Part shown: positions 1 to 64,000 of the stretch, one piece after another
How the letters are laid out: the number at the start of each line of letters is the position of its first letter
Position numbering within the stretch: the stretch's first letter is position 1
NCBI GenBank assembly: GCA_024231025.1
Contig: JAAEQW010000341.1
Span: 54,155 to 118,154, forward strand
Direction: 5' to 3'
DNA: 64,000 nt
DNA from: Candidatus Omnitrophota bacterium
GTDB taxonomy: Bacteria; Omnitrophota; Gorgyraeia; Duberdicusellales; 4484-171
Notes under the pieces: generated by a model
The model's input: the letters and a program-made list of their open reading frames with translations, nothing else
What the model was told of the DNA's origin: nothing
Database searches by the model: none
Position numbers and translations under genes: made by a program

Positions 1-37
1 TTGAAGATATTTTTGAAAATTGAAGACTTTTTGAACA
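1..37. repeat. 37-bp direct repeat, copy 1 (identical to 8453..8489); candidate island boundary
   Basis: Exact identity of TTGAAGATATTTTTGAAAATTGAAGACTTTTTGAACA at 1..37 and 8453..8489; the repeat may extend left of the window edge. Confidence 0.8.
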
Positions 38-223
38 CCTTAATATAACAATATACTGAAATCCAAAATTCGTCCGTGTCAATAATTAAGTATTGTGTCC
101 CCGGAATTTGCAGAGCTTGAATGGCGCAAGAAACAAAAAGTAACGCTTAAGCTTTCAGGGAAAAAAATTATCATTGAGGATTGGAAAAGATAAATAGCAA
201 AACTTTTGTTACGCAATACGCTT

Positions 224-1129
224 TTATCTTTTGCATTTAGGATTAAACGATGGACGATATTGAGACTCTCTTGCCGAGCTATGTTTTGGCCTATTGCCAG
301 CACTTCCCTGTGACTCTAGATTTATAGGAAACGACGTTACCAACAATTCTGTAAAACGTGATCGCTTGTTTGGATCTCCGGCGATTAAACTAGGTCTTTC
401 TATTTCTGTCTTAAAGAAAACTCCATCATACTGTTGTTTTATCAAAGGATGAGCAGCGTTGCTAACCATCACTTTTGCTCCTCTTCTCGCTAATTTTTCT
501 GCCAATTTCGCCAACCTCAACTCATCAGAATGTTGGAAAAGCACAGAATTATACTCAGCAAAACCATTATTTATGTGCGTTGTTATGTAGGGGGGGTCAA
601 AATAAATAAAATCTGTCCTTCGTCTTGAGTCCTTAACAGCTTCTTCAAAATCACAACACTTGAGCTTGGCTCTTTTCAAAAGGCGACTCGCTTTTAATAA
701 TTGATCTGCATCAAATACTCGACTATTCTCTGATGAGCTTCTCCCTATAGGAACATTGAACTTACCACTCTTATTCACTCTGTACAAGCCATTCCAGCAT
801 GTTTTATTAATGTAAATAAAATAAGCTGCTTTTTTTATACGGTCTCTTTCTGTGTTAAACTTTTCTCTAATTAAGTAATATGTGTCTTTGTCACCTTTTA
901 TACGCTTAAGAATTTTTATAATTGATGGGCAGTTATTTTTTACCTGACGATAACAATTGATTAGATCTGGATTCATATCTGCTAGAATCGCTGCTTTAGG
1001 TTCTAAAAGAAAAAAAAGGGCTCCGCTACCCAAAAATGGCTCATAGTAGGTACTAAATGTTGGAATATTATTCCTTATTCTGGGGATGAGCCACCTTTTT
1101 CCGCCTGCCCATTTTAAAAATGGATTCAT
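224..1129 (-). CDS. Dam-family (D12 class) N6-adenine DNA methyltransferase
   Basis: N-terminal FLKWAGGK motif, FxGxG-like AdoMet loop (EPFLGSGALFF), catalytic DPPY (FIYFDPPYITTH); last gene of a co-directional 5-gene operon. Confidence 0.85.
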   Translation of the reverse strand: MNPFLKWAGGKRWLIPRIRNNIPTFSTYYEPFLGSGALFFLLEPKAAILADMNPDLINCYRQVKNNCPSIIKILKRIKGDKDTYYLIREKFNTERDRIKKAAYFIYINKTCWNGLYRVNKSGKFNVPIGRSSSENSRVFDADQLLKASRLLKRAKLKCCDFEEAVKDSRRRTDFIYFDPPYITTHINNGFAEYNSVLFQHSDELRLAKLAEKLARRGAKVMVSNAAHPLIKQQYDGVFFKTEIERPSLIAGDPNKRSRFTELLVTSFPINLESQGSAGNRPKHSSARESQYRPSFNPKCKR

Positions 1130-1133
1130 ATAG

Positions 1134-2018
1134 TTACAATCCTATGCTTAGTTTCTGCCTAACCTTAAAATCTTTCACTAAAGCTTCCGACTGAATAGAT
1201 GAAATCATATCAGACAATTGAGCGAAGGCTTCTGCCGATATCAATCTACGAAGTCTTGCCCGTTCGATGTCATTCGCTTTTGACAATAGACCTTTAAAAC
1301 AATTATATAAATAAATAAAACTCTCATCAGTAGATTCAGATTCTTCGGGGCCAAGCTTTTTATACAACTTAAAGTTATTTTTCGTTGTTAAAGATAGGCA
1401 CATATTCGAAAAAGATCTCGTTTCTATCATTTGGACAGAGCTTCTGAAAATATCCCTATTATCTCTATCTAAATCTTTGAATAAATGTATCAATTTGTCT
1501 TGCAACTCTCTAAAGTATTTTATAACTTCTTCAAATTTTTGCAAATGTTTTGACTTGTCTAAAGACTTACCTAAGCGACCATGCGAGTATTTTGTTTTAA
1601 GACTTAGTAAATATTCAGTAAAGTTTTTCCCGCTAAACTTACGAGCATTTTCATAAATTTCTATCAGCTCTCTATCCGACAACTTACCTCTAACTTCTTG
1701 TTTAGGGTCTATAAAAGGTAGCATTTCTATCAAAGAACTAACCCTTTTTAATTCGCCAACATCGCGCATCATGTCATCTTTTTTGCCCCATATTTGTCGT
1801 ATTTTATAAGCTCGAAAAATAGTAGGCCTTTTTATCAATCCTTTTGTTTCTTTTTGGATTTTCCACCCCATAGAGTGAGGCTTCTTCACCCCCAACTCCT
1901 TAAGGCAGTTCCCTATTTCCCATAGAGCTTCCAGCCTTAACTTCACTTCAGTGTGAGAGTCTCTATACAAATTGTTTAGATCGGTAATTGAATTAATTAT
2001 TTTACTTAAAATAGCCAT
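1134..2018 (-). CDS. hypothetical protein (294 aa), no recognisable motif; possible nuclease/effector partner of the adjacent MTase
   Basis: Long ORF, 4-nt spacing to Dam gene and 14-nt to GHKL gene; function unknown. Confidence 0.5.
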   Translation of the reverse strand: MAILSKIINSITDLNNLYRDSHTEVKLRLEALWEIGNCLKELGVKKPHSMGWKIQKETKGLIKRPTIFRAYKIRQIWGKKDDMMRDVGELKRVSSLIEMLPFIDPKQEVRGKLSDRELIEIYENARKFSGKNFTEYLLSLKTKYSHGRLGKSLDKSKHLQKFEEVIKYFRELQDKLIHLFKDLDRDNRDIFRSSVQMIETRSFSNMCLSLTTKNNFKLYKKLGPEESESTDESFIYLYNCFKGLLSKANDIERARLRRLISAEAFAQLSDMISSIQSEALVKDFKVRQKLSIGL

Positions 2019-2032
2019 TTTTTGCCGTTCTT

Positions 2033-3706
2033 CTATCCTATATCCATTTCCTCACCGAGAAGAGTTCCCACTAACACATTCTCTACTTTCAGGCTCAAAT
2101 TTACCACATTGTCTGCCACCTCTGAAACTGAAGGGACTCTGCCTCTTTTCTCAAATAGCCTGTGCACACAATAGGGGCTAATAATTTGAGAAACGTAACT
2201 TAAAAGCCTTACATCAAACTTAACACGTCCAGTTTTATTTACATTTCGTGAAATAAAATCGGGATGCTGAGTATTGACAATAAGCGAATTTCCTAAGTCA
2301 ATAACTCTATCTTCACCTGCATGGTTTTGAAATTCAATTTTAGGTCCAGGAGAAGTGATAACTTTTTCATTTGAAGATCCTGAAGTAGAAGAAGCTTGTC
2401 CCGCACCGGAACCACCACTTGTATTCGAATCACCAGGACCGCTCTGTCCCGCATCAGAAATGGAACCACCAGAACCTGTACCATTCGCCCCTTCACCACC
2501 GCCACCTGGTACATCTTCTCCACCAAAAGGCACATCACCATCTTGAGAATTAGGCTTTTCATTGTAAGTTCCTGGTTCACCAGAAGGAACTAGTTGCTCA
2601 AACTCTAATTTGAACTTCTGAAGTATCTGCGATAGGCAATCAGACATAATTTTGCTTATTTTTTTAAATGATTCTTGCGTTTTCTTGTTCATAGCATCGT
2701 CAATCAAAATCTTGAGATCTGTCTGCACTTCACGTAATATTTCATAAAGTTTTTCTCTATTAACAGAATCTTTCAAATCATCTCGCGTTAAATTTGGTGA
2801 ACAAACGTTATTGATCTCTATAGATCCCACCACAAACGGATTCGTCCAAACATAACTAATATCGCCATGCAATCGTAGATAGTTCTTAAAGCTTTTTAAG
2901 TCAGATATACTTTGAATGCGACGTCTTTTGTTCGTTAGTACCGGCAAACGATTCTCCTGGGCTTTATCAAGAACTTTTAAATCCACCTCGACAGAAATTC
3001 CCGATTCATCATTATCAAAATTCACCGAACGCTTTAATTCTGGTCCGACAAGTTTGCTGTAATCAAAATATTTACATTCGTAATGCTTCTTACCTTTTTC
3101 ATTAATAAAGATTCTTATCCTTTTAGCACGTAACACATCATCAAAATGATGCTCAATCTCTCCTGCAAGCGCAATAGCAAAACTACTTTTCTTAAAAACA
3201 TGTGGATCAAAACGAGAAATTGTAACACGCGTTCCACAATCAGTTAATTCATTTTTACTGTTTTCATAACAATGCACATCCTTTCTTTCATCAACTGTAC
3301 GATCAATTTTTATCACGGCTTCTTTGCACCCTTTTTTCCTACTTATAAACACGGCATCTTTAGCGAAGGCCCTAAAAGCATGGACCCCAAACCCAAACTG
3401 ACCATTAGCCCAAGCAACTGCCTTTTTCCTCGAACGCCCCACACTGGAAAGCAATTCGCACAATTCATCAGGTGCCATACCAGCGCAATTGTCGGTAAAA
3501 CTGACTGTTTTCTTGTCGGCATCTATGTGTATTTCGATGCGTGGAACCATTCGCTTACTTTGAAACTCCGGCATAGAGGCGGCATCTATAGAATTATCTA
3601 TATACTCCATAGCTGCTCGATAAAAGTCCTTATACGTTCCTGAAATCTGATTAATTAATTCATTTTGATCCCTAATTTGCAAACGTGTCTTCGCTATAGT
3701 TTTCAT
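2033..3706 (-). CDS. GHKL (Bergerat-fold) ATPase, MORC/MutL-like, with long Gly/Ser/Asp-rich linker and C-terminal domain
   Basis: N-box EYIDNSIDA, G1 box FTDNCAGM, G2 box GQFGFG within first ~110 aa; low-complexity GGGEGANGTGSGGS... linker; 4-nt overlap with upstream gene. Confidence 0.7.
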   Translation of the reverse strand: MKTIAKTRLQIRDQNELINQISGTYKDFYRAAMEYIDNSIDAASMPEFQSKRMVPRIEIHIDADKKTVSFTDNCAGMAPDELCELLSSVGRSRKKAVAWANGQFGFGVHAFRAFAKDAVFISRKKGCKEAVIKIDRTVDERKDVHCYENSKNELTDCGTRVTISRFDPHVFKKSSFAIALAGEIEHHFDDVLRAKRIRIFINEKGKKHYECKYFDYSKLVGPELKRSVNFDNDESGISVEVDLKVLDKAQENRLPVLTNKRRRIQSISDLKSFKNYLRLHGDISYVWTNPFVVGSIEINNVCSPNLTRDDLKDSVNREKLYEILREVQTDLKILIDDAMNKKTQESFKKISKIMSDCLSQILQKFKLEFEQLVPSGEPGTYNEKPNSQDGDVPFGGEDVPGGGGEGANGTGSGGSISDAGQSGPGDSNTSGGSGAGQASSTSGSSNEKVITSPGPKIEFQNHAGEDRVIDLGNSLIVNTQHPDFISRNVNKTGRVKFDVRLLSYVSQIISPYCVHRLFEKRGRVPSVSEVADNVVNLSLKVENVLVGTLLGEEMDIG

Positions 3707-5061
3707 ATTTTACATCCTCCTTTTATTATTCGATAACGAGTTTGGCTACCCTCGCCTTCCCTAATCACTTCACCTGTAGCCATCAATAGCTTAATCAATA
3801 CATAGGCTCTGCCAGGATTTAAGCGCGCATGTGTTGCTAGCTCGCGCGTCTGTAGACTACCGAATTCAGTTAGTACATCACGTATACAGTCTAGATCTTG
3901 CATTCTCTTAATGCAAGCGATTCTAGATCTATGTTCTATCCATGGTCTAACAGATTCAATGAAAGTAGGAGAAGCAGGTATATTTAATTCCTTTCTAAAG
4001 CTATCAATTGACCCCCAACACCTTCTAATGCTAGCTTCCAGATAACGCCATTTCCGATTAGACTGCAACACTGCAGTATTTGGATTATACCCAATTTCAT
4101 CCTTGATCTTTAGGTATGCTTTAATAATGTCTCTTTTTTTTCGAGATAAAAGTAATAACTCAATATCTTCATTTTTTATTTGATGTACAATTAGCAATCT
4201 TTTTACGTAATTTGAAGATACATTATTTGCCTTAGCCACTTTAGACAATGCTTTCAAGCGATAAAAGTCTTTAAGCAATTTTTGTTTGGATATGTATGGA
4301 TATTCATTCCCTCTATATTTGAACAATTTATATTTTGTACCTTTAACGAGAATCTGACGAATTCTTTGTCTGCTCAACTTTACGATTTTTCCAACATATT
4401 CTAAAGTCCCTCCTTCATTATAAAGATCAAAGCATTTTTTATAAAAAGTAATCCTGTCTGGAGAAAGAGCACTCCCTGCCGCTTCATTGATAATTCGTAA
4501 AGTGCCCGGATATTTAATTCTTAGGTTGCTTATCGCTACACCAGGTTTGCTAGATCCTTTTATTTTTTTATCTATCTCGGATTTCCAACCTATGGGCAAT
4601 CTCATGTTAAGGGACAAATCAATCTTAACCAATAAATTAGATATTTCCAACAATGTTCTCGTGCCGCTATTTTTTTCGCTTGCGATTAACTCTTCAGAAA
4701 GACACACCAAATCGAATAAAAAACTAGACCCTAATTTTTCTAGGATATTTCTTGCGCGCGCCGATAGTGGAATATCCAACAAAGGAATACACAAAACATA
4801 TGTTAAATACTCCAAACGCTCCTTTTTTTCTTGGTTTGTCAATCCATTCCCCTCTAAAGCAAAATTCCGTTGATTCAGTTTGAAATAATTGAAATAATCT
4901 ATTATTTCATTCACAGTTTTTACGCCTAAATTTGGTATAGATAATAACTCTCGCCTACTCAGCCTCATGCACTGAGTTTCAGTTTCAAAACCCTGTTCTC
5001 TTAAAGCATTTTTAGCCCTTACCGACAAGGACATTCTGCGCAGTTTTTTCTTTTTCCTCAT
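3703..5061 (-). CDS. multi-HTH DNA-binding protein with two RNAP alpha-CTD-like helix-hairpin-helix modules and a sigma70 region-4-like HTH
   Basis: Two segments resembling RpoA CTD (LSVRAKNALREQGFETETQCMRLSRRELLSIPNLGVKTVNEI and LSARARNILEKLGSSFLFDLVCLSEELIASEKNSGTRTLLEI), VGKIVKLSRQRIRQIL sigma r4.2-like HTH, C-terminal wHTH-like segment. Confidence 0.5.
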   Translation of the reverse strand: MRKKKKLRRMSLSVRAKNALREQGFETETQCMRLSRRELLSIPNLGVKTVNEIIDYFNYFKLNQRNFALEGNGLTNQEKKERLEYLTYVLCIPLLDIPLSARARNILEKLGSSFLFDLVCLSEELIASEKNSGTRTLLEISNLLVKIDLSLNMRLPIGWKSEIDKKIKGSSKPGVAISNLRIKYPGTLRIINEAAGSALSPDRITFYKKCFDLYNEGGTLEYVGKIVKLSRQRIRQILVKGTKYKLFKYRGNEYPYISKQKLLKDFYRLKALSKVAKANNVSSNYVKRLLIVHQIKNEDIELLLLSRKKRDIIKAYLKIKDEIGYNPNTAVLQSNRKWRYLEASIRRCWGSIDSFRKELNIPASPTFIESVRPWIEHRSRIACIKRMQDLDCIRDVLTEFGSLQTRELATHARLNPGRAYVLIKLLMATGEVIREGEGSQTRYRIIKGGCKI

Positions 5062-5279
5062 AATTTAAATTTCTTATGCTTTGGGAAACGAAATCTAGCT
5101 TTAGCCTCACGAATTTTCGAATCAATAGCAGAAAATATCTTCACTATGTCAGATTGAGAATATTCATAAACACTTCTGTTAGAGCAATTTCCCAAAATTT
5201 TAAGCTTTTTTAATACTTCATTTGTTCTCTTTTCTGCCAATTTTCTAAAGCGTTCAGCCTTTTCACTATTTTTATCCAT
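5058..5279 (-). CDS. small 73-aa protein, paralog of 11033..11254; first gene of the operon, possible regulator
   Basis: ~40% identity to the 73-aa ORF at 11033..11254 (shared ERF+++A.KR.N...L.IL.NCS.R..Y.FS....K.F.AID...AK..F); 4-nt overlap with downstream gene. Confidence 0.5.
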   Translation of the reverse strand: MDKNSEKAERFRKLAEKRTNEVLKKLKILGNCSNRSVYEYSQSDIVKIFSAIDSKIREAKARFRFPKHKKFKL

Positions 5280-5559
5280 AACATCTCCTTGATAAATAAC
5301 ATGTTTTTTTAGTAAATAAATGGCTTATTTACTAAATAATACCATTATTCTCTAAAAAAGTCAAGTAAGCCGCTATAATTGCGAAAATGCTAGGATGTCC
5401 CTCCCTCGGCAAGCGCAGTCGTCCGGCTTCATCTGCCAGGGGCAGATTCCGCAGCGTTCTTTGTGCGCTTGCCTCACCCTCCGATATAAGGTAGCCAATC
5501 CTAAACGCCCACCGCGGCCAGAAGAATATTTTCCGGATTAAAAACGAAATTTTTCGATA

Positions 5560-5946
5560 CATTAAAAGCCCGACGAAGGTGGGTGGCTAAGGCAGGCTAA
5601 AGAACCTTACGAATTCACCAACCAAGGTGGTTTTGCAGGCTCTTAGCGCAGGTGCTGTAGTGCCCTAGCACGAAAGCCCGAGCACAGAGACTGCTTGAAT
5701 AAGCGAGCGCCAAGCGAGTGGCCAAGCGAAGCCCCCGGCCCCAGCCGGGGCGAGCGGATCTTTCGCCACCCACCTAGCCCCGCCCTAGCGGGGCGGCACA
5801 GGTATCAGATTAAAGGTTTTGCTTTCTGCATTGGCGAATGGTATTCGGAATCACAATAGTGAAGAAATAATTCGAATCTAACCTGAATGGGGAGCCAAAG
5901 TCTTCTTTTCGAAATTCGTCCCGCCCAAAAGGCGGGACTTTTTCTT
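5560..5946 (+). ncRNA. candidate structured RNA of unknown class (GC-rich, multi-hairpin, ends in a terminator)
   Basis: Local GC ~60-70% versus ~35% background; long-range pairing GGTGGGTGG (5583)/CCACCCACC (5771); hairpins GCCCCGC-CUA-GCGGGGC and CCCCGGC-CCCA-GCCGGGG; no convincing ORF; 3' terminator hairpin. Confidence 0.25.
5917..5946 (+). terminator. rho-independent terminator (GTCCCGCC-caaaag-GGCGGGAC then TTTTTCTTTTT)
   Basis: 8-bp GC stem plus T-run read directly from sequence. Confidence 0.6.
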
Positions 5947-6301
5947 TTTCCCCAGCGCGCGCGGAATCCGAATAAAATAGATTCATTTGGATTGATTTTG
6001 TTGAATAGATGATCGATTGAAAGAATTTTTTTGCCAGAAGATTTCTTTGGATTCCACGGGAAGAAAAAAGGGATTTTCGGACGAGGTCAAGGGTTTGTGA
6101 CCGGAGGCTACTGCCGTAGGAAATGCCGAGAACATTCCAAATTTATATTATTCAGACAGCGACGGCCTATGCGGCCGCCATTCCGATAAATGCCTACGTC
6201 ATTTATCGGCTAAATACCCCACCCTTTAAGGTAGCCCAACGATATCTTGAAGTTCCCCGTAGATTTTAAAATTAACTCTATCTAAAAAATAACCCCTAAC
6301 A

Positions 6302-7150
6302 TTACTGCTTTGCTAAACCCACTAACCCATCAAAATCAATTATTTTATCGGAACCACCAAAAACATCTTTAGCCAATTCTTTTAACCCCAAATCGTTACT
6401 AACCAAATAATCCAAATCTGTTAAATAAATAAGGTAATATTGATCGTAATGGTCGCCTTCCCTTACTCCCCTCCCTAAAACAACATATCTATAAAATAAA
6501 GCCATAAAAACTCTAGAGCTAGTAGAAAAATAAGGATAACGCCTGGGGGTATCAGTAATTTTATTTGTTTTCTCATCAGAAACAGATTTTCCTGCTCTTA
6601 AAAATAAGTATCGAATTAAATCTCTTCTCATATTCATTATTGTTTTATCATTGTAGAATTCATCAAAACTCATCTTGGGAACTGTTATTTTCTCATCTTT
6701 GAATTTATTAAAAATGCGCTTTTGAGTTGCTTTGTATTTTTTATAATTATCTTCCTTTTCCTGCTTAACGAGATTCAATATTTCTTCTATATTCTTTGGT
6801 TTTCGACCATTCGCTAAGGCTCCAAAAATGCTTTTAGCATACTCCGTTTCTTTAGAACCCAAAAAGATACTTTCATTTTCAAGTAGACCAAGGTCATGCC
6901 TAATTATTCTACTCCAATAATTAAAAATCCTATAATCTACCATACTTAGTAATATTTTGGAATACCTAATGAGTAAAGGTTTCCGCCGGGTGGAATAAAT
7001 ACCTAAAAGTTCAGCCAGTACTTCGGGGGTAGGATAAAACGAAAAGTATTTTCGTCTGAATGCAGAAATTATGAGTTTCTTGTCTTCCTGAATCGGATGT
7101 TTATCATAATTATCAAAAAAGTTGTTGTCGACCGTAATCTTTATTCCCAT
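6302..7150 (-). CDS. hypothetical protein (282 aa)
   Basis: Long ORF in island A; no recognisable motif. Confidence 0.5.
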   Translation of the reverse strand: MGIKITVDNNFFDNYDKHPIQEDKKLIISAFRRKYFSFYPTPEVLAELLGIYSTRRKPLLIRYSKILLSMVDYRIFNYWSRIIRHDLGLLENESIFLGSKETEYAKSIFGALANGRKPKNIEEILNLVKQEKEDNYKKYKATQKRIFNKFKDEKITVPKMSFDEFYNDKTIMNMRRDLIRYLFLRAGKSVSDEKTNKITDTPRRYPYFSTSSRVFMALFYRYVVLGRGVREGDHYDQYYLIYLTDLDYLVSNDLGLKELAKDVFGGSDKIIDFDGLVGLAKQ

Positions 7151-7220
7151 ATACTATTCGCAAAAACCTCATGTTTCTTTAAATATTCCGATGATTACGT
7201 CGTGCCTTGCACCTAATCCG

Positions 7221-7886
7221 TTATTTTATCCCCAATTCTAGCACACCATACGGTGAGGACGTTATATTGCTAAAATTAACTGCATCATTTTCGAAACTCA
7301 CGTGTTTTGTTCGCAACCAACAGTCGCCAATCTTATATTCTATATCAAGGCTTAAAGCATAAGGCAATTTAGGAAAAGTATTTTGGAAATCCTTTTTGGG
7401 CATAAAAACAACATAAGCAGACTTAGCGCTTCTTTTTTCTATGGTAACGCCATTAAAAACGTCTGGGGTGATATTCGCGCTCTGCTTGGATATGATTTGC
7501 AACTTATCGGCTTCTCGTCTCGCATAAAACTTACCAATTTCTTTATCGTTAGCATGAATCGTTATCCTCATATCTTCTATGATACCACCGATTGCATTAT
7601 TATTAACTATGGATAACTTCGTATTCACAATGGGAAGCATGAAAGACTGACCCTTTGTTGTAAATGCAGAAGTCGCTAAAAAGATAGCCCTACCTATATT
7701 TATTCTTGGATAAAAAGGAGTAAGGAAAGAAAACCATAGAGTTGAAATTAACGCAACCAAACTTACAAAAACTTCAATTCTTATCTTTTGGGCAACCAAC
7801 AAATAGATCATCCAAGCTATCAACAAAAGCAATAGAATAGTTTTAAGATTAAAAATATAAATTCTTGCAAATGAAATGCAATTCAT
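7221..7886 (-). CDS. hypothetical membrane protein (2 N-terminal TM helices)
   Basis: Hydrophobic stretches ILLLLLIAWMIYLLVA and FVSLVALISTLWFSFL; follows an XRE regulator gene. Confidence 0.5.
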   Translation of the reverse strand: MNCISFARIYIFNLKTILLLLLIAWMIYLLVAQKIRIEVFVSLVALISTLWFSFLTPFYPRINIGRAIFLATSAFTTKGQSFMLPIVNTKLSIVNNNAIGGIIEDMRITIHANDKEIGKFYARREADKLQIISKQSANITPDVFNGVTIEKRSAKSAYVVFMPKKDFQNTFPKLPYALSLDIEYKIGDCWLRTKHVSFENDAVNFSNITSSPYGVLELGIK

Positions 7887-7937
7887 AATTTCCCCCTTCT
7901 TTCTTACTCAAAAGATTTTATCAACGGCTTACTAATT

Positions 7938-8147
7938 TTAAATTCGTTTCGTTCCTCGCCCCGTTAATTTGTCTATACTAACCCCCAAAGCATCTGCCAA
8001 CTTAATAACCGTCTCAATCTTAGGATTTTTAATTCCACCTCGTTCAATTTTTATAATGGTATTATAAGAAATTTCTGATTCTACAGCGAGCTTTTCTTGA
8101 GACCATCCTTTTTGCTTGCGAAGTTTGACTAAATTCTTCAGATACAT
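7938..8147 (-). CDS. XRE-family (Cro/cI-type) HTH transcriptional regulator
   Basis: LRKQKGWSQEKLAVESEISYNTIIKIERG...IETVIKLADALGVSIDKL is the canonical HTH_3 pattern. Confidence 0.75.
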   Translation of the reverse strand: MYLKNLVKLRKQKGWSQEKLAVESEISYNTIIKIERGGIKNPKIETVIKLADALGVSIDKLTGRGTKRI

Positions 8148-8452
8148 ATTGTTTGACTCCTTGGTAGTATTGTGATACAGTATTGCAATACTATATTGGA
8201 TTACCCCGTATTGCTTTATTCTGAGCTATTTTAACTCGTTTCTTAATAAAATCAAGGAGATATATGTATAACTTCAATTTCTACCGCCAAAGCATAAAAT
8301 TGGGAGCAATAATTGCTTTGATTATATTGGTGATACAGATAATTTCCCTTGCGAGATAACGGGAGGGGGCAAGCCCCTCCCCTACAAAACAAAATAATAA
8401 TCAATGGATCGGGCGTAAAAAAATCCCCCATCCTTTTGGATGGGGGCGATTC

Positions 8453-8489
8453 TTGAAGATATTTTTGAAAATTGAAGACTTTTTGAACA
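8453..8489. repeat. 37-bp direct repeat, copy 2 (identical to 1..37)
   Basis: Exact match to window start; preceded by GC hairpins at 8361..8385 and 8424..8446. Confidence 0.8.
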
Positions 8490-8590
8490 TTTGAGCATTT
8501 GAGCATTGGACCGCATTGCCCCATTGGATTTTCCAATGTTCTAATGATCCAATGTTCCAATGCTCTAGCCATTTTTTTCGATGAAAAAAT

Positions 8591-8607
8591 TGGCTCCCCG
8601 GGTAGGG
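8591..8607. repeat. 17-nt duplicate of the tRNA-Asn 3' end (candidate att site of integrated island B)
   Basis: TGGCTCCCCGGGTAGGG here is identical to 20812..20828 (reverse complement of the last 17 nt of the tRNA including CCA); lies ~150 bp from the serine recombinase gene end. Confidence 0.65.
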
Positions 8608-8720
8608 GCAGAAATTACCTTAATAAAAACAATGGGAATATTTCTGCACTTCCTCGGGCAGTAGCCCTCGGTCGCTCAACAGCTGCCTTCGGCAGAGTTC
8701 GAGACCAAACGGGGACATAT

Positions 8721-8762
8721 AAAATAAAAATCCCCCGCAAAATGCGGGGGATATTTTATTCA
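8721..8762 (-). terminator. rho-independent terminator downstream of serine recombinase gene (probably bidirectional)
   Basis: CCCCCGC-aaaat-GCGGGGG stem flanked by A/T runs on both sides. Confidence 0.6.
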
Positions 8763-10369
8763 TGGCTCCCCGAAGAAACTTCAGGAACAATATCTCCCCG
8801 GAGCACCTGAGTAATATCGCTTCTAAACCTTTTAGACACTATACCAACTTGAACCTTGTCATTTCCTATCTTGATGTGTTGTAAAATCCAATTCAGAATA
8901 AACCTTTTCTGATAAAGTTTAAGGTGATCTTTAAATATCTCATCGAAAGAGCCAAGTAACCGCTTAACATCACCCTCCTCTAAAGACTGTACCTTTACGG
9001 CATTGATCTCACGATTAAGATGATCTATATTATCCATCATCTTTCTACGCCTATCATCCAATTCAGATAGCTTTTGCTCCACGAATGTCCTGCCTTTATC
9101 GATATTCATAAGATTATCCATAACTTTCTTGGCTTTAGCATTCACACTTTCAAGCTCAACGGCAAACACGCGTTTTTGCTCTTTAAGGCTGGGCAGTTGC
9201 CTGCTGAATTTCTCGTTTAGCTTTTCAGTAATCTTATGGAGCATAAGAGGAGTAGAGACGGCTGATTGCGTAAGGCGTTGAACGGCTAATTCGAGTTCCC
9301 GCTCCGGAACCTTAAATTTACACTCATCATTTGTACAGTAATAATAATAGTAAACTTTTCCGCTCTTGCCGTGCCCATTTCTTCCTTCCATTCTTGCACC
9401 ACATTGATGACAGCAAAGCACACCATTAAATATATACGTGTGTTTTGTAGGCTTTGCGCCATTATTCCGATGTTTGTAATTTTCTTTCAAGAGTTGTTGG
9501 GTTTTTTGGAACTTGCTCTCGTCGATAATAGCCGGCCAAACAGCCTTGCAAGTTGAATATCTCATTTTTTCCGGCAAAGATTCTTGTTTTTCAGCTTTAC
9601 GTTTTTTATTGATCTCTTTCATCCCAATATACGCCTTGTTGCTTAAAATCTTCAATATTGAACTATAGCAAAATTTCTTTGCCGGATGATATCTGTCACG
9701 ACGGGAGGTGTACTCTTTTGATAAGTAACCTTTTTTATTTGCTATTATAGCAGTTCTGACAACTGAACCGTTTTCAAGATAGGTATCAAATAGGAAACTT
9801 ACAACTTTAGCCTCCTTTTTATTAGGGATGAGATAACCTTTTTTGTTTTTATCTTCATCATATCCCAACAAAGGAACACCGCCATTAAATAACCCTCGTT
9901 GAGCTCGCGCATAAAGCCCTGAGATTGTTCGCTCGGAACATTGCTCTCGTTCAAATTGGTTTAATGCTCCCATTATCGTAAGGAAACATTTGCCCTGCGA
10001 CGTTGTTGTGTCAAACTGTTCCTTCAGGCAAACAAAATCTACTTTATTTTTATTGAAATAATCAACCATATCCAAAAGATCCCTTGTTGAACGGCTTATC
10101 CTCGACAAAGCAACGCACAGAACAGCATTGATCTTACCATCCTGTATGTCAGACATCATTCTAAGATACTCTGGGCGATTTGTATTCTTAGCAGAAATAC
10201 CTCGATCTACGTATGTGTCTACAATCACCCATTTCTGTTTAGTTGAGCTTGATTTCATCCTGACGTAATCTCGAAGCATCTGTTCTTGATTCTTGAGAGA
10301 CCCTTCTTCCAATTTCGCCTGCTTCTCAGTACTCACGCGTTGATAAAGGCTACATCTTTTTATTTCCAT
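8756..10369 (-). CDS. large serine recombinase (serine integrase type)
   Basis: N-terminal resolvase catalytic domain (YQRVSTEKQ with catalytic Ser, VALSRISR), recombinase domain, Cys-rich zinc-ribbon region (CCHQCGARMEGRNGH...YYYYYC) and C-terminal coiled coil; 537 aa. Confidence 0.85.
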   Translation of the reverse strand: MEIKRCSLYQRVSTEKQAKLEEGSLKNQEQMLRDYVRMKSSSTKQKWVIVDTYVDRGISAKNTNRPEYLRMMSDIQDGKINAVLCVALSRISRSTRDLLDMVDYFNKNKVDFVCLKEQFDTTTSQGKCFLTIMGALNQFEREQCSERTISGLYARAQRGLFNGGVPLLGYDEDKNKKGYLIPNKKEAKVVSFLFDTYLENGSVVRTAIIANKKGYLSKEYTSRRDRYHPAKKFCYSSILKILSNKAYIGMKEINKKRKAEKQESLPEKMRYSTCKAVWPAIIDESKFQKTQQLLKENYKHRNNGAKPTKHTYIFNGVLCCHQCGARMEGRNGHGKSGKVYYYYYCTNDECKFKVPERELELAVQRLTQSAVSTPLMLHKITEKLNEKFSRQLPSLKEQKRVFAVELESVNAKAKKVMDNLMNIDKGRTFVEQKLSELDDRRRKMMDNIDHLNREINAVKVQSLEEGDVKRLLGSFDEIFKDHLKLYQKRFILNWILQHIKIGNDKVQVGIVSKRFRSDITQVLRGDIVPEVSSGSHE

Positions 10370-10381
10370 TTATGCCTCCTC

Positions 10382-10747
10382 TCATTTTCTGTACCTTTTC
10401 ATCTGCTGGGTAAGATCTACAATTATCCAGCCATCATTTAAACGCGTAGCTTTGTACCTCCCTATAGCAAATCCTGCTTCTATTGCTTGATTGACAAGAT
10501 CGCAGTTGTTAATTATTAGAGCGGAATCATCCATGCTATTCAAAAAGTAAACATCAGGATCATCTATCCACCCTTGTTTTTGAAAAGGAAAGACGCAAAT
10601 ACGACTATGTTCTTTTTGAAAGATAACTTTAGCCATATCAAACTCTCTAGAAACCCATCTCCCGCATCCTTTGCTCAAATAAAGATTCCCTGCATTCCTG
10701 TAACTGCAATAATACATATTGTTTCGTTCAATAATTGTCTCTATCAT
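10382..10747 (-). CDS. hypothetical protein (121 aa), co-transcribed with serine integrase
   Basis: ORF 12 nt upstream of the integrase gene; no motif recognised. Confidence 0.45.
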   Translation of the reverse strand: MIETIIERNNMYYCSYRNAGNLYLSKGCGRWVSREFDMAKVIFQKEHSRICVFPFQKQGWIDDPDVYFLNSMDDSALIINNCDLVNQAIEAGFAIGRYKATRLNDGWIIVDLTQQMKRYRK

Positions 10748-11032
10748 TTTTATGCTCCTTATGATTTTGTGTTATAAATAGAAATATCCCGTCAGCTATC
10801 AAATGGACTATTTCATCTTCATTTGGATCTGTTACCATTGCTGGATCATTACGTAGCATAAAGGCCTCCTCGTTTTCTTGCCTCTATATTGCTAGTTTCC
10901 CATACCAATAACAGACTAAAAAGCATCTGCTATCAGCAATCCAGCAAAACGATTATTCTTTCACTTCGGTATTTATGTCATGACTGACGGCAGGAAATAC
11001 CTTACTCGCTCGAATATCGCTGGCGATTATTA

Positions 11033-11254
11033 TTAAAGCTCTACTTTTTTAAACATCGTGGTTGCGAAGCTGTTTTTTGCGCTCTGAAGAGCTGCATCAA
11101 TCGCCCCGAACATTTTTTCAACTTGCTCTACTGAAAAGGCGTACGACTTGCGCTCCGAACAATTTGCCAGGATTTCTAATTGCTCGATTATTCTGTTCGA
11201 TCTTTTCGTTGCTATCCGCTTGAACCTTTCTTGTGGTGTTTCGCTCATCGACAA
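11033..11254 (-). CDS. small 73-aa protein, paralog of 5058..5279
   Basis: See 5058..5279; heads the integrase operon. Confidence 0.5.
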   Translation of the reverse strand: MSMSETPQERFKRIATKRSNRIIEQLEILANCSERKSYAFSVEQVEKMFGAIDAALQSAKNSFATTMFKKVEL

Positions 11255-11395
11255 TCTCCTTCCGTTAATATAACGCTAATACTCAAGATATGCTCTATAT
11301 CTCATCTGCAATGATTATATCGTATATATATAATCATGTCAAGATTATTTTTATAACTTCAGGATAGCCTGAGATTGCTCTAGATTGAGGATTTA

Positions 11396-11475
11396 TTAGC
11401 AAAAAAGGTAAAATCCTTTACTCGGTTAAAAACCACCCTACATTTGAATGTAGACGAATTAGACAGCTATTCTGT
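11396..11475. repeat. ~75-nt repeated intergenic element, copy a (hairpin GGTAAA-n4-TTTACC plus CTACATT-TGA-AATGTAG palindrome)
   Basis: Shares AAAAGGTAAAATyCTTTACy...CTACATTT.AAT..AGACGAATTAGA.AGCTA.TC with copies at 12205..12280 and 18655..18715. Confidence 0.6.
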
Positions 11476-11541
11476 TATTCTTTTACGATCACACCCCTCT
11501 TTATCATTTATCTTAAAGCCATGCTGTGATAAAATGACATC

Positions 11542-12186
11542 ATGATTGATTATAACTGGATCTTCAGTGCATTGGTCCAATCCTTAGCCGCAATGATTGG
11601 GGTAATAGGCATGTTTGCGGTATATAGATTGCAAACACAAGAAAAAATAATCGAGAAGAAATTTGAAAAGTTTCGTATATTCTTAGAAGAAAATACAGGA
11701 ACGAAGATAGATAATCCTACGGAAGAAAGAATTATTGAAAAAGCCAAAGGTGTTAGACAGAAATACCAAAAAATCATTAACGATTCCCCAAATAACCTTA
11801 ATGTTATGAAAAATACACAAGGATTCACCGATAGTGCAATGGAACAAGCATCAAGCATAGCCGATGTGGGGATAGAAATATTTAAAAAACATACCATAGA
11901 TATTGATAACTTTAATGCATCTATAGAGCAACATAAAAATAAAAATAAAGATATATCTAAACAAGCTTTAGATATAGTAGGTCAACTAGTTTTTCTGTTT
12001 GGTTTAAGCGTGTTAGTGCTTATATTTAGTAAAGTACTTACTGTGACAAATACTGAGTTGTTTGAACCGGGAACAATGACAGTAGTATACGGAGGGCTTG
12101 TTGTTCTAACTATAGTCTCTATTTATCTTGTCATTTTGTTGCGTACTATATATGTTTTCTGCAACACCTGTTTTTCTGTTAAGTAA
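11542..12186 (+). CDS. hypothetical membrane protein (214 aa)
   Basis: N-terminal TM (IFSALVQSLAAMIGVIGMFAVY) and two C-terminal TM segments; flanked by repeat copies a and b. Confidence 0.5.
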   Translation: MIDYNWIFSALVQSLAAMIGVIGMFAVYRLQTQEKIIEKKFEKFRIFLEENTGTKIDNPTEERIIEKAKGVRQKYQKIINDSPNNLNVMKNTQGFTDSAMEQASSIADVGIEIFKKHTIDIDNFNASIEQHKNKNKDISKQALDIVGQLVFLFGLSVLVLIFSKVLTVTNTELFEPGTMTVVYGGLVVLTIVSIYLVILLRTIYVFCNTCFSVK

Positions 12187-12204
12187 CTGATTTTAAAATA
12201 GACT

Positions 12205-12280
12205 TAAAAGGTAAAATTCTTTACCCTATCAAAAGCTACTCTACATTTAAATACAGACGAATTAGAAAGCTACTCCTATC
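12205..12280. repeat. repeated intergenic element, copy b
   Basis: See 11396..11475. Confidence 0.6.
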
Positions 12281-13053
12281 TTCTTTTGTGCTTTGAGGAA
12301 TAATCGCTTTGAGACAATGGGCGGGTGTGTTCCTTGGACATGAAAATTACCAAAGCTGGTTTCACCATAATACATCTTATTTCTTAAAACATACTTTAAA
12401 GATTGAATCTGAAATTGTTTACCTCGTTTAGTGGTTGCTCGTAACTTATTAAGCTTACGAACAATGGTTGTATATTTATGTCCCTTAACTAGCCACCTAA
12501 ATATTCTGACTACGTTCTTAGCTTCAGTTGGTTTAATCTCGAGCTTCTTGCCAACCTTAACATAACCAAAAGGTATCGGTCCAGACCCACGTTCACCGTT
12601 CTTAGCGTTATTAATTCTCCCGTCTTTAAGGCGGGCAGTAATAACGTCCTTTTCTAATTCAGCAAAAACATCAGCAATACGCTTAAAAGCTTTCTGTAAA
12701 GGGTCATCTAGATTATATTCTGGGTCTACTACAGAATTAATCTCGATGTCATGTTTCTTGAATTGTGTCTCAAGCCAAAGAGATACAGTCAACTCGCGAC
12801 TCAACCTATCTTGTTTGTAAACAATGACATTATCAATAAGACCATCTTCGCAATCCTTTAATAGTCGCAACAAACCCGGCCTTTCTTTTATCGCACCACT
12901 AATACCCTTATCTTCATAAAATCTGTTAAGCTCCAGATTCTTATCCTTACAATATGCCTCAATCTTATCTCTCTGGATTTCTAATCCTTCGCCGTTTTCG
13001 ACTTGATTAGCAGTTGATACTCTGAGATACCCTACATTATATCTAGATTGCAT
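12262..13053 (-). CDS. serine recombinase (resolvase/invertase-type catalytic domain plus recombinase domain, 263 aa)
   Basis: GYLRVSTANQ catalytic motif, VYKQDRLSRE; shorter than the 537-aa integrase (no zinc ribbon or coiled coil). Confidence 0.8.
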   Translation of the reverse strand: MQSRYNVGYLRVSTANQVENGEGLEIQRDKIEAYCKDKNLELNRFYEDKGISGAIKERPGLLRLLKDCEDGLIDNVIVYKQDRLSRELTVSLWLETQFKKHDIEINSVVDPEYNLDDPLQKAFKRIADVFAELEKDVITARLKDGRINNAKNGERGSGPIPFGYVKVGKKLEIKPTEAKNVVRIFRWLVKGHKYTTIVRKLNKLRATTKRGKQFQIQSLKYVLRNKMYYGETSFGNFHVQGTHPPIVSKRLFLKAQKKIGVAF

Positions 13054-13221
13054 AAGAATTACCCTCCCAATACAATAGATAAACCATCGAGGAATTAAAA
13101 TGTCAAGTTTCGTGTTGAAATAGTTGCCTAAGGCAGATCAGAAACAGTGTCAGGGAGAGTGCATATTGCAAGATGGGTAATGATTTATGGCTGGAAAAGT
13201 TAAAGATTTTTAAAAAAATGT

Positions 13222-14406
13222 TTAGTTCTTGCCGATAACGTATTTTTTAAAATAGTTCTTAGTACCTCCGAAGTACGTTTTAACCCTAGCAATACCAAAA
13301 AAATCATAATATCGCTTAGTAGTGGATCCATCCTGTGCTATGTCTCGTTTTTTAGCATATCGTGCATAAAATGGCTTGTCTTTTGGAGATAGAACGACAT
13401 CAATGCATGCGCTTGGTCGTATCGCCCGTCTAAGAAGCGTTCTTAGGTGATAGTCGGCTTCTGGCAAAGAATACCCCACAAAAACAACCCTATCCGCTGT
13501 GGCTAATTCTGCGTAAGCATTATACCATACTGTCCTTATATGAATATTATCAAAATTCTTTTCAAAGGTCGGCGTAATAATATACGGTTGCAAGACGTGT
13601 TTGTTCTTTTTTCTTCTTACTGTGTGCCCTAGACAATGCTTACAAAAACTATCTTGCACGTACAGTTTTCGCCCCTCATTTGCCCCTAACCCTGTATACA
13701 TCCTGTTACAGTTGGGACAAAAAAGCCAATTAATGGAGCCATGTAGTTTAAGAATTTTTATTCTGTTTTTTTCCTCTTGATTAACAGGCGGAATGGCTAT
13801 CCCGTCACAATCTTCCTTTAGTCGCAAAATGCAACAACAAAAATCTGTGCTGATTTGTTGCTTTTTGTTTTTTGTTTTCTTGGTAATTTTATACACAGAG
13901 TCTTCTAGCAAAGAGTCCCAATTCAAAGATATTACGCTGAGCCTATTTCCTCTTGACCGTTTTTTTATCGTCTCTTTAACAAAATGACTTGCTAAAGAAT
14001 CATAAAATTTATCACCGGTAGTTTCTGAACGTAAAGAAGCTTCATGGAATACAGTTAAAATAAGCCGTTTCAAATCGTCTCTAATACTGTCTAACTCTTT
14101 CCAAGAATAATCAAAACAATTACGTCGTTGCGCTATGGTTTGATCTAGCAATGTAAATAAGTCTTCTAGACTAGGTAGGGCGTTGGGATAAAATATCTGA
14201 TCAATAAATTCTCTGAGCTCTTTTCTCCGAACAAGACTTTCGCCATACAATATATCAAACTTTTGGGAAAAAACTTTAGTTAAAATGAGTCGCTGCAAGG
14301 GAAACCCCGCACCATACGAGAATCCTGCTCCGAATACATAAACTGTCTTGGTAGGTAGGGCTGTTCTCACTTCAGTTTGAAATGTTGGTTTAGCACCTTG
14401 GCCCAT
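13222..14406 (-). CDS. SIR2_2-family sirtuin-like protein (defence-type SIR2)
   Basis: N-terminal Gly-rich NAD loop VYVFGAGFSYGAGFP, LHGS motif (KLHGSINW), zinc ribbon CPNCN...CKHC, Rossmann strand VVFVGYSLPEADYHL. Confidence 0.7.
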   Translation of the reverse strand: MGQGAKPTFQTEVRTALPTKTVYVFGAGFSYGAGFPLQRLILTKVFSQKFDILYGESLVRRKELREFIDQIFYPNALPSLEDLFTLLDQTIAQRRNCFDYSWKELDSIRDDLKRLILTVFHEASLRSETTGDKFYDSLASHFVKETIKKRSRGNRLSVISLNWDSLLEDSVYKITKKTKNKKQQISTDFCCCILRLKEDCDGIAIPPVNQEEKNRIKILKLHGSINWLFCPNCNRMYTGLGANEGRKLYVQDSFCKHCLGHTVRRKKNKHVLQPYIITPTFEKNFDNIHIRTVWYNAYAELATADRVVFVGYSLPEADYHLRTLLRRAIRPSACIDVVLSPKDKPFYARYAKKRDIAQDGSTTKRYYDFFGIARVKTYFGGTKNYFKKYVIGKN

Positions 14407-15788
14407 ACAATACAGTGTCGAACACCGTCTGGCCCAAGAACTTTTTCTAGAGTGCCTTTAGTTTTATTAAGATTTCTAACAATTTCTTTTATGGTCGGCG
14501 TGTTATGATACTCCCGTTTCTTGCACCACATATAATGTGTCACAGTCTTGTTTTTTGTCTCGGTAGCCGGGTATGGCTTGCCTTTTGCAGAATGCTTCAT
14601 TTCTCCATATTCTTTAAATTCACTTTCCGGATTATTTTTTATAATATCCTTACACATTTTACAACTACAAACCGTTTTATAATATCCTGTGATTGTTTTT
14701 GAACCCCCCACAGCACGAAGGGCACGAAGGGCATCGCGGAAAAGAAGTCGCGTGTGTAGTTGTGGAAAATAAAATTTTGCCGCAGGAAAGCCTCCACCCA
14801 CAGGAACAACTCCACGATATTCACCGTATTCTAAACTATGTGCGACCCCTACTAGATTTGGCGTTATCCCGCTTTTGCCTAAAGCCACGGAAAAAAATCC
14901 CCCGTACAGATTTGCTACTGGAGCAATTTGCCCTAGCCTATTAATTAAATTAATTAAGGCTTCTAGCTTTATGGCCGAAGCATCTTGTTCATACAAATCG
15001 TCTACCCACAATAAGAAAATGTCCGGCTTAACTTTTGCATATTCTTCTACGAGCATATCAATTTTTTCATTATCTATTAAGATATCCTGAGATATAACAA
15101 TTTGGCTTGCCAAAGGTTTCTTTTTTGCCTTTAAAATTTTCTTAGAAATTTTAGAACACATTACATTTACCTGCAACCACTTTTTAAATTCACTTTCGAA
15201 TAAGTAAAAATATGGTGCTACAATAGTTGTCGGAGAAAACATATCCGACACTTTTAGCCCGATATATCTGTAATACTTTGCAGCATCGGATCCTTCCAAT
15301 TCCCTAGAAACGGTTTCCAGCTGAAAGTTAATAACTCTCTGACAAAACCCCCGTGTTACTGACGAATCTTTAAAATCTTTGGGAATAAGTGGTCGTTTTT
15401 TATTAAGTATGCTCGTTTCTACAGGCTCACCGAAGGCATCTATTAATTTTTTAATTGATTTCTTTATTTGCCCTTTTGATTTTTCAGATTGAGACTCTAT
15501 AAGGCTCAAATCATGCTGAAAGGCATGCGTTTGAGGGTCTATTATATACGGCTTATTTTTTGCCTTTGTGGAAATAAACATAGCTATCGCGCTTGTCATA
15601 TATGCCATAATGTTTGCATTCACAATAAGCTGATCATAGGTGGCCAAAAGACTGCCTAGCAAAAACTTCTGATCAGCGGCTGTTCCAAACCGTACTAAAT
15701 GAAATCCTGCTATTGGCTTCATGCTTCCTGAACGTCTTGTTTGTTTTTTTGGATATACTTTTTTATCCATGTTTTTCCTACTCGCCAA
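14367..15788 (-). CDS. hypothetical protein with weak tRNA-guanine transglycosylase (Tgt/DpdA)-like features
   Basis: C-terminal CSCKMCK...H (CxCxxC..H) zinc motif as in TGT; LYGGFFSVALG and LVGVAHS resemble the Tgt GGLAVGE and LMGVGKP segments; weak, by eye only. The 40-nt overlap with the SIR2 gene suggests the true start or stop may differ. Confidence 0.35.
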   Translation of the reverse strand: MASRKNMDKKVYPKKQTRRSGSMKPIAGFHLVRFGTAADQKFLLGSLLATYDQLIVNANIMAYMTSAIAMFISTKAKNKPYIIDPQTHAFQHDLSLIESQSEKSKGQIKKSIKKLIDAFGEPVETSILNKKRPLIPKDFKDSSVTRGFCQRVINFQLETVSRELEGSDAAKYYRYIGLKVSDMFSPTTIVAPYFYLFESEFKKWLQVNVMCSKISKKILKAKKKPLASQIVISQDILIDNEKIDMLVEEYAKVKPDIFLLWVDDLYEQDASAIKLEALINLINRLGQIAPVANLYGGFFSVALGKSGITPNLVGVAHSLEYGEYRGVVPVGGGFPAAKFYFPQLHTRLLFRDALRALRAVGGSKTITGYYKTVCSCKMCKDIIKNNPESEFKEYGEMKHSAKGKPYPATETKNKTVTHYMWCKKREYHNTPTIKEIVRNLNKTKGTLEKVLGPDGVRHCIVWAKVLNQHFKLK

Positions 15789-16138
15789 ATTTCTCTAGAG
15801 CGTGGTGCTGATATAACCTCTTCAAATGGCCACCGTCCGTCCTCGCGATAAAACTTAAGACCAACTCCTGCTGATTTGAGGGCTCTCCTCATTTCTTGCG
15901 TAATTTTGCGCTTGGGCATACACACGTAAGAAAAGTCTGCTCCTAATTTATGGTCGTATGATTGTCGTATCGCTCTGCGCCAATTGAAAAGCTTAAACTC
16001 TATGGCAACAACTGTATTATTTTCAATATAAACTAGATCCGCAAACCTCCCCAACACAGGAACCTCACGGCACACATCCATTGAGAAATGTTGCGTCAAT
16101 CGTTTATAAGCACTATCCACAAGGGTTCGTTCACACAT
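15719..16138 (-). CDS. small PD-(D/E)xK-fold nuclease-like protein
   Basis: GRFADLVYIEN...VVAIEFKL gives a D...ExK motif in a beta-strand context; 139 aa; the overlap with the upstream ORF suggests an internal start. Confidence 0.5.
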   Translation of the reverse strand: MCERTLVDSAYKRLTQHFSMDVCREVPVLGRFADLVYIENNTVVAIEFKLFNWRRAIRQSYDHKLGADFSYVCMPKRKITQEMRRALKSAGVGLKFYREDGRWPFEEVISAPRSREIWRVGKTWIKKYIQKNKQDVQEA

Positions 16139-16724
16139 TGCGCTTCTTAAAAATCCTTTCCGCTATTTTGGAGTTTGTTGCCATTTTAGGATATTTTGTA
16201 TAAACATATCTCAACAGAGCATACAAAGAGATCTCTAAGCAACGACATTTAAAAGTATGAACACCCTCCCATTGCTCTGCTGTTAAATTTCCCAAATTGC
16301 CATCTTTAACAAAATTTAAACCATTGTTCGTTAAAGAAAATTCAACTGCGTTATTGCGCTCGTTATCAGAACCACCTGCTATTCCTGAACTCACCTGCCA
16401 ATATTCATACTCACACATATCTTCTTCTGCCTCCTTGTCCGAACACGAAGGCCGCGGATTTACAAAGCCAAGGTTAACTAAAAACTCTAGGTCTGCGTAG
16501 ATTTGATCCGCAAAAGGTCCATAGTCATACGGCTGGAAGTCAGGAAAAGCAGAGTCCGGAATGGCTTTTTCCAAATTGAACTTAGCACGGATTTCTTTCT
16601 GAAACAAGAAAACCATTTTTACCATACGAATGCGTGTTCGTATCGGTTCGTTCTTTTGCCCCTTATATCCTTTGGCATAAAGCAATAGCATTATAATATC
16701 TTTTGTGCTTGTTATTTTCGCCAT
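16131..16724 (-). CDS. hypothetical protein (197 aa), first gene of the SIR2 operon
   Basis: ORF overlapping the downstream gene by 8 nt; no motif recognised. Confidence 0.45.
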   Translation of the reverse strand: MAKITSTKDIIMLLLYAKGYKGQKNEPIRTRIRMVKMVFLFQKEIRAKFNLEKAIPDSAFPDFQPYDYGPFADQIYADLEFLVNLGFVNPRPSCSDKEAEEDMCEYEYWQVSSGIAGGSDNERNNAVEFSLTNNGLNFVKDGNLGNLTAEQWEGVHTFKCRCLEISLYALLRYVYTKYPKMATNSKIAERIFKKRNV

Positions 16725-16891
16725 GTTTCCCTTTGCATGTTCTTGCCTCTATTTTTATTATAAATCCGTTTCCGGCATAATCAAGAACTTCTTGGCCCGG
16801 CATTTTCGCTGTTTTTGATCTCCACACTACACCTTATATAACAAAGGGTTTGTTTTATTGACACCTGTTTCATTCTTACTATAATAAAGCC

Positions 16892-17701
16892 ATGAAAGAA
16901 ATCGATACTTATTTATTCCACTACGCAGAAAAACAATATGACACCCAAACTGCTTTACTAAGAGACATAAACACAAAGATAGCCAATGTGCTTGTTGCTA
17001 TAGGTTTTTTGTTAACCCTCACTGCCTATCTGGCTAATGCTATATTTAAATTACAATTAGAGCCATGGTTGCTCTTACCACTCTTAACCCCCTCGATCCT
17101 GGGTGCATATAGCTTCTTAAGGGCTCTAGGCAGAGTTATACATTTTTTGAGGCTCCAAGAATATAAGCTACCGTCTATGGAGGCAGACATTCAAAAGGCA
17201 ATCATAGATCTGCAAAAGAAAAACAAAGATGAAACAAACGAAAGTGATATTCTTCAGGATCTTACCCAAAATTATATTACAGCTTTTAATGATAACATGA
17301 CTTCGGGATCAGAAAGGCACAAGCTTTTCAAGATTCTCGTCAACTATATTCGTAACGGGATTATATCAATTATTATATCTTTTGTGGTTTTATTTTTTAT
17401 AAAAACACCCACCTGTCTATTGACCGGTAAAGAAAAAAGGGAGGAAGTAAAAATGATAAGGAACATGGACCAGGAAAAAGAAGAAGAGCAAAAACAAGAC
17501 AATGAGCCTAACAACGAAAAAAATAATAGTGCCCAGCCTCAGGAACCGTCACAGGAACCTGAAAAAACTCAACAACCGTCTGTTCTCGGCAATCCAACGC
17601 TAGTGACAGCGTCTGATCATTCTACAGATTCTGAAACGGTGAGTTCTGACGATAATAAATCAGAAAGCAAGCCAGAAAACGAATCAGAAAAACAGGAATA
17701 A
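16892..17701 (+). CDS. hypothetical membrane protein with acidic low-complexity C-terminus
   Basis: TM segments (VLVAIGFLLTLTAYLANAIF; IISIIISFVVLFFI); C-terminal E/Q/N/S-rich tail. Confidence 0.5.
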   Translation: MKEIDTYLFHYAEKQYDTQTALLRDINTKIANVLVAIGFLLTLTAYLANAIFKLQLEPWLLLPLLTPSILGAYSFLRALGRVIHFLRLQEYKLPSMEADIQKAIIDLQKKNKDETNESDILQDLTQNYITAFNDNMTSGSERHKLFKILVNYIRNGIISIIISFVVLFFIKTPTCLLTGKEKREEVKMIRNMDQEKEEEQKQDNEPNNEKNNSAQPQEPSQEPEKTQQPSVLGNPTLVTASDHSTDSETVSSDDNKSESKPENESEKQE

Positions 17702-17826
17702 AGGCATATGTCTGAGCGCAATAAGACGTATTAACTACTCCTGCCACGGGTTAAAATTCAGCTATCAAAGTAATGGTACAAGTATCCATAAACCCATTAC
17801 CCTGATGTTCCGTATTTACAAAATAC

Positions 17827-18000
17827 TTATACAGATCCTCTCAAAAGCAAGTCAAACACGCAAATAACTGTTACAATTATTGTAATAATCGCGAGAAGTT
17901 TCACAACGATGCCTTCTTTTCGGTCTCCCGACCTTGTCAAAAACGAAATCATTCTCGTAGTCACATAAAACCCTATCATCATCCCGATTGATGGTATCAT
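17827..18000 (-). CDS. unannotated small hydrophobic protein (57 aa), possible type I toxin or holin-like peptide
   Basis: ATG at 18000 preceded by AGGAGG 6 nt upstream; translation MIPSIGMMIGFYVTTRMISFLTRSGDRKEGIVVKLLAIITIIVTVICVFDLLLRGSV; not in the ORF track (<60 aa). Confidence 0.4.
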   Translation of the reverse strand: MIPSIGMMIGFYVTTRMISFLTRSGDRKEGIVVKLLAIITIIVTVICVFDLLLRGSV

Positions 18001-18027
18001 CTACAACCTCCTTTTGTGTGATTCATG

Positions 18028-18444
18028 CTAATTCTGCCATGCGGTTAGTTTCCCGTCTTCAAAATAATAATAACTACCGTTATAAACTACTTGTTCAAAA
18101 ACACCATAAGACGTAACAGTCCTGTTAATTTCAGGATAAGACCACAACCCCATGACTACCTTTAGATCCGATTTGGACATCCCGATCCATACCTGGCCTT
18201 CGCAAACTCTAATTTTTGTCTGTTCATCTGCAAATAATTCTGGGTGCTTCGCTACATACACTTCTCTGCGATATTGATAAATACTGACTTTATCACCTGT
18301 AATGGGTCCTGTATAACTAACAAGTCCACACCCTATGCAAAATAATGTAGCTACAAAAATCAATATTATTGAAACTTTCTTCTCCATAATTCCTCCTTCC
18401 GCCCTCCCCAAAAAAAGGGGGGAGCGCATTTCTACTACCGACAA
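18028..18444 (-). CDS. probable lipoprotein/secreted protein (true start probably MEKKVSII... near 18384)
   Basis: Signal-like IILIFVATLFCIGCG; a GC hairpin at 18401..18428 lies upstream of the likely start. Confidence 0.5.
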   Translation of the reverse strand: MSVVEMRSPLFLGRAEGGIMEKKVSIILIFVATLFCIGCGLVSYTGPITGDKVSIYQYRREVYVAKHPELFADEQTKIRVCEGQVWIGMSKSDLKVVMGLWSYPEINRTVTSYGVFEQVVYNGSYYYFEDGKLTAWQN

Positions 18445-18654
18445 CCGTTAAGTAAATCCGATAGAGCTGCATTCTCCCCGTAATTACAGGAACCAACAAC
18501 TCCACCACACTTAACGGTTAACAGGGCCAAACCCTGTCTTATGGCAAAATTAAATTACACCTAATTATATGAACACTTAAAGTTTATCACCCTCCTTACT
18601 ATCAGACAAGCTAAAAACTATTTGAGCCTACATTACCCCTAGATTGGGTTTTTA

Positions 18655-18715
18655 CAGATTTAAAAGGTAAAATTGTTTACCTACCTATTAAAGTCGCTAC
18701 ATCGATAAACTAAAG
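18655..18715. repeat. repeated intergenic element, copy c (partial)
   Basis: AAAAGGTAAAATTGTTTACC...CTACAT shared with copies a and b. Confidence 0.5.
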
Positions 18716-18741
18716 CCATTCTGCCTTATTCGGTATTACTT

Positions 18742-19920
18742 TTAGTAACATTCTCCCCAAGTTTTACCTATCTTACAAGAAACGGTAAATTTCATACCTT
18801 TAATTTCTATCTCCATGATCTCTTTAATTCTTTGCAAGCTCTTATCAATTTCAAGATCGGGAACTATAACAAGTGCTGAATCATGAACTGTAGCGCTTAT
18901 CTTGAAACCTTCACTATGAAGTTTAACTAGGGAGAATTTAAGAATATCTGCAGCAGTGCCCTGAATGCAATGGTTAACAGCCCGCCTTTCAGCTTTCTTA
19001 CGATCAGTTATGTTGGAAGCATTTATATCAAGAAGAAATCTCTTACGCCCATAATAAGTTTCAGTAAAACCTGTAGAGCGTGCTTTCTTAATTGTTTCTG
19101 ACTTAAAACTTTCTATCTCAGGTATTTTAGATTTATATACGTCCATTAATTCTTGGGCTTCGCTTATTGATATATGTAGGTTTCTGGCTAGACCATTGGC
19201 TTCTTGTCCATACGCCAATCCGAAATTAAGCGTCTTGCCTAGCTTACGTTCTTTATCAGTAACGGAATCATACAGAACCCCCTTCATGTCAGCAACAACT
19301 TTCCTATGTAAATCCAACCCTTTAGCCCAACACTCCTTGAAATACACATCATCAGAGAGAGCGCTAAGTATTCTCAGTTCAAAGCTATTATAATCTGCTA
19401 TGATGAACGAATGACCACCATCTGCGCATATGATACCTCTAGCCACTTCAGGGATACTTTGGAAACTATAGCTTTTTGTGTATAATCGTCCTGACATGCA
19501 TGTATCTATGTACCTACAGAATATCTTACCTTTAGCTTTATCAGTAGCTTTATGAATTGCCTTCAGAGAGCTTAAGAGTTTCTCTAGGTTGCGGTAGGTT
19601 GCAATTTTATCGGTAAGGGGGTTATTGACGCCTTTAAGCACTCTCCGAGAAGTGCTGTACCGGCCTGTTCTCGTCCTCTTAGGATTAACCCCTAAAACCT
19701 TGAATAGAATATCGGCAACATCCCTTGAACTATTGAAGTTAACCTCACCTTGAATACCGAGTATTTGCTTGAGTTCTTGTTCAATTCCGTTCTTCTCTTG
19801 CAAGGTTTTCTGGATTAATTTATCAAGTTTAGGAAAATCTACGTTTAGACCGCGTTGTTCCATCGCTTGCTTAACGTTAATCATGTCGTGCTCTAGGTTT
19901 TCTATAATTTTACTATGCAT
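18742..19920 (-). CDS. stand-alone family-A (Pol I-like) DNA polymerase domain, no exonuclease domains
   Basis: Motif A IIADYNSFELRILSALSDD, motif B RKLGKTLNFGLAYGQ, motif C TVHDSALV, plus RRAVNHCIQGTAADILK; 392 aa covers the thumb/palm/fingers only. Confidence 0.8.
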   Translation of the reverse strand: MHSKIIENLEHDMINVKQAMEQRGLNVDFPKLDKLIQKTLQEKNGIEQELKQILGIQGEVNFNSSRDVADILFKVLGVNPKRTRTGRYSTSRRVLKGVNNPLTDKIATYRNLEKLLSSLKAIHKATDKAKGKIFCRYIDTCMSGRLYTKSYSFQSIPEVARGIICADGGHSFIIADYNSFELRILSALSDDVYFKECWAKGLDLHRKVVADMKGVLYDSVTDKERKLGKTLNFGLAYGQEANGLARNLHISISEAQELMDVYKSKIPEIESFKSETIKKARSTGFTETYYGRKRFLLDINASNITDRKKAERRAVNHCIQGTAADILKFSLVKLHSEGFKISATVHDSALVIVPDLEIDKSLQRIKEIMEIEIKGMKFTVSCKIGKTWGECY

Positions 19921-20015
19921 TTTCGTAATGGTTTAATGTGTTGGGGACCCCCTACCCCCAACATCAATATATAAACCATCGCATTTTCTGCGTGTCAATA
20001 AAACATTTGAAATAG

Positions 20016-20480
20016 TTACGGCCTAACCTTTGAGTTTATAATATAAAACTCTTGTGCGACTAGATCTTTTGTGCCGATTTTCTTTATCAGGTAATACGAA
20101 GCTCCCCCTAACGGGTTATATCCTTCAACTAACGAAGTACCTCCGAAAAACTTTTTTGCTTTATTGTTGATTATCTCTGCATGCTTGGGATCGATTCGAT
20201 CGATAAGAGCGTGAATATGTATTCCGGCTGACGATGTACTGTGCCTTTCATAAAACACAAGACACCGAACAAAACTATCAAAGTATATTTCGTCATTCTT
20301 ATTGAGATATTTTATGAACCGCTTAAACTCTTTCTTGGCTGTCTCGTAAGAGACAAACTTTCTAAAATTAGCGTTGAAAAACAATGTCCACTCATAATCT
20401 CCCAACAAATACCGCCTATACGCCTCTAGAATTATCTGCCTCTTGTTCCATGCAAGGTTATCTTCGAGTTTAATCTTCAC
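20016..20480 (-). CDS. small HUH-endonuclease Rep-like protein
   Basis: HUH motif GIHIHALIDRI and downstream YY motif (GGASYYLIKKIG) typical of rolling-circle Rep or relaxase catalytic core; 154 aa. Confidence 0.5.
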   Translation of the reverse strand: MKIKLEDNLAWNKRQIILEAYRRYLLGDYEWTLFFNANFRKFVSYETAKKEFKRFIKYLNKNDEIYFDSFVRCLVFYERHSTSSAGIHIHALIDRIDPKHAEIINNKAKKFFGGTSLVEGYNPLGGASYYLIKKIGTKDLVAQEFYIINSKVRP

Positions 20481-20757
20481 AATTTACCTCCTGTCTTTAG
20501 ACAATAAAAAAGGGATACCAGAGTGCAAACTAAGGTATCCCTTATGATTAATAAAACCGATTTTTGATGATTGGCTACTTGGGAATTCGCCATCTTTTCG
20601 CCTCTCATTAATTATACTTGTCAGTGTTGCCACTAGGCATAAATAAAAAAAGGCAGCCGCGTTTTCTTGCGACTGCCTTTTAATTTTCCTCTGAAATTTC
20701 TACTTTTATACGCCTTTTTGCGTTAATAACAATGGCGTTGTGATTCTTTCTGCCCCT

Positions 20758-20803
20758 ACAAAAAGAAACGGGAAGCGTTAGCCATAATACTAAACGCTTC
20801 CCG
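20758..20803 (-). terminator. rho-independent terminator just downstream of the tRNA gene
   Basis: On the minus strand CGGGAAGCGTT-loop-AACGCTTCCCG followed by TTTCTTTTTGT. Confidence 0.55.
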
Positions 20804-20811
20804 ATATTATT

Positions 20812-21232
20812 CTGGCTCCCCGGGTAGGGCTCGAACCTACGACCTATTGGTTACAGTTACCCTCTAAGTTTCCTTAAAGACTGGACTATATCATTACCGT
20901 CCCGCCATGGGCGGGATACGGTATCAGGCGCTTCGACCCCGAAATTTCGGGGGCTACTCCCTCGCGGGATAGTCTCTGCACGTTCTCCGAATAATCGGAG
21001 CTTCGCTCAGGATTGCCATATTCTTACGAACTTAGGTTTCCCTGAATTCACCTGATTCTTCACTCTACAGTTTCCTGTAGAGGCTGCCATGCACCGAGAT
21101 CCTTCGACTCAGTCGACCTAAGGTCTCCTTCACTCAGGATCAATTCGGCTATATAATTTTTCTGCCGTTTTTGGCCTGAAAAATTATAGTCTCATTGACA
21201 GCCAACCGCTCTACCAATTGAGCTACCGGGGA
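20812..21232 (-). tRNA. tRNA-Asn(GUU) interrupted by a 345-nt group I intron in the anticodon loop (exons 21198..21232 and 20812..20852); CCA encoded
   Basis: 5' exon UCCCCGGUAGCUCAAUUGGUAGAGCGGUUGGCUGU and 3' exon UAACCAAUAGGUCGUAGGUUCGAGCCCUACCCGGGGAGCCA fold as a standard cloverleaf (U8, A14, G18G19, TTCGAGC T-loop; anticodon loop CU-GUU-AA). The splice follows U35 and the intron ends with G. Confidence 0.75.
20853..21197 (-). ncRNA. group I self-splicing intron within the tRNA
   Basis: Intron contains R-like element GUGCAGAGACUAUCC (plus 20965..20980 as reverse complement) and S-like element GAUAUAGUCC (plus 20882..20891), which can form P7 GACUA/UAGUC. Candidate IGS GCAG pairs with exon end CUGU (U.G at the splice site). 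No intron ORF. Confidence 0.65.
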
Positions 21233-21319
21233 ATCACCAAATCTTAAGAGAACGAAAAGTCTTTAAATTATAACCTATTTGCATTTTATCGTCAAGTAAA
21301 GCGCAAACTTGAAAAATAT

Positions 21320-21730
21320 CTATTTCTTTTTTATATTAGCCAAAACCCACTCGAATATTCTTTTAGTAGATTTTGCTACATCGTGGGCTTCTTTTTCGTG
21401 AATACTACGGCAGTCATATTGGATGGCGTTCTTTTTGGCAATAATCCTTTTCAGAGCAACGCTTTTTTCTTTGTCACCAGGTAAAGATACAGTCGCCATA
21501 AGGTCGCAAACATCTTTATGGTCTTGAGAGATGGACCTTGTGCCTAATCTATAGACGCAGATAGCATCAGCTGAAGAAATAACGCATTGTATGGCTAATG
21601 TTCCTACGGCATTGTAGTTCTTATGGTTCAAGGCAGAAATCATTTCTTCGTAATTATCTTCGGCCTTTTTAAGATATTGGTATGATGCCGCGGGATCTTC
21701 TTGTCTGGTTCTTATATTCTTTGGTCCCAT
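21320..21730 (-). CDS. HEPN-domain protein (toxin of a HEPN/MNT pair)
   Basis: R-x5-H motif (RSISQDH) in a helical context; 136 aa; directly downstream of the MNT gene. Confidence 0.6.
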   Translation of the reverse strand: MGPKNIRTRQEDPAASYQYLKKAEDNYEEMISALNHKNYNAVGTLAIQCVISSADAICVYRLGTRSISQDHKDVCDLMATVSLPGDKEKSVALKRIIAKKNAIQYDCRSIHEKEAHDVAKSTKRIFEWVLANIKKK

Positions 21731-21733
21731 ATG

Positions 21734-22363
21734 TTATATCCAGTCCAAAGGATCTTCTCCGTAAATCACCGAGTAAGATTTTATAAGTGACGCAACAGGA
21801 GAAAGCCTCTTTTTTAAACGGTTAATAAATTCTTTTTTGGTTTTGATATAGGGATCAAGGCGTACCTGAAAATATTCATCAAAATCATAAGATATTTTTT
21901 CAATAAAAATTTCTTCTATGAGGGGCAAGTCTTTTATGTTATTTGCAACAATAGCTATATCAACATCGCTTTTTTCGGTGGCTTGCTTTGTGTGTCGGCT
22001 CCCATAAAACATAACTGAAGCTAGTTTGTTGGAAATTTTATGTTTTCGAATAGCCGCAGTTATGAAGCTTATAGCATCTTTTAAAAAAGAATCTTCTTTA
22101 CGAAAGGCAGGCATTAGTATTGTTTTTACTAATCGACTTTTGACGTTTAATCGGTATAGATGAAGTTTTCCTTTTATTTCGCGGTTAAGAATACTATACT
22201 CATATAGCTCTTTAAGCGCAGCGTGAGTTGCAGGAGGGCTAAGCTTAATTGCTCTAGAGATTTCCCGACCGCAGGCCATAAAATCTTCGCGATAAAAAGT
22301 AAAGAATCGCACGATTTTAACTTTAGCGTTTGTATTAAGAATGTTATCTAGTGATTTCTCCAT
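21734..22363 (-). CDS. minimal nucleotidyltransferase (MNT) with N-terminal wHTH (antitoxin-like)
   Basis: FYGSRHTKQATEKSDVDIAIV gives the GS...D.D polymerase-beta-like NTase motif. Confidence 0.6.
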   Translation of the reverse strand: MEKSLDNILNTNAKVKIVRFFTFYREDFMACGREISRAIKLSPPATHAALKELYEYSILNREIKGKLHLYRLNVKSRLVKTILMPAFRKEDSFLKDAISFITAAIRKHKISNKLASVMFYGSRHTKQATEKSDVDIAIVANNIKDLPLIEEIFIEKISYDFDEYFQVRLDPYIKTKKEFINRLKKRLSPVASLIKSYSVIYGEDPLDWI

Positions 22364-22445
22364 AATTTGTAATTGTTAAGTAAACCTTACACGTGTTAAG
22401 TATACTTTACAATCAAAAATTTGTCAAATAGTAAATCAAACTTCC

Positions 22446-23279
22446 CTAATACAAATCAAGAATTTCTCTTTTCTCGGTTCTGAACTCAAATCGATCGATG
22501 ACGCCTTCTTCATATGCTTGTTTCAGTTCTCGCAGCGCCCTAAAGATAGTATACTTCTCCTTTTTATGCTTTTTCTTGCCGCTAGTATAAGACTTAGCGA
22601 ATAACTCTCTTTTCTTTGCTCTGAGTTCAAAACGATCTATCGCTCCCTGATCATTTAATTTTTTTAATTTTTTAAGTTGATTAAAAATATACGGACTCAG
22701 ATAGACTGTTTCTTTCTTTTTTCCATCCATCTCCAAAATTTGACGCTTCTTGGATCTGAATTCAAAACGATCTATCGCTTCTTGCTTGCGCAACTTTTGA
22801 AACTTTGCGATGTCATCAAGAGGATCGTGCTTATTCTTTCTGTGATGCTCCTTCTTTTCTTCAAAATCATCAAGATGATCACGATCTCTTAACTCACCTA
22901 CATTAAAAACCGCACTATACTGGCTGAAATCAACTAAAATTAGAGTAGCTTTGGCAAATTCCATTGTATCTTTGATTTCCATTTTGCTTATGCCTAAGCT
23001 CTTTTCCTTACCAACGATAAGACCAAAAATCGTAGAAAATAGCGATTGTGACGAACTAACCATAAAATGCGCTTTATCGCCATACTCACCAAGATATTCT
23101 ATCCGATGATTACCTAGGGTCATCGAGCTGCCCTTATCTAAGGTAACATATGATTGTTGATACTCTCGTTGATAAGTGTATCCGCTAAAAGGCACGGCAA
23201 CTAATAATAGAAAAACCATTAATCGTTTCATTATCTCCTCCCTTTTGTTATTTGAATTATTATCCATGTATCCGATCAT
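22446..23279 (-). CDS. secreted/membrane-anchored protein with three SHOCT-like C-terminal repeats (likely start MKRLMVFLL at 23231)
   Basis: Signal peptide MKRLMVFLLLVAVPFSG; repeats AIDRFEFRSKKRQIL / AIDRFELRAKKRELF / VIDRFEFRTEKREIL match the SHOCT consensus. Confidence 0.6.
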   Translation of the reverse strand: MIGYMDNNSNNKREEIMKRLMVFLLLVAVPFSGYTYQREYQQSYVTLDKGSSMTLGNHRIEYLGEYGDKAHFMVSSSQSLFSTIFGLIVGKEKSLGISKMEIKDTMEFAKATLILVDFSQYSAVFNVGELRDRDHLDDFEEKKEHHRKNKHDPLDDIAKFQKLRKQEAIDRFEFRSKKRQILEMDGKKKETVYLSPYIFNQLKKLKKLNDQGAIDRFELRAKKRELFAKSYTSGKKKHKKEKYTIFRALRELKQAYEEGVIDRFEFRTEKREILDLY

Positions 23280-23385
23280 TAGACGCAGATGATGTCTAAA
23301 AAGACTACATAATGGACGATTCTCATTTTATCCAAAAAAGATAATAAGTAAAGTAGACTTTTCTTTCATCTCCTGCGTCTAATGG

Positions 23386-23907
23386 TTGAAGGTGGCAAAT
23401 TTAAGATGGGGATTATTATTGACAAATATACTTAAAAAGGAGAGCTCAGTGAAAAAGGTAGCTTTAGCATTAATGTTTTTGGTAATCGCAAGTCCGCTTT
23501 ACGCCAGTGATTGGGATAAATTCGGTAAAGTTGCCGCCGGATTAGAAGGGTTACGCCTTCTCAGCAGAGGCAGAATTGATGTATTTGGCGCTATTGCCGG
23601 CGTCAATGGCAATAGCCGCAAAGAAAAGAACAGCAGCAGCAATTACAATGGTTATTACACTGATTACACCAATTACACTTATAACAGCCGCCGTCACCAT
23701 CGCAAATGCTGCAAAAAAATATGGGTACCACAATATTCCTGGCGCAAAAAGTATGTTCCCCGCCATATTGAATATACACATTATGGCAAAGTAATAACTG
23801 GTGGCCACTATGTTAAATATCGAGTTGAAACCGGAGGGTATTGGAAAACCACATGCAAGAAGAAAAAGTCATCTTTATCGCGTCGAAGAAGGTACCGTCG
23901 TCATTAA
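23386..23907 (+). CDS. hypothetical secreted basic Tyr/Asn-rich protein
   Basis: Internal signal peptide VKKVALALMFLVIASPLYAS; C-terminal K/R-rich tail. Confidence 0.45.
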   Translation: MKVANLRWGLLLTNILKKESSVKKVALALMFLVIASPLYASDWDKFGKVAAGLEGLRLLSRGRIDVFGAIAGVNGNSRKEKNSSSNYNGYYTDYTNYTYNSRRHHRKCCKKIWVPQYSWRKKYVPRHIEYTHYGKVITGGHYVKYRVETGGYWKTTCKKKKSSLSRRRRYRRH

Positions 23908-23911
23908 GAAA

Positions 23912-24289
23912 TTAAAACGGGTATTTGTCTTTGTAGTGGCTGTGGTTTAGCCATGGATCAAGTGCATCGTCGATAACTACATACGGGTAATCTGTTGTAA
24001 GAATTACTGGACGCACGGGCATTTTTACCCACGCCCCATCATCAAATACAACATATACCTTTGCTTTGAGATCCCAGTATATCTCTAAATCATGGTAATA
24101 GTGATATACACGCTTTGCGTTGTCCTCACAAGCCTTAGCTTGCTTTAAACCATCTTGTGCAGTAGAAGAGGCTATGGGATTACATCCAGATAAAACAATA
24201 ATCATCATAATAAGAACAACTACCTTACACATAAATACCTCCTTATATCGAATTACCAAGAAACCCGCCTGCCGGCGGGCAAGATACAA
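23912..24289 (-). CDS. hypothetical lipoprotein
   Basis: MCKVVVLIMMIIVLSGC lipobox (LSGC). Confidence 0.5.
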   Translation of the reverse strand: MYLARRQAGFLVIRYKEVFMCKVVVLIMMIIVLSGCNPIASSTAQDGLKQAKACEDNAKRVYHYYHDLEIYWDLKAKVYVVFDDGAWVKMPVRPVILTTDYPYVVIDDALDPWLNHSHYKDKYPF

Positions 24290-24321
24290 ATTACAAGATA
24301 CAAATCACAAACAAATACGAA
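24284..24321. repeat. ~38-nt direct repeat ACAAGATACAAATTACAAGATACAAATCACAAACAAAT (copy 1; copy 2 at 25153..25190) flanking recR
   Basis: Near-identical copies on either side of recR; short tandem AATATCGAAATTC repeats (24335..24385) and the palindrome CCTGCCTGCCGGCAGGCAGG (24459..24478) lie nearby. Confidence 0.7.
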
Positions 24322-24543
24322 ATCCAAATATCGAAATTCGAAACAATATCGAAATTCGGAACAATATCGAAATTCTAATGATAAAAATTATAAACCCGAA
24401 CAGATCATCTTGTTTTGAAAATTAGAGTTTTGGTCATTCGAATTTGTTTCGTTTTTCGCCTGCCTGCCGGCAGGCAGGGATTTCGTGCTTCGGATTTTAT
24501 AAATGTTGCATTTTGATATTTGGTTATTATGTAACATATTCAA

Positions 24544-25140
24544 CTAAACTTGTTTTCTGTCTAAAAGTGCCTGACCAAGAGTTGCCGAATCAATATACTC
24601 AATTTGAGTACCTAAGGGAATACCGATTGCAATACGATAAATCTTAATCTTAAACGGTGATATCTTCTCAATTAAATATTGAGCGGTTAATTCTCCGTCG
24701 TTATCGGGATCAGTTGATATCACAACCTCTTTTATTTGCCCCTTTTGCAAGCGGTTAAGCAACTTACCAACGCTTAAATCCTCTATATTCATACCATCAA
24801 GCGGCGAAAGAGAACCAAGCAGGCAGTAGTAAAGCCCCCGATAGTGAGAAGTTTTCTCGATTGCCATAATGTCTTTCGGTTCTTCAACAATACAAATTTC
24901 CTGGGCATTTCTCTTTGGATCTGAACATATACTGCAAACATCATCGGTCGTAAAATTATTGCAAAGCTTACAGGGTCTTATTGACTTATGCATGTCTGCA
25001 ATATTTTTGGCCAAATTTTCTACATCGGTGGGTCGCATTTTTAAAAGGTAAAAAGCCATACGCTCTGCGGAACGCTTGCCAATCCCCGGAAAACGAGAAA
25101 AATTATCTACTAAGTCATTGAAAATTTTAGGAAATGCCAT
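24544..25140 (-). CDS. recR: recombination protein RecR
   Basis: HhH motif FSRFPGIGKRSAERMAFYLL, C4 zinc finger CKLCNNFTTDDVCSICSD, Toprim region with DPDNDGE. Confidence 0.9.
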   Translation of the reverse strand: MAFPKIFNDLVDNFSRFPGIGKRSAERMAFYLLKMRPTDVENLAKNIADMHKSIRPCKLCNNFTTDDVCSICSDPKRNAQEICIVEEPKDIMAIEKTSHYRGLYYCLLGSLSPLDGMNIEDLSVGKLLNRLQKGQIKEVVISTDPDNDGELTAQYLIEKISPFKIKIYRIAIGIPLGTQIEYIDSATLGQALLDRKQV

Positions 25141-25152
25141 ATCTTTTAAGAA

Positions 25153-25190
25153 TTACAAGATACAAATTACAAGATACAAATCACAAACAA
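25153..25190. repeat. direct repeat copy 2 (see 24284..24321)
   Basis: Sequence identity read directly. Confidence 0.7.
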
Positions 25191-25300
25191 ATCCCAATAT
25201 CCAATACTCAATAATCAAACAGTTTGGTTATTTGAATTTGGTGATTGATTATTATTTGGTTATTGCATCTTATATCTTGGTTATTGATTACTCGTGTCTA

Positions 25301-26971
25301 TTAATCGTCTGTGTGGAGCTGGCCGCCAAAAGCATCTAGGATATTATTTATAAAATCATCAGGGCTGCCTGAAGCTTGCACACCACCATCAACTTTCACC
25401 TCTTCTTCATCATCCTGCAACTGAAGGTTAAAATCAACTGGCGCGATATCTTCCAAAGCAAATTTGATTTTTACATCTCTGCCTAAAAATTCAGTAATAA
25501 AATTCTCTACAAAGCTGCGATTTTTCTCTTTCTCGACAATCTCCTTATGAAAATAATCTTTTTCACCAAAAGCAACCTTAACAAAATTTCCCTGCGATGA
25601 AAAAGGCTGAGCGAATGAAAGGTGTGAGGCAATTGCTGCCCTTATCTTATGCATTTGAGAAAGAATGCTCTCCCACTTAGTCTTAATCTCAGGCAGTATT
25701 GAATTATCTTCTTTGGCCAGCGGTTTATCAATTGTTCTCACGTCAACTGCGGCTGCCTCTTCTAAATCAAGATTATCCAGCTCTAGCTCAAACTCATCGC
25801 CTAATTCAACGCTTAACCTTTCCTCGCTAATTTCAGGTTTTACTTTTGGTTTAGCTGGCTTAACCGGCATTACCATGTCCTCGCTAGGTATCGCAAATTT
25901 TATAAAAGCAAGCTCTAAAGGGACTCTCACGGTATTGAGCCTGCGAGAAAGTTCTTTTGCTTCAATAAGTAAATCAATTACTTTTAGAATTTCGGCAATG
26001 GTAATGTTTCTTGATGTTTTAAGAAAAAACTCTTTACTATTTGGTGAAACTTCTACTAGATTGTTAAAGTTTTTTTCGCTGATTTTCGCAAGAAGCAGAT
26101 TGCGCAAGCTTTCAATTAAACCGTTAAAGAACACTCCTAAATCTTTTCCATCTTTAATTAAGTTATCGATAAAACCTAACAAAAATGATAGATCTCTATT
26201 AACCAAAGCTTCAACTGCCTGATTAAGACTTACTTCGTTCATGATCCCCAAAAAACCAAGAAGATCATCAACTGCCGCCTTCTGGGCAACAACCGGTGCA
26301 ATCTGATCAAGAAGCGACTCAGCATCACGAATGCTTCCTGCCGCCGCACGGGCAACAACGTATATTAAATTTTCATCTACCTTTAAGTTCTCAACTTTAA
26401 TTATCTTGTGCAATTTCTCAACTATCTTTTCAATCGTAAGTAAACTAAATTGAAATTTCTGACAGCGAGAAAGAATTGTTGGAATAATTTTTTGAGGATG
26501 AGTAGTCGCAAAGATAAACTTTACATGCTCAGGCGGCTCCTCCAACGTTTTAAGTAACGCATTGAAAGCCTCTTGAGTGAGCATGTGTACTTCATCAATA
26601 ATATATATTTTATAGTGGGCGTGTGCCGGTGAAAGCTTTGCTGCCTCTCTTAATGCGCGTATTTCATCAATCCCACGGTTTGAAGCACCATCAATCTCAA
26701 TAACATCTAAAGACACTCCTTTAGTGATATCCACACAGCTAACGCATTGACCACACGGTTTGGTTGTTGGTCCTTTATCGCAATTAAGTGATTTAGCTAA
26801 AATCCTGGCTAAAGATGTTTTACCCACCCCTCTGGGGCCGGTAAAAAGATAGGCATGGTGCACGCGCTTACTCTCAATGGCCTTTTTAAGCGTAGCTACC
26901 ACGTTTTCCTGACCTATAACTTCATCAAAAATCTGGGGCCGATATTGTAGTGCAAAAGCTTTATAACTCAT
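25301..26971 (-). CDS. dnaX: DNA polymerase III subunit gamma/tau
   Basis: AAA+ Walker A GPRGVGKTS, zinc module CDKGPTTKPCGQCVSC, sensor motifs; 556 aa. Confidence 0.9.
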   Translation of the reverse strand: MSYKAFALQYRPQIFDEVIGQENVVATLKKAIESKRVHHAYLFTGPRGVGKTSLARILAKSLNCDKGPTTKPCGQCVSCVDITKGVSLDVIEIDGASNRGIDEIRALREAAKLSPAHAHYKIYIIDEVHMLTQEAFNALLKTLEEPPEHVKFIFATTHPQKIIPTILSRCQKFQFSLLTIEKIVEKLHKIIKVENLKVDENLIYVVARAAAGSIRDAESLLDQIAPVVAQKAAVDDLLGFLGIMNEVSLNQAVEALVNRDLSFLLGFIDNLIKDGKDLGVFFNGLIESLRNLLLAKISEKNFNNLVEVSPNSKEFFLKTSRNITIAEILKVIDLLIEAKELSRRLNTVRVPLELAFIKFAIPSEDMVMPVKPAKPKVKPEISEERLSVELGDEFELELDNLDLEEAAAVDVRTIDKPLAKEDNSILPEIKTKWESILSQMHKIRAAIASHLSFAQPFSSQGNFVKVAFGEKDYFHKEIVEKEKNRSFVENFITEFLGRDVKIKFALEDIAPVDFNLQLQDDEEEVKVDGGVQASGSPDDFINNILDAFGGQLHTDD

Positions 26972-27002
26972 AAGGAATTGTTAGTATAATCCTATATTGC
27001 TT

Positions 27003-28634
27003 TTAAGTCAAATTATTTGAGTTGCGGGCATTTTCAACCATATATTGAACAATTTCAAGCTCATCGACATCAAACCAAGTAGCATGACAACGCGAGCAAG
27101 TATCAACTTCCACATGATAAGCGAAAGTATAAAAATGACGCACCATCACCTCGCCGCATTTAGGGCATAGCAGCTCGTGTTTCATTCTAACCGATGAAGC
27201 ATGAAGCTTCTTTCCTGCCTCTTGAATTAATTTAGCCTTACGAATAACTTCCTGCGGAAACCCTTGCTCCTCTCTGGTAACGATACGGGCCATCTTATCA
27301 TCGCTAACAAACATTCCATGACAAATAGTGCATTGTAAGGTTGGAACTCCTTCATATAAAACCTTACTTAAAGATTGCGCACAGCGCGGACAAGTATTAG
27401 TGCCAGTGGGCGCCTTTTGCTTTAGCTTATCAACTAAATTTTTATCATCCGATAAAAGCATGGTTTTGTCCGTTCCTTCCGGCCTTATAAAACTATCAAA
27501 ACGAAGGGTCCCCATCGTTAGCATTTCATGTATCGGAAATGGTCCACTCCATTTTCCCCCATCAGCCACAAACCACTTAGGCTCTCGCACTTTCGCAACT
27601 CTTATGTCAGTATAACGCTTCCTTTTGGTCCCTTCATTTTTTTTCAAAGCAGAAAAATCACTATGACCCATATCTAAAAGAGTGCCAATGCGACGCATCA
27701 CTGGCGGATGGGTTGAAAACATATTTGAAAGTGCACCTTCTTCTTCGTCTAATTTACTAAAATTTGGATTAATAATAAAAAGGCTCTCTAAAGAATCATA
27801 GCCCATACCACCAGCCCGCCACCCGATGCTTATTCTGCGCAGAGCTTGCGCCAAGCTTAAAGGGTCACGCACAAGCCTTGTTGCAACCGCATCAGCGCGA
27901 TACTCACATTGACGTGAAATAAACATGCCGATCAGTTTGCTCACCGAATAAAGAGCTGATGCAACCCCATAGAGCACTGCCATATAAATTATTGCTCCCC
28001 CGCGACTACCTCGACCAGCGCCTCGCATACCCTTTGCAAGAGCGTACCGAATAGATCCATAAATACTGAACAAAGAAACAGCAACTGTTTTAATTAACGT
28101 ATCTTGGGTTACGATATGTGCCGCTTCATGCGCTATAACCGCTTCGAGTTGCGCTCTAGTTAAGCGGGACAAAAGCCCTTCAGTTACACCAATAACAGAA
28201 TTACCTGAAAAATCAGCAATTGAAAAGGCATTCATTCCGTAAACCGGAATAACAACGCAGCCAATTTGCCGGCCCCCCGTTGCAACACTTACTTCGTCTA
28301 TAACATTACGCAAAATTTTATGGTATTTATCTTCTTTGTCGATATTCTGAGCTTTAAGTGTTTTAATTATTCGCGGTAAGTTTGCGTGCGTTGAATAAAA
28401 CCAATGGAACATTCCCACAACAAGCGAAATACTGAAAATATAAAATAAAACTTTAGGGGAAAGAGTAAAAAGCTGTACGGTGCTTACAGCTTTTTTTATC
28501 CGCAAAAGAACCATTCCCCTGGCAACAATAGTTAAAATCCACGCACTAAAAAAATAGAATAAAACCAGAAAGATAAACAAAAAGAAGATTTGTTTGGTTT
28601 TACGTTCTTCAATATCGATAAATGAGAAAGACAT
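27003..28634 (-). CDS. M48-family (HtpX-like) zinc metalloprotease with C-terminal zinc-ribbon domains
   Basis: HEAAHIV (HExxH) after N-terminal TM helices; C-terminal CxxC...CxxC pairs (CPRCAQ...CTICHG; CPKCGE...CSRCHA). Confidence 0.75.
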   Translation of the reverse strand: MSFSFIDIEERKTKQIFFLFIFLVLFYFFSAWILTIVARGMVLLRIKKAVSTVQLFTLSPKVLFYIFSISLVVGMFHWFYSTHANLPRIIKTLKAQNIDKEDKYHKILRNVIDEVSVATGGRQIGCVVIPVYGMNAFSIADFSGNSVIGVTEGLLSRLTRAQLEAVIAHEAAHIVTQDTLIKTVAVSLFSIYGSIRYALAKGMRGAGRGSRGGAIIYMAVLYGVASALYSVSKLIGMFISRQCEYRADAVATRLVRDPLSLAQALRRISIGWRAGGMGYDSLESLFIINPNFSKLDEEEGALSNMFSTHPPVMRRIGTLLDMGHSDFSALKKNEGTKRKRYTDIRVAKVREPKWFVADGGKWSGPFPIHEMLTMGTLRFDSFIRPEGTDKTMLLSDDKNLVDKLKQKAPTGTNTCPRCAQSLSKVLYEGVPTLQCTICHGMFVSDDKMARIVTREEQGFPQEVIRKAKLIQEAGKKLHASSVRMKHELLCPKCGEVMVRHFYTFAYHVEVDTCSRCHATWFDVDELEIVQYMVENARNSNNLT

Positions 28635-28649
28635 TATTTAAACCTTCGG

Positions 28650-28795
28650 TTTAAAGACTATAGACCACAGACCATAGACAGCAGACTATATTTTATTTGG
28701 TAAAGAGCCCTTGGTCGATCCGGTCCCGCCTTTGGCGGGAGGTCTTTTGTCTTTGGTCTTTTGTCTTTGGTCTTTGATTCCCTGTCTTTGGTTTT
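28650..28795. terminator. long imperfect inverted repeat (GACCACAGACCATAGACAGCAGAC ... GTCTTTTGTCTTTGGTCTTTG) enclosing the hairpin GGTCCCGCC-tttg-GCGGGAGG; probable terminator of lemA
   Basis: Read directly; lies between the lemA stop and the M48 protease start. Confidence 0.45.
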
Positions 28796-29343
28796 TAAAA
28801 CTGCACTTTAGGAGCTTCTTTTTGAGACTGGTCCTCTATTTCGAAAAACTCACCCTTCGTAAAATTAAACGTGCCTGCAATAATATTTGAAGGAAATACT
28901 TCAATCTGGGTATTGAAACGCATATTTTCGTCGTTATAGTGTTGACGGGCAAAAGATATCTTATTTTCAGTAGTTGTGAGCTCCTCTTGCAAAGAAAGCA
29001 TTTGAGAATCTGCCTTAAGATTAGGATAACTTTCAACAACTGCAAATAAAGATTTTAACGTACCTGATAAAAAGTTCTCTGCTTCGCCCTTGCCCTTAAC
29101 GCCTTGGGCGGATTGCGCCATATTTCTTGCTTGAATAACCTTCTCTAAGGTCTCTCGTTCATGAGTCATATAGCCTTTGGCAACTTCAACCAGGTTTGGT
29201 ATCAAATCATGACGACGTTTTAGTTGCACATCAATTTGTGCCCAAGCATTTTTTACCCTCTGGCGAAGACCAATTAACTTATTATAGATCCCAATCGGTA
29301 TAGCAAGCAAACACACCAAAATAATAATAAATAATATACCCAT
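28795..29343 (-). CDS. lemA: LemA-family membrane protein
   Basis: N-terminal TM plus the conserved KNAWAQIDVQLKRRHDLIPNLVE LemA signature. Confidence 0.8.
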   Translation of the reverse strand: MGILFIIILVCLLAIPIGIYNKLIGLRQRVKNAWAQIDVQLKRRHDLIPNLVEVAKGYMTHERETLEKVIQARNMAQSAQGVKGKGEAENFLSGTLKSLFAVVESYPNLKADSQMLSLQEELTTTENKISFARQHYNDENMRFNTQIEVFPSNIIAGTFNFTKGEFFEIEDQSQKEAPKVQF

Positions 29344-29426
29344 TACTACCTCCCTTCATATAGTCATAAGCAATAAGGCTCAAAATACAAAAAATTTTAC
29401 GACTCAAAACCTATATCTTATGACTC

Positions 29427-30386
29427 TTACTTAAACAAAATAATCAAAAATATCAAATACCCTAAAAAGAAAATGGCCCCTTCGCGTCGGCCTATTCCGT
29501 GTCTTGTTTTCATAAACACAAAAGCAACTACGCTAAAAAGCAATAGCACCAGAAGCTCAAAACGCAAAATTGATGCATCAATGTGAATCGGCCTTATGCA
29601 GGCTACCACTCCTAAAACCAAAAGAATATTAAAAATGTTGCTGCCAACAACATTACCCACACTTATACTGCTCATCTTTTTTTGTGCGGCAACAAGAGAA
29701 GCTGCCAATTCCGGCAAAGATGTACCTATGGCAAAAACAGTAATACCAATAACCCATGGGCTTACGCCAAAATATTTTGCAAGATTCGCCCCACCGCGCA
29801 CCATTAGGTCTGCACCTAAAACTACCCCCAACAATGAAAGGAAAGAAATAAAAAACGCCACCCTAATGGTATTAGACTTTTTGAAAATGGCTCTAAATTC
29901 AAACCCTTCGATTTCAGAAGGATCAAAAAATTCCTTAGCACCTTTGTAAGATGTAATTAAAAATGCAAAGAAACAAGCAAGAAGAATTAGTCCATCGCTG
30001 CGGCTCAGCACTAAATCAAAACTTAATACAAAAAGCAACAACACGGCCGCGATCATAATTGGCAATTCACGCCGAAGGGCATCTTTGTTCACTTTTAGCG
30101 GACTAATCAAAGCGCACACACCAAGGATTAGTCCAATATTTGCAATGTTACTGCCAATAATATTACCCAACGCAATACCCTCACGATTGTGTATTGCTGC
30201 CATAATACCAACACCGCCTTCCGGCGCACTCGTACCGAAAGCCACAATAACTAAACCGATAAATAGTGGTGATAATTTAAGAAGGTAGGAAAGCCTTACC
30301 GAACTTTGAATAAACCAATCGGAGCTATAAATAAGAACAAGCAGCCCCGTACCGAAAATAATAGCATTTATGATTAACGGACTCAT
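29427..30386 (-). CDS. Ca2+/cation antiporter (CaCA, YrbG-like)
   Basis: Two alpha-repeat motifs GNIIGSNIANIGLILG and GNVVGSNIFNILLVLG; ~10 TM segments. Confidence 0.8.
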   Translation of the reverse strand: MSPLIINAIIFGTGLLVLIYSSDWFIQSSVRLSYLLKLSPLFIGLVIVAFGTSAPEGGVGIMAAIHNREGIALGNIIGSNIANIGLILGVCALISPLKVNKDALRRELPIMIAAVLLLFVLSFDLVLSRSDGLILLACFFAFLITSYKGAKEFFDPSEIEGFEFRAIFKKSNTIRVAFFISFLSLLGVVLGADLMVRGGANLAKYFGVSPWVIGITVFAIGTSLPELAASLVAAQKKMSSISVGNVVGSNIFNILLVLGVVACIRPIHIDASILRFELLVLLLFSVVAFVFMKTRHGIGRREGAIFFLGYLIFLIILFK

Positions 30387-30959
30387 TTAACTCCATGTAC
30401 AGGCAAGCTCAAAATAACCTGTACCATCAGCTAAAGATTTAACAAGTTTAACATCTGGATTTTTACCGCCAGTAAGCTCTAGGGCCACCTTGCAAAAACT
30501 AAACGTAGCAACCTCAATAAGCCGATGTTGTTTTTCAAAACCACAAAATCTAAGCATAATGTTTTTGTGCCCAAGATTGGTAACGGCAACCTCACCGAAA
30601 CTGAAATACTTTTCAAACATCGAAGCGGCACGCTTAATTATAAACTCCGGACTACCCAACTTAATGAATATACTGTAAACACCTCTGAGTTCTTTTTTAG
30701 TGCAATCTGCAGAAAGACGCATAAGTATCGACTCATCGCCACTACCTAGCTCCGACACTATTGCCGCTAAAAGGTGCATGTAAGTGTCAAATGATACCCA
30801 GGTAGTAACTGGTATAAACTTGGAACTCAGTATTCTTTGGTCTTCTTCGCTTACGGCATTTAAAATCTTACTGAAACCCGCATCACCGAAATTTTCTTTT
30901 ACCCAACCTATTGATAGATTAATTCTTACTGCTTTTATTTGCATATTACTTCTCCACAA
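30387..30959 (-). CDS. hypothetical protein (190 aa) co-transcribed with a response regulator; possible sensory/ligand-binding partner
   Basis: ORF with 14-nt overlap with the upstream response-regulator gene; no motif recognised. Confidence 0.45.
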   Translation of the reverse strand: MWRSNMQIKAVRINLSIGWVKENFGDAGFSKILNAVSEEDQRILSSKFIPVTTWVSFDTYMHLLAAIVSELGSGDESILMRLSADCTKKELRGVYSIFIKLGSPEFIIKRAASMFEKYFSFGEVAVTNLGHKNIMLRFCGFEKQHRLIEVATFSFCKVALELTGGKNPDVKLVKSLADGTGYFELACTWS

Positions 30960-31335
30960 ATAATCCCTTAGCTGTCAAAATTGCCTTAGCTTTAGAAAGA
31001 AACACCTCCATGTTCAAGGGCTTCGGGATGTAATCTACTGCGCCAACTTCTTTTGCCTCTTTCGACACAAAACCAGAATCGTAAGCAGTTACAATTATCG
31101 TATCCGGAAGCTCCTTTGTTTTCTTAACTCTTCTCATCACATCCAACCCATTACATTGCGGCATTTTCAAATCCATTATAACTAAATCAAAGTCATTGTT
31201 TCTAATTGCGTCTATGGCCTGGCGCCCATCTTGAGCAGTTTCAATATCAGCAAAGAATTTTCGCTCTAAACTACCTTTGAAATATGCCAACACCTCTTGC
31301 TCATCCTCAACTATAAGTATCTTTGCCTTATCCAT
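30946..31335 (-). CDS. stand-alone response regulator receiver (CheY-like)
   Basis: KILIVEDE ... DLVIMDLKMP ... the conserved D, D, K positions of a REC domain; 129 aa. Confidence 0.8.
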   Translation of the reverse strand: MDKAKILIVEDEQEVLAYFKGSLERKFFADIETAQDGRQAIDAIRNNDFDLVIMDLKMPQCNGLDVMRRVKKTKELPDTIIVTAYDSGFVSKEAKEVGAVDYIPKPLNMEVFLSKAKAILTAKGLFVEK

Positions 31336-31405
31336 TCTTCCTCCCGGAATTTAATTCTTATCATGGTACCATTTTATCCCCTAAAATGGTGTTTTCAAGA
31401 TAATT

Positions 31406-31840
31406 TCAATTTTCCTCATTTTTAAAATGCACCAATGGGCCGTCTCCTCCGTTTAACCTCATCGTCATAGATTGATCAATCCAAAAAACTCTTCTATCAA
31501 AAGTTGAGAGCGCATATATCTGAAAACCATTATCTGTTAAGCGATAATCATAAAAATAAGTTTCGCTAATGAAATCACTGGATTGTTGTACGATATCTAA
31601 AATTTTTGGAAACTCATCGCATTCTTTTTGAAATTTATTGCACAACACTGCTAAAATTTGAACTTGTGCAACCGCAAGGCTCTCTTCTGTGTCCATATCC
31701 ACTTCGTTAATATATGTGATATGTGCATCCTGCGCCAAGATATTGATGGAAATAAAGAACGCCGCAATGAGAACACTGATTTTTTTCATACTACAATCAT
31801 ATCGCCGAATAGTCTGCTTTACAATAGGAAAGTACCGCAT
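31406..31840 (-). CDS. hypothetical secreted protein (likely start MKKISVLIAAFF)
   Basis: Signal peptide KKISVLIAAFFISINILAQD. Confidence 0.45.
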   Translation of the reverse strand: MRYFPIVKQTIRRYDCSMKKISVLIAAFFISINILAQDAHITYINEVDMDTEESLAVAQVQILAVLCNKFQKECDEFPKILDIVQQSSDFISETYFYDYRLTDNGFQIYALSTFDRRVFWIDQSMTMRLNGGDGPLVHFKNEEN

Positions 31841-31932
31841 CAGAAAGATTCTGCCTGGCTAGATTAAGACAACTTACTATTACACTTGCCATTTTTACCC
31901 GATATGATAGCATATGATGGAATAAATAAGAT

Positions 31933-33339
31933 ATGAATATTCTAATTATCGGCGCCGGAACCGTTGGCTTTAGTTTAGCCCAACGGCTACTGCGCTTAAA
32001 TCACCACATTACCGTTATTGAGCAAAAAGAGTCCCTGTGTGATGAAATCAGCGCTAAGCTTGATGTATTCACGATAACCGGACATGGTGCCGATCCGTCA
32101 CTGCTCATAAAAGCTGACATTGCAACGATGGATATGGTAATTGCAGTAACTCCCAGCGATGAGATTAATCTACTTGTTTGCAATTTTGCCATGCAGAATA
32201 ACGTGCCTAGAAGAATCGCCCGAATCAAATCAGACATTTATACCGCCAATAGCTCCTGTATTGATTTAAATAAACTGGGCGTAACAAGTGTTATTGAACC
32301 AGAAAAAGAAGTTGTTGAGAAAATTCTCCAATACATAGAGTTACCAGGAGTAACTGAGGTTGCTAATTTTCAGTCAAACAACATTCTACTGCGAGGATAT
32401 CGAGTCACCAAAGACATGCCGATTGTTAATAAAACTTTACTCCAAATAAAAAACATGGTAGAAACCTCCCCAATGCTAATTGTTGCTATTGTCCGTAATG
32501 GAATGAGCCTCCATCCCCATGGAAACCAAAAACTTCTCATCGACGATGAGATCATTGCAATCATGCCTCGAGAATCATTTAAGTCTTTCTGTAATCTTGT
32601 TAATAAAAAAATTACCAAACTAAAAAAAATCATAGTTTCCGGCGATTCCTTAACTGCCATTCACCTTATTGAAGCATTAAGACCGCTAACCGATAGAATT
32701 TTGCTTGTTGACCCCGACATAGAACACGGTCACTTTGCTGCATCACGCCTTAATAAAATTGACATCCTTCACGGAGACTGCACTGATGCTAATGTCTTAC
32801 AAGAAATCGGCATTGAACATGCCGATTGCTTTATTGCTGCCGGCGAAGACTTCGAAGATAATATCATGTCTTGCTTGCTAGCAAAGAATGCCGGAGCAAG
32901 CATGGTAATCGCTATTCGAAACGACGATAAATACATTAAACTGTTTAGCACCTTAGGTATCGACCACATAGTAAACCCTCAAGACATTACATCAAATATG
33001 ATTGTCGAAAAAATTCAAATGGTACATATTGGTTCTTACTTAAAATTGAAAACAGCAGATATTGAAGTGCAACGTCTAAAGGCAGGCAAAATGTGTCCGA
33101 TAGCCGGAAAAGCGCTCAACACTCTTGATAAATTCATTAAAAAATCGATTATTATCGGGGCTATCGTCAGAGGAAACCAGATAATTATACCTTGGGGTCA
33201 AACAATAATCGAAGAAAACGATGAAGTAATAGTGCTTTGCAAAAAAGAGCAAATCGATTGGGTTATAAAATGGTTTGCTCCTAACCTAGGTGCCAAAATC
33301 GCATCAAAAGTAGAAAAATTCACAAAAAATAATCAGTGA
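31933..33339 (+). CDS. trkA: Trk potassium uptake protein TrkA (two RCK/NAD-binding modules)
   Basis: MNILIIGAGTVGFSLA Rossmann motif, repeated at IIVSGDSLTAIHL; 468 aa; 4-nt overlap with trkH. Confidence 0.85.
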   Translation: MNILIIGAGTVGFSLAQRLLRLNHHITVIEQKESLCDEISAKLDVFTITGHGADPSLLIKADIATMDMVIAVTPSDEINLLVCNFAMQNNVPRRIARIKSDIYTANSSCIDLNKLGVTSVIEPEKEVVEKILQYIELPGVTEVANFQSNNILLRGYRVTKDMPIVNKTLLQIKNMVETSPMLIVAIVRNGMSLHPHGNQKLLIDDEIIAIMPRESFKSFCNLVNKKITKLKKIIVSGDSLTAIHLIEALRPLTDRILLVDPDIEHGHFAASRLNKIDILHGDCTDANVLQEIGIEHADCFIAAGEDFEDNIMSCLLAKNAGASMVIAIRNDDKYIKLFSTLGIDHIVNPQDITSNMIVEKIQMVHIGSYLKLKTADIEVQRLKAGKMCPIAGKALNTLDKFIKKSIIIGAIVRGNQIIIPWGQTIIEENDEVIVLCKKEQIDWVIKWFAPNLGAKIASKVEKFTKNNQ

Positions 33340-34940
33340 ACAAAAAATTCATTATATTTTCGGTTGGCAAACTTTTAGAGATTCTTGCCTTTATTCTTAT
33401 AATTCCAGCTGCTATTACACTTTTTGAAATTAAGCAGAAGCACTTGCTTGTTGCCATTTTAGACTATCGGCTGGTTGGTTTTATTATCGCAATAATAAGT
33501 TCGTTCGTCACCGGAAACATTTTAAAGACATTTGGCAGTAGCGAATTAAGCGATTCCGGCATAAAAGAAGGTTTTGCGATCGTCACCTTTAGTTGGCTTT
33601 CTTTAACCTTTTTTGGGGCCATACCGCTGATGTCATATTTTCTTCATCAATCCGCAAACATATCAATAATTACTTTTCTTAGCGCTTTTACAGATTCTTA
33701 CTTTGAGATAATGAGCGGTTTTACAACAACCGGAGCCACAGTAATAAGTAATGTCGAAATTTTGCCTTCGGGAATACTTTTTTGGCGAAGCCTTACTCAT
33801 TGGCTTGGCGGCATGGGTATAATCACACTGGCCTTGGCAATATTGCCCGCCTTTGGAATTGCAAGCTATCAAATGTTTAAGGGTGAAGTTCCCGGCCCTA
33901 CTGCCGAACGGCTTAAGCCCCGCCTGGCCCAGACAGCAAAGATTCTCTGGAGCACTTATGCAATGTTAACCTTGCTTGAGGTAATTTTCCTACGAATCGG
34001 CGGTATGACAACGTTTGATGCTCTCTGTCATTCTTTCGGCACTATGGCCACCGGAGGATTCTCTACAAAAAATGCATCAATTGCCGCATACAACAGCCCC
34101 TTTATAGAATGGGTAATTATAGTTTTTATGTTTTTAGCCGGAATGAATTTTATTATCCACTATCGGATACTATTCTTTCGTAAGTTTGATATTTTACAAA
34201 ATAATCGTGAATTTCATTTTTATTTCTTTATTATCCTAATTGCAATTTTAGCCAGCGTAACAGTTCTTGCCGTTAAAGGAGTAAATTCAAAAAGCCAAAT
34301 TGCCCAAAGCTTTCGAAATCAACCATTAACCGAAAAAGCTATTGATAAAAAAATTACAAATGAAGATGCGAGAATCGAGTCTTTCTCTGATAAACTACGC
34401 CACAGCGCCTTTGCGGTAGTTTCAATCACCACCACTACCGGATATTGTTCGGCTGATTCTGACGTTTGGCCGAATTTTATCCGTTATTTACTAGTTATTC
34501 TGATGTTCTTTGGAGGATGCGCGGGATCAACCGGAGGCGGAATAAAAATGATTAGAATCATGGTAATTATTAAATCTGCTTTCCGTGAGATAAAAGCACT
34601 TATTCAGCCTCGCATAGTTTTACCTCTGAAAATTGCCAAAAAAACTTTAGCAGAAAAACAAGTACAAAATATTCTAGGGTTTACTATGCTTTTTTTGGCT
34701 TTTTTTACAGTCTGTTCACTTGCAATGAGTCTATTTATTGAAGATTTTACCACTTCTTTCACTTCCGTGGCCGCAACGATGTGTAATATTGGACCTGGTT
34801 TATCAGGCATTGGCGCAACAGAAAATTATGCGTGGATACCTTTAGGCGGCAAATGGATTCTTGTTCTTTGTATGCTTTTAGGCCGGCTCGAGATCTACAC
34901 TGTCTTAATCGCTTTCGCTCCTATCTCCTGGAAAAAATAA
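33336..34940 (+). CDS. trkH: Trk/Ktr potassium transporter membrane subunit TrkH
   Basis: Multiple TM helices, selectivity-filter-like TTTGAT / GGMGIITLAL / TTTGYCS / GSTGGGIK motifs. Confidence 0.85.
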   Translation: MNKKFIIFSVGKLLEILAFILIIPAAITLFEIKQKHLLVAILDYRLVGFIIAIISSFVTGNILKTFGSSELSDSGIKEGFAIVTFSWLSLTFFGAIPLMSYFLHQSANISIITFLSAFTDSYFEIMSGFTTTGATVISNVEILPSGILFWRSLTHWLGGMGIITLALAILPAFGIASYQMFKGEVPGPTAERLKPRLAQTAKILWSTYAMLTLLEVIFLRIGGMTTFDALCHSFGTMATGGFSTKNASIAAYNSPFIEWVIIVFMFLAGMNFIIHYRILFFRKFDILQNNREFHFYFFIILIAILASVTVLAVKGVNSKSQIAQSFRNQPLTEKAIDKKITNEDARIESFSDKLRHSAFAVVSITTTTGYCSADSDVWPNFIRYLLVILMFFGGCAGSTGGGIKMIRIMVIIKSAFREIKALIQPRIVLPLKIAKKTLAEKQVQNILGFTMLFLAFFTVCSLAMSLFIEDFTTSFTSVAATMCNIGPGLSGIGATENYAWIPLGGKWILVLCMLLGRLEIYTVLIAFAPISWKK

Positions 34941-35007
34941 TACAAAAACATCAAAAAAAGGGGAGGCATTTCTGTCTCCCCTCTTATAAACATAGTTGAA
35001 CTAGTGA

Positions 35008-36519
35008 TTAATCTTCGTGACGGCGTTCGCTTCCACGTCGCTCATCTGCCTCTCTTTGTGCTTGACGTCTTTCTCCTCTTCGTCTCTCAATTTGAGCACG
35101 GATATCATAAGCTTTGTCCTCAGAGATCTTAAAAGTTACAATAATGAGAACAGCAATCGTCGAAGTAACAACGGGGATACCAACGTCACAGATTCGCATC
35201 CAGAATAAAGCACTGACTGATTGGTTTAATTCCAATGCAACATCAAAACCTACCATGTTAATTAAGAAACCGGAGATAAGCGATGAAAGGGCTACCCCCA
35301 GCTTAACCATCCACCAATAAACAGCACTAAATGTGCCTTCGCGACGTTCTCCAGTTTTTAACTCGTCAAGATCACAAACATCAGCAACCATAGAATTCAT
35401 AAGCACAAAAAGAGATCCTAACCCAAAAGCTATAAAAGGAGCGCTAATTAATAACAGATAAGGGTTATTGGGATTATAGGCAATCCATTTTAAGGCATAG
35501 CCAAAGATCGAAATAGGGATTGTAATAAAAAAAGTCTTTCTTTTGCCTATATGTGTTGCTAGCCATGAAGTTAAAAATATTACTCCCACGCTACATAATG
35601 CACTAAATGAACCATACCAACCCAGCAACTTACCGCCTTGTGAATAAGCCTCGCCCATAGAGCCAGCCCCTTGGAAAATGTAGTAGAAAACAATATAGGC
35701 AGTGAAGGCAGATGCAAGCATAAACCCGCCAAAAATCAACAATGTAGCACCGCAAAGCTTTACAAAAGGCAAACACTGAAATGATGTAGCTACACCACTA
35801 AAAAACTTTTTTGTGACATTTTTAGCACCGCTAGTATCTGGTTTTGGTAAATCAGTAAAAAACTCTTTACTAAAAATAGCAGGAAGTACGCCTCCAATTA
35901 TAAGGCAAGCACCGATAACAATAGCAATAACTCGCACTCCATGCACCCCATCAGTAAACCAGGCTTTATTATGCATAATCATCCAGGTCCAAGGTGCGAT
36001 AAACCAAGGTAACTGACCAGCAAAACTGCTGACTGCCTGCAGACGTGTCCGTTCATGGTAATCCGGCGTCATCTCGTAGCCTAAAGCGATCCAGGGAATA
36101 GAAAATACTGTGAAGGCCAAGAAAAATAAAAGCTGAAAGAACAAAAAATAACCAACGTAAAACATTTCGCTTCTGCCCTTATACAATTGGAACATAAGAG
36201 CAAACAAAATACCGCCTAAAATAGCACCGACAAGTATTAACGGTCTGCGTCGACCCCAACGTGTTCTAAGATTATCTGAAAAGTATCCAGTGATAGGATC
36301 GGATATAGCATCAACAATACGCGGAAGAAAGCCAATAAAGCCGACTATCGCCGGATTTACGCCCAAGCCAAGGTTTAAAATCATAACCATTTGCCCAATA
36401 AAAGCTGCCTGGGCAGTATTAGCAAATGATCCCATACTGTAGGCTGTTTTTTGGAAGATGGAAACGCGGTCTTCACGTTTCGTAACGTGGTGATGCGGCT
36501 TACTAGCTACTTGCTCCAT
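35008..36519 (-). CDS. MFS transporter of the GPH (glycoside-pentoside-hexuronide:cation symporter) family
   Basis: GPH signature DAISDPITGYFSDNLRTRWGRRRP; 12 TM; charged Arg/Glu-rich C-terminal tail. Confidence 0.75.
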   Translation of the reverse strand: MEQVASKPHHHVTKREDRVSIFQKTAYSMGSFANTAQAAFIGQMVMILNLGLGVNPAIVGFIGFLPRIVDAISDPITGYFSDNLRTRWGRRRPLILVGAILGGILFALMFQLYKGRSEMFYVGYFLFFQLLFFLAFTVFSIPWIALGYEMTPDYHERTRLQAVSSFAGQLPWFIAPWTWMIMHNKAWFTDGVHGVRVIAIVIGACLIIGGVLPAIFSKEFFTDLPKPDTSGAKNVTKKFFSGVATSFQCLPFVKLCGATLLIFGGFMLASAFTAYIVFYYIFQGAGSMGEAYSQGGKLLGWYGSFSALCSVGVIFLTSWLATHIGKRKTFFITIPISIFGYALKWIAYNPNNPYLLLISAPFIAFGLGSLFVLMNSMVADVCDLDELKTGERREGTFSAVYWWMVKLGVALSSLISGFLINMVGFDVALELNQSVSALFWMRICDVGIPVVTSTIAVLIIVTFKISEDKAYDIRAQIERRRGERRQAQREADERRGSERRHED

Positions 36520-36586
36520 TGATTTCCTCCTAATAATCCCAAAAAAATTAAAATAAACCCCGATTTATAAGGCTATATTATAACAA

Positions 36587-36943
36587 ATGGCAATGCAAAT
36601 GACAACTAGTTTCAGTTGTCCTGCTGTCTGTGGTTACAGGGTTGATTATTTTCGGGGATTCTCTATAATGAAGGAAAATAATGTAAAAAATCAATATGAT
36701 CACGTTGAATTAGATCAATACATTGTAATGCCTAACCATATTCATGGCATAATAAATATTGTAAGGGCGGCAGATCTGCCGCCCCTACAAAATAATGATA
36801 ATCGATCGAAAATGATATTATCCAAAATAATCCATGGCATTAAATCTACCTTCTCCTTTCTTTATCAGGATAGGCGATTTTCGCCTATCCTGATATTATC
36901 TTTGGAAACTGGATTCCCAGCATTCAAAAAGTTTGCTTTTTAG
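36587..36943 (+). pseudogene. RAYT (TnpA_REP, IS200-like HUH transposase) fragment: middle part only, with embedded GC palindrome
   Basis: VELDQYIVMPNHIHGIINI (HUH motif) ... LSKIIHGIKSTF; palindrome AGGGCGGCAGATCTGCCGCCCCT at 36764..36786 inside the reading frame; N-terminal part is not RAYT-like. Confidence 0.5.
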
Positions 36944-37009
36944 GTAAAAACGTGCTAAATTTACATAAAAGACCTATAAAATATAAAAATTTGGACTTTC
37001 GCATATTAA

Positions 37010-37453
37010 TTGTTATGTTTAAAAACAAGGAAAGAAATGATTAAAAAATATTTAATTTTACTTATTTCAATTTTATTTATTGGTTGCTCTTTAGCGCAAG
37101 ATAATATAATCGATACAGAAGAAAAATGGAAAACTATCGTAAAAACAGAAAATTCGGGAAAATTCATTCTTATAGGAACCTTTCAAGATCGTAGCCAACT
37201 TAAACCTGGGGGGTTACGTGCATATTCTTCAGGAGTTTTGCACATTGGATCAGAAAAAATACCTATCCCATATTCTGACAATTATAAAAGTATGAACCTA
37301 GAACAATATAACAATAAAACTGTTAGAATGGAAGCTACTGTTCAGATTTTAGAAGAAAATGGGGACCCTTATCCAGAATTGAATCCCGTATCTTTTGAAA
37401 TGTTTAAAAATAGCATTAATAATATTAAAAAAATTGAGGAAATGAAAAATTGA
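37010..37453 (+). CDS. hypothetical lipoprotein
   Basis: MIKKYLILLISILFIGCS lipobox. Confidence 0.5.
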   Translation: MLCLKTRKEMIKKYLILLISILFIGCSLAQDNIIDTEEKWKTIVKTENSGKFILIGTFQDRSQLKPGGLRAYSSGVLHIGSEKIPIPYSDNYKSMNLEQYNNKTVRMEATVQILEENGDPYPELNPVSFEMFKNSINNIKKIEEMKN

Positions 37454-37506
37454 AAACATAACAACGCACTCCAGCTGACCAAAACCTGCGGTTTCGGCAG
37501 CTGAGT

Positions 37507-37960
37507 TTGAATGTTATACCCAACCAACAAATGCAACAATTTAAAACCAGAAGATCTACCCGATTAAAAAATTATGATTATTCCCTGAATGGTTATTATT
37601 TCATCACGATATGTACACATGAACACGCAAATATATTTGGTGAAATAATAAATAATGAAGTATCCGTAGGGGCCGATGGCTGTCGGCCCTCTATAGATGT
37701 AAAATTAAATGAATTTGGTTTAATTGTTGATGACGAATTAAAAAATTCTGAAATTATTCGAAACGAAATAAAATTAAACACATAATCATGCCTAATCATA
37801 TTCACGCAATTGTTATAATTCAAAATAATATCATAAAGGGCCGACAGCCATCGGCCCCTACAGATAAAATTAATCAAAATCAATCAATCTCAAGAACCTA
37901 TTTGGCAACGTAATTACCATGACCATATTATTCGAACAAAACATCATTAAACAAAATACG
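37507..37960 (+). pseudogene. RAYT (REP-associated tyrosine transposase) gene, frameshifted, with two embedded inverted GC palindromes
   Basis: N-terminus RRSTRLKNYDYSLNGYYFITICTHEHANIFGEI (TnpA_REP signature); in another frame IMPNHIHAIVI (HUH) and C-terminal WQRNYHDHIIR. Perfect 25-bp inverted repeat GTAGGGGCCGATGGCTGTCGGCCCT at 37666..37690 and its reverse complement at 37837..37861. Confidence 0.6.
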
Positions 37961-37994
37961 TGAATATATAGCCAGTAATCCCACAAATTAGCAA

Positions 37995-38279
37995 TTGGAC
38001 GCAAATAATATTAAAAATTATTCTGTAACCATATACGCAAAAAATAGGGAAAATATATTTGGTGAAATAAAAAATACAAAATATGTAGGGGATGGGCTTG
38101 CCCCATCCCGTATAGAATATCCTTACATAAAATTATCAATAGTCGGAACAATAATCAATAACCAATGGAATTACAAAACTACCCCCCCCTTACAACCACT
38201 TAATCAGCTCAGACAATTTCTGCTTTTCTTTAGGTTCAACTGGTTTGGCAGGATATCCAAGAGCAATAACGCTAACTAA
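37995..38279 (+). pseudogene. RAYT N-terminal fragment (third degenerate copy) with embedded GC palindrome
   Basis: NRENIFGEIKNTKYVGDGLAPS parallels ANIFGEIINNEVSVGADGCRPS of copy 2; palindrome GTAGGGGATGGGCTTGCCCCATCCCG at 38086..38110. Confidence 0.4.
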
Positions 38280-38681
38280 GCGCTCATCGCCCTCAGCTTG
38301 CGCAAAGGATGCAACTTCAGTGGAATAATCTTTCTTGTCACCGGCTATCCAGCAAGTTCCAATATCAAGGGCAGTAGCTGCAAGTAAAATATTCTCCGTT
38401 GCAGCCGAACAATCTTCAATATAATATTTAGTATCAACAGATAGCACCACTATCGCAGCGCTAGCACCAATCATAAACGCGCCATTAGGTGAAACCAGCT
38501 TGGCCAGCTGCTGAATCCGTTCTTTACCGGTAACAACCACAAACCGCCATGGCTGAACGTTGCGTGCAGTCGCGGCCAACCGCCCAGCATTTATAATTTT
38601 TTCAATACTCTCACGCGATATTTCTTTTTCACTATATTCACGCACTGAAGTCCTCTTGCTTATAACATCAAAAAAATCCAT
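38190..38681 (-). CDS. nitroreductase-family flavoprotein
   Basis: ISKRTSVREY ... ARNVQPWRFVVV and the C-terminal conserved core of the nitroreductase fold; 163 aa. Confidence 0.75.
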   Translation of the reverse strand: MDFFDVISKRTSVREYSEKEISRESIEKIINAGRLAATARNVQPWRFVVVTGKERIQQLAKLVSPNGAFMIGASAAIVVLSVDTKYYIEDCSAATENILLAATALDIGTCWIAGDKKDYSTEVASFAQAEGDERLVSVIALGYPAKPVEPKEKQKLSELIKWL

Positions 38682-38689
38682 ATTACTCC

Positions 38690-39163
38690 TTATCTTTTGA
38701 ATTCAACAATTATCACTCTTTCAACCGTTGACCCAGCCTTTAAACATTGCCCGATCGTCTCACGAGCAATAATGGCGGCACGATTTTTAGGAAAATGATA
38801 AACACCAGTAGAAATACAAGGAAAAGCAATTGATTTTAGCTTGTATTCATTTGCAGTGTGCATACAATTGCGATAGCATGCGCAAAGTAAGGCATCTTCG
38901 TCTTTCTCACCACCGTGCCAAACCGGACCAGGGGTATGAATCACATACTTAGCTTTTAAATTGTATCCTTTGGTAATTTTGGCCTCTCCGGTTTTACAAC
39001 CACCAAGACTGCGACATTCGACAAGCAATTGGGAACCGGCAGCACGATGAATAGCTCCATCGACTCCGCCTCCACCTAAAAGAGAAGTGTTGGCAGCATT
39101 AACAATGGCATCAACTTCGCAATCAACAATATTTCCAGTAATAACCTCTATTCTACTATCCAA
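38690..39163 (-). CDS. Macro-domain protein (O-acetyl-ADP-ribose deacetylase, YmdB/MacroD-like)
   Basis: VDAIVNAANTSLLGGGGVDGAIHRAAG is the Macro-domain ADP-ribose-binding signature. Confidence 0.8.
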   Translation of the reverse strand: MDSRIEVITGNIVDCEVDAIVNAANTSLLGGGGVDGAIHRAAGSQLLVECRSLGGCKTGEAKITKGYNLKAKYVIHTPGPVWHGGEKDEDALLCACYRNCMHTANEYKLKSIAFPCISTGVYHFPKNRAAIIARETIGQCLKAGSTVERVIIVEFKR

Positions 39164-39168
39164 TGGTC

Positions 39169-39603
39169 CTATTCCTTAGAATATTTATCAAGAATTCTCT
39201 TAATGTCCTCTAAAGGGTTTCCCTTCCTGACGTATTCATCTGCTCCTAATGCCTTAACAAAAAAATCTTCTATTTCAGGATAACCAGTAAGTATCACTGT
39301 CTTTATTGCCATCTCGTGTTCTTTCACGTATTTAACCACTTCTAAACCAGTTAATCCTGGCATATCCTGATCCAAAAACGCTAAGTCATAATCATTCTTT
39401 TTTATCTTTTTTAAAGCTAATTGGCCATCATAAACAACATCCACATCATGCCCCCTTTTACTCAACAGAGCTTCTAATGCTCCCGCTGCATCTTTGCGAT
39501 CGTCTGCAACAATAATTTTCATAACGCTATTCCCCTTCTTGTATTTTATTATCCGTTTATTTTCGATACCACGACTTCCATCCGAGCGCACGAACAAAAC
39601 CAT
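39169..39603 (-). CDS. stand-alone response regulator receiver domain (likely start MKIIVADD near 39522)
   Basis: MKIIVADDRKD ... DLAFLDQDMPGLTGLEV ... REC-domain pattern. Confidence 0.75.
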   Translation of the reverse strand: MVLFVRSDGSRGIENKRIIKYKKGNSVMKIIVADDRKDAAGALEALLSKRGHDVDVVYDGQLALKKIKKNDYDLAFLDQDMPGLTGLEVVKYVKEHEMAIKTVILTGYPEIEDFFVKALGADEYVRKGNPLEDIKRILDKYSKE

Positions 39604-39973
39604 AATATAATTTGGCTGATCTAAAATTATTTTTCTTTAAAATGCTATAAAATTCCTGATCCACCTCTTTACGCTTAACAATTGCCCGCAATTCCTTGGT
39701 AAACTGATAAAAAACATCATGAACTAAAGAGGCATGATAAGTCTTGCTTACCCCCGTTTCTGCATTTAATACTGCTTCTGGCGTACCCAAGCACACATCA
39801 AACACCTTTCCTTTAGGACTGCACCCATCCCAACAATATCCCCCTTTGTAGGTGCCATTGATCGTCACTGTTCCGTCTTCCTCCAACTTCATCCACTCAT
39901 TCTCAAACTTTCTGCCCGTAATCGCCGACTTATGAACAAAGTCTTCATTTATTCGATATAAATACACCCCCAT
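39557..39973 (-). CDS. hypothetical protein (138 aa)
   Basis: ORF; Cys-containing GGYCWDGCSPKG segment; no confident family call. Confidence 0.4.
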   Translation of the reverse strand: MGVYLYRINEDFVHKSAITGRKFENEWMKLEEDGTVTINGTYKGGYCWDGCSPKGKVFDVCLGTPEAVLNAETGVSKTYHASLVHDVFYQFTKELRAIVKRKEVDQEFYSILKKNNFRSAKLYYGFVRALGWKSWYRK

Positions 39974-40008
39974 ATCCTTCTCCTTTTATAATACTGCTAC
40001 CTTATTTT

Positions 40009-40551
40009 TTATAAAACACAATAAAAAATTTCTGACTCATACGGCGGAGGATATCCACCTTCGCCTTTACCATCATTGTCGCAATCTAAAAATTGACCAC
40101 CAGTGCCTTTAAGGGTTCCCCCCAAATGCAATTTATGCGGACCTTCATTGGCCCAACCATTAGATTGCCAGGTAATATGGCTACCCGACACTTGCATGGT
40201 TCCTGGATCTTGATAAGAATCGCGCCAGAATCCATCCTGACCGCGCCTCAATACTCTAAAATTATGACCCCAATTAATGGAACTTTGATCAACATTCTTG
40301 TTAAAGTTAATATCAATCTTCATAGCTGATACATTACCAACAACCACATAATTAAAACTGGAATTTATAACTTGAAACGACACATTAAGCTTTGTTGCCC
40401 CTTTAATTAACGGTGCTTTAGGTTTACCATAACCAATTGCTGGCTGATTCATCTGCTTACTTTGCCAAGTTGGCGGTTCCGCCTGCAAAATTATGCCAAC
40501 AAATAAAAAACTAATTAAAATCAAAACCACTCTCAAACGCTTCTCTTTCAT
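40009..40551 (-). CDS. hypothetical secreted protein
   Basis: Signal peptide MKEKRLRVVLILISFLFVGIILQA. Confidence 0.5.
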   Translation of the reverse strand: MKEKRLRVVLILISFLFVGIILQAEPPTWQSKQMNQPAIGYGKPKAPLIKGATKLNVSFQVINSSFNYVVVGNVSAMKIDINFNKNVDQSSINWGHNFRVLRRGQDGFWRDSYQDPGTMQVSGSHITWQSNGWANEGPHKLHLGGTLKGTGGQFLDCDNDGKGEGGYPPPYESEIFYCVL

Positions 40552-40741
40552 ACCTCCTCCTTCTCTCTATTCAATTATAACACCTACCGCATCGGTTCAT
40601 TTTACCATAACAATAAAGCGTATGTCTAAAAAAATATCACCCCCAAATTACTGGATTATTTCAGGTTGATTTGATAAAAAAGAACCGATTTGCTGTTGGC
40701 TCTATATTTGGTATAATGTTCTGACATTTTATGAGGCTAAT

Positions 40742-41776
40742 ATGAGCAATAAAACCCTAAAAATCACCATTGGAAGTATTAACGTTTCTATTGAAACCAA
40801 CAATCAAAGATACTTTGACTATTTAAGCTGGTATTTCAAAGGCTCACCCGCATCGATTGATACTCCAACTCCAGTTGATATCAAGATTAATTGGGTAAAA
40901 AAATTAAAATCTAAAAATCTTGCTCTGAGAATTGGAAGTAACACCTACCAAGATAAAAACGCGTTAGAAATAACTAGGAAAATTGCTAAAAAAGAAAAAG
41001 TGTTATTCAACGCTGTTTTAGAAAAAAACAAACTCATCTTGAATATTAATGTTAAACGAAAACGTGAAGACATCTTGCGCTATAGATTTGCTCCTGAAAA
41101 AATAAACAGCCTCTTCTTTGAATTAACTTTCCCCTTTCTTTACTATCCAGCATTTTGGTATGCTCAATATTTCCTAAACCAGCACCTCCTTCATGCTTCG
41201 GCTGTCGAATGTAATGGCAAAGGAATTATCATATGCGGACTGGAAGGAATCGGCAAAACCAGCTTGGGCCTTGGATTGCTAGATGATAATGCGAAATTCT
41301 TATCCGACAATCTTGTTTTTTATGATGAAAATGATATTTACTCTTGCTATGAGTGCGTGCGCCTTAATAAGAATACCGAAACCGTTCCTTGGCAAAATAA
41401 ATTTAAAAAGATAAATCGCGGCAAAAATTTAAAAGACTTTTATTTACCAACTGAAAATTTTAATATTAAAAAAACAAAACCAACAATTTTTCTATTCCCT
41501 TACTTTAGTAAGCAATATGAAACCAAAGAAATTGATGCCAAATGGGCTGCCAACTACGCTATACTGCTAAGTCATTTGCCATCGGAGCTGAACAATTACA
41601 GCCAATTTCGTAACTCATACAATCTTTTTGATTTAAATTCAAATTTACCCCTCAATGCACAAGTAACATTAGAAAAACTACTCGCTAAAACCAGGAACTT
41701 TATGGTAGGGATGCCAAAACAAGACGGTTTAGAAAAAAATATCACCCGAGTAAAGGAACTGATATCTCATGTTTGA
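40742..41776 (+). CDS. HPr-kinase C-terminal-domain-like (HprK-related) P-loop protein
   Basis: LHASAVECNGKGIIICGLEGIGKTSLGLGLLDD matches the HprK_C Walker-A region. Confidence 0.55.
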   Translation: MSNKTLKITIGSINVSIETNNQRYFDYLSWYFKGSPASIDTPTPVDIKINWVKKLKSKNLALRIGSNTYQDKNALEITRKIAKKEKVLFNAVLEKNKLILNINVKRKREDILRYRFAPEKINSLFFELTFPFLYYPAFWYAQYFLNQHLLHASAVECNGKGIIICGLEGIGKTSLGLGLLDDNAKFLSDNLVFYDENDIYSCYECVRLNKNTETVPWQNKFKKINRGKNLKDFYLPTENFNIKKTKPTIFLFPYFSKQYETKEIDAKWAANYAILLSHLPSELNNYSQFRNSYNLFDLNSNLPLNAQVTLEKLLAKTRNFMVGMPKQDGLEKNITRVKELISHV

Positions 41777-42863
41777 TAAAATAACCCCTATTGATTCAAA
41801 ATGGAAACGTTACTTATTTTCTTATGCTTCTATTGGGCGTAAAGATATTGGGTTTTACTCTAATTTCGGTCATGGCGATAGTGGTGACGATGCATTTTTG
41901 TATCAAGCTCAAGATTTGTTAGACACTAAAATATTACCAATGTCGAAACGTTGCTACACTTTTAATCCGCACCGATTAAAAGCTTTCCTTCTTGGCGGAG
42001 CTAGTTTATTTCATTGGCAAGCCCCATACATCCCGAGGCGATTATTAAAAAAGAAGAAATGGCCGTTTCCGGTAATCTTATATTCTGCCGGTATAAATTG
42101 CGACTATGGCGCATCTTTTTCCCAAGAAAGCTTAGATAAAATACATTCACTTTGTTCTTTAGCTGATTACATTACTGTTAGGGACTTATTAACAAAAGAA
42201 TTCATAGCAAATTTAGGATTTCCTAATGCTGAGATATTACCTGATTTAGAGCTAATGGTAAGACCAAAAAAAACAACCCCAATCAAAACAAAAGATCACA
42301 AAACCGTAGGCATTACATTAACACCTCATTCTGCCTTTAACGAAGAAACATTCAAAAAAATAGAAGATCTATTTGTTGATTTTACTAATTGGCTTACTGA
42401 TAATAAGTATACTGTGCTATTTATACCTTTTGACAGTTTAGATTCTGAGTCTACGCGTGAGAAAAAATTGCTGGATAGTATTTTAAAACGCATCAAGAGC
42501 CCGATTAACGCGTCATCGGCCAATGCAGATCTTTCACCAGAAGAAATACTAAACTTAATACAAACTCGGTGTGACTTTATGGTGTCAATGCGTTTACACA
42601 GTGCAGTTTTTGCGGTAAATGCTAACGTTCCTTTCTTTTGCTTATCTTACAATATGATGCATAAAGGATTTTTACAAGAAATCTCACTTAATGAATTGGA
42701 ATTACCATTAAGCCATGTTTCATCAACGCAAAAGCTTCAAGATAAATTTCAATTCATAGTTAAAAATTCATTGCAGATCAAACGACAAATGACCTCACAA
42801 AAAATCAGACTTTGCAATGAAATCACCAAACAAAACGAGATAATAAAAAATCTCCTCAAATAA
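41769..42863 (+). CDS. polysaccharide pyruvyl transferase family protein
   Basis: MVSMRLHSAVFAVNANVPFFCLSYNMMHKG resembles the pyruvyl-transferase RLH...A...G.P...Y..K signature; 8-nt overlap with upstream gene. Confidence 0.5.
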   Translation: MFDKITPIDSKWKRYLFSYASIGRKDIGFYSNFGHGDSGDDAFLYQAQDLLDTKILPMSKRCYTFNPHRLKAFLLGGASLFHWQAPYIPRRLLKKKKWPFPVILYSAGINCDYGASFSQESLDKIHSLCSLADYITVRDLLTKEFIANLGFPNAEILPDLELMVRPKKTTPIKTKDHKTVGITLTPHSAFNEETFKKIEDLFVDFTNWLTDNKYTVLFIPFDSLDSESTREKKLLDSILKRIKSPINASSANADLSPEEILNLIQTRCDFMVSMRLHSAVFAVNANVPFFCLSYNMMHKGFLQEISLNELELPLSHVSSTQKLQDKFQFIVKNSLQIKRQMTSQKIRLCNEITKQNEIIKNLLK

Positions 42864-42926
42864 CCAGCCTCCCCTGCCTTATTTTCATTATTAGACAATT
42901 AATTGCGTATTGGCTAATTTTTACCC

Positions 42927-43006
42927 ATGTACACCGCGTAGGTGTACATAATTTTGTGAGTTATTTCAAAGGAAACCCGTGTACACCGCGTAGGTGTACA
43001 CGGGTT
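42927..43006. terminator. two tandem palindromic hairpins (GTACACC-gcgta-GGTGTAC at 42927..42947; 15-bp stem AAACCCGTGTACACC/GGTGTACACGGGTTT at 42972..43006); bidirectional terminator between convergent genes
   Basis: Perfect palindromes read directly. Confidence 0.6.
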
Positions 43007-43012
43007 TATGGA

Positions 43013-43636
43013 TTATTTAGGGGTTGTAGTGGGTTCGGTATTAGCCTCTGCAGCCGACAAAGCACCGGATGCGTCGATTTCTCCGTCAAAGTCGCTGTCT
43101 TTTTCATAACGGACGGCAATACCATTTTCGTAAAAATGAACTATGTCAAAAATACCATCAAAGTTGCTATCGATACCGGATCGAGAAATACGGTTATTTT
43201 CGAAATTACTTCTTAGGTATAATTTACCGTTGTTGGCATAAAGCTCGCCAAAAATAAGTGTTTTATCTTTGGTATACATAAAAGCGTTTTGATATTCTTC
43301 TTTTTTAGCTCCGCTTACCGACAACGTCGCCTGCTTAAGTACTTCTTCACCGGCAATCTTGATTATCTCCCCTTTATCGTAAGTTGCTTCTGTTGTTTTC
43401 CCATCAAGAAGCGTAATCATCTTATCTAATGAACCATCATCGTTCCAATGCAAAGAAATGGTATAGTTGCCTTTTTCATCATACTGAATTTTTTCCACGT
43501 TGCCCTTGGCCTCGACCTTTGATTTTCCCTTGGGTTTGTCTTTAGGCTTGTCTTTGGAACCGCATGAAATAAAAGTTAAAAAATAAACAGCCACCACCAA
43601 AACAATTGCTACACTTTTAATTTTACCTGTTTTCAT
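43013..43636 (-). CDS. hypothetical lipoprotein, immediately downstream of (likely co-transcribed with) the giant gene
   Basis: MKTGKIKSVAIVLVVAVYFLTFISCG lipobox; 28-nt gap to the giant ORF. Confidence 0.55.
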   Translation of the reverse strand: MKTGKIKSVAIVLVVAVYFLTFISCGSKDKPKDKPKGKSKVEAKGNVEKIQYDEKGNYTISLHWNDDGSLDKMITLLDGKTTEATYDKGEIIKIAGEEVLKQATLSVSGAKKEEYQNAFMYTKDKTLIFGELYANNGKLYLRSNFENNRISRSGIDSNFDGIFDIVHFYENGIAVRYEKDSDFDGEIDASGALSAAEANTEPTTTPK

Positions 43637-43664
43637 AAATACAACTCCTCTTTAAATAGAACCT

Positions 43665-46600
43665 CTACTTTTCACTATCCTTCTTAATCGAATCATAAAC
43701 ATCTTCATCGATAGTACCAGATTTTCCGTCTCCACTCAATGGATGGTAGAAAAATATTGATGGCGGAGCAACCGGTGCCCCAATTTGAGGCATAGTTTGT
43801 GAAAGCGGCGGCAACTGTACCGCCGGCACTGTTGGCAATGTCGCTGGAGCATCCATTACAACATCTGGCACAACTTCCAAAGCAGCCGGCACTGGTGTTT
43901 GTATCAATGGAATATCGATCATAATTTCGGGTTTAACATCTAAATTTACAGGAGGCATCGGTGGAATGATCGGTATGATTTCCACTTCAGGAACAACTGC
44001 AGGAGGTGTTAACTTATCCCTAAGCATATCGATTAAGCTTGGCTTAGATGGTTTTGCTTTTCTCTCTTTCTCTAACTCTTTTTCAAGCGGCGGTAGAATG
44101 ATTTGATTTGCACTCTTGATTTCTGCTAAAGCAGCAACTTCTCGACTGGCAATTAGCTCATCATCAAGATAATCTTTAGCAGCCGCTGCTTTTTCTATCT
44201 GATTATCATCGAAAAGCTTACGACTAGCAGAATCAATATCCTGCCAAGAAAAATCAGCGTTAACGCCTTTCACCAATAGAGCCGGGCTATAATTGCGTAA
44301 CTGCAATCTTGCCCCTTTAGCGGCCCAAAGATCATTAATTCTCATGTTACCGCTTGCTGCCAAAACAGCAACGATACCTCCATAGGATATAACAAAATCG
44401 GCGATGAAGTCATCAAACACTTCTTCAACCCAAATATCGCCAAAGGCTCTAATGTTAAATTTGTAACTACCTGCAATAATTCGATTATTCTGCGAACCAA
44501 CGCCTCCATTAATCGCGCTGAGATTGATCACATTACCAATTAAATTTATCCCCAAAGGATTACCGTTAATCAACGAACCATCAATAATCATATTAACATC
44601 ACCGATTTCTGATCGGATCTGGTTGATAATCATATCTCCGTTAACCTCATTTAAATTAATTCCTAAATAAGCTTGCGCGTCGACAACGCCGGTTGTGTTT
44701 AAATCTAAGTAGTTAGCAGTCTGCCCTATTTGACCGGTATTCGCGATCAAATTAACATGGTTAGAATTAATGTTGCTTGTTTGCGTATTGTCGGCATCGA
44801 AAATTGACCATGATGCATCCAAGTTAGTTGTGCCAAGTAAAGTGTTGATCGTGCCAAGATTAATGTTTCCGGCTAAAGTTTTAACGCTCACATCACCTTG
44901 ATCGGCAGTAACCACTCCGGCATTAAAATCACCATCGGTAACAAGTAGATTTATATTACCGGTAATCGTGCGCAAATTGCCTACGTTCATTTCACCGATT
45001 GTTTCGTTTAAGAACATGTCACCATAGGAATAAGCATTAATTAATCCTTTGGTAGCATTCGATGAATCAAAATCAAAATAATTATCACTACTTCCAATTT
45101 GCCCATTGGTTGCGGTTAAGTTGATATTGATTGCGTTAATGTTGCTACTATCGCTATTGAGTAAATCATTTATGCTATTGTAAGCAGTAATTGTAGTTGT
45201 GCCTTGTGTTGAGTTGATCAGACCAACATTTACATCCGCATTTTCACCGATCAAATTAACATTTCCGTTAAGTGATGTAATTGTGTCAACATTCATGTCG
45301 CCGTCAACCTCGCGAATGTATGCATTCTGGCTGACTTGCGCGCTTAATAATCCACCTAGAGTATCGACATCTAAATAATTGCCCTCTGCTCCTACATTAT
45401 CGCTGGCAATTAAGCTTATGTTGAAAGCATTAATGTTAGAGACATCACTATTGAGGCTGTCGACAATCGAGCCAAAAGCAGATAACACAACATCATCACT
45501 TGCAAAAATATGATCCACAAGCAAGTCATTTAATGACGTAATGTATACATTCTCAGAAGAGTTAACGCTTAGCCCATGACTTCCCCACAATTCAATTTCT
45601 AAAGGATTAGAAATAGATCCAATCGAAGCAACAACGCTAGTAAAAAACAAATCCCTTGCCCTAATGTCTACCGTTGCATCATTGGCATGATCAAAAATAC
45701 TTCCAACCGATGATAAATAAACATCGCCGCCTGTTGACTCAATATAGCCGATATCCATGTTGTCAATTGCTTCATTAATGTGAATATCTCCCGGTGCGTT
45801 AGCATTAACTAAACAACCAACATCAAAGAAATCATCAAAAGTACCAATCACTCCGTTTTGAGCATTCAGGTTGACTACTCCGGCAACAGCATTTGCGCCA
45901 CTGCCTGCGCTATTATCAAAAATTGAACCAAGAGCATCAATAATTGCCTGACCATTAGTCACAAAAATATTGTTAATATACGCATCACCATCAGGTGCAA
46001 AAACTTCTGCATCGCCGTCTTCAGTAACTTTAATGTCATCAACTTTTAAATTTCCAGCAGTTTCAAGCAAGTAGACACCGTTTTCGGCAGCAGTGTGGAC
46101 TTCGCCTAAAGATAAGGTATCAATTTCAAGGAAATTATCTTTTAGCCCAACTGTTCCTTTCTGAGAATCGTTAGCTTGTACCGTTACAAAAGATAAGTAC
46201 TGACCGGTAATACCTGCTGCTTCGTCCGCATCACCATCTAAAATTGAAGCGTAAGCATCAAGGCTTACATCGCCCAGTAGAGTATAAATTCCTCCACCAA
46301 GAGAATGAACAACAATATCAAGATTACTTTGTAAATTAATATTGCCTCCGGCAATTAAGCTTCCGGTATGAAGATTATGTTGTGGACTAGCAACAAAGAT
46401 ATCTCCACCAACATCGCCACTTAACAATCCTGTAGCATCAAGCCCAACATCTAAAAACTGCCCTGCGCCTGACCCACCAACATCGCCTGGGGCCTTTAAG
46501 TAAAGACTCTCGGCTCTTACATCTAGGCCGCCGGTTTGTAGCGCATCAAAAATTGAATTTGAGGAATCAAGGCTAATGTGTTTTACAGCATATAAACTAT

Positions 46601-49600
46601 CAACTAAGATGTCTCCCGTGTTTTCCTTAATAAAAATACTATCGCCTGCGCGAGCAGTCAGCTCACCGCTAAGATCAATTAACAGCTCATCACCTAGCCC
46701 AGTGCCAACGCTATTATCAGCTGCCTCTAAGATTGTATCACCGCTAATTAAGCTAACGCCGCTTAAAGCCTGGCTAATACCTTTGGCTACTTTAATTCTG
46801 GTGTCTGCAGTACCAGCATCAATCATTCCAAGTTTTAGAGAGCCTTCGCTGCCAAGATAGATATTATTGTTATTAGATGAAGCGCTAACTACTCCTCTAG
46901 CTTCAATGTCAACATCATCACGTAACTGGATAGTTATTGACTCTGAACTCTGACTAAGAATATCCTTGCGCTCTGCAGCCATCAAGATAAGAATCTTATC
47001 TAAAATTGCTTTCTCTTCTGGAACGCTTTCGTCCAATTCCGACCAAGGCTTTTGTCTAAGCTCAGCAATAGTTATTGTTACCGCGTCTAAATCTTTACCA
47101 ATCATGCCATTAGCAAGTAAGCCAACATCTGTACCGATAACATTTGGATCTTCGATGCGCACTTCAGTGTCTGAAGTTTCCTTTAAAATACCAACACCAA
47201 GTGAATTTTCGAGCTGATCCTTGGTCCATGAATAACCATCAGTTAACCTGTTCCAATCATCTGAGCCTTCGGCAATATCATAAGTCCATCCAGCATCATA
47301 AATATCACCTTGACTACCATAAGTTAAGTGAAGCGCGTGATACTCTGCGGTTCTCTTATCTTCTAAATCGGTCATCTGCACTTGAGTCCAGCTCATATCA
47401 GTATAATGAGTGACTTCAGCATCAGTTAACTCAACCCTAAAACTTGCTTTATAAACGGAAGGATCATCTTGTGCGTTACGGTATCTCCAGTAAGTAGTGT
47501 ACTGGCGCTCTCTTAGCCTTTCGTAAGCATCAACCGTACGCTGCGCGCTATCGCGAGCTTTGGTGCTATCGTCATCATCACGCAATTCCATCTCTTCCCA
47601 AAGATTAAGCAATGCGGCTTTGGTTCTTTCATCAACCGTTTCAACGCTATTATTATCAATAATCGCAGCCGGTGCATCAATTGCAACATTTCCACCTAAA
47701 GACTCAGCTTTAATCAAGTAGAGATCACCACTTATCTCCTGAATATACATATCCCCAGCTGAGGTAGCATGCAATCCACCATTCTCCGATGAAGCACTGT
47801 CGACACGCGCTACATTTAAAGCTGATCCAACGTCGCCATGGCTAGACACAATACCAACCTTGTTGCCTTTAATAAGGTGGCCCGCTCCGCTACCAACAAT
47901 ATCGGTATCCGCTGAAACTAACACATCACCTGTCGTAGTAATTGAAGAATAACGCAAGTCACCCGAAGGAGCATGAACGCGAATATCCCCACTGGCTGAC
48001 AAAGCTTGGAGTTGACCATTATTAACAAAACTAATATTGACTGGTGCCTCAATTATTCCATGCTCTAAATCCTCTATAACACCAATGCCGGTTTGTGCAT
48101 TCAAATTGACTGCATCTGCAGTTATACCTGCATACTCATCTAAACCTTGAGTAATATTTGCACCAGTTGTGATGTTAATCGCTCCGGAGCTATTTTTAAT
48201 TGGACCATCAACAATAACTCCAGCATTAGAGGTAACATTAATTAAACCGCTAGTGTAACCCATAAAATTAATATTAATTGGATTAGAAGCCTTGATGTTA
48301 AAATTATGCAAAATTGTTTCAGTTGCATAACGCTTGTAATTTTCATGATCCTTAATGTAAAGTACCGCCATTACGTCCATATGCCATCCACTATTCCAAT
48401 ACCAAGGAGTCTTGGTTAAATAGTATGAGCGATCGTACCAGAATGTTTCATTGTGACCGGGCGCAACCCGCAAGGTATCTGCGCCAATTGGAGTTGTCGG
48501 TTGACGCGTAGTAGCAGTAACCCCTCCCCAATGATAGTCAGTTCCGGCATTAATACCAAAAACACGATGACGATATCTGGTTTGCCATTCGGTCCAAGTT
48601 GCTCGATCACGCAACGTCCAAGAATAGTACTGATTTGCTCTTGGATTATATTGAGTAGCTTTAGAGCCCCAAGCTGTAATAATGCCATTATCCAAATCTA
48701 AAATGCCTGTGGCATTATTGTTAGTAAACTCTATGATGTTCCCGTTAATTCGTTTAATTAAAGTAATCAACGGATCACCGGAAATTGATTTTTTAGCTAA
48801 ATCAGTAATTTTAACCGTTCCCTCAATACCGTTACCCGTGTTAAGCGAACGTAACCTTATGCCATAGTTTGATGGATTAGTAATATTAATCCGACCGTAA
48901 CCATCCATAATTTTTAGCTCACCAACAGCAGTATTCATAATGTTACCAAAAAGCTCCATATACCCACCCATGATCTCACCAACGCCTAATTCAAAACACT
49001 GATTTTGCGCGTCAAAGAAAAGCGGTATATTAGCCATATCTTCGGTTCCGGCTTTTTTATAAGTAGCAAGCGGAACCTCATAAAGAGCATTAGTGCCTGG
49101 AGTCCATGTGCTTAAAAAGTTCTGCGCCGCAGCGATTGCAGCCGGTGTAATGTGAAGCATCTTATCCTGAACACCGCTTTGAATGATGCCATTAATGTTA
49201 AGGTATTCACCGGCAATAAAAACCATATTTCCGGCAATTACCGATGGCTCACTAGCAAAATCGGTGTTAATCAAAGTTGCTGGAAGACCCCAATGGGTTA
49301 CATCATAACCACCATTATAGGCTGAATTAATAATCGCATCCCAATGAGTCTTAATATCTCCGGCGATATTCTTAAATCCATCGCTATAGCCAATAAACAC
49401 ATTACGTCCAGCCTTAATGCGAATAATATCGGCAATAATGTCTACACCTTGTTTCACCTGAACACTACCATAGCGGCTATTAATATTAATCTCTCCATTT
49501 AAATTGCGAATATCACCATCAACAAAAATGTCCGGCGCGCGCATACCATAAGGAGCTGCACGAGTGTTCAAAACAGAAATCAGCGGTGTTGAGTCGGAAG

Positions 49601-52600
49601 AAGTTTCAATGTAGCCAAAATTAGCGACTCCACCCATATTGCGTTTGTTAATGTCATTATTCGTCTTGACTTTCGCATTGTTATAAAAAATGTCTCCACC
49701 TTGTTCATCAGGAATTGTCATCTTATTTGTACGCAAACAATTCATGCTCTCGTTTTTAATTTCGATTAAAGTATCACCAGGGGCAATCAACTGACCCGCC
49801 AAAGATGACGTTAAAGAATTAGTTTTGATGTAGATATTACTTGATTTTGCGGTAATTTCTTGATCAACCTTCATTACGCCAATATTTGCGCTGCCGCCAA
49901 GATCAGAAAGCTGTGCTTCCAGCATTGATTTTTCAGCTCGATACTTTGCCAATAGGCCTCTTAAGTCATCAGTATCATTAGTATCTGGAATCAATTGCGA
50001 CTCCAAATCAATAATCTCGGCGTTAAGCTCAATGATACGAGTATTGATGTTCGAAATAGATGTGGCATAAACTCCAATCAATGTTGTATTTTCATCAATA
50101 TCACTTTGCAATAGAACATTGTCATCAGTAAAATCCTTGTTTTGATCAGTTAAAGTTTTATTTTCATCTTGCAAGTCAACAATTTCATCATTGATCTCCT
50201 TGATCCTAGCCTTATCGTCTTTAGGGTCAAGGCCCGCTAATTCGGTTTGCAAGCCACTTATTGTTTGGTCGTTAGTGGAAATTGTTGTTTTATTAGTGTT
50301 GATTGTATTCTTATTGGCAGTAATTGTGTTATTCTTAGTTGTGTTATCATTTGTTAAATTAGTCTTCTTTGTTGTCTCATCGTCCCTTTGACTCTCTTTG
50401 TTAGTCTTTTCGGTTTCTAAACCGCTAATTTGATTAGCCACATCACCATTAGCATAGTTGCTAGGGGTGCCACTATCAACCTGATCTTTAATCGCATTAA
50501 TCAAAGCATCTAAGGTATCGATGCGTCCTTGAATATCATTAGGTAGGTTCTCGCTGTTTAGTGTAACTGAGATTCCATCGCTAGTGTTAGTTTCATCAAC
50601 TGTGCCATCATTGTTAATGTAAAGCTTTTTGACGTTTTCAATACCGACTTCAACTTTACCATCAATATTAATTGACGTTTTTGATATATCAGTTGAAGAA
50701 CCAGCCTTAATGTCTAACGACACATCTCCTCCGCCAACAAGATTACTAAAGAATGATCCGATTGCGGCTAAAACTTCACGATAAAGATCTTTTCCTACAC
50801 CATAACCTTTTACACTAGTGCTTCCTCTCTCGGTAAATAAACGAATATGACCAACACTTCTAAGGTCAGCACCGGAACCAATGTTAATGCTAGCTGCCTG
50901 ATCAACGCGTGCGTCAGCATCAGGTTTAGTCTCAACCGGAAACGCGGTTTTATTCCAGAGATCAGTATTGGCAAAAACATCAAAATCATTAACTGCGCCA
51001 TTATAATTTTGCCCAGTCATAAGGTTAATATCACCTTTACTCAAGATTAATGTGCCCGCTCCGATGCTAATCGCATTTCTAACAATCGTAGTTGATACAG
51101 AAGCACCTTGCGCCGCACCTGCCGCACCATAAGTTTTGACATTAACATTAGTTGAGATCGCAGCTTTTGTGCGCAGGGAGATATCAACATCGCCGATGCT
51201 TTCAAGACTTGAACCGCTACCAATACTAATTGTAGAATTATTCTTAGGATTATTAATGATTGATACCGCTTTTGCAATTGCAACCGCTCCTCCACAATCA
51301 AGTTTAACTTTATCGTACATGTCTGAGTAGTTAAATGCGCTTAATCTAATTGTTCCTGGATTAGATGGATCACCGAGCACTCTAATTATACTGTTATCAC
51401 CAATTGTGATATTAGTATCACCAAACACAGTTGATCCACTTTGCGCGGCAGCCCCACCAACAAATCCGCCAGCACCAGAATTGATGTTATATCCAATATT
51501 ATTTTTAAACATGTAGTTAGACGCGTCCATCTTAAAATCTAAAGATGTGATATTAGCATCTGCACCGAGGGTAGCATTAACGTCACTCGAGACATAATTA
51601 TTTGCCCAAGCACCACTCAAATTCAAAACTGCGGCACTTACGCTGTCGGCTTTAGAATTAAAGTTGGTTGAATGGCTAGCGTTAACTTTAACTTGCTTCA
51701 TGGTGTTACCGATGACATTACTACCAACCTTCGCTTCGGTATTAGCAATTGTCTGTGTTGCACTATCTGCAGCCTTTAGACCAACATTAATCACGCCACC
51801 AGAACCGGACTGGGCCTGTGCGTAATTCAAATCACTACCAATAGCCACAACTTCAAGGTCTCCTCCGATAAAAGTAACTGTATCGGCGACTGTTGCTTTA
51901 ATTGTGTTGTTAGAATTAGCCCGAGTCTTGTTGACACCAACAGCAATAATTCCTCCGTTCTTACCAGAAACATAAGCTTTCTGACTAGTAGTTGAATTGG
52001 CCGCAACTTTAGTTTTTCCTGAAACACCAATGTTAGTGCTTCCGCCAATCTGACTGCTAACTCTTGCTGTATTGTCAGCTAAACTTTCAGTACCTACTCC
52101 GCCTAAAAGCAAACCGCCGGATGCAGCCTTTGTTGTTGCATACGCCGCGTAGCTTTGTCCCGACTGTAATTTTTGCTCGGCAGTAACTGATAAGTTAGCA
52201 GCATTAATAAAGCTATTTGCTCCTGTGTAGGCAGTTACAATTGAGCTTATTCTAGCCTCGGCTAAAGAAATACCGACTGAACCAAGAATTGAAATCGCCA
52301 GTGCACCGCTTGATACATATGCGCGCGGATCAGTTGTTGCTAAAACTACGATATCATTAGCAGTTAAAATGTTTGCGTTATTACCAATGTAAGCTGAAAC
52401 TGTTGACGAAATAAGTGCCTCGCTGTCTGAACCTGATCCGGAAATTATTCCCGCGGCTCCGGCAGTTGTTTTAACAGTTGCAGTCTCGGTTGCATCGGCT
52501 CTTATATTCAAGCCGTTAACAGCTTTGCCGACGTCACGGCCAATGCGTGAATTATTTTCAACGCTAGCCTGTGTTTGACCATCAATGTTAACTTTTGCTA

Positions 52601-55600
52601 CTGACGCACCAACACCAATAGCACCTACCGCACAACCAACGCTTTCTACAACAACACTGCGATCAGTAAACGCGTGGACATTAATTGTATTAGCATTCTT
52701 TATGTTAGTGTATTGCCCAACTGTTGCCAGAGTCTTTGCGCTGTCATTAACAACTGCAACTGCAGCACCAGCACCGATGAATCCTCCGCCTCCGGCAAAA
52801 GCCTTGGCATTAACGGTTTCATCAGTATCGGCAATAACATCTACGTTACCAATAGCATCAACCGTTGAATACTCACCGACTGACGCGCCGGTACTTTGAT
52901 TAATACCAATTACACTGATTCCGGCACCGACACCCGCGCCCAAACCAACCGCAACCGCACCGGTTAAAGTTTTAGCGTTAACTGTATCTTGCGCCTTAAC
53001 TTCTACTTTTCCACCGGTTGTAATAGTTGTTTGATCACCAATTGACGCACTGGTTGCACTCAAGACGGCAGCTGAGGTATTATTCATATCACCGGCAACA
53101 CCAACGTTGGATGTCTTATCCTCGATAATTCCTTTTGCTTTTTGGTGACGGCTATCCGATGAATCCATCATCGCATTATTATCACGCGATGTATCTTTAT
53201 CAGCATAACTTGCTGTCTTACCATCACCAATACCCTCCTGAGTATCAGCATCTAGCGCACCACCAATAGTAATTACACTGATTGCCCCCCCAACACCAAC
53301 TGCCAAACCCGCACCGCCGGCAATTGTGTAAGAATCAACGATCTTAGTTGAAGCTGCGTTAACGGTTAGGTTTCCTCCGGCATGCAGTTTTACCTCATCG
53401 CCAACCGAAGCTACAGCTGAACTTCTAATAATATTTACATCGGTTGCAACACCGGCTCCGGCTGCAAGGCCTCCACCAACACCACCGGCAGAACTGCCGA
53501 TATTAGCGCTGTCACTTGCTTGAACGTTTACGTGTTGATTGCTTGCGGAAGATTTTTGATTAATTTTAGCATTAGTGCCAATAAAAGCCTGCGTAATTGA
53601 TTTAATAAGATTAACGCTAACTGCACCGGCAACTCCCGCCGCTCCGCCCAATGCACCAGAAACTATAAACTTTGTAATGTTAGCAACCGATACCGCCTTA
53701 ACTTCGGTAGTGCCTAGGGCATCAGTTTCGGCTTCATCGGCGATCGACGCCTGCGTTGTGCCTGTTACCTTAGTTACGTTTACAGTACCTGCTGCACCAA
53801 CCGCTAAACCAACACCAGCTGAACCAGCGGTGCTATTTACGCTAGTTGTATCAGACGCACGCACTCCTATTCCACCGGCATCAATGACTGCCTTGCCAAT
53901 TGCGGCAATTGTATCTTTAATAACATCAATGATTACAATTGTTCCGGAAACAGAAAATCCACCCGCAGCAACACCTACGGCGATTGATTTAATAATTGAG
54001 CTAGATACACTTTCAACATCAACATTATTATTGGCGTTAATGATTGATTCTCCAATCGAAGCTTCAACGGACTTCGCGATAACTACCGTATCAATAGCGG
54101 CACCGCCGGAAACGAATCCACCGGTTATCGATTCGGTATTCCCATCAACAACAGTTGCATCGTTTGCTTTAATCTTAACATTTTGATCACCAACACCATC
54201 TTTACCTGCAGAATTGATTGTTACGCTATTGCCAACAGTTGCTTTAGTCTCAGTTGCAACAACCGTTGTTTGAATTGACGCATTTACTCCGGCTAAAGCT
54301 GCCCCGCCAATACCTATCGTATCAACATCAATATTCTGAGAAGAATGGGCAACAACATTTAACCCCTTAACTGTACCAGGAATGTAAGTGCCTGCTCTGC
54401 CCAATGCATTGACTTGTGCATTGTCATCGATGTGTGCGTGAGTCTTATTTACAATAGTATTTACATTTAAGGTTCCACCAACTCCAACGCCCAGCCCAAC
54501 ACTTGCGCCTCCACTGACCGCGTTAAGGTCAACTTCGTCACTTGCAACCACAACAACATTACCTTCTGATTCAATATCCGCATCGCCAATACCAGCATCG
54601 GTCTCATTATCTAAAACATTAACCGAAATTACTCCGCCTAAGCCTCCGCCAAGACCAGCCGCTAAACAAACTGCGAAAGTATTAAAGTCCTCGTAAGAAT
54701 TAGCAAGCACACCAATCGTATGAAGTGCCCCGATATTAGCTCCGCTAGCAATATAAGCTAATGTCTTTTTAGCAACAACATTGGTTGAGCTGGAAATTCC
54801 AACCCCGCCCCCGACCGCAACCGCTCCGGCACCAATCTTTGTATCTATCTTTGAATCACTATCGGCAGAAACTATGACTGACTGATTCGATTTTCCGGTT
54901 GTTGTATTCTGATTAATGTCTGCATCATCAATATGGGCTAAAGTTTGCGATGTATCAACGACAACTGCGATCGCTCCGCTATTAGCCGCACCAGGTCCGG
55001 CAACAGCCAAACACCCAGCACCAGTTACCAACTCTTCATCCTCGATAGCATTGACGGACAATACCCCATCAACATCAACTATCGCGCCATCATCAATGAA
55101 CGCTTCAACTTTATTCGTTACAACATTAACGCCAACTGAAGCACCAAATCCACCACCCATACCGCCGGCTAAACTACCAACAAATAGCTGCGACTTAGTA
55201 TTGTCGCGAGCCTGAACGGTTAAATCATTTCCCGCCTTAACTTTTGCGCCGACACCAATAAACGCCTGAACTGGCGCATCTGAATTTTGAGCATTGATAT
55301 CATCGGTAATTTTGTAGCGATCCTGCTGTGCAGTATTTTGATTAGTCATATCTGTTGATGCTTGGTACTCATTGCCAACACCTTTTTGTTCTTCAGACAC
55401 ATCGTACTGTGACCATTCATCAGTCGTTGCGATGTTGTCATTTAAACTACCCTTTGCATCTGCATTCAATGGTCCGCCAACTACTGCAACACTAACGGCC
55501 CCGGCTAAACCCGCGCCAGCACCGATACCTGCGGTACCAACGTAAGACTCTAATTGTTTATTTGATGCGGCATCAACTAGTATGTCACCGGTCGCGTCAA

Positions 55601-58600
55601 CGAAACTATTTGACCCAATTTTCGCTGTAACAGAATTTCGAATTACATTTACATTTAAAGCAGCGCCGGCTCCAACCGCCAATGCACCACCAACCGAACC
55701 AACGATCGAAGCAATCGTTGCGGTATCGCTGGCAGTAACTTTTACATCAGTACCGGCAATGTTCTGATTAATTTTAGTATTGTTGCCAATTTCAGCCTGA
55801 GTTGTTGATTTTAAAACATTAACATTAATTGAACCGGACACACCAGCGGCACCCGCAAGACCGGCACCAATTGAACTACTGGTAATTCCAGCCTCTGAAA
55901 TTGCTGATACATGAGTTGTACCTGCCGCGTCAGTTTGAGCATAATCACCAATGTAAGCACGAGTTGTATTGGCAATAGTATTAACGCCAATTGAACCAGA
56001 CACCCCGGCAAAAACACTGGCGCAAAATGATGCAGTAAGCAGCAAGACGTCCATTTCATCATAAGCGGCAACCATGATGTCGCGTCCGGCCATTAAATTT
56101 GCACGGCCCGCAACACCAGCTGAAGTATCGGCAACGCCAACATTAACTCCGATTGCTCCACCTACACCAGCATAAAGTCCACCGGCAATATTACCAACAA
56201 GTGAATTCATCCGTTCGCTCGATTGAGCTTTAATTATAATATCTTCTTTAGCATTAACTGTTGAATGTACTGGAACACCTGATTTTAAATCACGACCAAT
56301 ACGCGCATGTGTATTTTTAACTAAAACTACCGGCGTAATCCCTACTCCAACACCCGCTCCGGCAATACCAATCGCGATTGATCCATTTGCACCATAAATT
56401 CTAGTATGATCGGCTGCCATCAGCATTACACTCTGGTTAGCTGCAGCGGCACTGTTGTTACTATTAATCGCGACATTATTGCCAACAAGGGCATTAGTAT
56501 TATTAACGACTGTAGTTAAAGCACCGGATCCGCCAACGCCAGCGACCCCGGAACCAGAAATACCAACGATCCCGTTAATAACAGTTTCATTGGAAAGTGC
56601 GGTAATTGAAAGACCTTTAATTGTAGTTTTATCCTTGCGATTGCGCAAAGGTGTAAGTTCTGAGGCGTTAAAACTTTCAGCGATTGAATCCCAGGCATTA
56701 CCCGGATCATCTTTGCTGCTTTCGCCAAACTTACCGCTCCATTCATCATCGCCAGGCTTATAACCGGCATCATTGGCACCCGTAAGAGTGCCGACGTTAG
56801 CTAAGTAACCCGCCGCATGACCGCGAGCGTTAACAATTGAATTATCAGCAATCTCTGCGCTTGTATTTTTAACGATTGTATTAATATCAAGCGTTCCACC
56901 AACTGACGCGGTTGCCGAAATTCTCCCCGATCCCGCAACATTAGTCATAAATGTGTCATCTTCGGCTTCTAAAGCAACATTACCCTCGGAATCTACAGTC
57001 GCCCCTTCCTTTATATAGGCGTGGGTATTATTTACCATGGTATTTAAAACCAAAACCCCGCCTACCGCGGCGGCACCTGCACCTTGAAGACTCAACCCTC
57101 CACTGGTTATAATCTGATTATCATGAGCGCCAATAATGACATCGTCATTAGTGTAGACTTTCGCATCTTTACTAATATTTGCGTAAGTGCTATCAACAAC
57201 CGCATTGATTACTGCGGTTCCACCAACACCGGCAGCGCCCCCAGCACTTGCAGCCCCACCAACTGAAGCAATCATCAAATCATTATCTGCATCGACGACC
57301 AAAGAATCACCACGATCACTTTCTTTATTGATTTCGGTACGCTCGCCAACCTCTGCCAAAGTATTTAGGATAATTACATTCAAAGCTAATGAACCCATTA
57401 CCCCGGCAGTTCCTGCTCCACCGGCAGCAACGGTTGCAATAACATGATCTTGATCCGATGTGGCAATAACTTGCGCGTCGCCTTTGACATTAACTTCTGA
57501 GTCAGGCCCAATAACCGCGCGAGTATCACGATTAATAATGTTTAGCGCCATTGCACCACCTACTGCGGCCGCGCCTGCACCTTGAAGCGATCCTGAAACA
57601 ACAGTTGCGAATGTTTTGTCGTGTGCTTCAACTGATAGGTCTCCTCCAACATTAAACGTATTACCTCCGCCGATAAAAGCAGATGTATTACCCAAAGTAT
57701 CGGGACTTCCTGCACCTGATGATGTTTGGAAAAACTCTGAAACAGTAATTTGGCTGTTTTCGTCAACGAAATCTGAAACAGTATGTTCAATGCCTTCAGT
57801 GTCAATGAATGTTCTATTACCTTCTTCTCCGAGTTGGCCATCGGTTTTTGATTTTGCGCTATCGCTATCTAATTGTGAATTAGGGGTATTGGTCTTGTTG
57901 CCATCTTCATCCTTACTTGCCAGGGCATCATTTGCATCGGCATTATCCATTGCCTGGCCAATTGCAACTACCGCAACTGCTCCGCCTACTGCAGCAGTTC
58001 CCGCGCCGCCTCCGGCAATACCTAAAGAATGAACCGCGTTGTCACTCTCACCATAAATATCTACATCTCCACCAGCATCAGCTAATACACCTGACCCAGT
58101 ATTTGCGCTTGTCTTATTTAAAATTATTGTGATGTCCGCGGCCCCGCCGATTGCTGCAGTCGATGACGCAGCAACGCTGCCCATCGCACTCAATGTGTTA
58201 ACCTTATCAATAGCTTGAATTTTTATATCCTGACCAGTGATATTATCGCTTTCTCTAAATCCAGCACTCTGGTTAACTTTAGTTCCGCTGTCAATGCGGG
58301 CGATAGTATCGGCCTTAATTACTTTTACACCTAATGATCCAGCCACTGCGGCATTACCACCAACTGATACGCCGGCAGCAAATTGATCAATATCTTCTTG
58401 TGACTGAGCTTTTACTCTGGTTTCACCTTTTGCATCAGTTGTGTTATTAGTTCCAATTTGAGCTCTAGTTTCGTTAACCATTACAGCAACAGAAGCGGCC
58501 CCGCCAACTGCGGCGGTCTGTCCACCGGCGATAACCGCATCAAGCGTTAAAATTTCACTTTCGTTTACTGCGTCTAAAGTTAGATCGCCGCTATCAGCAA

Positions 58601-61600
58601 GAAGTGTCGCGTTATTTTTAGTGTAAGTCTTGGTATTAGAATTAACTACTGCAATTGATGCCGCACCCTGCACACCAACTTGACCACCACCAATACCAAC
58701 GACTAATGAATCAAGATTTTCTGAAGATTGACTGCGTAAATTAATATCTTTGAGCGCTTTAACAATTGAATTTTCACCAATAAAGCTTTCGGTATTCTTA
58801 ACGACTACGGTTGTTGTTGCCGCGCCACCAACTCCAGCGGTCTTCCCAATTGAAATTTGCCCAATGAAATCATTGGCATCGGTGTAATCATAAGCACCAA
58901 CTGCAACTGATTGATTTGCTCCGGCGCCAGTTAAGTCTTCATTAATTCGCGCATTATCACCAATGTACCCTTTGGTTGTATTTACAATAACATTGGCAGC
59001 TAATGCTCCAGCTACTGCAGCATTACCGCTAGCAGCACCAGCAGCTATAAAGTTTTCAATATCTTCAGTAGAAAATGCCTGAACTGACAAACCTCTTTGA
59101 CCTTCGGTGTACTTTTCTTGTAAATGAAGTTTGCCTAAATCTAAACTTATATCTGTACCATCAGGAAGCGCAAGTTTATCAGCACTTAGAAGATAGTCTT
59201 CCATTTCACCGGTCCAGATAGCACGCTCATCACCTAACCCGCGAGCTGTAACTTGTGCTCCGTTACCTATATATGCCTTAGTGTTTTTGACAATAGTATT
59301 AATTGCCATTGAACCACCAACACCCGCTTCTTTACCAAAAGCTCCGGCACCGGCAATGATGTTAAGATCAGTTTCACTTAACGCATTAACATCAATATTA
59401 CCATCAGCAAAAACTTGCGCATTATCGTCAATAAATGCATGGGTAATATCAGTATTAACCTTAATTGAACCAGCCCCCGCAACTCCTGCAGATTTACCAG
59501 CAGCAGCACCGACGACAACACTAACACCCTCTTCCTTAGTATGAGCGCGCACCTTTACATCCCCTGCCTTATTATTTGAATCAGCGGTAGATTTTACCTG
59601 AGCGCCCTTACCAATAATCGCGCGTACAATCTTTGTAAATACGCCAACATCAGCTGCGGCACCAACTCCCGCGCCATCTTTACTGGCAGCTGCTCCACCA
59701 CTTACAGCAACGACGATCGTGTCATCATCAGCTTCGACGTTAACTGACTGACCATCACCTTGATAAAGAAGATCCTGATTTATCAAAGCATTGCCACCGA
59801 TTTTAGCTTCAGTAACCGTAGTAATCACATTTGTATTTAGCGATCCTGCAACACCAGCTTTTCCGCCGTAAGCGCCTCCGGCAGCAATAGATACTATTAG
59901 CTCATCACCTTGGGCATTTACATTAATTGCTTTTTTAGCATTAACCTGGGCTGATTCACCAATGGCGGCTGTTGTAATATTTGAGATAACATTAGCATTT
60001 ATTGATCCGCCAACGCCGGCTTTTCCACCAACTGATCCAGCAAACGCAACATTCACTAAATCTGTATCAGCCTGTGCTTTTAAATCTACGTCGTCTCCCG
60101 CCTTCACCTTCGCATTATCACCAATTTTTGCTTCAGTTATTGCAGTTGAAACCAATATGTCTAATACGCCGGTAACTGATGTACCCTCTTGACTTCCACC
60201 GCCTGATCCACCACCTGAGCCGCCGCCTGATCCACCAGTCGAACCACCGCCAGTTGATCCACTTTCACCTTCTGAACCACCCTTGAGCGATCCCCATGAA
60301 AGACCAGCAGCAAGACCAATACTTGTCAGTAATTTTTTACTCAACGCATCAATATCAACATTATCATCAACCGTAACTTTAGCCCGATCATCTATGCGCG
60401 CCGATATTATATCGGTATTCACAATATCAGCGGTAGATACACCAACACTTACCTTATTAGATACTGCAGCCGCAGCTGCAAATGTTGCGGCATCTGTATC
60501 AGCGCTGGAAGAAACCTTAAGTTCTTTAGCGTTAACCGTTGCATCTTCACCAACGAAACTTTCAAAAATATTCTCAAAGACATTAATCGCAAACGAACCG
60601 CTGATTGCGGTTTCGGCCTGACTCTTTGATGCTGCTGCCGTACCTGATACAGCTTCAGTATAATAGTTGTGTGACCTTAAATAGTTAAGCGGATTAAGCG
60701 CCTCTAGCCACTCAGCGAATGTTGTTTTTGTGTTTGACGCTCCTGGATCAGCTTGAGCTGTTGCTTGAGGTGTAAGTCCTGGATCTTCACCCATTACAAT
60801 CTTCTTAGCAGATTCCAGAAAATCAAAATCTTTCCAGATAATCGTGCCATAGATAAGTGGATCAACCCTTAAGCTCTTCGATGCAATACTAACTACCCCC
60901 GCAACATCAATGAAGGAAAAATTTCCTGCATAAGCTCTAATCCGATTAAGCGCGTGCAGTATCGCAAAAGCAGCACCTACCCCAACCTTTGCTTCATCAC
61001 CGGAGACTGATGTTGTTGCCCATGCTTTAGATGAGATTTTACTCATATCTTGAGCGTTTATCGTAACGTTATTAGCATTTGTTATCCTGCCGTAATCTCC
61101 AACTCCAGCTTCAGTCTTATTAATTGCGTTAGTAACTGCGAGCGATCCTGCGATACCGATTTTATTAGATTTAGCTGCAGCTATACCTTCGGAAGTAAGA
61201 GTTGATATAAAGTCATCATGCAGGTTATGGGTTGAAGTTGCGTTCAATTCAACATCTGCTCCACCAGCATCAATCGATGAACCAGTTGCAACAAGGCGCG
61301 TCTTACCATTGACTTCTTCATAGTCGCCCATTATTGCAAGGGTGTCATTGGTCATATTAGTAATTGCAACGCCAACACCAATCGCTGTTCCTCCGGCTTC
61401 CTTTTTTTCTTCCGGGGTTGGTTTGCCATTTATAGTTTGTTCAAGTTTCTGATCAATCTGGGCCCAGATAACTTTGTGCGGCCCGACAATTGCTGATCCT
61501 GAACCAAGAGTCTTTGCGTTATTGTTAGCGGTAGCTTTAACACTTACTGGACCGCCGCTTACAACTTCTACATCTTTACCAATTTGAGCAATTGTATCAT

Positions 61601-63908
61601 TGTCGATCACATTAACACCAATTGCTCCAGCAAACGCAATGCTCCCCTTTCCTGACTTACCAGTATTACCTTTTTGATCAGCTAAAACTGATGTACTCTT
61701 TGCTTTAGATGTATCACCTTCACCGCTAATTACTTCGTCTTCAGTTTGACCAGACTTTTCAGCATACTTATCAGCGCTGGCACCACGCGCAGTTGCAACT
61801 GCCATGATTGTATTTTTAGATAGAGATTTGGCTTTTACATCCAGCTTTCCATCAGTTTTTAGATCACGTAATAATGCAGCCTTTGTAGTTGACACATCTA
61901 CACCAACCGCAACAACCGCTCCTGCAGCAACCTTACCGCCTGCAGCCCTACCACCAACTGATGTATTATTTGTAATCTCACTATCTGCGGTAATTGACAC
62001 ATTACCACGGGAAACCAGCTGACGGTCTAACTGTGTAGTGTAAGTTGCGTCAGGTTTTTCAACGATCGCTTCAGTATTATTTACTGCAACTAATACTGCA
62101 ACCGCGGCATCAAGTGCCGCATCGGTATCAGTACCTTTAGCTGCTGCGGCACCCGCCGTTGCAGCTGTAGTTGAGAAATAAAGTGAATCTGCGTCAACAT
62201 TAATGTTATCTGAATTTAAAATTTTTGCGTCTTTTGTAATCACAGCTTTAGCGGTATTAATTGTTGTATTGACTGCAACTGATGCACCAATACCAATCTT
62301 AAAGTTACTTGAATCACTCTGAGCTTCAGCTGCATCTTTATCGGCAACGCTAGTTTCATTAGTAAGTGACGGATTACTCTCATCAGTTGTGGGAGCCGGT
62401 GTTTCGGCAACTTTAAGTTTATCAATCTTAGTTATTGCTGAAGCTGTAGCATTACTGACAACATTGTTGCTAGCTTTGGCTCCTACATCACCGGTAGCAC
62501 TTACTTTTCCTGCCATAATTGCCTGATTATCACTCATCGCAACATTAACTGCTAATCCTCCAGCAATACCTATCTTTAATGCGCTTGCACCAGCAATTGC
62601 GCTGGCTGAGAAATCATTACTATTGTCTAAAACAGTGAGTGGAGCCCCTAAAAGATCGGTGGTTTCCTTTATATATTCTTTCATGCCCGCATCAACTAAA
62701 ACATCTCCACCGGCATTAATTACTGACTTACCAATCTCGGCTTTATTACTATTAATTACAGTATTTACCGCAACACCAACACCGATTCCGGTACCAGCTT
62801 GAACTGCGCTTCCATCACCACGAGCCTTTCCATCCTGGTTAGCACGAGTCTGCACTGTAACATCACCTGCTATGGCATCAACCACAAGACCGTCATTAAT
62901 CTTTGCAAGATTATCTGATAAGCTTACATTAACACCGGCACCAGCAGCAACACTTACCTGACCTTCATGAGTCTTTGCCTCTTCCGGCTTAACTGTTTTT
63001 TGTGCTGTTTTAGTAGTCTTGCCCTTACCAAAGGTTGACCACTTATCAACTAATCCATTGAAATCCTTAACCTTTCCGCCTTGTTTTTGATTGATTGGTC
63101 GCGTACCAGCGGCAGTTGCAACAGATGAAGCTTGTGCATCAGTCTGGCTATCAGATCTAACAAATACATCTCCTCCGCTAGTATTAACACTGCGGGCTAA
63201 AGTTGCCTTAGATGAATCAAGGGCAACGTTGACACCCATTGAAACACCAACCGCAGCTCCGGAACCCTTAGCATCACTACTAGCATCACTGATTGTTTGA
63301 GATGTATGATCAGATACAACTTTCACATCACCATCCATCGCCGATGTAGTTACCGCTCCGGTTCCTAAATAACTTTCAGTTTCATTTAAATATACTCCAA
63401 CTGCAATCGCAGCATCAATCGCAACACCAACATCTTGCTCGCCCGAGCCAGTTCCAGTACCGGTTCCAGTTCCACTACCTGTTCCACTGGTATTTGGATC
63501 TGGTTCTGGAGGCGGCGTTTGCCCGGTATCTCCTGAAGCTAGAGTTGATCCCGGTTTTTTGATTGGTTGCGGCTCATTAGTTCCAGCAAATGCTTTGACT
63601 TTTGAAATATGACGACTACTTGCTTTTAAATCGAATCCGCCTGCCTTTTCTATAACTACACCATCTTCAATGTGTGCTTTGTTAGTATTAACTCCTACAC
63701 CAACCGCAACCCCCGCACCAACACCAACGTGAAAATTTTTCTTAGGAGTCGTTGGAGCATTAGGGTCAGCTGGATCCTGTGCTGGCGGATTTTCTTCTTC
63801 CTGTTTATCTTCTTCTTCTTGTTGCTGCTGCTCTTCGCTTTGATCTAATGCATTAGCATCATCTACATTGTTCGCTTTTTTATTTGCTTTTTTCGCATCT
63901 TTAGCCAC
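43665..63908 (-). CDS. giant (6747 aa) repeat-rich, probably beta-helical surface/adhesin-like protein
   Basis: Uninterrupted 20,244-nt ORF. There are hundreds of degenerate repeats of the form (A)GVGGSxAxNxIxNxTxAxIGxxAxVxA. Low-complexity GSG/GTG/GGS runs are present. C-terminal third has a coiled-coil segment (QTISGLQTELAGL...) and a Pro-rich tail; N-terminus K/E/Q-rich with no obvious signal peptide. Confidence 0.85.
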   Translation of the reverse strand: MAKDAKKANKKANNVDDANALDQSEEQQQQEEEDKQEEENPPAQDPADPNAPTTPKKNFHVGVGAGVAVGVGVNTNKAHIEDGVVIEKAGGFDLKASSRHISKVKAFAGTNEPQPIKKPGSTLASGDTGQTPPPEPDPNTSGTGSGTGTGTGTGSGEQDVGVAIDAAIAVGVYLNETESYLGTGAVTTSAMDGDVKVVSDHTSQTISDASSDAKGSGAAVGVSMGVNVALDSSKATLARSVNTSGGDVFVRSDSQTDAQASSVATAAGTRPINQKQGGKVKDFNGLVDKWSTFGKGKTTKTAQKTVKPEEAKTHEGQVSVAAGAGVNVSLSDNLAKINDGLVVDAIAGDVTVQTRANQDGKARGDGSAVQAGTGIGVGVAVNTVINSNKAEIGKSVINAGGDVLVDAGMKEYIKETTDLLGAPLTVLDNSNDFSASAIAGASALKIGIAGGLAVNVAMSDNQAIMAGKVSATGDVGAKASNNVVSNATASAITKIDKLKVAETPAPTTDESNPSLTNETSVADKDAAEAQSDSSNFKIGIGASVAVNTTINTAKAVITKDAKILNSDNINVDADSLYFSTTAATAGAAAAKGTDTDAALDAAVAVLVAVNNTEAIVEKPDATYTTQLDRQLVSRGNVSITADSEITNNTSVGGRAAGGKVAAGAVVAVGVDVSTTKAALLRDLKTDGKLDVKAKSLSKNTIMAVATARGASADKYAEKSGQTEDEVISGEGDTSKAKSTSVLADQKGNTGKSGKGSIAFAGAIGVNVIDNDTIAQIGKDVEVVSGGPVSVKATANNNAKTLGSGSAIVGPHKVIWAQIDQKLEQTINGKPTPEEKKEAGGTAIGVGVAITNMTNDTLAIMGDYEEVNGKTRLVATGSSIDAGGADVELNATSTHNLHDDFISTLTSEGIAAAKSNKIGIAGSLAVTNAINKTEAGVGDYGRITNANNVTINAQDMSKISSKAWATTSVSGDEAKVGVGAAFAILHALNRIRAYAGNFSFIDVAGVVSIASKSLRVDPLIYGTIIWKDFDFLESAKKIVMGEDPGLTPQATAQADPGASNTKTTFAEWLEALNPLNYLRSHNYYTEAVSGTAAASKSQAETAISGSFAINVFENIFESFVGEDATVNAKELKVSSSADTDAATFAAAAAVSNKVSVGVSTADIVNTDIISARIDDRAKVTVDDNVDIDALSKKLLTSIGLAAGLSWGSLKGGSEGESGSTGGGSTGGSGGGSGGGSGGGSQEGTSVTGVLDILVSTAITEAKIGDNAKVKAGDDVDLKAQADTDLVNVAFAGSVGGKAGVGGSINANVISNITTAAIGESAQVNAKKAINVNAQGDELIVSIAAGGAYGGKAGVAGSLNTNVITTVTEAKIGGNALINQDLLYQGDGQSVNVEADDDTIVVAVSGGAAASKDGAGVGAAADVGVFTKIVRAIIGKGAQVKSTADSNNKAGDVKVRAHTKEEGVSVVVGAAAGKSAGVAGAGSIKVNTDITHAFIDDNAQVFADGNIDVNALSETDLNIIAGAGAFGKEAGVGGSMAINTIVKNTKAYIGNGAQVTARGLGDERAIWTGEMEDYLLSADKLALPDGTDISLDLGKLHLQEKYTEGQRGLSVQAFSTEDIENFIAAGAASGNAAVAGALAANVIVNTTKGYIGDNARINEDLTGAGANQSVAVGAYDYTDANDFIGQISIGKTAGVGGAATTTVVVKNTESFIGENSIVKALKDINLRSQSSENLDSLVVGIGGGQVGVQGAASIAVVNSNTKTYTKNNATLLADSGDLTLDAVNESEILTLDAVIAGGQTAAVGGAASVAVMVNETRAQIGTNNTTDAKGETRVKAQSQEDIDQFAAGVSVGGNAAVAGSLGVKVIKADTIARIDSGTKVNQSAGFRESDNITGQDIKIQAIDKVNTLSAMGSVAASSTAAIGGAADITIILNKTSANTGSGVLADAGGDVDIYGESDNAVHSLGIAGGGAGTAAVGGAVAVVAIGQAMDNADANDALASKDEDGNKTNTPNSQLDSDSAKSKTDGQLGEEGNRTFIDTEGIEHTVSDFVDENSQITVSEFFQTSSGAGSPDTLGNTSAFIGGGNTFNVGGDLSVEAHDKTFATVVSGSLQGAGAAAVGGAMALNIINRDTRAVIGPDSEVNVKGDAQVIATSDQDHVIATVAAGGAGTAGVMGSLALNVIILNTLAEVGERTEINKESDRGDSLVVDADNDLMIASVGGAASAGGAAGVGGTAVINAVVDSTYANISKDAKVYTNDDVIIGAHDNQIITSGGLSLQGAGAAAVGGVLVLNTMVNNTHAYIKEGATVDSEGNVALEAEDDTFMTNVAGSGRISATASVGGTLDINTIVKNTSAEIADNSIVNARGHAAGYLANVGTLTGANDAGYKPGDDEWSGKFGESSKDDPGNAWDSIAESFNASELTPLRNRKDKTTIKGLSITALSNETVINGIVGISGSGVAGVGGSGALTTVVNNTNALVGNNVAINSNNSAAAANQSVMLMAADHTRIYGANGSIAIGIAGAGVGVGITPVVLVKNTHARIGRDLKSGVPVHSTVNAKEDIIIKAQSSERMNSLVGNIAGGLYAGVGGAIGVNVGVADTSAGVAGRANLMAGRDIMVAAYDEMDVLLLTASFCASVFAGVSGSIGVNTIANTTRAYIGDYAQTDAAGTTHVSAISEAGITSSSIGAGLAGAAGVSGSINVNVLKSTTQAEIGNNTKINQNIAGTDVKVTASDTATIASIVGSVGGALAVGAGAALNVNVIRNSVTAKIGSNSFVDATGDILVDAASNKQLESYVGTAGIGAGAGLAGAVSVAVVGGPLNADAKGSLNDNIATTDEWSQYDVSEEQKGVGNEYQASTDMTNQNTAQQDRYKITDDINAQNSDAPVQAFIGVGAKVKAGNDLTVQARDNTKSQLFVGSLAGGMGGGFGASVGVNVVTNKVEAFIDDGAIVDVDGVLSVNAIEDEELVTGAGCLAVAGPGAANSGAIAVVVDTSQTLAHIDDADINQNTTTGKSNQSVIVSADSDSKIDTKIGAGAVAVGGGVGISSSTNVVAKKTLAYIASGANIGALHTIGVLANSYEDFNTFAVCLAAGLGGGLGGVISVNVLDNETDAGIGDADIESEGNVVVVASDEVDLNAVSGGASVGLGVGVGGTLNVNTIVNKTHAHIDDNAQVNALGRAGTYIPGTVKGLNVVAHSSQNIDVDTIGIGGAALAGVNASIQTTVVATETKATVGNSVTINSAGKDGVGDQNVKIKANDATVVDGNTESITGGFVSGGAAIDTVVIAKSVEASIGESIINANNNVDVESVSSSIIKSIAVGVAAGGFSVSGTIVIIDVIKDTIAAIGKAVIDAGGIGVRASDTTSVNSTAGSAGVGLAVGAAGTVNVTKVTGTTQASIADEAETDALGTTEVKAVSVANITKFIVSGALGGAAGVAGAVSVNLIKSITQAFIGTNAKINQKSSASNQHVNVQASDSANIGSSAGGVGGGLAAGAGVATDVNIIRSSAVASVGDEVKLHAGGNLTVNAASTKIVDSYTIAGGAGLAVGVGGAISVITIGGALDADTQEGIGDGKTASYADKDTSRDNNAMMDSSDSRHQKAKGIIEDKTSNVGVAGDMNNTSAAVLSATSASIGDQTTITTGGKVEVKAQDTVNAKTLTGAVAVGLGAGVGAGISVIGINQSTGASVGEYSTVDAIGNVDVIADTDETVNAKAFAGGGGFIGAGAAVAVVNDSAKTLATVGQYTNIKNANTINVHAFTDRSVVVESVGCAVGAIGVGASVAKVNIDGQTQASVENNSRIGRDVGKAVNGLNIRADATETATVKTTAGAAGIISGSGSDSEALISSTVSAYIGNNANILTANDIVVLATTDPRAYVSSGALAISILGSVGISLAEARISSIVTAYTGANSFINAANLSVTAEQKLQSGQSYAAYATTKAASGGLLLGGVGTESLADNTARVSSQIGGSTNIGVSGKTKVAANSTTSQKAYVSGKNGGIIAVGVNKTRANSNNTIKATVADTVTFIGGDLEVVAIGSDLNYAQAQSGSGGVINVGLKAADSATQTIANTEAKVGSNVIGNTMKQVKVNASHSTNFNSKADSVSAAVLNLSGAWANNYVSSDVNATLGADANITSLDFKMDASNYMFKNNIGYNINSGAGGFVGGAAAQSGSTVFGDTNITIGDNSIIRVLGDPSNPGTIRLSAFNYSDMYDKVKLDCGGAVAIAKAVSIINNPKNNSTISIGSGSSLESIGDVDISLRTKAAISTNVNVKTYGAAGAAQGASVSTTIVRNAISIGAGTLILSKGDINLMTGQNYNGAVNDFDVFANTDLWNKTAFPVETKPDADARVDQAASINIGSGADLRSVGHIRLFTERGSTSVKGYGVGKDLYREVLAAIGSFFSNLVGGGDVSLDIKAGSSTDISKTSINIDGKVEVGIENVKKLYINNDGTVDETNTSDGISVTLNSENLPNDIQGRIDTLDALINAIKDQVDSGTPSNYANGDVANQISGLETEKTNKESQRDDETTKKTNLTNDNTTKNNTITANKNTINTNKTTISTNDQTISGLQTELAGLDPKDDKARIKEINDEIVDLQDENKTLTDQNKDFTDDNVLLQSDIDENTTLIGVYATSISNINTRIIELNAEIIDLESQLIPDTNDTDDLRGLLAKYRAEKSMLEAQLSDLGGSANIGVMKVDQEITAKSSNIYIKTNSLTSSLAGQLIAPGDTLIEIKNESMNCLRTNKMTIPDEQGGDIFYNNAKVKTNNDINKRNMGGVANFGYIETSSDSTPLISVLNTRAAPYGMRAPDIFVDGDIRNLNGEININSRYGSVQVKQGVDIIADIIRIKAGRNVFIGYSDGFKNIAGDIKTHWDAIINSAYNGGYDVTHWGLPATLINTDFASEPSVIAGNMVFIAGEYLNINGIIQSGVQDKMLHITPAAIAAAQNFLSTWTPGTNALYEVPLATYKKAGTEDMANIPLFFDAQNQCFELGVGEIMGGYMELFGNIMNTAVGELKIMDGYGRINITNPSNYGIRLRSLNTGNGIEGTVKITDLAKKSISGDPLITLIKRINGNIIEFTNNNATGILDLDNGIITAWGSKATQYNPRANQYYSWTLRDRATWTEWQTRYRHRVFGINAGTDYHWGGVTATTRQPTTPIGADTLRVAPGHNETFWYDRSYYLTKTPWYWNSGWHMDVMAVLYIKDHENYKRYATETILHNFNIKASNPININFMGYTSGLINVTSNAGVIVDGPIKNSSGAINITTGANITQGLDEYAGITADAVNLNAQTGIGVIEDLEHGIIEAPVNISFVNNGQLQALSASGDIRVHAPSGDLRYSSITTTGDVLVSADTDIVGSGAGHLIKGNKVGIVSSHGDVGSALNVARVDSASSENGGLHATSAGDMYIQEISGDLYLIKAESLGGNVAIDAPAAIIDNNSVETVDERTKAALLNLWEEMELRDDDDSTKARDSAQRTVDAYERLRERQYTTYWRYRNAQDDPSVYKASFRVELTDAEVTHYTDMSWTQVQMTDLEDKRTAEYHALHLTYGSQGDIYDAGWTYDIAEGSDDWNRLTDGYSWTKDQLENSLGVGILKETSDTEVRIEDPNVIGTDVGLLANGMIGKDLDAVTITIAELRQKPWSELDESVPEEKAILDKILILMAAERKDILSQSSESITIQLRDDVDIEARGVVSASSNNNNIYLGSEGSLKLGMIDAGTADTRIKVAKGISQALSGVSLISGDTILEAADNSVGTGLGDELLIDLSGELTARAGDSIFIKENTGDILVDSLYAVKHISLDSSNSIFDALQTGGLDVRAESLYLKAPGDVGGSGAGQFLDVGLDATGLLSGDVGGDIFVASPQHNLHTGSLIAGGNINLQSNLDIVVHSLGGGIYTLLGDVSLDAYASILDGDADEAAGITGQYLSFVTVQANDSQKGTVGLKDNFLEIDTLSLGEVHTAAENGVYLLETAGNLKVDDIKVTEDGDAEVFAPDGDAYINNIFVTNGQAIIDALGSIFDNSAGSGANAVAGVVNLNAQNGVIGTFDDFFDVGCLVNANAPGDIHINEAIDNMDIGYIESTGGDVYLSSVGSIFDHANDATVDIRARDLFFTSVVASIGSISNPLEIELWGSHGLSVNSSENVYITSLNDLLVDHIFASDDVVLSAFGSIVDSLNSDVSNINAFNISLIASDNVGAEGNYLDVDTLGGLLSAQVSQNAYIREVDGDMNVDTITSLNGNVNLIGENADVNVGLINSTQGTTTITAYNSINDLLNSDSSNINAININLTATNGQIGSSDNYFDFDSSNATKGLINAYSYGDMFLNETIGEMNVGNLRTITGNINLLVTDGDFNAGVVTADQGDVSVKTLAGNINLGTINTLLGTTNLDASWSIFDADNTQTSNINSNHVNLIANTGQIGQTANYLDLNTTGVVDAQAYLGINLNEVNGDMIINQIRSEIGDVNMIIDGSLINGNPLGINLIGNVINLSAINGGVGSQNNRIIAGSYKFNIRAFGDIWVEEVFDDFIADFVISYGGIVAVLAASGNMRINDLWAAKGARLQLRNYSPALLVKGVNADFSWQDIDSASRKLFDDNQIEKAAAAKDYLDDELIASREVAALAEIKSANQIILPPLEKELEKERKAKPSKPSLIDMLRDKLTPPAVVPEVEIIPIIPPMPPVNLDVKPEIMIDIPLIQTPVPAALEVVPDVVMDAPATLPTVPAVQLPPLSQTMPQIGAPVAPPSIFFYHPLSGDGKSGTIDEDVYDSIKKDSEK

Positions 63909-64000
63909 TTTTAATGTAACTTTAGCACCAGCATGTGTTTTGTGTGTTGAGTTATTCTCTGAATGAACCTTAATTGCATCTTCACTCTCAACACTTTGCG

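Follow-up and report, generated by a model that had tools for sequence, protein, structure and literature searches.

A stand-alone HUH Rep and an exonuclease-less family A polymerase as the likely replication module of a tRNA-integrated island in Omnitrophota

The window, a 64,000-nucleotide stretch of DNA, comes from the metagenome-assembled genome, with locus tags GY858_09545 and GY858_09550, of an uncultured Omnitrophota bacterium. It contains an integrative island of 12.2 kb, spanning about 8608..20812, whose insertion site is the 3′ end of a tRNA-Asn gene. At the tRNA-proximal end of this island, a gene for a small HUH protein (rep) lies next to a polA-like gene, which encodes a family A DNA polymerase reduced to its polymerase domain (PolA). 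We suggest, with a probability of roughly 0.6, that the two genes form the replication module of the integrated element, in which the circle formed on excision would be nicked by Rep and the nick extended by the polymerase. Each protein has known relatives on other mobile elements; their pairing is new.

The ends of the island are marked by the 17-nt sequence CCCTACCCGGGGAGCCA, which occurs in exactly two copies in the window, with none expected from 100 shuffles. The island is defined by the following features.

8591..8607, minus strand: attR core, an exact duplicate of the 17-nt tRNA 3′ end, at the far island boundary
8756..10369, minus strand: large serine recombinase, 537 aa (Pfam Resolvase, Recombinase and Zn_ribbon_recom), adjoining attR
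12262..13053, minus strand: small serine recombinase, 263 aa (Pfam Resolvase and Recombinase), without the zinc ribbon
20813..20829, minus strand: attL core, matching attR exactly and formed by the final 17 nt of tRNA-Asn (exact repeat D8)
20813..21232, minus strand: tRNA-Asn(GTT) target gene, with exon 1 at 21232..21198, a group I intron at 21197..20854 and exon 2 at 20853..20813

The rep–polA pair adjoins an att site, as a first-pass annotation made from the sequence alone had stated. The intron of the target gene matches Rfam Intron_gpI (101 bits, E = 1.4e-25). ARAGORN identifies the spliced sequence as tRNA-Asn(gtt) and misses the unspliced gene, and a promoter scan places a promoter-like TTGACG-17-TATAAT at 21295..21267. 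A MNT/HEPN pair adjoins the tRNA, outside the island. The 537-aa recombinase, whose best score is to the NCBIfam CcrB-like model (3.1e-50, below cutoff), is probably the integrase/excisionase of the island. The 263-aa recombinase is 66% identical to a gene of the related locus L006 and 50% identical to one of L001, and its cluster (C6) is present in nine loci. We rejected the idea that it is a truncated gene, as it is a conserved, full-length core gene of the element family; it is a candidate multimer resolvase. ORF and profile searches of the island found no helicase, SSB or primase, which makes truly autonomous replication doubtful.

The two genes of the proposed module were confirmed at the positions and on the strand that had been assigned to them before:

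18742..19920, minus strand: polA-like gene, 392 aa, whose product is confined to the family A polymerase domain (thumb, palm and fingers) and has HDS as motif C
20016..20480, minus strand: rep, 154 aa, a stand-alone HUH rolling-circle initiator with the motif HIHALID

The polymerase matches Pfam DNA_pol_A over profile positions 4–381 of 381 (2.3e-81, 274 bits; cutoff 34.3) and aligns near-continuously to residues 201–600 of the Klenow-fragment chain, equivalent to residues ~524–923 of E. coli Pol I. Because the alignment begins at ~524, the start of the protein corresponds to the boundary between the 3′-5′ exonuclease and polymerase domains. Upstream of the gene there is no exonuclease domain or ORF, only a 95-nt gap followed by rep, in agreement with the earlier description of a polymerase without exonuclease domains. 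With both the 5′ nuclease and the 3′-5′ exonuclease domains missing, the 392-aa protein does not qualify as a bacterial DNA polymerase I. Its score against the NCBIfam polA equivalog is 285.9, compared with a cutoff of 720, and covers model positions 484–888 only.

The equivalents of Klenow D705, E710, R754, K758, F762, Y766, N845, Q849, H881 and D882 are invariant in the family of this polymerase. Together with the full polymerase domain, these nucleotide- and metal-binding residues indicate selection for catalysis. The first-pass annotation had described motifs A, B and C as intact and had named inactivating changes at the catalytic aspartates as evidence against its reading. Both aspartates (D705 and D882) and the motif A and B residues are kept, but the third carboxylate of motif C is replaced throughout the family: the equivalent of Klenow E883 is S here, and S, G or A in 64/64 members. 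This invariant loss, at a family A active site whose other residues are perfectly conserved, poses a clear and testable question of enzymology. A literature search on Glu883, on DUF2958 (see below) and on Omnitrophota mobile elements found nothing useful. In Klenow, S769 and F771 are implicated in strand separation (PMC10520511). Neither is conserved in the PolA family, where position 769 is E in 58/66 and position 771 is variable. Helicase-free strand displacement therefore has no sequence support, and we make no claim that PolA displaces strands independently of a helicase.

The PolA family is tight and comprises approximately 66 sequence clusters of 344–451 aa, at 55–76% identity, from metagenome-assembled genomes of Omnitrophota and Planctomycetota. 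Beyond these, identity falls to 35% or less for cellular Pol I. Among 185,579 species representatives the family was found at only eight loci, indicating that it is sporadic rather than universal. Scanning IMG/VR with the PolA alignment gave no relatives, and PLSDB contained only ordinary polA at no more than 36% identity. None of 16 complete short contigs of related loci is circular by terminal overlap. These searches revealed no excised or extrachromosomal form, which counts against the replication-module reading.

The genes that accompany PolA support a replication module. In eight independent loci, PolA directly follows an HUH Rep on the same strand. The order is kept even though the Reps have diverged: those of L006 and L017 are ~30% identical to the window Rep, and their PolA proteins are 62–64% identical to that of the window. 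This conservation supports the first-pass view of the pair as a replication module. In 14 other loci the genes ahead of PolA encode a P-loop ATPase together with a clamp-loader-like AAA+ protein (PHROG 5846, 4.9e-35), and are themselves preceded by tandem iterons. Thus, PolA is always found among replication genes, while the initiator is swapped. A DUF2958 small protein follows PolA in 13/28 related loci; the gene downstream of PolA in the window encodes a 138-aa protein with no Pfam match. Sequence searches of the PDB gave no match for the class-B ATPase or DUF2958.

The position of the module within the elements is also constant. Wherever upstream sequence is present, a tRNA or tmRNA gene is found upstream of the PolA module, and in 12 loci and this window it lies 150–350 bp from the first replication gene. 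The genes used for insertion vary (tRNA-Asn, Ser, Phe and Gln, and tmRNA). In the window, L006 and L027 the element is delimited by exact att repeats of 17 nt; in the latter two, the repeats of the tmRNA or tRNA 3′ end are located 10.1 and 12.6 kb downstream, and a tyrosine integrase occupies the position equivalent to the 537-aa recombinase. Cargo and integrase type differ between elements, and the att-proximal position of rep and PolA is fixed.

The 154-aa protein is a genuine single-tyrosine HUH Rep, as judged from its invariant motifs, profile matches and fold. Both histidines of the HUH motif (H88-I-H90), which the first-pass annotation had recognized, are invariant in 98 Rep relatives; for E78 and Y130, conservation is 90% or higher. 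We propose that E78, H88 and H90 are metal ligands and that Y130 is the nucleophile. Y130 is located in helix 127–133 of the Rep model, C-terminal to the HUH motif. Of the YY motif reported earlier, only this second tyrosine is conserved; the first, Y129, is not, and Rep is consequently of the one-Tyr type. The protein has both the motifs and an HUH/Rep nuclease fold; lack of this fold in profile or structure searches had been named in the first-pass annotation as evidence against its reading. The proteins closest to it in structure are replication initiators of viruses and plasmids. The best profile and fold matches are SIRV1 ORF119 and the Rep nuclease domains of parvovirus/AAV, likewise small single-Tyr HUH nucleases with an E + HUH metal site. 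SIRV1 ORF119 is also a stand-alone protein, of ~120 aa and without a helicase domain. Unlike the Rep described here, these proteins are viral and lack a family A polymerase as a partner; their identity to Rep is only 10–17%. The window Rep scores 19.4 bits against Pfam PF23343 (REP_ORF2-G2P), below the gathering cutoff of 27.8, and 68/98 of its relatives match this family at E ≤0.01 (best 4.6e-14). We considered Rep-Arvir, described in a 2026 paper, as the family of this Rep and rejected it, since Rep-Arvir is a Rep_trans-like family.

In other phyla, relatives of Rep adjoin tyrosine integrases in small islands without a polymerase, and some match Pfam RepSA (PF20199) and adjoin integrases. 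These arrangements fit Rep as an initiator of integrative elements, like RepSA of pSAM2 (PMC2440964), and indicate that Rep does not intrinsically need PolA. The window island resembles pSAM2 in combining a Rep gene and a recombinase with att repeats located at a tRNA gene. pSAM2 (repSA-xis-int) and AICE/IME elements are similarly tRNA-integrated with an HUH-type Rep beside recombination genes, and are thought or shown to replicate by rolling circle after excision (PMC2440964; PMC5714925). They differ in relying on host polymerases; in addition, RepSA is much larger, and their FtsK-like transfer gene is absent here.

Three non-coding features precede rep.

20512..20541, minus strand: hairpin HP3, GGGATACC..GGTATCCC with a T-run, 20–30 nt before the rep start, predicted at -16 kcal/mol
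20567..20606, minus strand: conserved block GAGAGGCGAAAAGATGGCGAATTCCCAAGTAGCCAATCAT upstream of rep, with a conserved TATAAT before it at 20616..20611
20648..20804, minus strand: element-end leader with terminator-like hairpins HP1 (20804..20770) and HP2 (20681..20648)

The 40-nt block is kept in the window, L001, L003 and L016, elements whose Reps belong to one subclade. It was not seen in the aligned L017 and L018, which have Reps of another subclade, or in the ATPase-type L013. It is our best candidate for the Rep recognition or nick region (double-strand origin), and may also or instead be an operator of rep. The HP3 stem is maintained through compensatory changes in L001, L003 and L016, and its loop varies. 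We rejected the loop as the nick site, as it is not conserved among close relatives, and its variability makes the 40-nt block the better candidate for the nick region. HP3 itself may be a leader attenuator or an origin hairpin. A search for an origin or nick site near rep, suggested in the first-pass annotation, thus yields the block and HP3 as candidates, but no nick-site consensus is identifiable there. The element-end leader is kept in the window, L001, L016, L017 and L018. Its L017 copy contains a compensatory pair, and HP2 is flagged by the terminator scan. An identical HP1/HP2 block is present in L013, which has no Rep, and we therefore rejected it as a Rep-specific origin. The leader probably ends tRNA read-through or forms an attP arm.

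These data suggest a possible cycle for the element. The large serine recombinase beside attR would excise the island as a circle. Rep would nick one strand at the origin by means of Y130 and a metal held by E78, H88 and H90; the origin most likely lies within the conserved block and the hairpin that immediately precede rep (20512..20606). The polymerase would then extend the freed 3′-OH, convert the displaced single strand into duplex, or both. Host helicase, SSB and perhaps Pol III would cover the functions that the island does not encode, and the 263-aa recombinase may resolve multimers. If the module works in this way, element-encoded family A polymerases would extend from SCC-type islands of Bacillota to Omnitrophota and Planctomycetota, uncultured phyla whose mobile elements are barely studied. 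One polymerase serving two unrelated initiation systems would be a natural experiment on what self-copying needs. The Rep–PolA pair occupies ~1.8 kb; if it is sufficient together with a host helicase, it could be used as a compact replicon or as an isothermal nick-and-extend pair.

More tentatively, the islands could represent an unrecognized ‘self-synthesizing’ class of elements, defined by a dedicated exonuclease-less PolA with a family-specific HD[G/S/A] site in place of HDE and constituting a PolA counterpart of pipolins and casposons. Those elements are also integrative, often at tRNA genes, and carry defence cargo and a DNA polymerase of their own (PMC5695915, PMC11551731). However, their polymerase belongs to family B and is primer-independent or protein-primed rather than dependent on a Rep nick, and there is no sequence relationship. 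Were such a class real, PolA would be a portable replicase able to work with exchangeable initiators (an HUH nickase in some elements, an iteron-binding ATPase with a clamp-loader-like protein in others), and Rep plus PolA would be a two-protein nick-and-extend rolling-circle replicon.

We asked whether PolA instead acts as a primase-polymerase like CcPol-MP. In that case the leading strand would be started by Rep or the host, and PolA together with a small partner protein would prime the displaced strand de novo or extend RNA primers to convert the lagging strand. Rolling-circle plasmids require Pol I-type extension at the single-strand origin, which we count for this alternative. The family-wide change of E883 to S, G or A and altered fingers residues suggest a non-standard activity, and DUF2958 holds a position after PolA comparable to that of MP. 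A published precedent is CcPol of SCCmec, a characterized family A polymerase without exonuclease domains. It is encoded on islands that serine recombinases move, and together with the small protein MP it primes DNA synthesis (Bebel et al., 2020, PMC7581432; Rice, 2023, PMC10061031). As a parallel for such a polymerase in island replication, CcPol also supports our main reading, and with the wider PolA-SSB primases of Bacillota islands it makes outdated the earlier remark that PolA-only proteins in mobile islands are not well described. As with the elements described here, integration of SCCmec and PolA-SSB islands is site-specific and targets the 3′ terminus of a conserved gene (ssrA for some, as in L006), and these islands have serine recombinases, defence-type cargo and a polymerase within a replication operon. 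However, in CcPol-MP-Cch2 the partners of the polymerase are an OB-fold SSB and a helicase, in place of the HUH nickase found here. No OB-fold SSB gene directly follows the polymerase among the window ORFs, a position where relatives carry DUF2958, and the window has neither a DUF2958 gene nor another small ORF beside PolA. The island also has no linked helicase of the Cch/Cch2 type, and sister elements carry the P-loop ATPase. The target genes (rlmH for SCCmec, a tRNA gene here) and the hosts (Bacillota, compared with Omnitrophota and Planctomycetota) differ as well. CcPol is reported to be 15–22% identical to cellular Pol I, whereas PolA has a full-length polymerase domain at 31–36%, pointing to separate lineages. 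Considering these differences, we regard a priming role as unlikely.

A still less probable alternative is that Rep is a mobilization relaxase, which nicks an oriT for single-stranded transfer by a co-resident conjugative system, with PolA restoring the duplex in donor or recipient. HUH Rep-type proteins are known as relaxases of integrative mobilizable elements (PMC7563843). Small islands with Rep and an integrase alone exist, and the element, having no conjugation genes, could be a hitch-hiker. Yet no conjugative system was seen within the window, and only 1/98 Rep relatives matches Pfam Relaxase, compared with 68 for the replication-initiator family. The structural neighbours of Rep argue in the same direction. 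So do the sister elements, where Rep gives way to iterons, an ATPase and a clamp-loader-like protein, all of which serve replication and not transfer.

The first-pass annotation had also considered a nucleic-acid-synthesizing effector, in defence or another function, for which gene context offers no support and which we consider very improbable. PolA does match the PADLOC RTasPolA (DRT) model (3.5e-31), and the island has defence-like cargo (a SIR2-like and a PDC-M19A-like gene), with the MNT/HEPN pair by the tRNA, outside the island. The PADLOC match, however, reflects general family A homology, and profile and PADLOC searches found no reverse transcriptase in the island and no RT domain in any neighbouring ORF. 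Rep matches no PADLOC model, the partners of PolA in sister elements are replication proteins, and the pair stays att-proximal while the cargo varies. It is equally improbable that PolA serves these reduced genomes as a housekeeping or domesticated polymerase with an incidental Rep neighbour: many members of the family come from very long contigs, of as much as 579 kb, but PolA here lies within exact att repeats, the insertion sites differ between loci, and the eight loci among the species representatives indicate a sporadic rather than universal gene.

Two further non-coding features flank the polA-like gene.

18656..18681, minus strand: terminator-like hairpin and T-run 3′ of polA, closing the rep–polA module (direct-repeat family D4)
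19940..19998, minus strand: rep–polA intergenic region with the motif TTGACA..GATGGTTTAT and a GC-rich hairpin (19962..19940) before the polA start

The intergenic motif is conserved in the window, L006, L017, L001 and L016; it resembles a promoter and may act as one, and was unflagged by the consensus promoter scan. A small ORF over the rep start (MANSQV...) was rejected as a protein, because its conservation is at the nucleotide level only. Copies of D4 are located at 18656-18681, 12200-12225 and 11397-11422, and the 263-aa recombinase gene is likewise followed by a sequence of this kind.

The two proteins are identical to GenBank GY858_09545 and GY858_09550 from a Candidatus Omnitrophica MAG. 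Their genes are adjacent:

18742..19920 (-): PolA, a 392-aa polymerase, separated by 95 nt from the Rep gene
20016..20480 (-): Rep, a 154-aa HUH protein recognised by its motifs, profile matches and fold

PolA consists of a polymerase domain only, as the first-pass annotation proposed. Pfam DNA_pol_A covers the protein end to end (2.3e-81, profile 4-381 of 381). Its alignment to residues 201-600 of the Klenow-fragment chain corresponds to E. coli Pol I about 524-923, indicating that PolA begins at the end of the 3'-5' exonuclease domain. The NCBIfam Pol I equivalogs are matched only over their C-terminal 400 positions, with scores far under the cutoffs. A word-indexed search defines a family of about 66 clusters at 55-76% identity, many labelled Omnitrophica, whose members are 344-451 aa long and all have DNA_pol_A as their sole domain. 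The next sequences are two outliers with identities of about 45%; ordinary multi-domain Pol I proteins come after these and reach no more than 35%.

The equivalents of Klenow R668, Q677, D705, E710, R754, K758, Y766, N845, Q849, H881 and D882 are invariant in the family, and 28 of 29 aligned members keep F762. From its steric-gate Glu and O-helix residues, the sequence predicts a template-dependent, dNTP-using DNA polymerase. Substitution of a catalytic Asp, earlier named as grounds for rejecting the first-pass reading, was not found: both metal-ligand aspartates are intact. The earlier description of motif C as intact holds for these aspartates but not for the third active-site carboxylate. 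Where Klenow has E883, 64 of 64 family members carry S, G or A; of the 50 nearest cellular homologues, 48 carry E. T7 RNA polymerase carries HDS at the motif C position, and the change from HDE to HDS therefore need not abolish catalysis; the literature searched yielded no quantitative data on E883 mutants. Two fingers residues, S769 and F771, are reported to drive strand separation by Klenow (PMC10520511). The S769 position is E in 58 of 66 family members, and the F771 position is variable.

The call of the small protein as HUH Rep-like is likewise borne out. Searched alone, Rep gives a sub-threshold match to PF23343 (REP_ORF2-G2P) and four close homologues. An exhaustive profile search recovered 145 relatives, most of them stand-alone proteins of 130-200 aa. 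Among the 98 that were aligned, H88 and H90 are invariant, E78, G113 and Y130 are conserved at ≥90%, and 68 match PF23343 (best 4.6e-14). This signature of E, HUH and a single Tyr is that of AAV Rep and the CRESS-type Reps. Against the PDB, the family profile matches SIRV1 ORF119, a stand-alone Rep of 119 aa, and parvovirus NS1 nuclease domains. An AlphaFold2 model built from the deep alignment (pLDDT 92.9) matches microvirus replication initiators and ORF2/G2P-domain proteins in a Foldseek search of viral models. An earlier model from a shallow alignment gave weak matches only; thus the structural result hinges on the deeper alignment. Rep contains no helicase domain. In one database protein, encoded on a 996-nt contig, a TruB-like C-terminus (PF16198) follows residues 1-85 of a Rep homologue; this protein is probably an assembly chimera or an insertion-site junction.

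Distant Rep relatives are found on small contigs or chromosomes beside tyrosine integrases and HTH regulators, with no polymerase, in islands whose cargo is restriction-modification or Mrr-type. Many also match the Pfam family RepSA. The same pattern is seen in pSAM2-type rolling-circle integrative elements (PMC2440964), which resemble the Rep side of our element. The lack of a polymerase beside these relatives indicates that this type of Rep does not need PolA, and that the pairing is specific to the Omnitrophota/Planctomycetota lineage.

The pair lies in an island at a tRNA gene. ARAGORN called no tRNA in the window, but Rfam identifies a group I intron at 20862..21106 (-) (101 bits), and joining its flanks gives a 76-nt tRNA-Asn(GTT) with a normal tRNA-Asn fold. 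At two related loci, L001 and L017, the homologous gene is intron-free. Group I introns are known from bacterial genes for tRNA-Leu, fMet, Ile and Arg, but none is known to us in tRNA-Asn. The last 17 nt of the gene recur exactly at 8591..8607, where the number of copies expected by chance is 0, and therefore delimit an island of ~12.2 kb, from 8608 to 20812. Reading away from the tRNA, rep and polA come after a non-coding leader; then follow three small genes, a four-gene cassette in which one product is SIR2-like, the gene of a 263-aa serine recombinase, two unknown ORFs and, adjoining attR, the gene of a 537-aa large serine recombinase. The tRNA gene and two parts of the island have these coordinates:

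20813..21232 (-): tRNA-Asn(GTT) gene; its anticodon loop is split by a 344-nt group I intron (20854..21197)
13222..16724 (-): four-gene cassette (197 aa, 139 aa, 473 aa and a 394-aa SIR2-like protein)
12262..13053 (-): 263-aa serine recombinase with Resolvase and Recombinase domains, lacking zinc ribbon and coiled coil

The cassette is a candidate multi-gene defence system; its 197-aa protein weakly matches PADLOC PDC-M19A, and no named defence system matches the four genes. Among the core genes that the element family conserves is that of the ~260-aa serine recombinase (cluster C6, 9 loci), distinct from the integrase gene located at the end of the element. A direct repeat of 82 nt (79% identity, 11397..11484 and 12200..12287) flanks an ORF at 11542..12186 (+), and its first 26 nt recur just downstream of polA at 18656..18681. 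The shared sequence could be a terminator; alternatively, the 8.6-12.2 kb section of the island may retain the remnant of a nested insertion or duplication.

We used the PolA alignment to scan the GTDB species representatives and the JGI metagenomes, which yielded 28 usable loci, and defined their arrangements by clustering neighbouring ORFs and by Rep profile search. Class A, Rep followed by PolA, comprises 8 loci (the window, L001, L003, L006, L012, L016, L017 and L018). In the 14 loci of class B (L004, L005, L007-L009, L013-L015, L021, L022, L024 and L026-L028), Rep gives way to two other proteins: a 374-aa P-loop ATPase comes first and a 225-aa clamp-loader-like AAA+ protein second, ahead of PolA. 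DUF2958 and then an HD phosphohydrolase follow PolA, with a SurE-like nucleotidase also downstream in some. The AAA+ protein matches PHROG 5846 at 4.9e-35; the ATPase has no match in PDB or PHROG. Tandem 11-nt iterons directly precede the ATPase gene (for example, two copies of CTTAACGTCAC and two of TGGTGGTGAAA), again indicating replication. Class C, from Pirellulales MAGs, consists, in this order, of PolA (42-47% identical to the window protein), a serine recombinase and an HD protein.

In the window and at 12 loci alike, the first replication gene is preceded at a distance of 150-350 bp by a tRNA or tmRNA gene with the same orientation. In L006 (tmRNA) and L027 (tRNA-Ser), 17 nt from the 3' end of the RNA gene recur exactly, 10.1 and 12.6 kb downstream, respectively; the neighbour of this far copy is a tyrosine integrase gene instead of a large serine recombinase gene. 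L006 has the window's whole cargo cassette (12300..15880, 45-54% identity, order kept) and a recombinase 66% identical to the 263-aa protein, but it uses another integration site, and its Rep reaches only 31% identity. This exchange of initiators, integrases and cargo around PolA indicates a modular family of integrative elements in which PolA is the constant replication gene.

Alignment of the interval between tRNA and rep in five Rep-type elements revealed the following features:

20804..20770 (-): hairpin HP1 and T-run, ~10 nt after the tRNA CCA end, with one compensatory pair in L017
20681..20648 (-): hairpin HP2 and T-run, common to all five elements
20616..20611 (-): TATAAT box, specific to a Rep subclade (window, L001, L003, L016)
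20606..20567 (-): 40-nt block, specific to the same subclade
20541..20512 (-): hairpin HP3 and T-run, same subclade, stem kept by compensatory changes, loop variable

The HP1/HP2 block is also present in class B locus L013 and is thus not Rep-specific; it may represent terminators or an attP arm. The TATAAT box, 40-nt block and HP3 are candidates for a double-strand origin or operator and a leader attenuator. No nick-site consensus is recognisable near rep in the aligned elements. Between rep and polA are a GC-rich hairpin and the conserved motif TTGACA..GATGGTTTAT; a terminator-like hairpin lies downstream of polA.

We propose, with a probability of roughly 0.6, that the pair replicates the element. 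Protein identities, island boundaries and conserved linkage are observed; from here we infer every dynamic step. The island would excise, and Rep would nick the circle. PolA would then extend the 3'-OH, turn the displaced strand back into duplex, or both. Host helicase and SSB would supply the functions absent from the island, and the small serine recombinase might resolve multimers. Pointing against this reading, excised forms were not detected (no circular contigs among related short contigs, no family members in IMG/VR or PLSDB), the island has no helicase, SSB or primase gene, and the Klenow strand-separation residues are lost.

The best-surviving alternative is a primase resembling CcPol of SCCmec. 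CcPol also has no more than a polymerase domain; unaided it elongates primers, and together with its partner MP it primes DNA synthesis. Large serine recombinases move the islands whose replication operon includes its gene (PMC7581432). Across Bacillota, related PolA-SSB pairs are common on islands, of which some use ssrA as insertion site (PMC10061031). The general logic is common to our island, but the island lacks the two defining features of those systems, the OB-fold partner and the helicase, and its PolA, found in different phyla, branched separately from bacterial Pol I and has diverged from it far less. We regard such a primase as improbable, and a role of the HUH protein as a mobilisation relaxase as still less so. 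A defence effector is very unlikely, as the PADLOC RTasPolA match of PolA comes without any nearby reverse-transcriptase gene. Equally unlikely is a housekeeping polymerase, contradicted by the att-bounded location and by sporadic spread, with only 8 loci among 185,579 species representatives.

Contrary to the earlier statement, CcPol and the PolA-SSB pairs mean that truncated PolA-only proteins of islands can no longer be called poorly described. The annotated feature is real and its reading as a replication module largely reasonable, but autonomy and novelty were overstated. The searchable literature, whose coverage is incomplete, gave neither an account of this element family nor a case in which an HUH Rep is paired with a family A polymerase. 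Pipolins and casposons (PMC5695915, PMC11551731) are likewise integrative elements with their own polymerase, in their case PolB. More tentatively, the present elements might be "self-synthesising" elements based on PolA, in which a portable replicase combines with interchangeable initiators.

Immediately outside the island, an MNT-like nucleotidyltransferase with an N-terminal HTH and a HEPN gene form a pair at 21320..22363 (-), beside the tRNA promoter, matching PADLOC PDC-M05A and PDC-M05B. A 277-aa protein encoded at 22446..23279 (-) has three internal repeats ~45 aa apart with an 'IDRFEFR..KKR' motif. An 18-nt tandem repeat in three copies (24327..24380) occupies the intergenic region before recR. 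A single 6,747-aa ORF spans 43665..63908 (-), in a region with a GC content of about 44-46% versus about 38% elsewhere in the window.

Follow-up and report, generated by a model that had tools for sequence, protein, structure and literature searches.

The window, the whole 64-kb stretch of Omnitrophota DNA that was analysed, carries a single tRNA gene. It lies on the minus strand behind a promoter-like sequence and is split within its anticodon by an intron. The gene, its parts and its promoter are as follows.

21267-21295, minus strand: promoter-like TTGACG-17-TATAAT, 11 of 12 positions as in the consensus, about 35 nt upstream of tRNA position 1
21232-20813, minus strand: split tRNA-Asn(GUU) gene with encoded CCA, identified from the sequence, the call on the spliced product and matches to tRNA-Asn genes
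21198-21232, minus strand: 5' exon of 35 nt (tRNA positions 1-35), TCCCCGG...GGCTGT, its last base being U35, the U at position -1 of the intron
20854-21197, minus strand: group I intron of subgroup IA (IA1-type family), 344 nt, without an ORF, identified with Rfam model RF00028 and by covariation
20813-20853, minus strand: 3' exon of 41 nt (tRNA positions 36-76), beginning UAACC, TAACCAAT...GGGGAGCCA, with the CCA encoded

The complete 5' half of the tRNA is TCCCCGGTAGCTCAATTGGTAGAGCGGTTGGCTGT and the complete 3' half is TAACCAATAGGTCGTAGGTTCGAGCCCTACCCGGGGAGCCA. When these exons were joined in silico at 35/36, ARAGORN returned a canonical 76-nt tRNA-Asn(gtt). The tRNA body has a U1-A72 pair and G73, and its annotated full-length matches are tRNA-Asn genes (83-87% identity). 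The original prediction, made from the sequence alone, had described exons of 35 and 41 nt with an encoded CCA, a U at the 5' splice site, a terminal G and R-like and S-like elements; the exons can be read directly, and each of the other elements was located (the U at 21198 and the G at 20854 for the intron edges). Two of its values required correction, as it had set the end of the gene at 20812 and the length of the intron at 345 nt. The CCA ends at 20813, base 20812 being a G after it, and the intron (21197-20854) is thus 344 nt long; splicing with the uncorrected coordinates gives a defective 6-nt anticodon loop. The longest open frame in the 344 nt has 49 codons, and no ORF was assigned. 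The promoter, a near-consensus one of the sigma-70 type, is on the same strand as the split gene.

A covariance-model search identified the intron clearly. RF00028 matches 21106-20862 (minus strand) over the full model (1-253) with a score of 101.3 bits (E-value: 4.4e-25) against a gathering threshold of 50, and this is the sole Rfam match at the gathering threshold within the 64-kb window. The original prediction of a group I intron at 35/36 of tRNA-Asn(GUU), for which this model had been named as the check, thus stands: the strongly positive RF00028 result, the register of P1 and P9.0 and the tRNA body all agree with it. The score exceeds those of all 16 family members that were sampled (65.9-97.0 bits), so there is no sign of decay in the core. 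The elements of the intron, in the order in which they would be transcribed, are these.

21089-21196, minus strand: insert of 108 nt in the P1 loop (L1), with two hairpins, one an 11-bp A/U-rich stem and the other a GC-richer stem
21083-21088, minus strand: internal guide sequence GGCAGC(C), the P1 3' strand, pairing with 21202-21197; GCAGC is invariant in the family
21064-21080, minus strand: P2 hairpin, UCUACAG GAAA CUGUAGA; 6 of 6 pairs show compensatory changes in the family
20978-21055, minus strand: P3 5' strand (21055-21049) and P4-P5-P6 domain, mapped helix by helix from the family alignment
21045-21040/21012-21007, minus strand: P4
21036-35/21017-16, minus strand: P5
21006-04/20980-78, minus strand: P6
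21000-20996/20989-85, minus strand: P6a
20978-20970, minus strand: R element, CAGAGACUA
20970-20974, minus strand: P7 5' strand GACUA, within the R element, pairing with 20888-20884; invariant in 32 of 32 sequences
20937-20969, minus strand: P7.1 (20969-20958) and P7.2 (20952-20937) hairpins between P7 and P3', from the fold
20924-20930, minus strand: P3 3' strand CGCCUGA, pairing with 21055-21049
20895-20923, minus strand: P8 hairpin; 4 of 5 pairs covary
20883-20892, minus strand: S element, GAUAUAGUCC, which holds the P7 3' strand (20888-20884)
20854-20882, minus strand: P9.0 (A20882-U20855 and G20881-C20856), P9 hairpin (20879-20862) and the terminal G, ωG (20854)

The structure was scored on an alignment (A2) of 32 sequences, the window intron and 31 diverse ORF-less relatives, and comprised 67 pairs in 14 helices (the anticodon stem, P1, P2, P3, P4, P5, P5a, P6, P6a, P7, P7.1, P8, P9.0 and P9). 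Of the cells in this alignment, 98.5% are paired, as against 33-42% in slid controls, in which the 3' partners were moved by 1-3 columns. The covariation score is 0.488 (slid controls: at most 0.10), 0 of 500 shuffles reached the observed values, and 38 pairs show compensatory changes in which both sides are altered. In the window copy every helix forms, including the P3/P7 pseudoknot, and the positions that are invariant in the family are all intact. The P3 helix of the window has an A-U pair in place of the G-C of most relatives, itself a compensatory change. P10 is weak, with approximately two potential pairs found by inspection. The P7.1/P7.2 hairpin pair, which also occurs in three relatives (L048, L117 and L151), marks the intron as a member of subgroup IA in the modelled fold. 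The narrower designation IA1 is a provisional one made by analogy, as homologous tRNA-Asn introns of Nitrospirota and Patescibacteria are labelled IA1 in a published table (Nakagawa et al. 2026, mSystems, PMC13011429, Table S5).

In default mode ARAGORN found no tRNA in the entire 64-kb window, and in intron-aware mode (-i) it reported a tRNA-Thr(tgt) with a 344-nt intron at 33/34, that is, 2 nt upstream of the junction given above. According to this call the gene would be a tRNA-Thr(UGU) interrupted between positions 33 and 34. A 7-nt anticodon loop results in either register, so evidence independent of the exons was sought. P9.0 lies directly before the last G of the intron and covaries strongly (AU17/GC15 for one pair and AU16/GC11/CG5 for the other in A2, with ωG invariant), which fixes the end of the intron at G20854. 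At the other end, the wobble pair U21198·G21087 in P1 corresponds to a U(-1)·G pair that is found in 32 of 32 aligned sequences. The P1 U·G and P9.0/ωG constraints hold jointly in the 35/36 register only. Adopting the threonine register, by comparison, would leave a C as the last base of the intron, detach the covarying P9.0 from the 3' splice site and shift the P1 U·G into the intron by two bases. Both registers give an identical tRNA body (U1-A72, G73), which also resembles annotated tRNA-Asn genes. Furthermore, the same 2-nt mis-call by ARAGORN and tFind has been published and was disproved by sequencing of spliced products (PMC13011429), and 15 of 15 "Thr" calls among the listed matches in relatives become Asn once the U(-1)/ωG rule is applied. 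The tRNA-Thr(UGU) call is therefore ruled out by the ωG rule, the position of P9.0, the body of the tRNA and the documented artefact, and we give it practically no chance of being correct.

Introns at this position of tRNA-Asn had been described as unusual in the original prediction, a statement that is now out of date. According to Williams 2020 (bioRxiv 10.1101/2020.01.27.920355), the four classical types of IC3 tRNA introns have been extended to 21 settings, and the setting of the window intron corresponds to one of these, Asn.4Ug, as cited in PMC13011429; splicing at this setting was demonstrated by experiment in 2026 in the latter study. Its authors demonstrated precise in vitro self-splicing at 35/36, with an ωG-to-C mutant blocking exon ligation, and found guanosine-dependent self-splicing for the tRNA-Asn of GCA_016700035.1 and the tRNA-Asp of GCA_001029755.1. 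They assigned 25 of 28 introns at 35/36 to subgroup IA, noted HNH endonuclease genes in some, and reported that standard tools overlook or mis-call introns at this position. The window intron aligns helix for helix with that of GCA_016700035.1, including the covarying P4/P6 and P9.0; its core also aligns with that of GCA_016700015.1, and it has motifs in common with the Nitrospirota members in Table S5.

We consider it very likely that the gene is a tRNA-Asn(GUU) split at 35/36 by a 344-nt, ORF-less group I intron of subgroup IA that self-splices to yield a normal tRNA-Asn. The sequence, structure, covariation, family membership and intact core are observations on this DNA, while splicing in the window organism is predicted by analogy with the homologs that self-splice in vitro. 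The proposed pathway would begin with transcription of the precursor from the gene's own sigma-70-type promoter. The guide GGCAGC would then form P1 with GCUGU, from the 5' half of the anticodon stem-loop, and the first intron base, placing a wobble pair between U35 and G at the cleavage site. A free guanosine bound in P7 would attack after U35, after which the 2-bp P9.0 would bring the terminal G (20854) into the place of this guanosine and the exons would be ligated. The predicted product is a normal 76-nt tRNA-Asn with the anticodon loop CUGUUAA. The 108-nt L1 insert would be a peripheral addition that leaves P1 intact and occupies the position of the HNH homing endonuclease gene of relatives.

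This insert is the most distinctive part of the intron. L1 is approximately 7-12 nt long in most relatives and approximately 15 nt in L151, the apparent ortholog described below, and for an ORF-less member a loop of 108 nt is unusually large; folding could be slowed by it, or splicing could come to depend on a chaperone. From GGCUGU to GCAGCC, the segment folds into the two hairpins closed by an intact 8-bp P1 (-47.6 kcal/mol, z=-6.1). Intron lengths in the family are bimodal (213-391 nt and 543-561 nt), and members of the longer class carry an HNH endonuclease ORF in exactly the P1 loop. A decayed endonuclease gene was thus looked for with a profile of 19 homing endonuclease proteins of the family and a DNA profile of their L1 regions. 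These profiles pick up HNH debris in L056, L060, L103 and L075 (for example, CANCHREAHAS in L056, one of several mid-length members with recognizable remnants); for the window L1 the protein profile gave an E-value of 2.4 and nhmmer gave no match, and pairwise alignment with L117, the nearest endonuclease-bearing relative, showed no convincing similarity. Neither the profiles nor this alignment thus support an origin of the insert from an HNH endonuclease gene. The insert was also examined as a possible repeat or MITE-like element, and no second copy turned up within the 64-kb window. It is specific to the branch of the window.

The insert bears on two other readings of the locus. One holds that the gene is a disrupted pseudo-tRNA, its intron (perhaps crippled by the insert) no longer splicing and another tRNA-Asn gene supplying the cell; if a second, intron-less tRNA-Asn exists elsewhere in the genome, selection on the split copy would be relaxed. 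The insert is missing from the ortholog L151 and most relatives, and it begins with GAGACUAU, which is identical to the context of the P7 5' strand; both facts would suit a crippled ribozyme. Yet the core helices and family-invariant positions are all intact, no sampled member scores as high with RF00028 and the promoter is preserved. P1 still closes around the insert, and relatives tolerate HNH ORFs of approximately 320 nt in the same loop. We regard loss of splicing as unlikely. The GAGACUAU copy in L1 could compete for the P7 3' strand, and its match to the P7 context may be due to chance.

The other reading accepts a working intron that is not autonomous, either because the enlarged P1 loop requires a host RNA chaperone or protein cofactor, or because splicing is conditional and so regulates the supply of tRNA-Asn. 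It draws on the size of the L1 extension and on its stable structure without any coding remnant, and regulatory roles for such introns have been speculated upon (PMC13011429). A conserved version of the insert was found in none of the relatives examined, however, its sequence does not indicate a ligand- or protein-binding motif, and much larger L1 inserts, in the form of endonuclease ORFs, are common in family members. This makes non-autonomous splicing very improbable. The specific proposal that the L1 extension is a functional module that gates the formation of P1 or P7, making maturation of tRNA-Asn conditional, is also one to which we attach only a slight probability; if true, an Omnitrophota bacterium with a small genome would be controlling the supply of one of its tRNAs through a switch at the RNA level.

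Relatives were collected by scanning a genome collection (one genome per species) with a family-specific pattern, which returned at least 119 loci; as the choice of pattern biases these counts, they should not be read as prevalences. By record titles, these listed loci include Nitrospirota (35), Acidobacteriota (20), Methylomirabilota/Rokubacteria (14), Binatia (7), "Deltaproteobacteria"/Desulfobacterota (7), Ignavibacteriota (6), Bacteroidota (6), Actinomycetota (4), Planctomycetota (3), Omnitrophota (3: L009, L092 and L103) and Patescibacteria (2), with seven singletons and five unclassified; L009 ends at a contig end and was left out of use. A split tRNA spans the match in 110 of the 119 listed loci. 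The call is Asn(GUU) at 35/36 directly for 85 of the loci, the 15 "Thr" calls resolve to Asn by the U(-1)/ωG rule as above, and at approximately 10 loci ARAGORN calls Asp, His, Pro, Ser or Ala.

Among the matches listed, the nearest to the window intron in core identity (76%) is the endonuclease-carrying L117 of Candidatus Buchananbacteria (Patescibacteria), with L048, L026 and L112 also near, while the other Omnitrophota introns listed have 61-64% core identity to it. A neighbour-joining tree groups the window intron with L117, L048 and L112. The bootstrap value for an exclusive pair of the window and L117 is 0.30, and only a loose grouping with these three loci is thus claimed. Among the matches listed, then, the window intron is seemingly closest to introns of the Patescibacteria type and not to other Omnitrophota introns, an affinity consistent with horizontal spread through the HNH homing endonuclease that longer members encode. 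The DnaX protein encoded elsewhere in the window (25301-26971) has its nearest non-identical homologs, at approximately 58% identity or lower, in Omnitrophota.

A scan of metagenomes for the P7-P7.1 signature of the sub-lineage identified 39 loci, which lie in tRNA-Asn, in tRNA-Tyr(GUA) and in some contexts without a tRNA call. One of these, L151, is an apparent ortholog of the window gene: its tRNA exons are near-identical, and the -10 region and leader are conserved. Its intron is of the same sub-lineage and 300 nt long, with a separate insert in P6a and with compensatory differences from the window in P2 and P3. As L151 shares both the exons and the intron sub-lineage, the intron appears to have been inherited within the lineage of the window.

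These findings can be set against what is known of related introns. The window intron resembles the Asn.4Ug/IA1 introns at 35/36 in its host tRNA, its site (U35|U36), its U(-1) and ωG edges and its GCAGC guide, as well as in having P2, P3-P9 with P7.1/P7.2, and P9.0. Like them it is missed by the same tools and draws the Thr(UGU) 33/34 mis-call from ARAGORN, and its L1 is the loop that houses HNH endonuclease genes in longer members. It differs from them in having a structured L1 of 108 nt with no ORF or recognizable endonuclease remnant and in its host phylum, Omnitrophota. The survey in PMC13011429 describes introns at 35/36 as enriched in Patescibacteria and rare elsewhere. Among complete genomes it lists them only for Patescibacteria, Cyanobacteriota, Nitrospirota, Bacillota_A, Bipolaricaulota and Pseudomonadota, and the sole Omnitrophota row in the accessible part of Table S5 is an IC3 intron at 33/34 of tRNA-fMet. 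As these listings of 35/36 introns do not include Omnitrophota, the window intron represents a new member, from a phylum unlisted there, of a known and validated kind.

The classical tRNA introns, those of tRNA-Leu(UAA) at 34/35, tRNA-fMet at 33/34 and tRNA-Arg(CCU) and tRNA-Ile(CAU) at 36/37 (in Anabaena/Nostoc, Azoarcus and Agrobacterium), are likewise self-splicing group I ribozymes of the anticodon loop, with P1 formed from the anticodon stem-loop and mostly without an ORF. In contrast to the window intron, they belong to subgroup IC3, lack P7.1/P7.2 and occupy other positions and tRNAs. The core also resembles subgroup IA introns of Vibrio, Ralstonia and Bacillus phages (blastn identity of 74-83% over intron positions ~154-305), and some of the phage sequences matched are annotated Intron_gpI. 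These phage introns reside in protein-coding genes (DNA polymerase, capsid) instead, and the similarity is confined to the core.

Worth noting for this intron are its host in the Omnitrophota, its L1 of 108 nt with a defined structure, its affinity to introns of the Patescibacteria type and the wide spread of its family among phyla. The understanding of group I introns is unchanged by this locus, which adds one phylum and one structural variant, and the IA1 family of tRNA-Asn introns at 35/36 is far wider in uncultivated lineages than the complete-genome survey implied. There is also a practical consequence: because the only tRNA of the 64-kb window is unseen by ARAGORN in default mode and misnamed tRNA-Thr in intron-aware mode, an analysis of MAG completeness or codon usage would report tRNA-Asn as missing.

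The 3' end of the split gene has a further role, as it adjoins an integrated element.

20813-20829, minus strand: proximal copy of a 17-bp direct repeat, CCCTACCCGGGGAGCCA, at the 3' end of the tRNA, a putative att core
8591-8607, minus strand: distal copy of the same 17-bp repeat, exact and in the same orientation
8608-20812: integrated element of approximately 12.2 kb between the repeats, its genes identified from Pfam and PADLOC matches
8756-10369: large serine recombinase of 537 aa, adjoining the distal repeat
12262-13053: second serine recombinase
13222-14406: SIR2-like gene
18742-19920: PolA-like (family-A polymerase-like) gene with a match to the DRT model "RTasPolA"
20016-20480: Rep-like gene

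The repeat was found by k-mer search, from which a chance expectation of approximately 0.001 for such 17-mers was extrapolated; searches with 24-25-nt segments from the tRNA 3' end, in which as many as 3 mismatches were allowed, gave no second copy. It lies entirely in the 3' exon, so the intron is untouched. The element also encodes a PDC-M19A-like protein. The tRNA of L151 is followed first by a different serine recombinase ORF (29% identity) and then, approximately 1.4 kb from the tRNA, by a gene 76% identical to window positions 7959-8213, which lie directly beyond the distal repeat. With this other recombinase gene in between, L151 does not represent a genuinely empty site. The original prediction that this tRNA is also the integration site of the adjacent island is upheld by the 17-bp repeat, the serine recombinase and the ancestral neighbour seen in L151, and the two loci together suggest that the tRNA end is used repeatedly by serine recombinase elements. 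Like other integrative elements that target tRNA genes, this one has a repeat of the tRNA 3' end bracketing its 12.2 kb, a recombinase and defence-like cargo. It differs from them in that it encodes a large serine recombinase, located at the tRNA-distal end, instead of the usual tyrosine integrase, and in that its target tRNA gene is itself split by an intron.

The tRNA-Asn(GUU) gene is also the site of an integrated element of approximately 12.2 kb. A 17-bp direct repeat made up of the tRNA-Asn 3' end flanks this element, which carries the following genes:

8591-20829, integrated element, including both copies of the repeat
8756-10369, first of two serine recombinases
12262-13053, second serine recombinase
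13222-14406, SIR2-like gene
16131-16724, PDC-M19A-like gene
18742-19920, PolA-like gene (match to the DRT 'RTasPolA')
20016-20480, Rep-like ORF

The element resembles a small defence island that is moved by a large serine recombinase. Two ORFs located directly upstream of the tRNA promoter, encoding a HEPN-domain protein (21320-21730) and a nucleotidyltransferase (21734-22363), look like a HEPN/MNT-type toxin-antitoxin pair. Additional mobile or defence-like genes were identified past the distal repeat, between 224 and 5061:

224-1129, Dam-type N6-adenine methyltransferase
2033-3706, HATPase_c_3 protein
3703-5061, protein carrying motifs of the RNA polymerase alpha-CTD and of sigma-70 region 4

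The apparent ortholog locus, L151 (JGI Ga0210133_1001730, 2152-4201), has the same tRNA-Asn and an intron of the same sub-lineage as the window. A 513-aa serine-recombinase ORF on its minus strand (2370-3911) extends into the 3' exon of the tRNA in antisense orientation and is followed by the homolog of window positions 7959-8213. When this locus was searched for a tRNA-end repeat of at least 10 nt, none was found. The L151 intron lacks the 108-nt insert that extends the P1 loop (L1) of the window intron and has instead a P6a insert of approximately 48 nt.

The L1 insert of the window intron starts with CAAUGAGACUAUAA. Within it, GAGACUAU (21184-21191) is identical to the context of the P7 5' strand, CAGAGACUAU (20969-20976). 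This copy, which was noticed post hoc, could compete as a decoy for pairing with the 3' strand of P7, or it could have arisen by chance. In long members of the tRNA-Asn 35/36 intron family (introns of 543-561 nt), the P1 loop carries an HNH endonuclease ORF (CxxC...HH...CANCH); among the matches listed, these are loci L003, L006, L015, L024, L117 and 14 others. Recognisable fragments of the HNH ORF are kept in the mid-length members L056, L060, L103 and L075, such that the long and mid-length members form a decay series.

Metagenome introns with the P7-P7.1 signature of the window intron (L120-L158) are found in tRNA-Asn, in tRNA-Tyr(GUA) (seven loci) and in genes called as 'Ile(tat)' (two loci), while 18 of these loci have no tRNA call, part of them being at contig edges. 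This distribution suggests that the sub-lineage moves among tRNAs with GUN anticodons and perhaps also into other hosts.

For approximately ten of the family matches listed (L005, L012, L020, L039, L046, L052, L057, L101, L105 and L116), ARAGORN calls Asp, His, Pro, Ser or Ala with inconsistent registers. Some of these appear to be tRNA-Asp(GUC) genes interrupted at 35/36 (for example L052, CUGU|CAC); in others, extended P9 regions may mislead exon finding. A tRNA-Asn 35/36 intron belonging to the family is also present on a contig from a metagenome-assembled genome labelled Klebsiella pneumoniae (L029, CAMBFS010000088.1); this contig is probably mis-binned. In the window itself, the G+C content rises from approximately 0.39 to 0.45 over the last 12 kb (52000-64000).

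Follow-up and report, generated by a model that had tools for sequence, protein, structure and literature searches.

A probable graveyard of subclass 2.4 REP-associated tyrosine transposase genes carrying their REPs in-frame in a Candidatus Omnitrophota contig

[quoted passage not shown] 2017, PMC5581495). As set out in Table 1 of PMC6006769, the subclass is characterized by the motifs NH[IFV]H, WQ, and YIxNNP, and by a median length of about 194 amino acids. Its REPs are described there as long or 'double foot', with GT[AG]G at the 5' end and C[TC]AC at the 3' end, and in-frame and 'double foot' REPs are reported inside the tnpAREP genes themselves (Quentin et al. 2018, PMC6006769). Going by the text of PMC3733652 and by PDB entry 4er8, binding and cleavage of single-stranded REPs by a RAYT have been shown only for E. 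coli TnpA-REP.

We analyzed 64,000 nucleotides of contig JAAEQW010000341.1 from a Candidatus Omnitrophota bacterium (hereafter the window). Translation, tblastn, and blastp identify three RAYT (TnpA-REP) pseudogene fragments on the forward strand at 36677-38171, in agreement with an initial annotation that had recognized three partial copies from the sequence alone. All three relics lie in a 1.65-kb AT-rich spacer with an unrelated gene on either side, and the relic region has a base composition of 31% GC rather than the 28% first given. We take the neighboring 163-aa ORF at 38190-38681 (reverse strand) to be a nitroreductase-type gene. Copy 1 (36677-36865, forward strand), found by tblastn with the L002, L024, and L038 proteins and by its best blastp matches and translation, comes from the middle of a P0036/P0045/L002/L038-type gene and covers approximately residues 115-174 of the L002 protein. 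It retains the HUH codons (MPNHIHG, 36728-36748) and lacks the N-terminus and the WQ and Y motifs. Copy 2 (37531 to about 38018, forward strand) begins with the N-terminus RLKNYDYSLNGYYFITICT. A stop codon lies upstream of its HUH motif (MPNHIHA, 37788-37808). Ahead of WQRNYHDHIIR (37903-37935) the frame is shifted and about 45 amino acids are deleted, and there is a further internal stop; the Y motif EYIASNP (37962-37982) stands in a disrupted frame. Copy 3 (38019-38171, forward strand; tblastn and blastp) runs YSVTIYAKNRENIFGEI...NQWN and is an N-terminal part, approximately residues 66-115 of the L002 protein. Its last codon meets the first codon of copy 1 (NQWN, then NVKNQY), and the Y motif region is missing from both. 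The copies had been read as a single paralogous series; blastp and tblastn divide them between two RAYT lineages, with copy 2 of the P0001/P0006 type and copies 1 and 3 of the P0036/P0045/L002/L038 type. A further candidate at approximately 36550-36660, considered as a very decayed N-terminal relic for its 'IRL...IFG' spacing in another frame, was dropped for want of tblastn support at E up to 10. The RAYT genes in the window are dead, and their hairpins are leftovers, probably without present activity.

Pfam matches to the relic peptides were all sub-threshold or spurious, so the identity of the relics was settled via their homologues. We found 4775 of these, the best being Candidatus Omnitrophota proteins of 178-201 aa named 'transposase' or 'RayT', with P0001 the closest. 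A profile built from the homologues (alignment A2) matches E. coli TnpA-REP 4er8 with an E-value of 1.5e-6. The AF2 model of P0007, an intact homologue encoded by the complete Omnitrophota genome CP070837.1 (L081), has a pLDDT of 80 and matches 4er8 and the ISDra2 and IS608 transposases; Foldseek, run with this model and not with the relics, returned 4er8_A and 2xma_A at E 2e-6 and probability 1.00. The HUH residues M, N, H, and H are invariant in homologue alignments A1 and A2, and H88 and H90 lie on strand 88-95 of the P0007 model. Y160 and N164 of the class-2 catalytic-tyrosine signature Y---NP are likewise invariant in A2, and P165 nearly so. The best NCBIfam match is NF047646 (REP_Tyr_transpos), which scores 66, 64, and 44 bits against a cut-off of 80, and PF01797 reaches 13.8 bits on copy 1 against a cut-off of 23. 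These are the best or the sole matches, yet NCBIfam and Pfam scores fall below cut-off in relics and intact relatives alike, as one would expect of a divergent subclass whose loops carry insertions. For many of the homologues PF01797 matches are available precomputed. Set against the subclass 2.4 motifs, the NHIH, WQRNY, and YIASNP of the window show one mismatch, in a pseudogene, and intact relatives carry YISNNP or YIxNNP. The window relics fit TnpA-REP subclass 2.4 (RAYT Group 4).

Four GC-rich hairpins occupy two homologous in-frame sites in the relics: site A, after NIFGEI, in copies 2 and 3, and site B, after the HUH motif, in copies 1 and 2. This is the arrangement that the initial annotation had reported. 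Site B of copy 1 (36761-36788, no strand assigned) holds GTAAGGGCGGCAGATCTGCCGCCCCTAC, a 10-bp perfect palindrome without a loop that is nearly of 'double foot' form (GTAA...CTAC) and encodes the peptide (V)RAADLPPL. Its predicted DNA fold has an energy of -13.6 kcal/mol (z -6.6). Site A of copy 2 (37666-37689, forward strand) reads GTAG+GGGCCGA tggctg TCGGCCC and encodes VGADGCRP. Site B of the same copy (37838-37861, reverse strand) reads GGGCCGA cagcca TCGGCCC+CTAC and encodes GRQPSAPT. Its sequence repeats the site-A REP in exact reverse complement, which puts its GTAG foot on the reverse strand; each of the two sites has a single foot. Site A of copy 3 (38085-38109, forward strand) reads GTAG+GGGATGGG cttgc CCCATCCC and encodes VGDGLAPS. 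The description of these elements as perfect palindromes is true of the copy-1 hairpin, the other three having 7-8-bp stems with 5-6-nt loops. As single-stranded DNA the four fold at -8.3 to -13.6 kcal/mol (z -3.8 to -6.6). The 25-bp inverted repeat noticed earlier within copy 2 is real, with a perfect 25-nt core (34 nt at 94%) and arms 138-146 nt apart. Copies 1 and 2 had also been compared as diverged paralogues; they belong to two lineages with different REP types. In all, the window contains 15 GC-rich hairpins, 4 of them within the 1.5 kb of relics, and a mononucleotide shuffle of 64 kb gives 0-1 by the same criterion. The relic boundaries do not coincide with the hairpins in the window, unlike those of L084 and L088.

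An abundant REP family is not seen in the window. We looked for one across the 64 kb and found five such hairpins, four inside the relics and one extragenic; counts of GTAGGGG and CCCCTAC are only slightly over expectation. The extragenic element, the only convincing REP beyond the relics, is a solo copy outside any recognizable RAYT ORF at 8361-8385 (reverse strand; GGGAGGGG gcaag CCCCTCCC+CTAC), and its 21-nt hairpin has the same sequence as the REP at site B within the L038 gene. A role for the in-gene hairpins as intrinsic terminators was rejected, REPs being generally without T-runs. A simple terminator consensus is matched only by the copy-1 REP, on the reverse strand, and by an unrelated hairpin at 36863-36895 (forward strand), which has a perfect 15-bp stem, a 3-nt loop, and a T-rich tail, and which is without GTAG/CTAC feet and so not of REP type. 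Between the relics, a small ORF at 37010-37453 (forward strand) encodes 147 aa from a TTG and shows no RAYT relationship and no significant Pfam match. From an internal ATG it begins MIKKYLILLISILFIGCS..., which reads like a lipoprotein signal with a putative lipobox.

We compared the hairpins with the corresponding region of 74 homologous genes. A stem of at least 8 bp is present between HUH and WQ in 56 of the 74, spread over many phyla, and a strong hairpin is absent there from the remaining 18. Stem density across the 74 genes is 5.1 per kb between HUH and WQ, about 1 per kb in the rest of the gene, and 0.47 per kb in the flanks. The generic in-gene form is GTAGGGGC-N12-GCCCCTAC. In the homologues, 26 in-gene 28-mers fit the pattern GTAG-N20-CTAC and 23 of these are perfect palindromes; identical 28-mers are encoded within proteins that are only 53-64% identical. 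In-gene stems are paired at 98.8%, with 9 of 14 pairs changed on both sides, and none of 500 shuffles equals this; for the Omnitrophota clade together with the window the figures are 99% pairing and changes on both sides in 4 of 8 pairs. The hairpin is read in two frames, VGA...PL 29 times and RG...APT 9 times. The use of two reading frames, together with 99% pairing despite many double changes, points to conservation acting on nucleotides. At the level of the peptide, D/R and N/W covary between VGADGCRP and VGANGCWP. The site-A and site-B peptides correspond to residues 41-48 and 101-108 of P0007, both low-pLDDT coil in the model. The initial annotation had proposed that pairing was kept through compensatory changes, and the covariation seen in the homologues and in the Omnitrophota clade with the window bears this out. 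Its further step, from such changes to selection on the hairpin, claims more than the data show: replacement by another REP copy, or templated correction inside the palindrome, would also leave the stems perfect. It had named intact homologues encoding the same peptides without palindromic DNA as contrary evidence; intact homologues do encode the same peptides, yet their DNA retains the palindromes.

The same elements are found outside RAYT genes. Metagenome contigs contain 57 exact matches to a window REP, 20 in RAYT-like genes and 37 elsewhere, with up to 5 exact extragenic copies in a single 40-kb contig. Identical solo extragenic copies of the copy-2 site-A REP occur in the low-GC metagenome contigs L101, L102, L112, and L116, and the same stems recur in the 3-kb flanks on either side of 19 of the 74 genes. 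In 18 of the 57 matches a GGGC...GCCC-CTAC hairpin follows, starting at most 20 nt on, and 13 of these 18 partners are GGGCGGCC agcc GGCCGCCC, a site-B stem. A typical extragenic dimer is GTAG-GGGCCAAC ggct GTTGGCCC-GATAGC-GGGCGGCC agcc GGCCGCCC-CTAC. The dimers have GTAG and CTAC feet pointing outward, spacers of 5-15 nt (mostly 6), and halves with different stems. The site-A and site-B in-gene REPs match the two halves of this extragenic dimer; within genes, the halves of a pair are separated by 138-170 nt, and A and B are near-exact reverse complements only in window copy 2 (0 mismatches) and L089 (1 mismatch). The exact copies outside RAYT genes and their CTAC-footed partner hairpins indicate that the in-gene hairpins are the cognate GTAG-type REPs of the transposase, an assignment drawn from related contigs and not from the source genome. 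That they could be cognate REPs had been suggested initially, and the GTAG/CTAC feet and the exact copies in related metagenome contigs uphold it.

Taken together, the locus is very probably a relic graveyard of subclass 2.4 RAYTs carrying their cognate REPs in-frame. REPs habitually sit in-frame within the genes of this subclass, and the model suggests that they occupy two permissive surface loops, A directly after '(N)IFGEI' and B following the HUH strand. The in-gene REPs would then be DNA-level elements that present a single-strand hairpin and a GTAG foot, the known form for RAYT recognition, and VGADGCRP, GRQPSAPT, and similar peptides would be translation by-products tolerated as disordered loops. 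Stem sequence would change while pairing lasts as the elements evolve as REPs. The data show what the fragments are, that the hairpins are conserved and covary, that they have extragenic counterparts, and that they map to loops in a model. We infer both the force that maintains the hairpins and any role they have in intact genes; candidate forces are the demands of recognition by the RAYT, overwriting by other REP copies through replacement or conversion, and templated correction inside the palindrome.

How the hairpins came to be conserved can be read in several ways. It is barely credible that they are a by-product of selection for G/A/P/R-rich peptides, or chance in the GC-rich codons of an AT-rich gene. 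VGADGCRP and GRQPSAPT do look conserved in a protein alignment, but different genes translate this DNA in two different frames, stem positions covary while the peptide changes, identical sequences lie outside genes, the model shows the peptides as low-confidence coil, and shuffles yield 0-1 such hairpins per 64 kb; we set peptide-level selection and chance aside on these grounds. Repeated independent insertion of REPs into two insertion-prone, permissive loops is a possible if doubtful account, under which the apparent compensation would be replacement of whole elements without ancestral maintenance. It accommodates the two reading frames, the multiple or tandem REPs and variable insert length in some genes, and the unrelated stems of copies 1 and 2, which follow from their different lineages; REPs are also known in-frame in unrelated genes, as described in the text of PMC3733652. 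It sits less easily with REP type following protein subfamily, as in the four GGTTCGCGAACC genes that share a downstream KRKPLGRLIGAFKTVSTK motif, and with proteins of the same REP type being more alike (mean identity 0.58 vs 0.50). Close Omnitrophota genes, moreover, differ at single stem pairs (G:C vs A:T) with identical loop and feet, which looks like substitution rather than replacement.

A function for the in-gene REPs in intact RAYT genes, as opposed to their mere toleration as passengers, strikes us as rather unlikely. They might serve as a master copy within the gene, so that transposase and substrate stay together after horizontal transfer, or as a self-recognition site through which the RAYT, or an RNA hairpin, curbs its own expression or cuts out its own catalytic segment. 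A hairpin stands at the same position in 56 of the 74 genes and across many phyla, 28-nt REPs are identical despite 53-64% protein identity, and the in-gene REPs match the halves of extragenic dimers and bracket the HUH-coding segment. In relatives, partial duplicates break at or within REPs, and one ORF has lost HUH together with REP B. Against a function, 18 of the 74 genes have no strong hairpin there, site copy number and length vary as insertions would (tandem REPs in L015, L019, and L073), a deletion in L108 is not bounded by REPs, homogenization by the genomic REP population would yield equal conservation, and the genes in the window are dead. The near-universal position and the perfect 28-mers in distant proteins nevertheless exceed simple insertion tolerance and leave room for function. 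A quite improbable proposal is that in this clade the RAYT gene has its own REP dimer as its framework, A and B being the left and right halves of GTAG-A-(about 6 nt)-B-CTAC with the HUH core (150-170 nt) between them. Were this so, extragenic dimers could be what is left of genes that lost their interior, or a dimer that captured coding sequence between its halves could have given rise to the gene. The RAYT would have the catalytic segment itself as a substrate, which could explain both the partial copies of relatives that break at REPs and the scrambled relic cluster of the window.

Under the relic-graveyard reading, the odd GC-rich palindromes in AT-rich pseudogenes are explained by a published feature of a RAYT subclass and are not new biology; the window contributes just one more example of it, in decayed form. 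What we add is modest: another in-frame site, on the upstream side of HUH, the match of in-gene REPs to dimer halves, and 28-mers shared between proteins at 53-64% identity. Across the family, a transposase gene carries its own putative substrate hairpins in-frame, and these are conserved at the nucleotide level between proteins at about 55% identity. If the in-gene copies act as master copies or self-targets, they bear on how REPs and RAYTs persist and are seeded after horizontal transfer.

Among known systems, Rickettsia palindromic elements (RPEs) offer a parallel, being selfish palindromic DNA that functional proteins accommodate in-frame in their surface loops. RPEs differ in being longer, in having no dedicated transposase, in not residing in the gene of a would-be mobilizing enzyme, and, by the account in PMC3733652, in their CGTC tag. 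E. coli TnpA-REP with its REP/BIME (the REPtron; 4er8) and the Pseudomonas REPIN-RAYT system share the Y1-HUH fold, a GTAG-footed hairpin substrate, and inverted REP pairs. These systems fall in subclasses 2.2 and 2.5 and have DH[LF]H HUH motifs, and their REPs are extragenic and flank the gene, whereas those of the window are inside the ORF, with the pair split by about 150-170 coding nt. The GTAG REP superfamily (Di Nocera, De Gregorio, Rocco 2013, PMC3733652), as presented in that text, consists of similar short, GC-rich, GTAG-footed palindromes that occur as singles and as dimers with feet outside, and that insert in-frame in coding sequence, where orthologues sometimes share the insertion site (recB). 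The intragenic REPs discussed there are in repair and replication genes, RAYT genes are instead flanked by REPs or TIRs, and REPs inside a RAYT gene do not feature in its description. Subclass 2.4 is the closest match. The text of PMC6006769 names Cyanobacteria, Bacteroidetes, and 'various phyla' rather than Omnitrophota, and its text and Table 1 make no mention of a second in-frame REP upstream of HUH (after FGEI), nor of in-gene REPs as halves of extragenic dimers. The window differs in having only decayed fragments, from two lineages. Hairpins inside the ORF, thought unusual in the initial annotation, are a hallmark of the subclass as PMC6006769 presents it. The likeness extends to the motifs, the approximately 180-200 aa of intact relatives, the GTAG-footed 'double foot' REPs, and the wide taxonomic spread, and in both cases most in-frame REPs fall in the variable loop that separates the HUH strand from the helix after it.

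The three fragments of REP-associated tyrosine transposases (RAYTs, TnpA-REP) all lie on the + strand of an AT-rich spacer at 36520-38189, with a GC content of 31% and not the 28% given in the initial annotation. The spacer is flanked by a 503-aa ORF (35008-36519, -) and a 163-aa ORF (38190-38681, -), taken to be a putative membrane transporter and a putative nitroreductase-type gene. The fragments had been read as RAYT, and the homology evidence agrees with this. Reconstructed copy 2 has 4775 homologues, the best of which are 'transposase' or 'RayT' proteins of 178-201 aa from Candidatus Omnitrophota MAGs; a profile built from 44 homologues matches E. coli TnpA-REP (PDB 4er8); and an AlphaFold model of the homologue P0007 (pLDDT 80) has structural matches in 4er8 and in the transposases of ISDra2 and IS608. 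The top NCBIfam match is REP_Tyr_transpos, with a score below the cut-off.

The copies do not form the single series originally described but represent two RAYT lineages. Copy 2 (37531 to ~38018) is a pseudogene close to full length, damaged by a stop ahead of HUH, a frameshift and ~45-aa deletion ahead of WQRNYHDHIIR, and an internal stop ahead of EYIASNP. Copy 3 (38019-38171), an N-terminal piece, and copy 1 (36677-36865), which retains the HUH codons MPNHIHG, are exactly complementary halves of one gene, equivalent to residues 66-115 and 115-174 of the homologue at L002, with the break between NQWN and NVKNQY. Between the two halves, which are on the same strand but in permuted order and 1.3 kb apart, lie copy 2, a small ORF and a hairpin resembling a terminator. 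This arrangement could reflect a circular intermediate that opened inside the gene and then integrated, the translocation of a block, or contig misassembly. The small ORF (37010-37453, +) contains what reads as a lipoprotein-type signal (MIKKYLILLISILFIGCS...); a Pfam scan of this ORF gave nothing significant.

The core observation of the initial annotation, in-frame GC-rich hairpins at homologous sites in RAYT relics, is confirmed in the window. Four such hairpins occupy two sites, one after NIFGEI (site A; 37666-37689 and 38085-38109) and one after the HUH motif (site B; 36761-36788 and 37838-37861). Folded as single-stranded DNA, these four and a fifth hairpin elsewhere in the window have energies of -8.3 to -13.6 kcal/mol (z -3.0 to -6.6), and mononucleotide shuffles of the window contain 0-1 hairpins of this kind. 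Every window hairpin has a foot, either GTAG at the 5' side, CTAC at the 3' side, or both. The two hairpins of copy 2 are exact reverse complements across 25 nt. The description of the hairpins as perfect palindromes applies to the loop-less one of copy 1 and to none of the others. The fifth hairpin of this kind is an intergenic REP at 8361-8385 that stands alone, has a CTAC foot (GGGAGGGGgcaagCCCCTCCC-CTAC) and is identical to the in-gene RAYT REP of L038, an unrelated MAG. It adjoins ORFs at 8756-10369 (-) and 7938-8147 (-), which from their sequences read as a probable serine recombinase and a probable XRE-type regulator.

In the proteins of intact relatives, FGEI is followed by VGADGCRP(D) and HUH by G(R/G)QPSAPT, and these peptides are reverse-complement translations of each other. 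We surveyed 80 loci from many phyla, 74 of which have a recognizable HUH...WQ ORF. In 56 of these 74 genes the interval between HUH and WQ contains a perfect stem of 8 bp or more; stem density is 5.1 per kb in this interval, compared with ~1 per kb across the rest of the gene and 0.47 per kb for the flanks. The usual in-gene form is a 28-mer, GTAGGGGC-N12-GCCCCTAC, which is a perfect palindrome in 23 of 26 cases. In the 28-mer alignment 98.8% of cells are paired and both sides have changed in 9 of 14 pairs, a level of pairing that neither shuffles nor slid registers approach. The element is read as GTA GGG GCN... in 29 cases and as xGT AGG GGC... in 9; the third frame contains TAG. Proteins carrying identical 28-mers are just 53-64% identical elsewhere, and site A REPs are present in several further phyla too. 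The REPs encode residues 41-48 and 101-108 of P0007, which are modelled as coil with low confidence and predicted to lie between conserved strands and helices and distant from the HUH strand and Tyr helix. Identical 28-nt in-gene REPs, such as GTAGGGGCGGTTCGCGAACCGCCCCTAC, are seen in L030, L037, L049 and L070 (also L001/L011 and L066/L080); RAYT genes that share them come from MAGs of different phyla (Calditrichaeota, Nitrospirae, Chloroflexota), with proteins 57-61% identical outside the loop.

Within the Omnitrophota clade, eight distinct intact genes were compared among L081-L090 (L084 duplicates L083). Site A is GTAG-GGGCCGAC ggct GTCGGCCC-GATA, or GGGCCAAC/GTTGGCCC, and the variants appear in the protein as D/R versus N/W covariation. 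Site B, when the opposite strand is read, is GTAG-GGGCGGCC ggct GGCCGCCC-GATA, or GGGCGGAC/GTCCGCCC. The two sites hold a single element in opposite orientations, and the differences between their stems are compensated, with 99% pairing and changes on both sides in 4 of 8 pairs. An exact-match scan of metagenome contigs with the site-A REP gave 57 matches, 20 in RAYT-like genes and 37 elsewhere, with a maximum of five copies per contig, on one 40-kb contig. A GGGC...GCCC-CTAC hairpin follows within 20 nt in 18 of the 57, and in 13 of these 18 it has exactly the B-type stem (GGGCGGCC agcc GGCCGCCC). The typical extragenic dimer is GTAG-GGGCCAAC ggct GTTGGCCC-GATAGC-GGGCGGCC agcc GGCCGCCC-CTAC, and the two in-gene REPs correspond to its two halves. 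Low-GC contigs also carry solo REPs identical to the copy-2 variant of the window. The extragenic copies and dimers on these contigs thus mark the hairpins as true GTAG REPs that are dispersed and cognate to the RAYTs of this clade.

Partial RAYT duplicates occur directly downstream of intact genes on Omnitrophota-like contigs (L083 1900-2172, L084 1593-1976, L088 1131-1196), with breakpoints at or inside in-gene REPs. The GTAG of REP A marks the exact start of the L088 duplicate, one base past the annotated gene end (1130). One of the L084 fragments begins in the REP B loop, and the larger copy there stops just past REP B. An in-frame deletion in a RAYT ORF at ~8400-8870 of L108, whose source population is rich in extragenic REP dimers, joins EELKNT to NNINRKQTLSS; HUH and REP B are lost, and the ORF that remains has no HUH.

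Elsewhere in the window, Rfam model RF00028 matches a full-length group I intron (101 bits) at 20862-21106 (-), flanked by a 136-aa ORF (21320-21730, -) and a 154-aa ORF with a HIHALI motif (20016-20480, -). Downstream on the same strand, a 392-aa ORF (18742-19920, -) resembles the C-terminal part of a family A DNA polymerase. ARAGORN found no tRNA genes in the window. GC content rises stepwise over the last 12 kb (~52000-64000), from ~0.38 to ~0.44-0.46.

The palindromes prove to be REP elements of the DNA and not features of the peptide: pairing constrains their evolution, and they have extragenic counterparts. Intact genes would tolerate them because they fall in surface loops, and their likeness to REPs may be kept by constraints of RAYT recognition, by replacement from other REP copies, or by templated correction within the palindrome. 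In-gene REPs may also have a real function, either as master copies or in self-targeting or regulation; their constant position and nucleotide-perfect conservation somewhat favour this. The RAYT genes of the window are dead, and the hairpins there are therefore relics.

In-frame REPs in other genes have been described for the GTAG REP superfamily (Di Nocera et al. 2013, PMC3733652). Quentin, Siguier, Chandler and Fichant (2018, PMC6006769) defined TnpA-Y1 subclass 2.4, equivalent to Bertels Group 4, with the motifs NH[IFV]H, WQ and YIxNNP and a median length of 194 aa. [quoted passage not shown] A full-text literature search found no further papers on in-gene REPs. The text and Table 1 of PMC6006769 do not appear to mention a second REP site upstream of HUH, an in-gene REP pair matching dimer halves, or exact REP conservation across distant proteins. 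The initial interpretation is upheld in part: the hairpins are cognate REPs with maintained pairing. In-gene REPs are a published hallmark of subclass 2.4. The window relics have the features by which that paper defines the subclass, so the core of the finding was already known; what the window adds is a decayed example, probably from Omnitrophota, and a few incremental details.

Follow-up and report, generated by a model that had tools for sequence, protein, structure and literature searches.

The window (the whole stretch of DNA that was analysed, 64 000 nt, taken from a metagenome-assembled genome) contains on its minus strand an uninterrupted ORF at 43665–63908, which encodes 6747 aa and ends in a single stop codon according to both the ORF listing and the translation. 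The features recognized in and next to this ORF are listed below, with residues numbered from position 63908.

43013–43636, minus strand: putative lipoprotein gene, 207 aa, after a gap of 28 nt from the giant gene and with an AGGAG-type ribosome-binding site.
43665–63998, minus strand: giant gene, visible part; 6777 sense codons and a stop codon (43665–43667), with the 5′ end beyond the window.
43668–44321, minus strand: C-terminal tail (aa 6530–6747), Pro-rich at aa ~6604–6720.
44358–46763, minus strand: second repeat type, ~10 copies (aa 5716–6517), found with a de novo HMM (E down to 1e-28).
46929–47651, minus strand: conserved acidic, helical linker module (aa 5420–5660), present in 15 relatives including P0017 (E 5e-55); a helix is modelled at its start.
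47670–48140, minus strand: second repeat type, two copies of ~76–100 aa (aa 5257–5413), found with a de novo HMM; modelled as beta-helix (block pLDDT 83–94).
48189–49841, minus strand: conserved 'core' module (aa 4690–5240), beta-helix with an aromatic-rich beta-hairpin insertion at aa ~5090–5190.
49839–50531, minus strand: Asn/Thr/Asp-rich, Gly/Pro-poor segment (aa 4460–4690), possibly helical or coiled coil.
50529–51551, minus strand: conserved post-repeat module (aa 4120–4460), matched in local phmmer searches by P0017 (E 4e-95) and also by P0071, P0015, P0034 and P0054.
51651–63725, minus strand: LktA-type tandem repeats, ~58 copies (aa 62–4086), modal period 54 aa, with polar or Gly-rich insertions between them.
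60195–60251, minus strand: DNA tandem repeat of 12/24 nt (Tandem Repeats Finder) encoding a GGGS-type linker, aa ~1220–1238.
63448–63486, minus strand: DNA tandem repeat of 6/18 nt (Tandem Repeats Finder) encoding the linker GTGSGTGTGTGTGSG, aa ~141–155.

The 6747-aa ORF had been taken for a whole gene in an earlier, sequence-only reading. However, its frame continues from 63909 to the window edge with no stop codon, and the 30 codons that precede the GTG at 63908 align with residues 827–856, an internal part, of the relative P0011 ('HKTHAGAKVTLKVAKDAKK' in the giant gene and 'HKTYAGASVTMQVGKAGAK' in P0011). As the frame is open to the edge and the upstream codons are homologous to the interior of P0011, GTG 63908 is read here as an internal Val codon and not a start, and the 6747 aa of the ORF are a minimum length. 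The full-length protein probably has about 7,500–8,100 residues, at least 6777 of which are visible. The missing signal peptide and the K/E/Q-rich N-terminus that were noted previously are artefacts of truncation, because the gene is cut at the window edge. This should be kept in mind when windows are scanned, as the apparent start of a giant ORF, or the absence of a signal peptide, may stem from the window edge.

The ORF has strong codon-position periodicity, with GC contents of 0.54, 0.45 and 0.30 at the three positions. The short ORFs on the plus strand within the giant gene (up to 203 aa) run antisense to this strongly periodic frame. Overall, the GC content of the giant gene is 43–46 %, relative to a comparison level of 35–39 %, and GC3 (0.30) matches that of the neighbouring genes (0.29–0.38), indicating that the raised GC content is due to the content of Gly, Ala and Val and not to foreign origin. 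Recent horizontal transfer was considered as the source of the raised GC content and rejected, as GC3 is genome-like.

Because the sequence comes from a metagenome-assembled genome and encodes a repetitive protein, a pseudogene or an assembly artefact, namely a collapsed or chimeric repeat region that mimics a single ORF, has to be weighed. We regard this as extremely improbable. The ORF runs for 20.3 kb without stops and is strongly periodic, the DNA repeats inside the gene, which share at most 75–88 % identity over <100 nt, are too diverged for a collapse of the kind envisaged in the sequence-only reading, and the order of the modules is collinear with that in relatives that were assembled independently.

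The giant protein is recognized by the NCBIfam model NF012206 (LktA_tand_53) with 571.3 bits against a cutoff of 50 (E 4e-176). The matches comprise 38 stretches in aa 1–3400 and a further six past aa 3400; the protein therefore contains multiple tandem repeats of ~53 residues that score above the curated cutoff. A de novo HMM finds 58 confident repeat units between aa 62 and 4086, most often 54 aa apart. Hence, the hundreds of ~20-residue repeats described earlier are in fact ~58 LktA-type units of ~54 aa, and the figure of ~20 residues is probably explained by the two strands of ~20 residues predicted in each unit. The Gly-rich spacers encoded by nucleotide tandem repeats were found as described, at both of the positions listed above. 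In the repeat-rich N-terminal part, a word-indexed homologue search was dominated by low-complexity words and returned two weak matches, and P0008 scored highest when the N-terminal 1200 aa were used in an exhaustive search of representatives.

The family was recognized through NCBIfam while Pfam is silent on the whole protein: when both halves were searched (E≤0.01), no family was found. This includes the haemagglutinin, YadA and pectate-lyase profiles that had been suggested as a check. An FhaB/FHA-type haemagglutinin was rejected, as the ~19–20-residue repeats Fil_haemagg and Fil_haemagg_2 are not matched in Pfam at this threshold. An RTX, LPXTG or YadA-like adhesin was also rejected, because the motifs GGxGxD and LPxTG are absent and Pfam finds no YadA domain. 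Thus, a giant ORF that lacks any Pfam match now has a concrete and testable assignment, namely an LktA-family TpsA-like exoprotein.

Several distinct regions follow the repeat array. The Asn/Thr/Asp-rich segment is common to the giant protein, P0003 and P0006. The coiled coil proposed earlier is weakly supported, by SMC/Rad50-like matches (E 6e-5, about aa 4490–4665) and a crude heptad score of up to 0.75 at aa 4597–4660. The second-repeat region at aa 5716–6517, with the motif SIFD..N..SNINA.NI.L.A..G.IG, is variable among the relatives and is matched by P0004 and P0007 only. The tail has the Pro-rich composition that was originally reported, with 25 Pro in aa 6610–6729, and its residues 6530–6747 have no phmmer match in 157 relatives and no NCBIfam match. 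There are no TM-like segments in the visible 6777 aa.

The LktA repeat was modelled using an alignment of 26 segments without overlap, of which 25 were taken from relatives and one from another part of the giant protein. In the resulting high-confidence model, the repeats are predicted to fold as a flattened two-sheet beta-solenoid. Each of the ~58 repeats would form one coil of this right-handed solenoid, consisting of two ~20-residue strands in two facing sheets, joined at one edge by a Gly/Ala-rich arc of 2 residues and at the other by a short third strand. With ~0.48 nm for each coil, stacking would produce a plank with a length of ~30 nm and a width of 6–7 nm, in which polar loops and flexible Gly-rich linkers interrupt the array. 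Beyond it, the conserved beta-helical core with the aromatic-rich hairpin insertion, the second beta-helical repeat region and the Pro-rich tail would follow. The structure models show a beta-helical or solenoid passenger, as is typical of TpsA substrates, and the top structural matches of the core model are EtpA, HxuA, HMW1, FHA and HpmA. The proposal of a haemagglutinin-like beta-helical adhesin or fibre was accordingly right with respect to the solenoid models, which match EtpA, HxuA, HMW1 and FHA, but not with respect to the repeat, which is LktA-type and not FhaB-type. Searches of PDB sequences gave nothing meaningful and no solved structure of an LktA repeat was found. Independently, a 2026 preprint arrives at a 'laminated plate', with beta-sheets in two layers, as the predicted structure of the LktA-like repeats in Chlorobium Cag_665 (10.64898/2026.03.19.712371). 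With a confident model and one recent preprint that agrees with it, the LktA repeat is a reasonable target for experimental structure determination.

The relative P0017 (6287 aa) is collinear with the giant protein over the repeats and three C-terminal modules. An N-terminal TPS domain (PF05860) scoring above the gathering threshold was found in P0017, P0015, P0034, P0071, P0020 and P0023, and a precomputed Pfam match provides the TPS domain of P0004. The NCBIfam model NF012204 ('LktA family filamentous adhesin', FxxPxG N-terminal) is matched by P0017 (162 bits) and P0004 (141 bits). In three independent loci, the homologous gene is followed immediately on its 3′ side by a TpsB gene (POTRA_2 and ShlB). 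As the C-terminal modules are shared and the relatives have TPS domains or an adjacent TpsB, we infer two-partner secretion for the giant protein. It is likely that the giant gene encodes a TpsA-like exoprotein of the LktA family that is exported by this route, its own N-terminus lying beyond the window. The secretion route was earlier considered unclear, which follows from the missing N-terminus.

Omnitrophota are diderm. The N-terminus beyond the window would carry a TPS/FxxPxG secretion domain together with a Sec signal, and the unfolded chain would pass the inner membrane, be recognized by the POTRA domains of a TpsB transporter of the Omp85 type and be threaded through the TpsB barrel, with stepwise folding outside the cell. 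The general mechanism of two-partner secretion has been reviewed (PMC5422565), and LktA of Fusobacterium necrophorum, which is encoded in the lktBAC operon, is reported as a T5bSS substrate (10.1101/534297). The role of the giant protein is the least certain point; it may be a cell-surface or released filament for contact with other cells or surfaces, which would be in keeping with reports of an attached or predatory life in some Omnitrophota.

At the 3′ end of the giant gene there is no adjoining TpsB gene, contrary to all three homologous loci, and none was found among the other large ORFs of the window that were scanned. Together with the position of the N-terminus beyond the window, this leaves room for an LktA-repeat surface protein that is exported by a different route and would never need a TpsB. 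LktA-repeat giants without TPS N-termini do exist. No TPS-like N-terminus was recognized, by a local comparison or by eye, in P0008 (the best match to the N-terminal 1200 aa), P0012 and P0013, which have a Sec signal plus an acidic region; P0009 and P0030 have LEPR-XLL-like N-termini. The candidate routes would be a Sec signal combined with another type of N-terminal module (P0008, P0012 and P0013), an LEPR-XLL-type route or type I secretion. However, P0008, P0012 and P0013 have none of the post-repeat, core and linker modules, and all of the module-sharing relatives with scanned N-termini have TPS domains, as does P0004. Moreover, TpsB may be encoded upstream, as is lktB in lktBAC (10.1101/534297). 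Hence, we consider a route other than two-partner secretion unlikely.

The gene that follows the giant gene is present as anticipated, with a putative lipoprotein as its product. The N-terminus of the 207-aa product is basic and then hydrophobic, resembling a signal, and is followed by Cys25, so that the product looks like a lipoprotein from its sequence; Pfam finds no match to it. It is probably co-transcribed with the giant gene and may be an accessory factor of the giant protein. Past the lipoprotein gene, the genes are convergent and unrelated, and a pyruvyl transferase is among them.

A small gene directly 3′ of a gene with conserved upstream modules and ~1100 variable C-terminal residues is also the arrangement of a CdiA-like system for contact-dependent toxin delivery, in which the variable region would carry an effector and the product of the small gene would have an immunity or accessory function. 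An accessory lipoprotein, BcpO, is known from the bcpAIOB operons of the Burkholderia type (PMC5422565). However, the variable region here consists of a beta-helical repeat and a Pro-rich tail, and no boundary of the pretoxin or VENN type is seen close to the C-terminus, the sole VENN being at aa 3783 within a repeat. Toxin and pretoxin domains are absent from the Pfam and NCBIfam results, and the downstream product appears to be exported, unlike a cytoplasmic immunity protein. Toxin delivery is thus very unlikely.

Under two-partner secretion, the preferred reading, the lipoprotein and the unique Pro-rich tail, in a locus where TpsB is not directly 3′, might indicate that a filament of ~8,000 residues is held or released at the cell surface in a different manner, though we consider this doubtful. 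Examples could be a C-terminus retained in the periplasm, as in the FhaB prodomain, or anchoring assisted by the lipoprotein. If this were true, a very small epibiotic or predatory cell would use the two-sheet plank as its contact organ, and the giant protein would be among the largest type Vb substrates.

That the DNA is from Omnitrophota, as was guessed previously, is borne out by DnaX encoded in the window, which is 100 % identical to DnaX of a 'Candidatus Omnitrophica' MAG at NCBI. The giant gene is therefore placed in the chromosome of an uncultured member of this phylum. As the host belongs to this phylum and the gene is very long, membership of the published Omnitrophota giant-gene classes (Archaeovorin-type or Dockerin-type) was also weighed. 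The published giants have many TM regions and SecA-DEAD, dockerin or peptidase domains, and their loci include type II-like secretion loci upstream and pilZ genes downstream (10.1101/2023.11.21.568195). In contrast, the visible part of the giant protein has neither Pfam domains nor TM-like segments, and its gene is followed on the 3′ side by the lipoprotein and pyruvyl transferase genes. The source paper is also silent on two-partner secretion and TPS domains (10.1101/2023.11.21.568195), and we give this membership almost no credence. Our literature search found no paper that connects Omnitrophota giant genes with two-partner secretion. It appears that Omnitrophota, besides their distinct published class, have giant genes whose products belong to the two-partner-secretion type.

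The closest known system is F. necrophorum LktA and the NF012206/NF012204 group, which share the 53-residue tandem repeat with the giant protein and include relatives that are collinear with it, carry the NF012204 domain and adjoin a TpsB gene. LktA is 3241 aa long. The giant protein is more than twice this length and has what may be additional C-terminal modules, TpsB is not encoded downstream of its gene, and nothing indicates leukotoxic activity. Its host is an environmental Omnitrophota MAG whereas that of LktA is an animal pathogen. Within the known LktA class, the giant protein is large but otherwise ordinary, and a specialist in type V secretion is unlikely to find these results surprising.

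By its description, Cag_665 of Chlorobium chlorochromatii, a symbiosis protein of 20,647 aa, is also similar, as its LktA-like repeats and two-layer plate give the same picture as our model and it too is a giant, from a bacterium whose way of life involves attachment to another cell. For Cag_665, type I secretion has been proposed and a 12,000-aa haemagglutinin-type parallel beta-helix forms the C-terminus (10.64898/2026.03.19.712371). The beta-solenoids of SufB/SufD and CsgA (curli) have no sequence relationship to the giant protein (6–10 % identity over aligned residues) and unrelated functions, and the coils of the giant protein are far wider.

The classical TpsA proteins (FHA/FhaB, HMW1, EtpA, HxuA and ShlA/HpmA) share the architecture of a beta-helical passenger with the giant protein, and the FhaB precursor has a Pro-rich region near its C-terminus. 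However, the visible giant protein has no Pfam match to a haemagglutinin repeat or TPS domain, it is much larger than these proteins, and its predicted coil has ~53 residues and two long faces, relative to ~19–20 residues and three faces in FHA.

The uninterrupted 20-kb ORF described in the sequence-only reading was borne out, with 6747 codons and a single, terminal stop. Its GC content at the three codon positions is 0.54/0.45/0.30, and it is clearly coding. As GC3 is the same as in the adjacent genes, the raised overall GC is attributed to Gly/Ala/Val content, and foreign origin was rejected as its source. Repeats at the DNA level within the gene are diverged (at most 75-88 % identity) and shorter than 100 nt, and the only true tandem repeats are those at two Gly-rich linkers; for these reasons, collapse of repeats during assembly is unlikely.

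43665-63908, minus strand, giant ORF
60195-60251, within the giant gene, DNA tandem repeat encoding a Gly-rich linker
63448-63486, within the giant gene, DNA tandem repeat encoding a Gly-rich linker

The ORF had also been considered complete, which it is not. No stop codon was found in this frame from 63909 to the window edge, and the 30 codons upstream of the supposed GTG start align residue for residue with internal residues 827-856 of the relative P0011, in an alignment that spans the GTG (window, HKTHAGAKVTLKVAKDAKK; P0011, HKTYAGASVTMQVGKAGAK). This GTG thus encodes an internal valine. The K/E/Q-rich stretch previously taken for an N-terminus with no signal peptide is a linker within a longer protein. 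Residue 161 of the ORF corresponds to residues 937, 758 and 800 of the full-length relatives P0017, P0023 and P0034, respectively. In P0011, 826 residues precede the position equivalent to the window edge, and the protein itself begins opposite about residue 400-470 of relatives that include a TPS domain. Together, these offsets suggest that roughly 750-1,300 N-terminal residues lie outside the window.

Pfam recognised no family in the giant protein. The NCBIfam model NF012206, a 53-residue LktA tandem repeat, gave 38 matches in the first half of the protein (E 4e-176) and 6 further on, and the protein belongs to the LktA-repeat family. A de novo HMM seeded from one unit placed 58 units with confidence across aa 62-4086 (modal spacing, 54 aa). 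Hence, the repeat unit is about 54 residues, and not the approximately 20 residues first proposed. Six units (aa 3033-3368) were modelled with AlphaFold2 on an alignment of 26 segments, of which 25 came from relatives and one from another part of the protein, and the model was confident (pLDDT 92, pTM 0.88). Each unit is predicted to include a pair of strands of about 20 residues each, a single short strand and a 2-residue connection beside a Gly/Ala-rich motif. No solved structures sharing sequence with LktA repeats were found. For the LktA-like repeats of Chlorobium Cag_665, a 2026 preprint independently predicted two sheets layered into a 'laminated plate' (10.64898/2026.03.19.712371).

The array is broken repeatedly by polar/acidic insertions of 60-90 aa, which follow a motif like 'V.V..IGG.LDAD' and after which the next repeat restarts mid-unit. 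They are also present in segments from relatives, and may loop out of the predicted plank-like array or serve as its hinges.

approx. 57699-57956 (aa ~1985-2070), polar/acidic insertion
approx. 55269-55481 (aa ~2810-2880), polar/acidic insertion
approx. 53064-53261 (aa ~3550-3615), polar/acidic insertion

The remainder of the protein is made up of the following modules.

aa 4120-4460, conserved post-repeat module
aa 4460-4690, Asn/Thr-rich, Gly/Pro-poor segment that may, on weak evidence, be helical
aa 4690-5240, conserved core
aa 5257-5413 and 5716-6517, second repeat type, ~76-100 aa each
aa 5420-5660, conserved helical linker
C-terminal tail, unique to the giant protein, 25 prolines in 120 residues

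An aromatic-rich stretch with Trp/Tyr alternating with polar residues (approx. 48339-48641, aa ~5090-5190) is conserved in P0003, P0004 and P0017. A low-confidence model shows it as beta-hairpins of great length that jut from the core; speculatively, it could contact a membrane or a ligand.

When the N-terminal 1200 aa served as query in an exhaustive search, 256 relatives were recovered, and many of these are 4,000-7,777 aa long. P0017 (6287 aa) is collinear with the window protein through the repeats, post-repeat module (E 4e-95), core (E 1e-145) and linker. The core is 63 % identical to the fragment P0003 and 51 % identical to P0004, a protein of 1318 aa with a signal peptide and TPS domain. 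Several relatives with these modules have a TPS-type N-terminus. PF05860 scored above the Pfam gathering cutoff in four that have the post-repeat or core modules in common with the window protein (P0015, P0017, P0034 and P0071) and in two that have the linker in common with it (P0020 and P0023). For NF012204 ('LktA family filamentous adhesin'), the scores were 162 bits for P0017 and 141 bits for P0004. More distant core relatives, at least 7,100 aa each, occupy entire 21-kb loci, and giant size is thus normal for this family.

Not all LktA-repeat giants share this N-terminus. When compared locally with the P0004 TPS region and inspected by eye, rather than by Pfam, the N-termini fell into at least three types: TPS domain; Sec signal with an acidic region and a further beta-rich module; and LEPR-XLL-like (P0009 and P0030, 'LEPRVMLSAD' and 'LETRLFLS'). 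By the same means, no TPS-type N-terminus was found in P0008, P0012 and P0013, and the C-terminal modules of the window protein are absent from these three. Judged from these sequences, proteins exported by different routes seem to draw on the array as a common module. In locus L008 (ena ERZ21869602 ctg60170l), a series of ORFs (94-211 aa), all on the same strand, comes after the P0011 gene and resembles a giant gene disrupted by frameshifts in a long-read assembly.

A TpsB gene (POTRA_2 and ShlB) lies directly downstream in the P0004 and P0017 loci and in L009 (DUPN01000116.1, 42-16345), where a giant relative of at least 4758 aa is followed by TpsB and then OmpH/Skp. The L009 MAG is labelled 'Bacillota bacterium', and as TpsB and OmpH/Skp are outer-membrane features, this is either a diderm lineage or a misbinned contig. 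In the window, by contrast, the downstream position is occupied by a putative lipoprotein gene (207 aa, no Pfam match) that begins 28 nt past the giant-gene stop and has a good ribosome-binding site; beyond it are convergent, unrelated genes. No TpsB was found among the large ORFs scanned in the window. A palindromic hairpin with a 9-bp stem (42927-42949) lies where the lipoprotein and pyruvyl-transferase genes converge and may terminate transcription in both directions, though such sites are no commoner than in shuffled sequence.

The window DnaX has a 100 % identical counterpart in an NCBI 'Candidatus Omnitrophica' MAG, encoded on a 119,650-bp contig, which identifies the host; the next-best matches (~58 %) are also from Omnitrophota. 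The region 224-23000 is a probable integrated mobile or defence island. The 452-aa ORF adjoining its HATPase_c_3 gene has an unusual domain combination, and the 392-aa polymerase ORF may belong to a mobile element or phage, or be a remnant.

224-1129, Dam-type N6-adenine methyltransferase
2033-3706, HATPase_c_3 protein
3703-5061, minus strand, two RNA-polymerase alpha C-terminal-domain-like repeats and a sigma-70 region 4 match
8756-10369 and 12262-13053, ORFs resembling serine recombinases in their N-terminal motif
13222-14406, SIR2-like protein
16131-16724 and 21734-22363, PADLOC candidate-system matches
18742-19920, minus strand, family A DNA polymerase domain alone (PF00476, E 2e-81), exonuclease part absent
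24544-26971, minus strand, recR-dnaX pair
27003-28634, minus strand, M48 peptidase fused to C-terminal TFIIB-type zinc ribbons

The best-supported reading of the giant protein is an LktA-family TpsA-like exoprotein. The sequence-only reading was right in outline, but in calling the secretion route unclear it was wrong or incomplete, given the TPS N-termini of collinear relatives and the TpsB genes adjoining three homologous loci. From these relatives we infer export by TpsB, and do so conditionally, because the N-terminus and upstream flank lie beyond the window and because the genes are ordered differently in the three loci. The Fusobacterium necrophorum LktA is reported as a type Vb substrate with its transporter gene upstream, in the lktBAC operon (10.1101/534297), and by analogy an upstream TpsB gene is plausible here. 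Analogy alone would likewise point to a function in contact or adhesion, possibly cytolytic. Neither the paper on Omnitrophota giant genes (10.1101/2023.11.21.568195) nor the 2026 Omnitrophota survey mentions two-partner secretion. The published giant genes, with TM regions, SecA-DEAD domains, dockerins and flanking type II-like loci, are of a different class from the window gene. The finding is real and ordinary in kind, a very large addition to the known LktA family in a phylum where this family has not been discussed.
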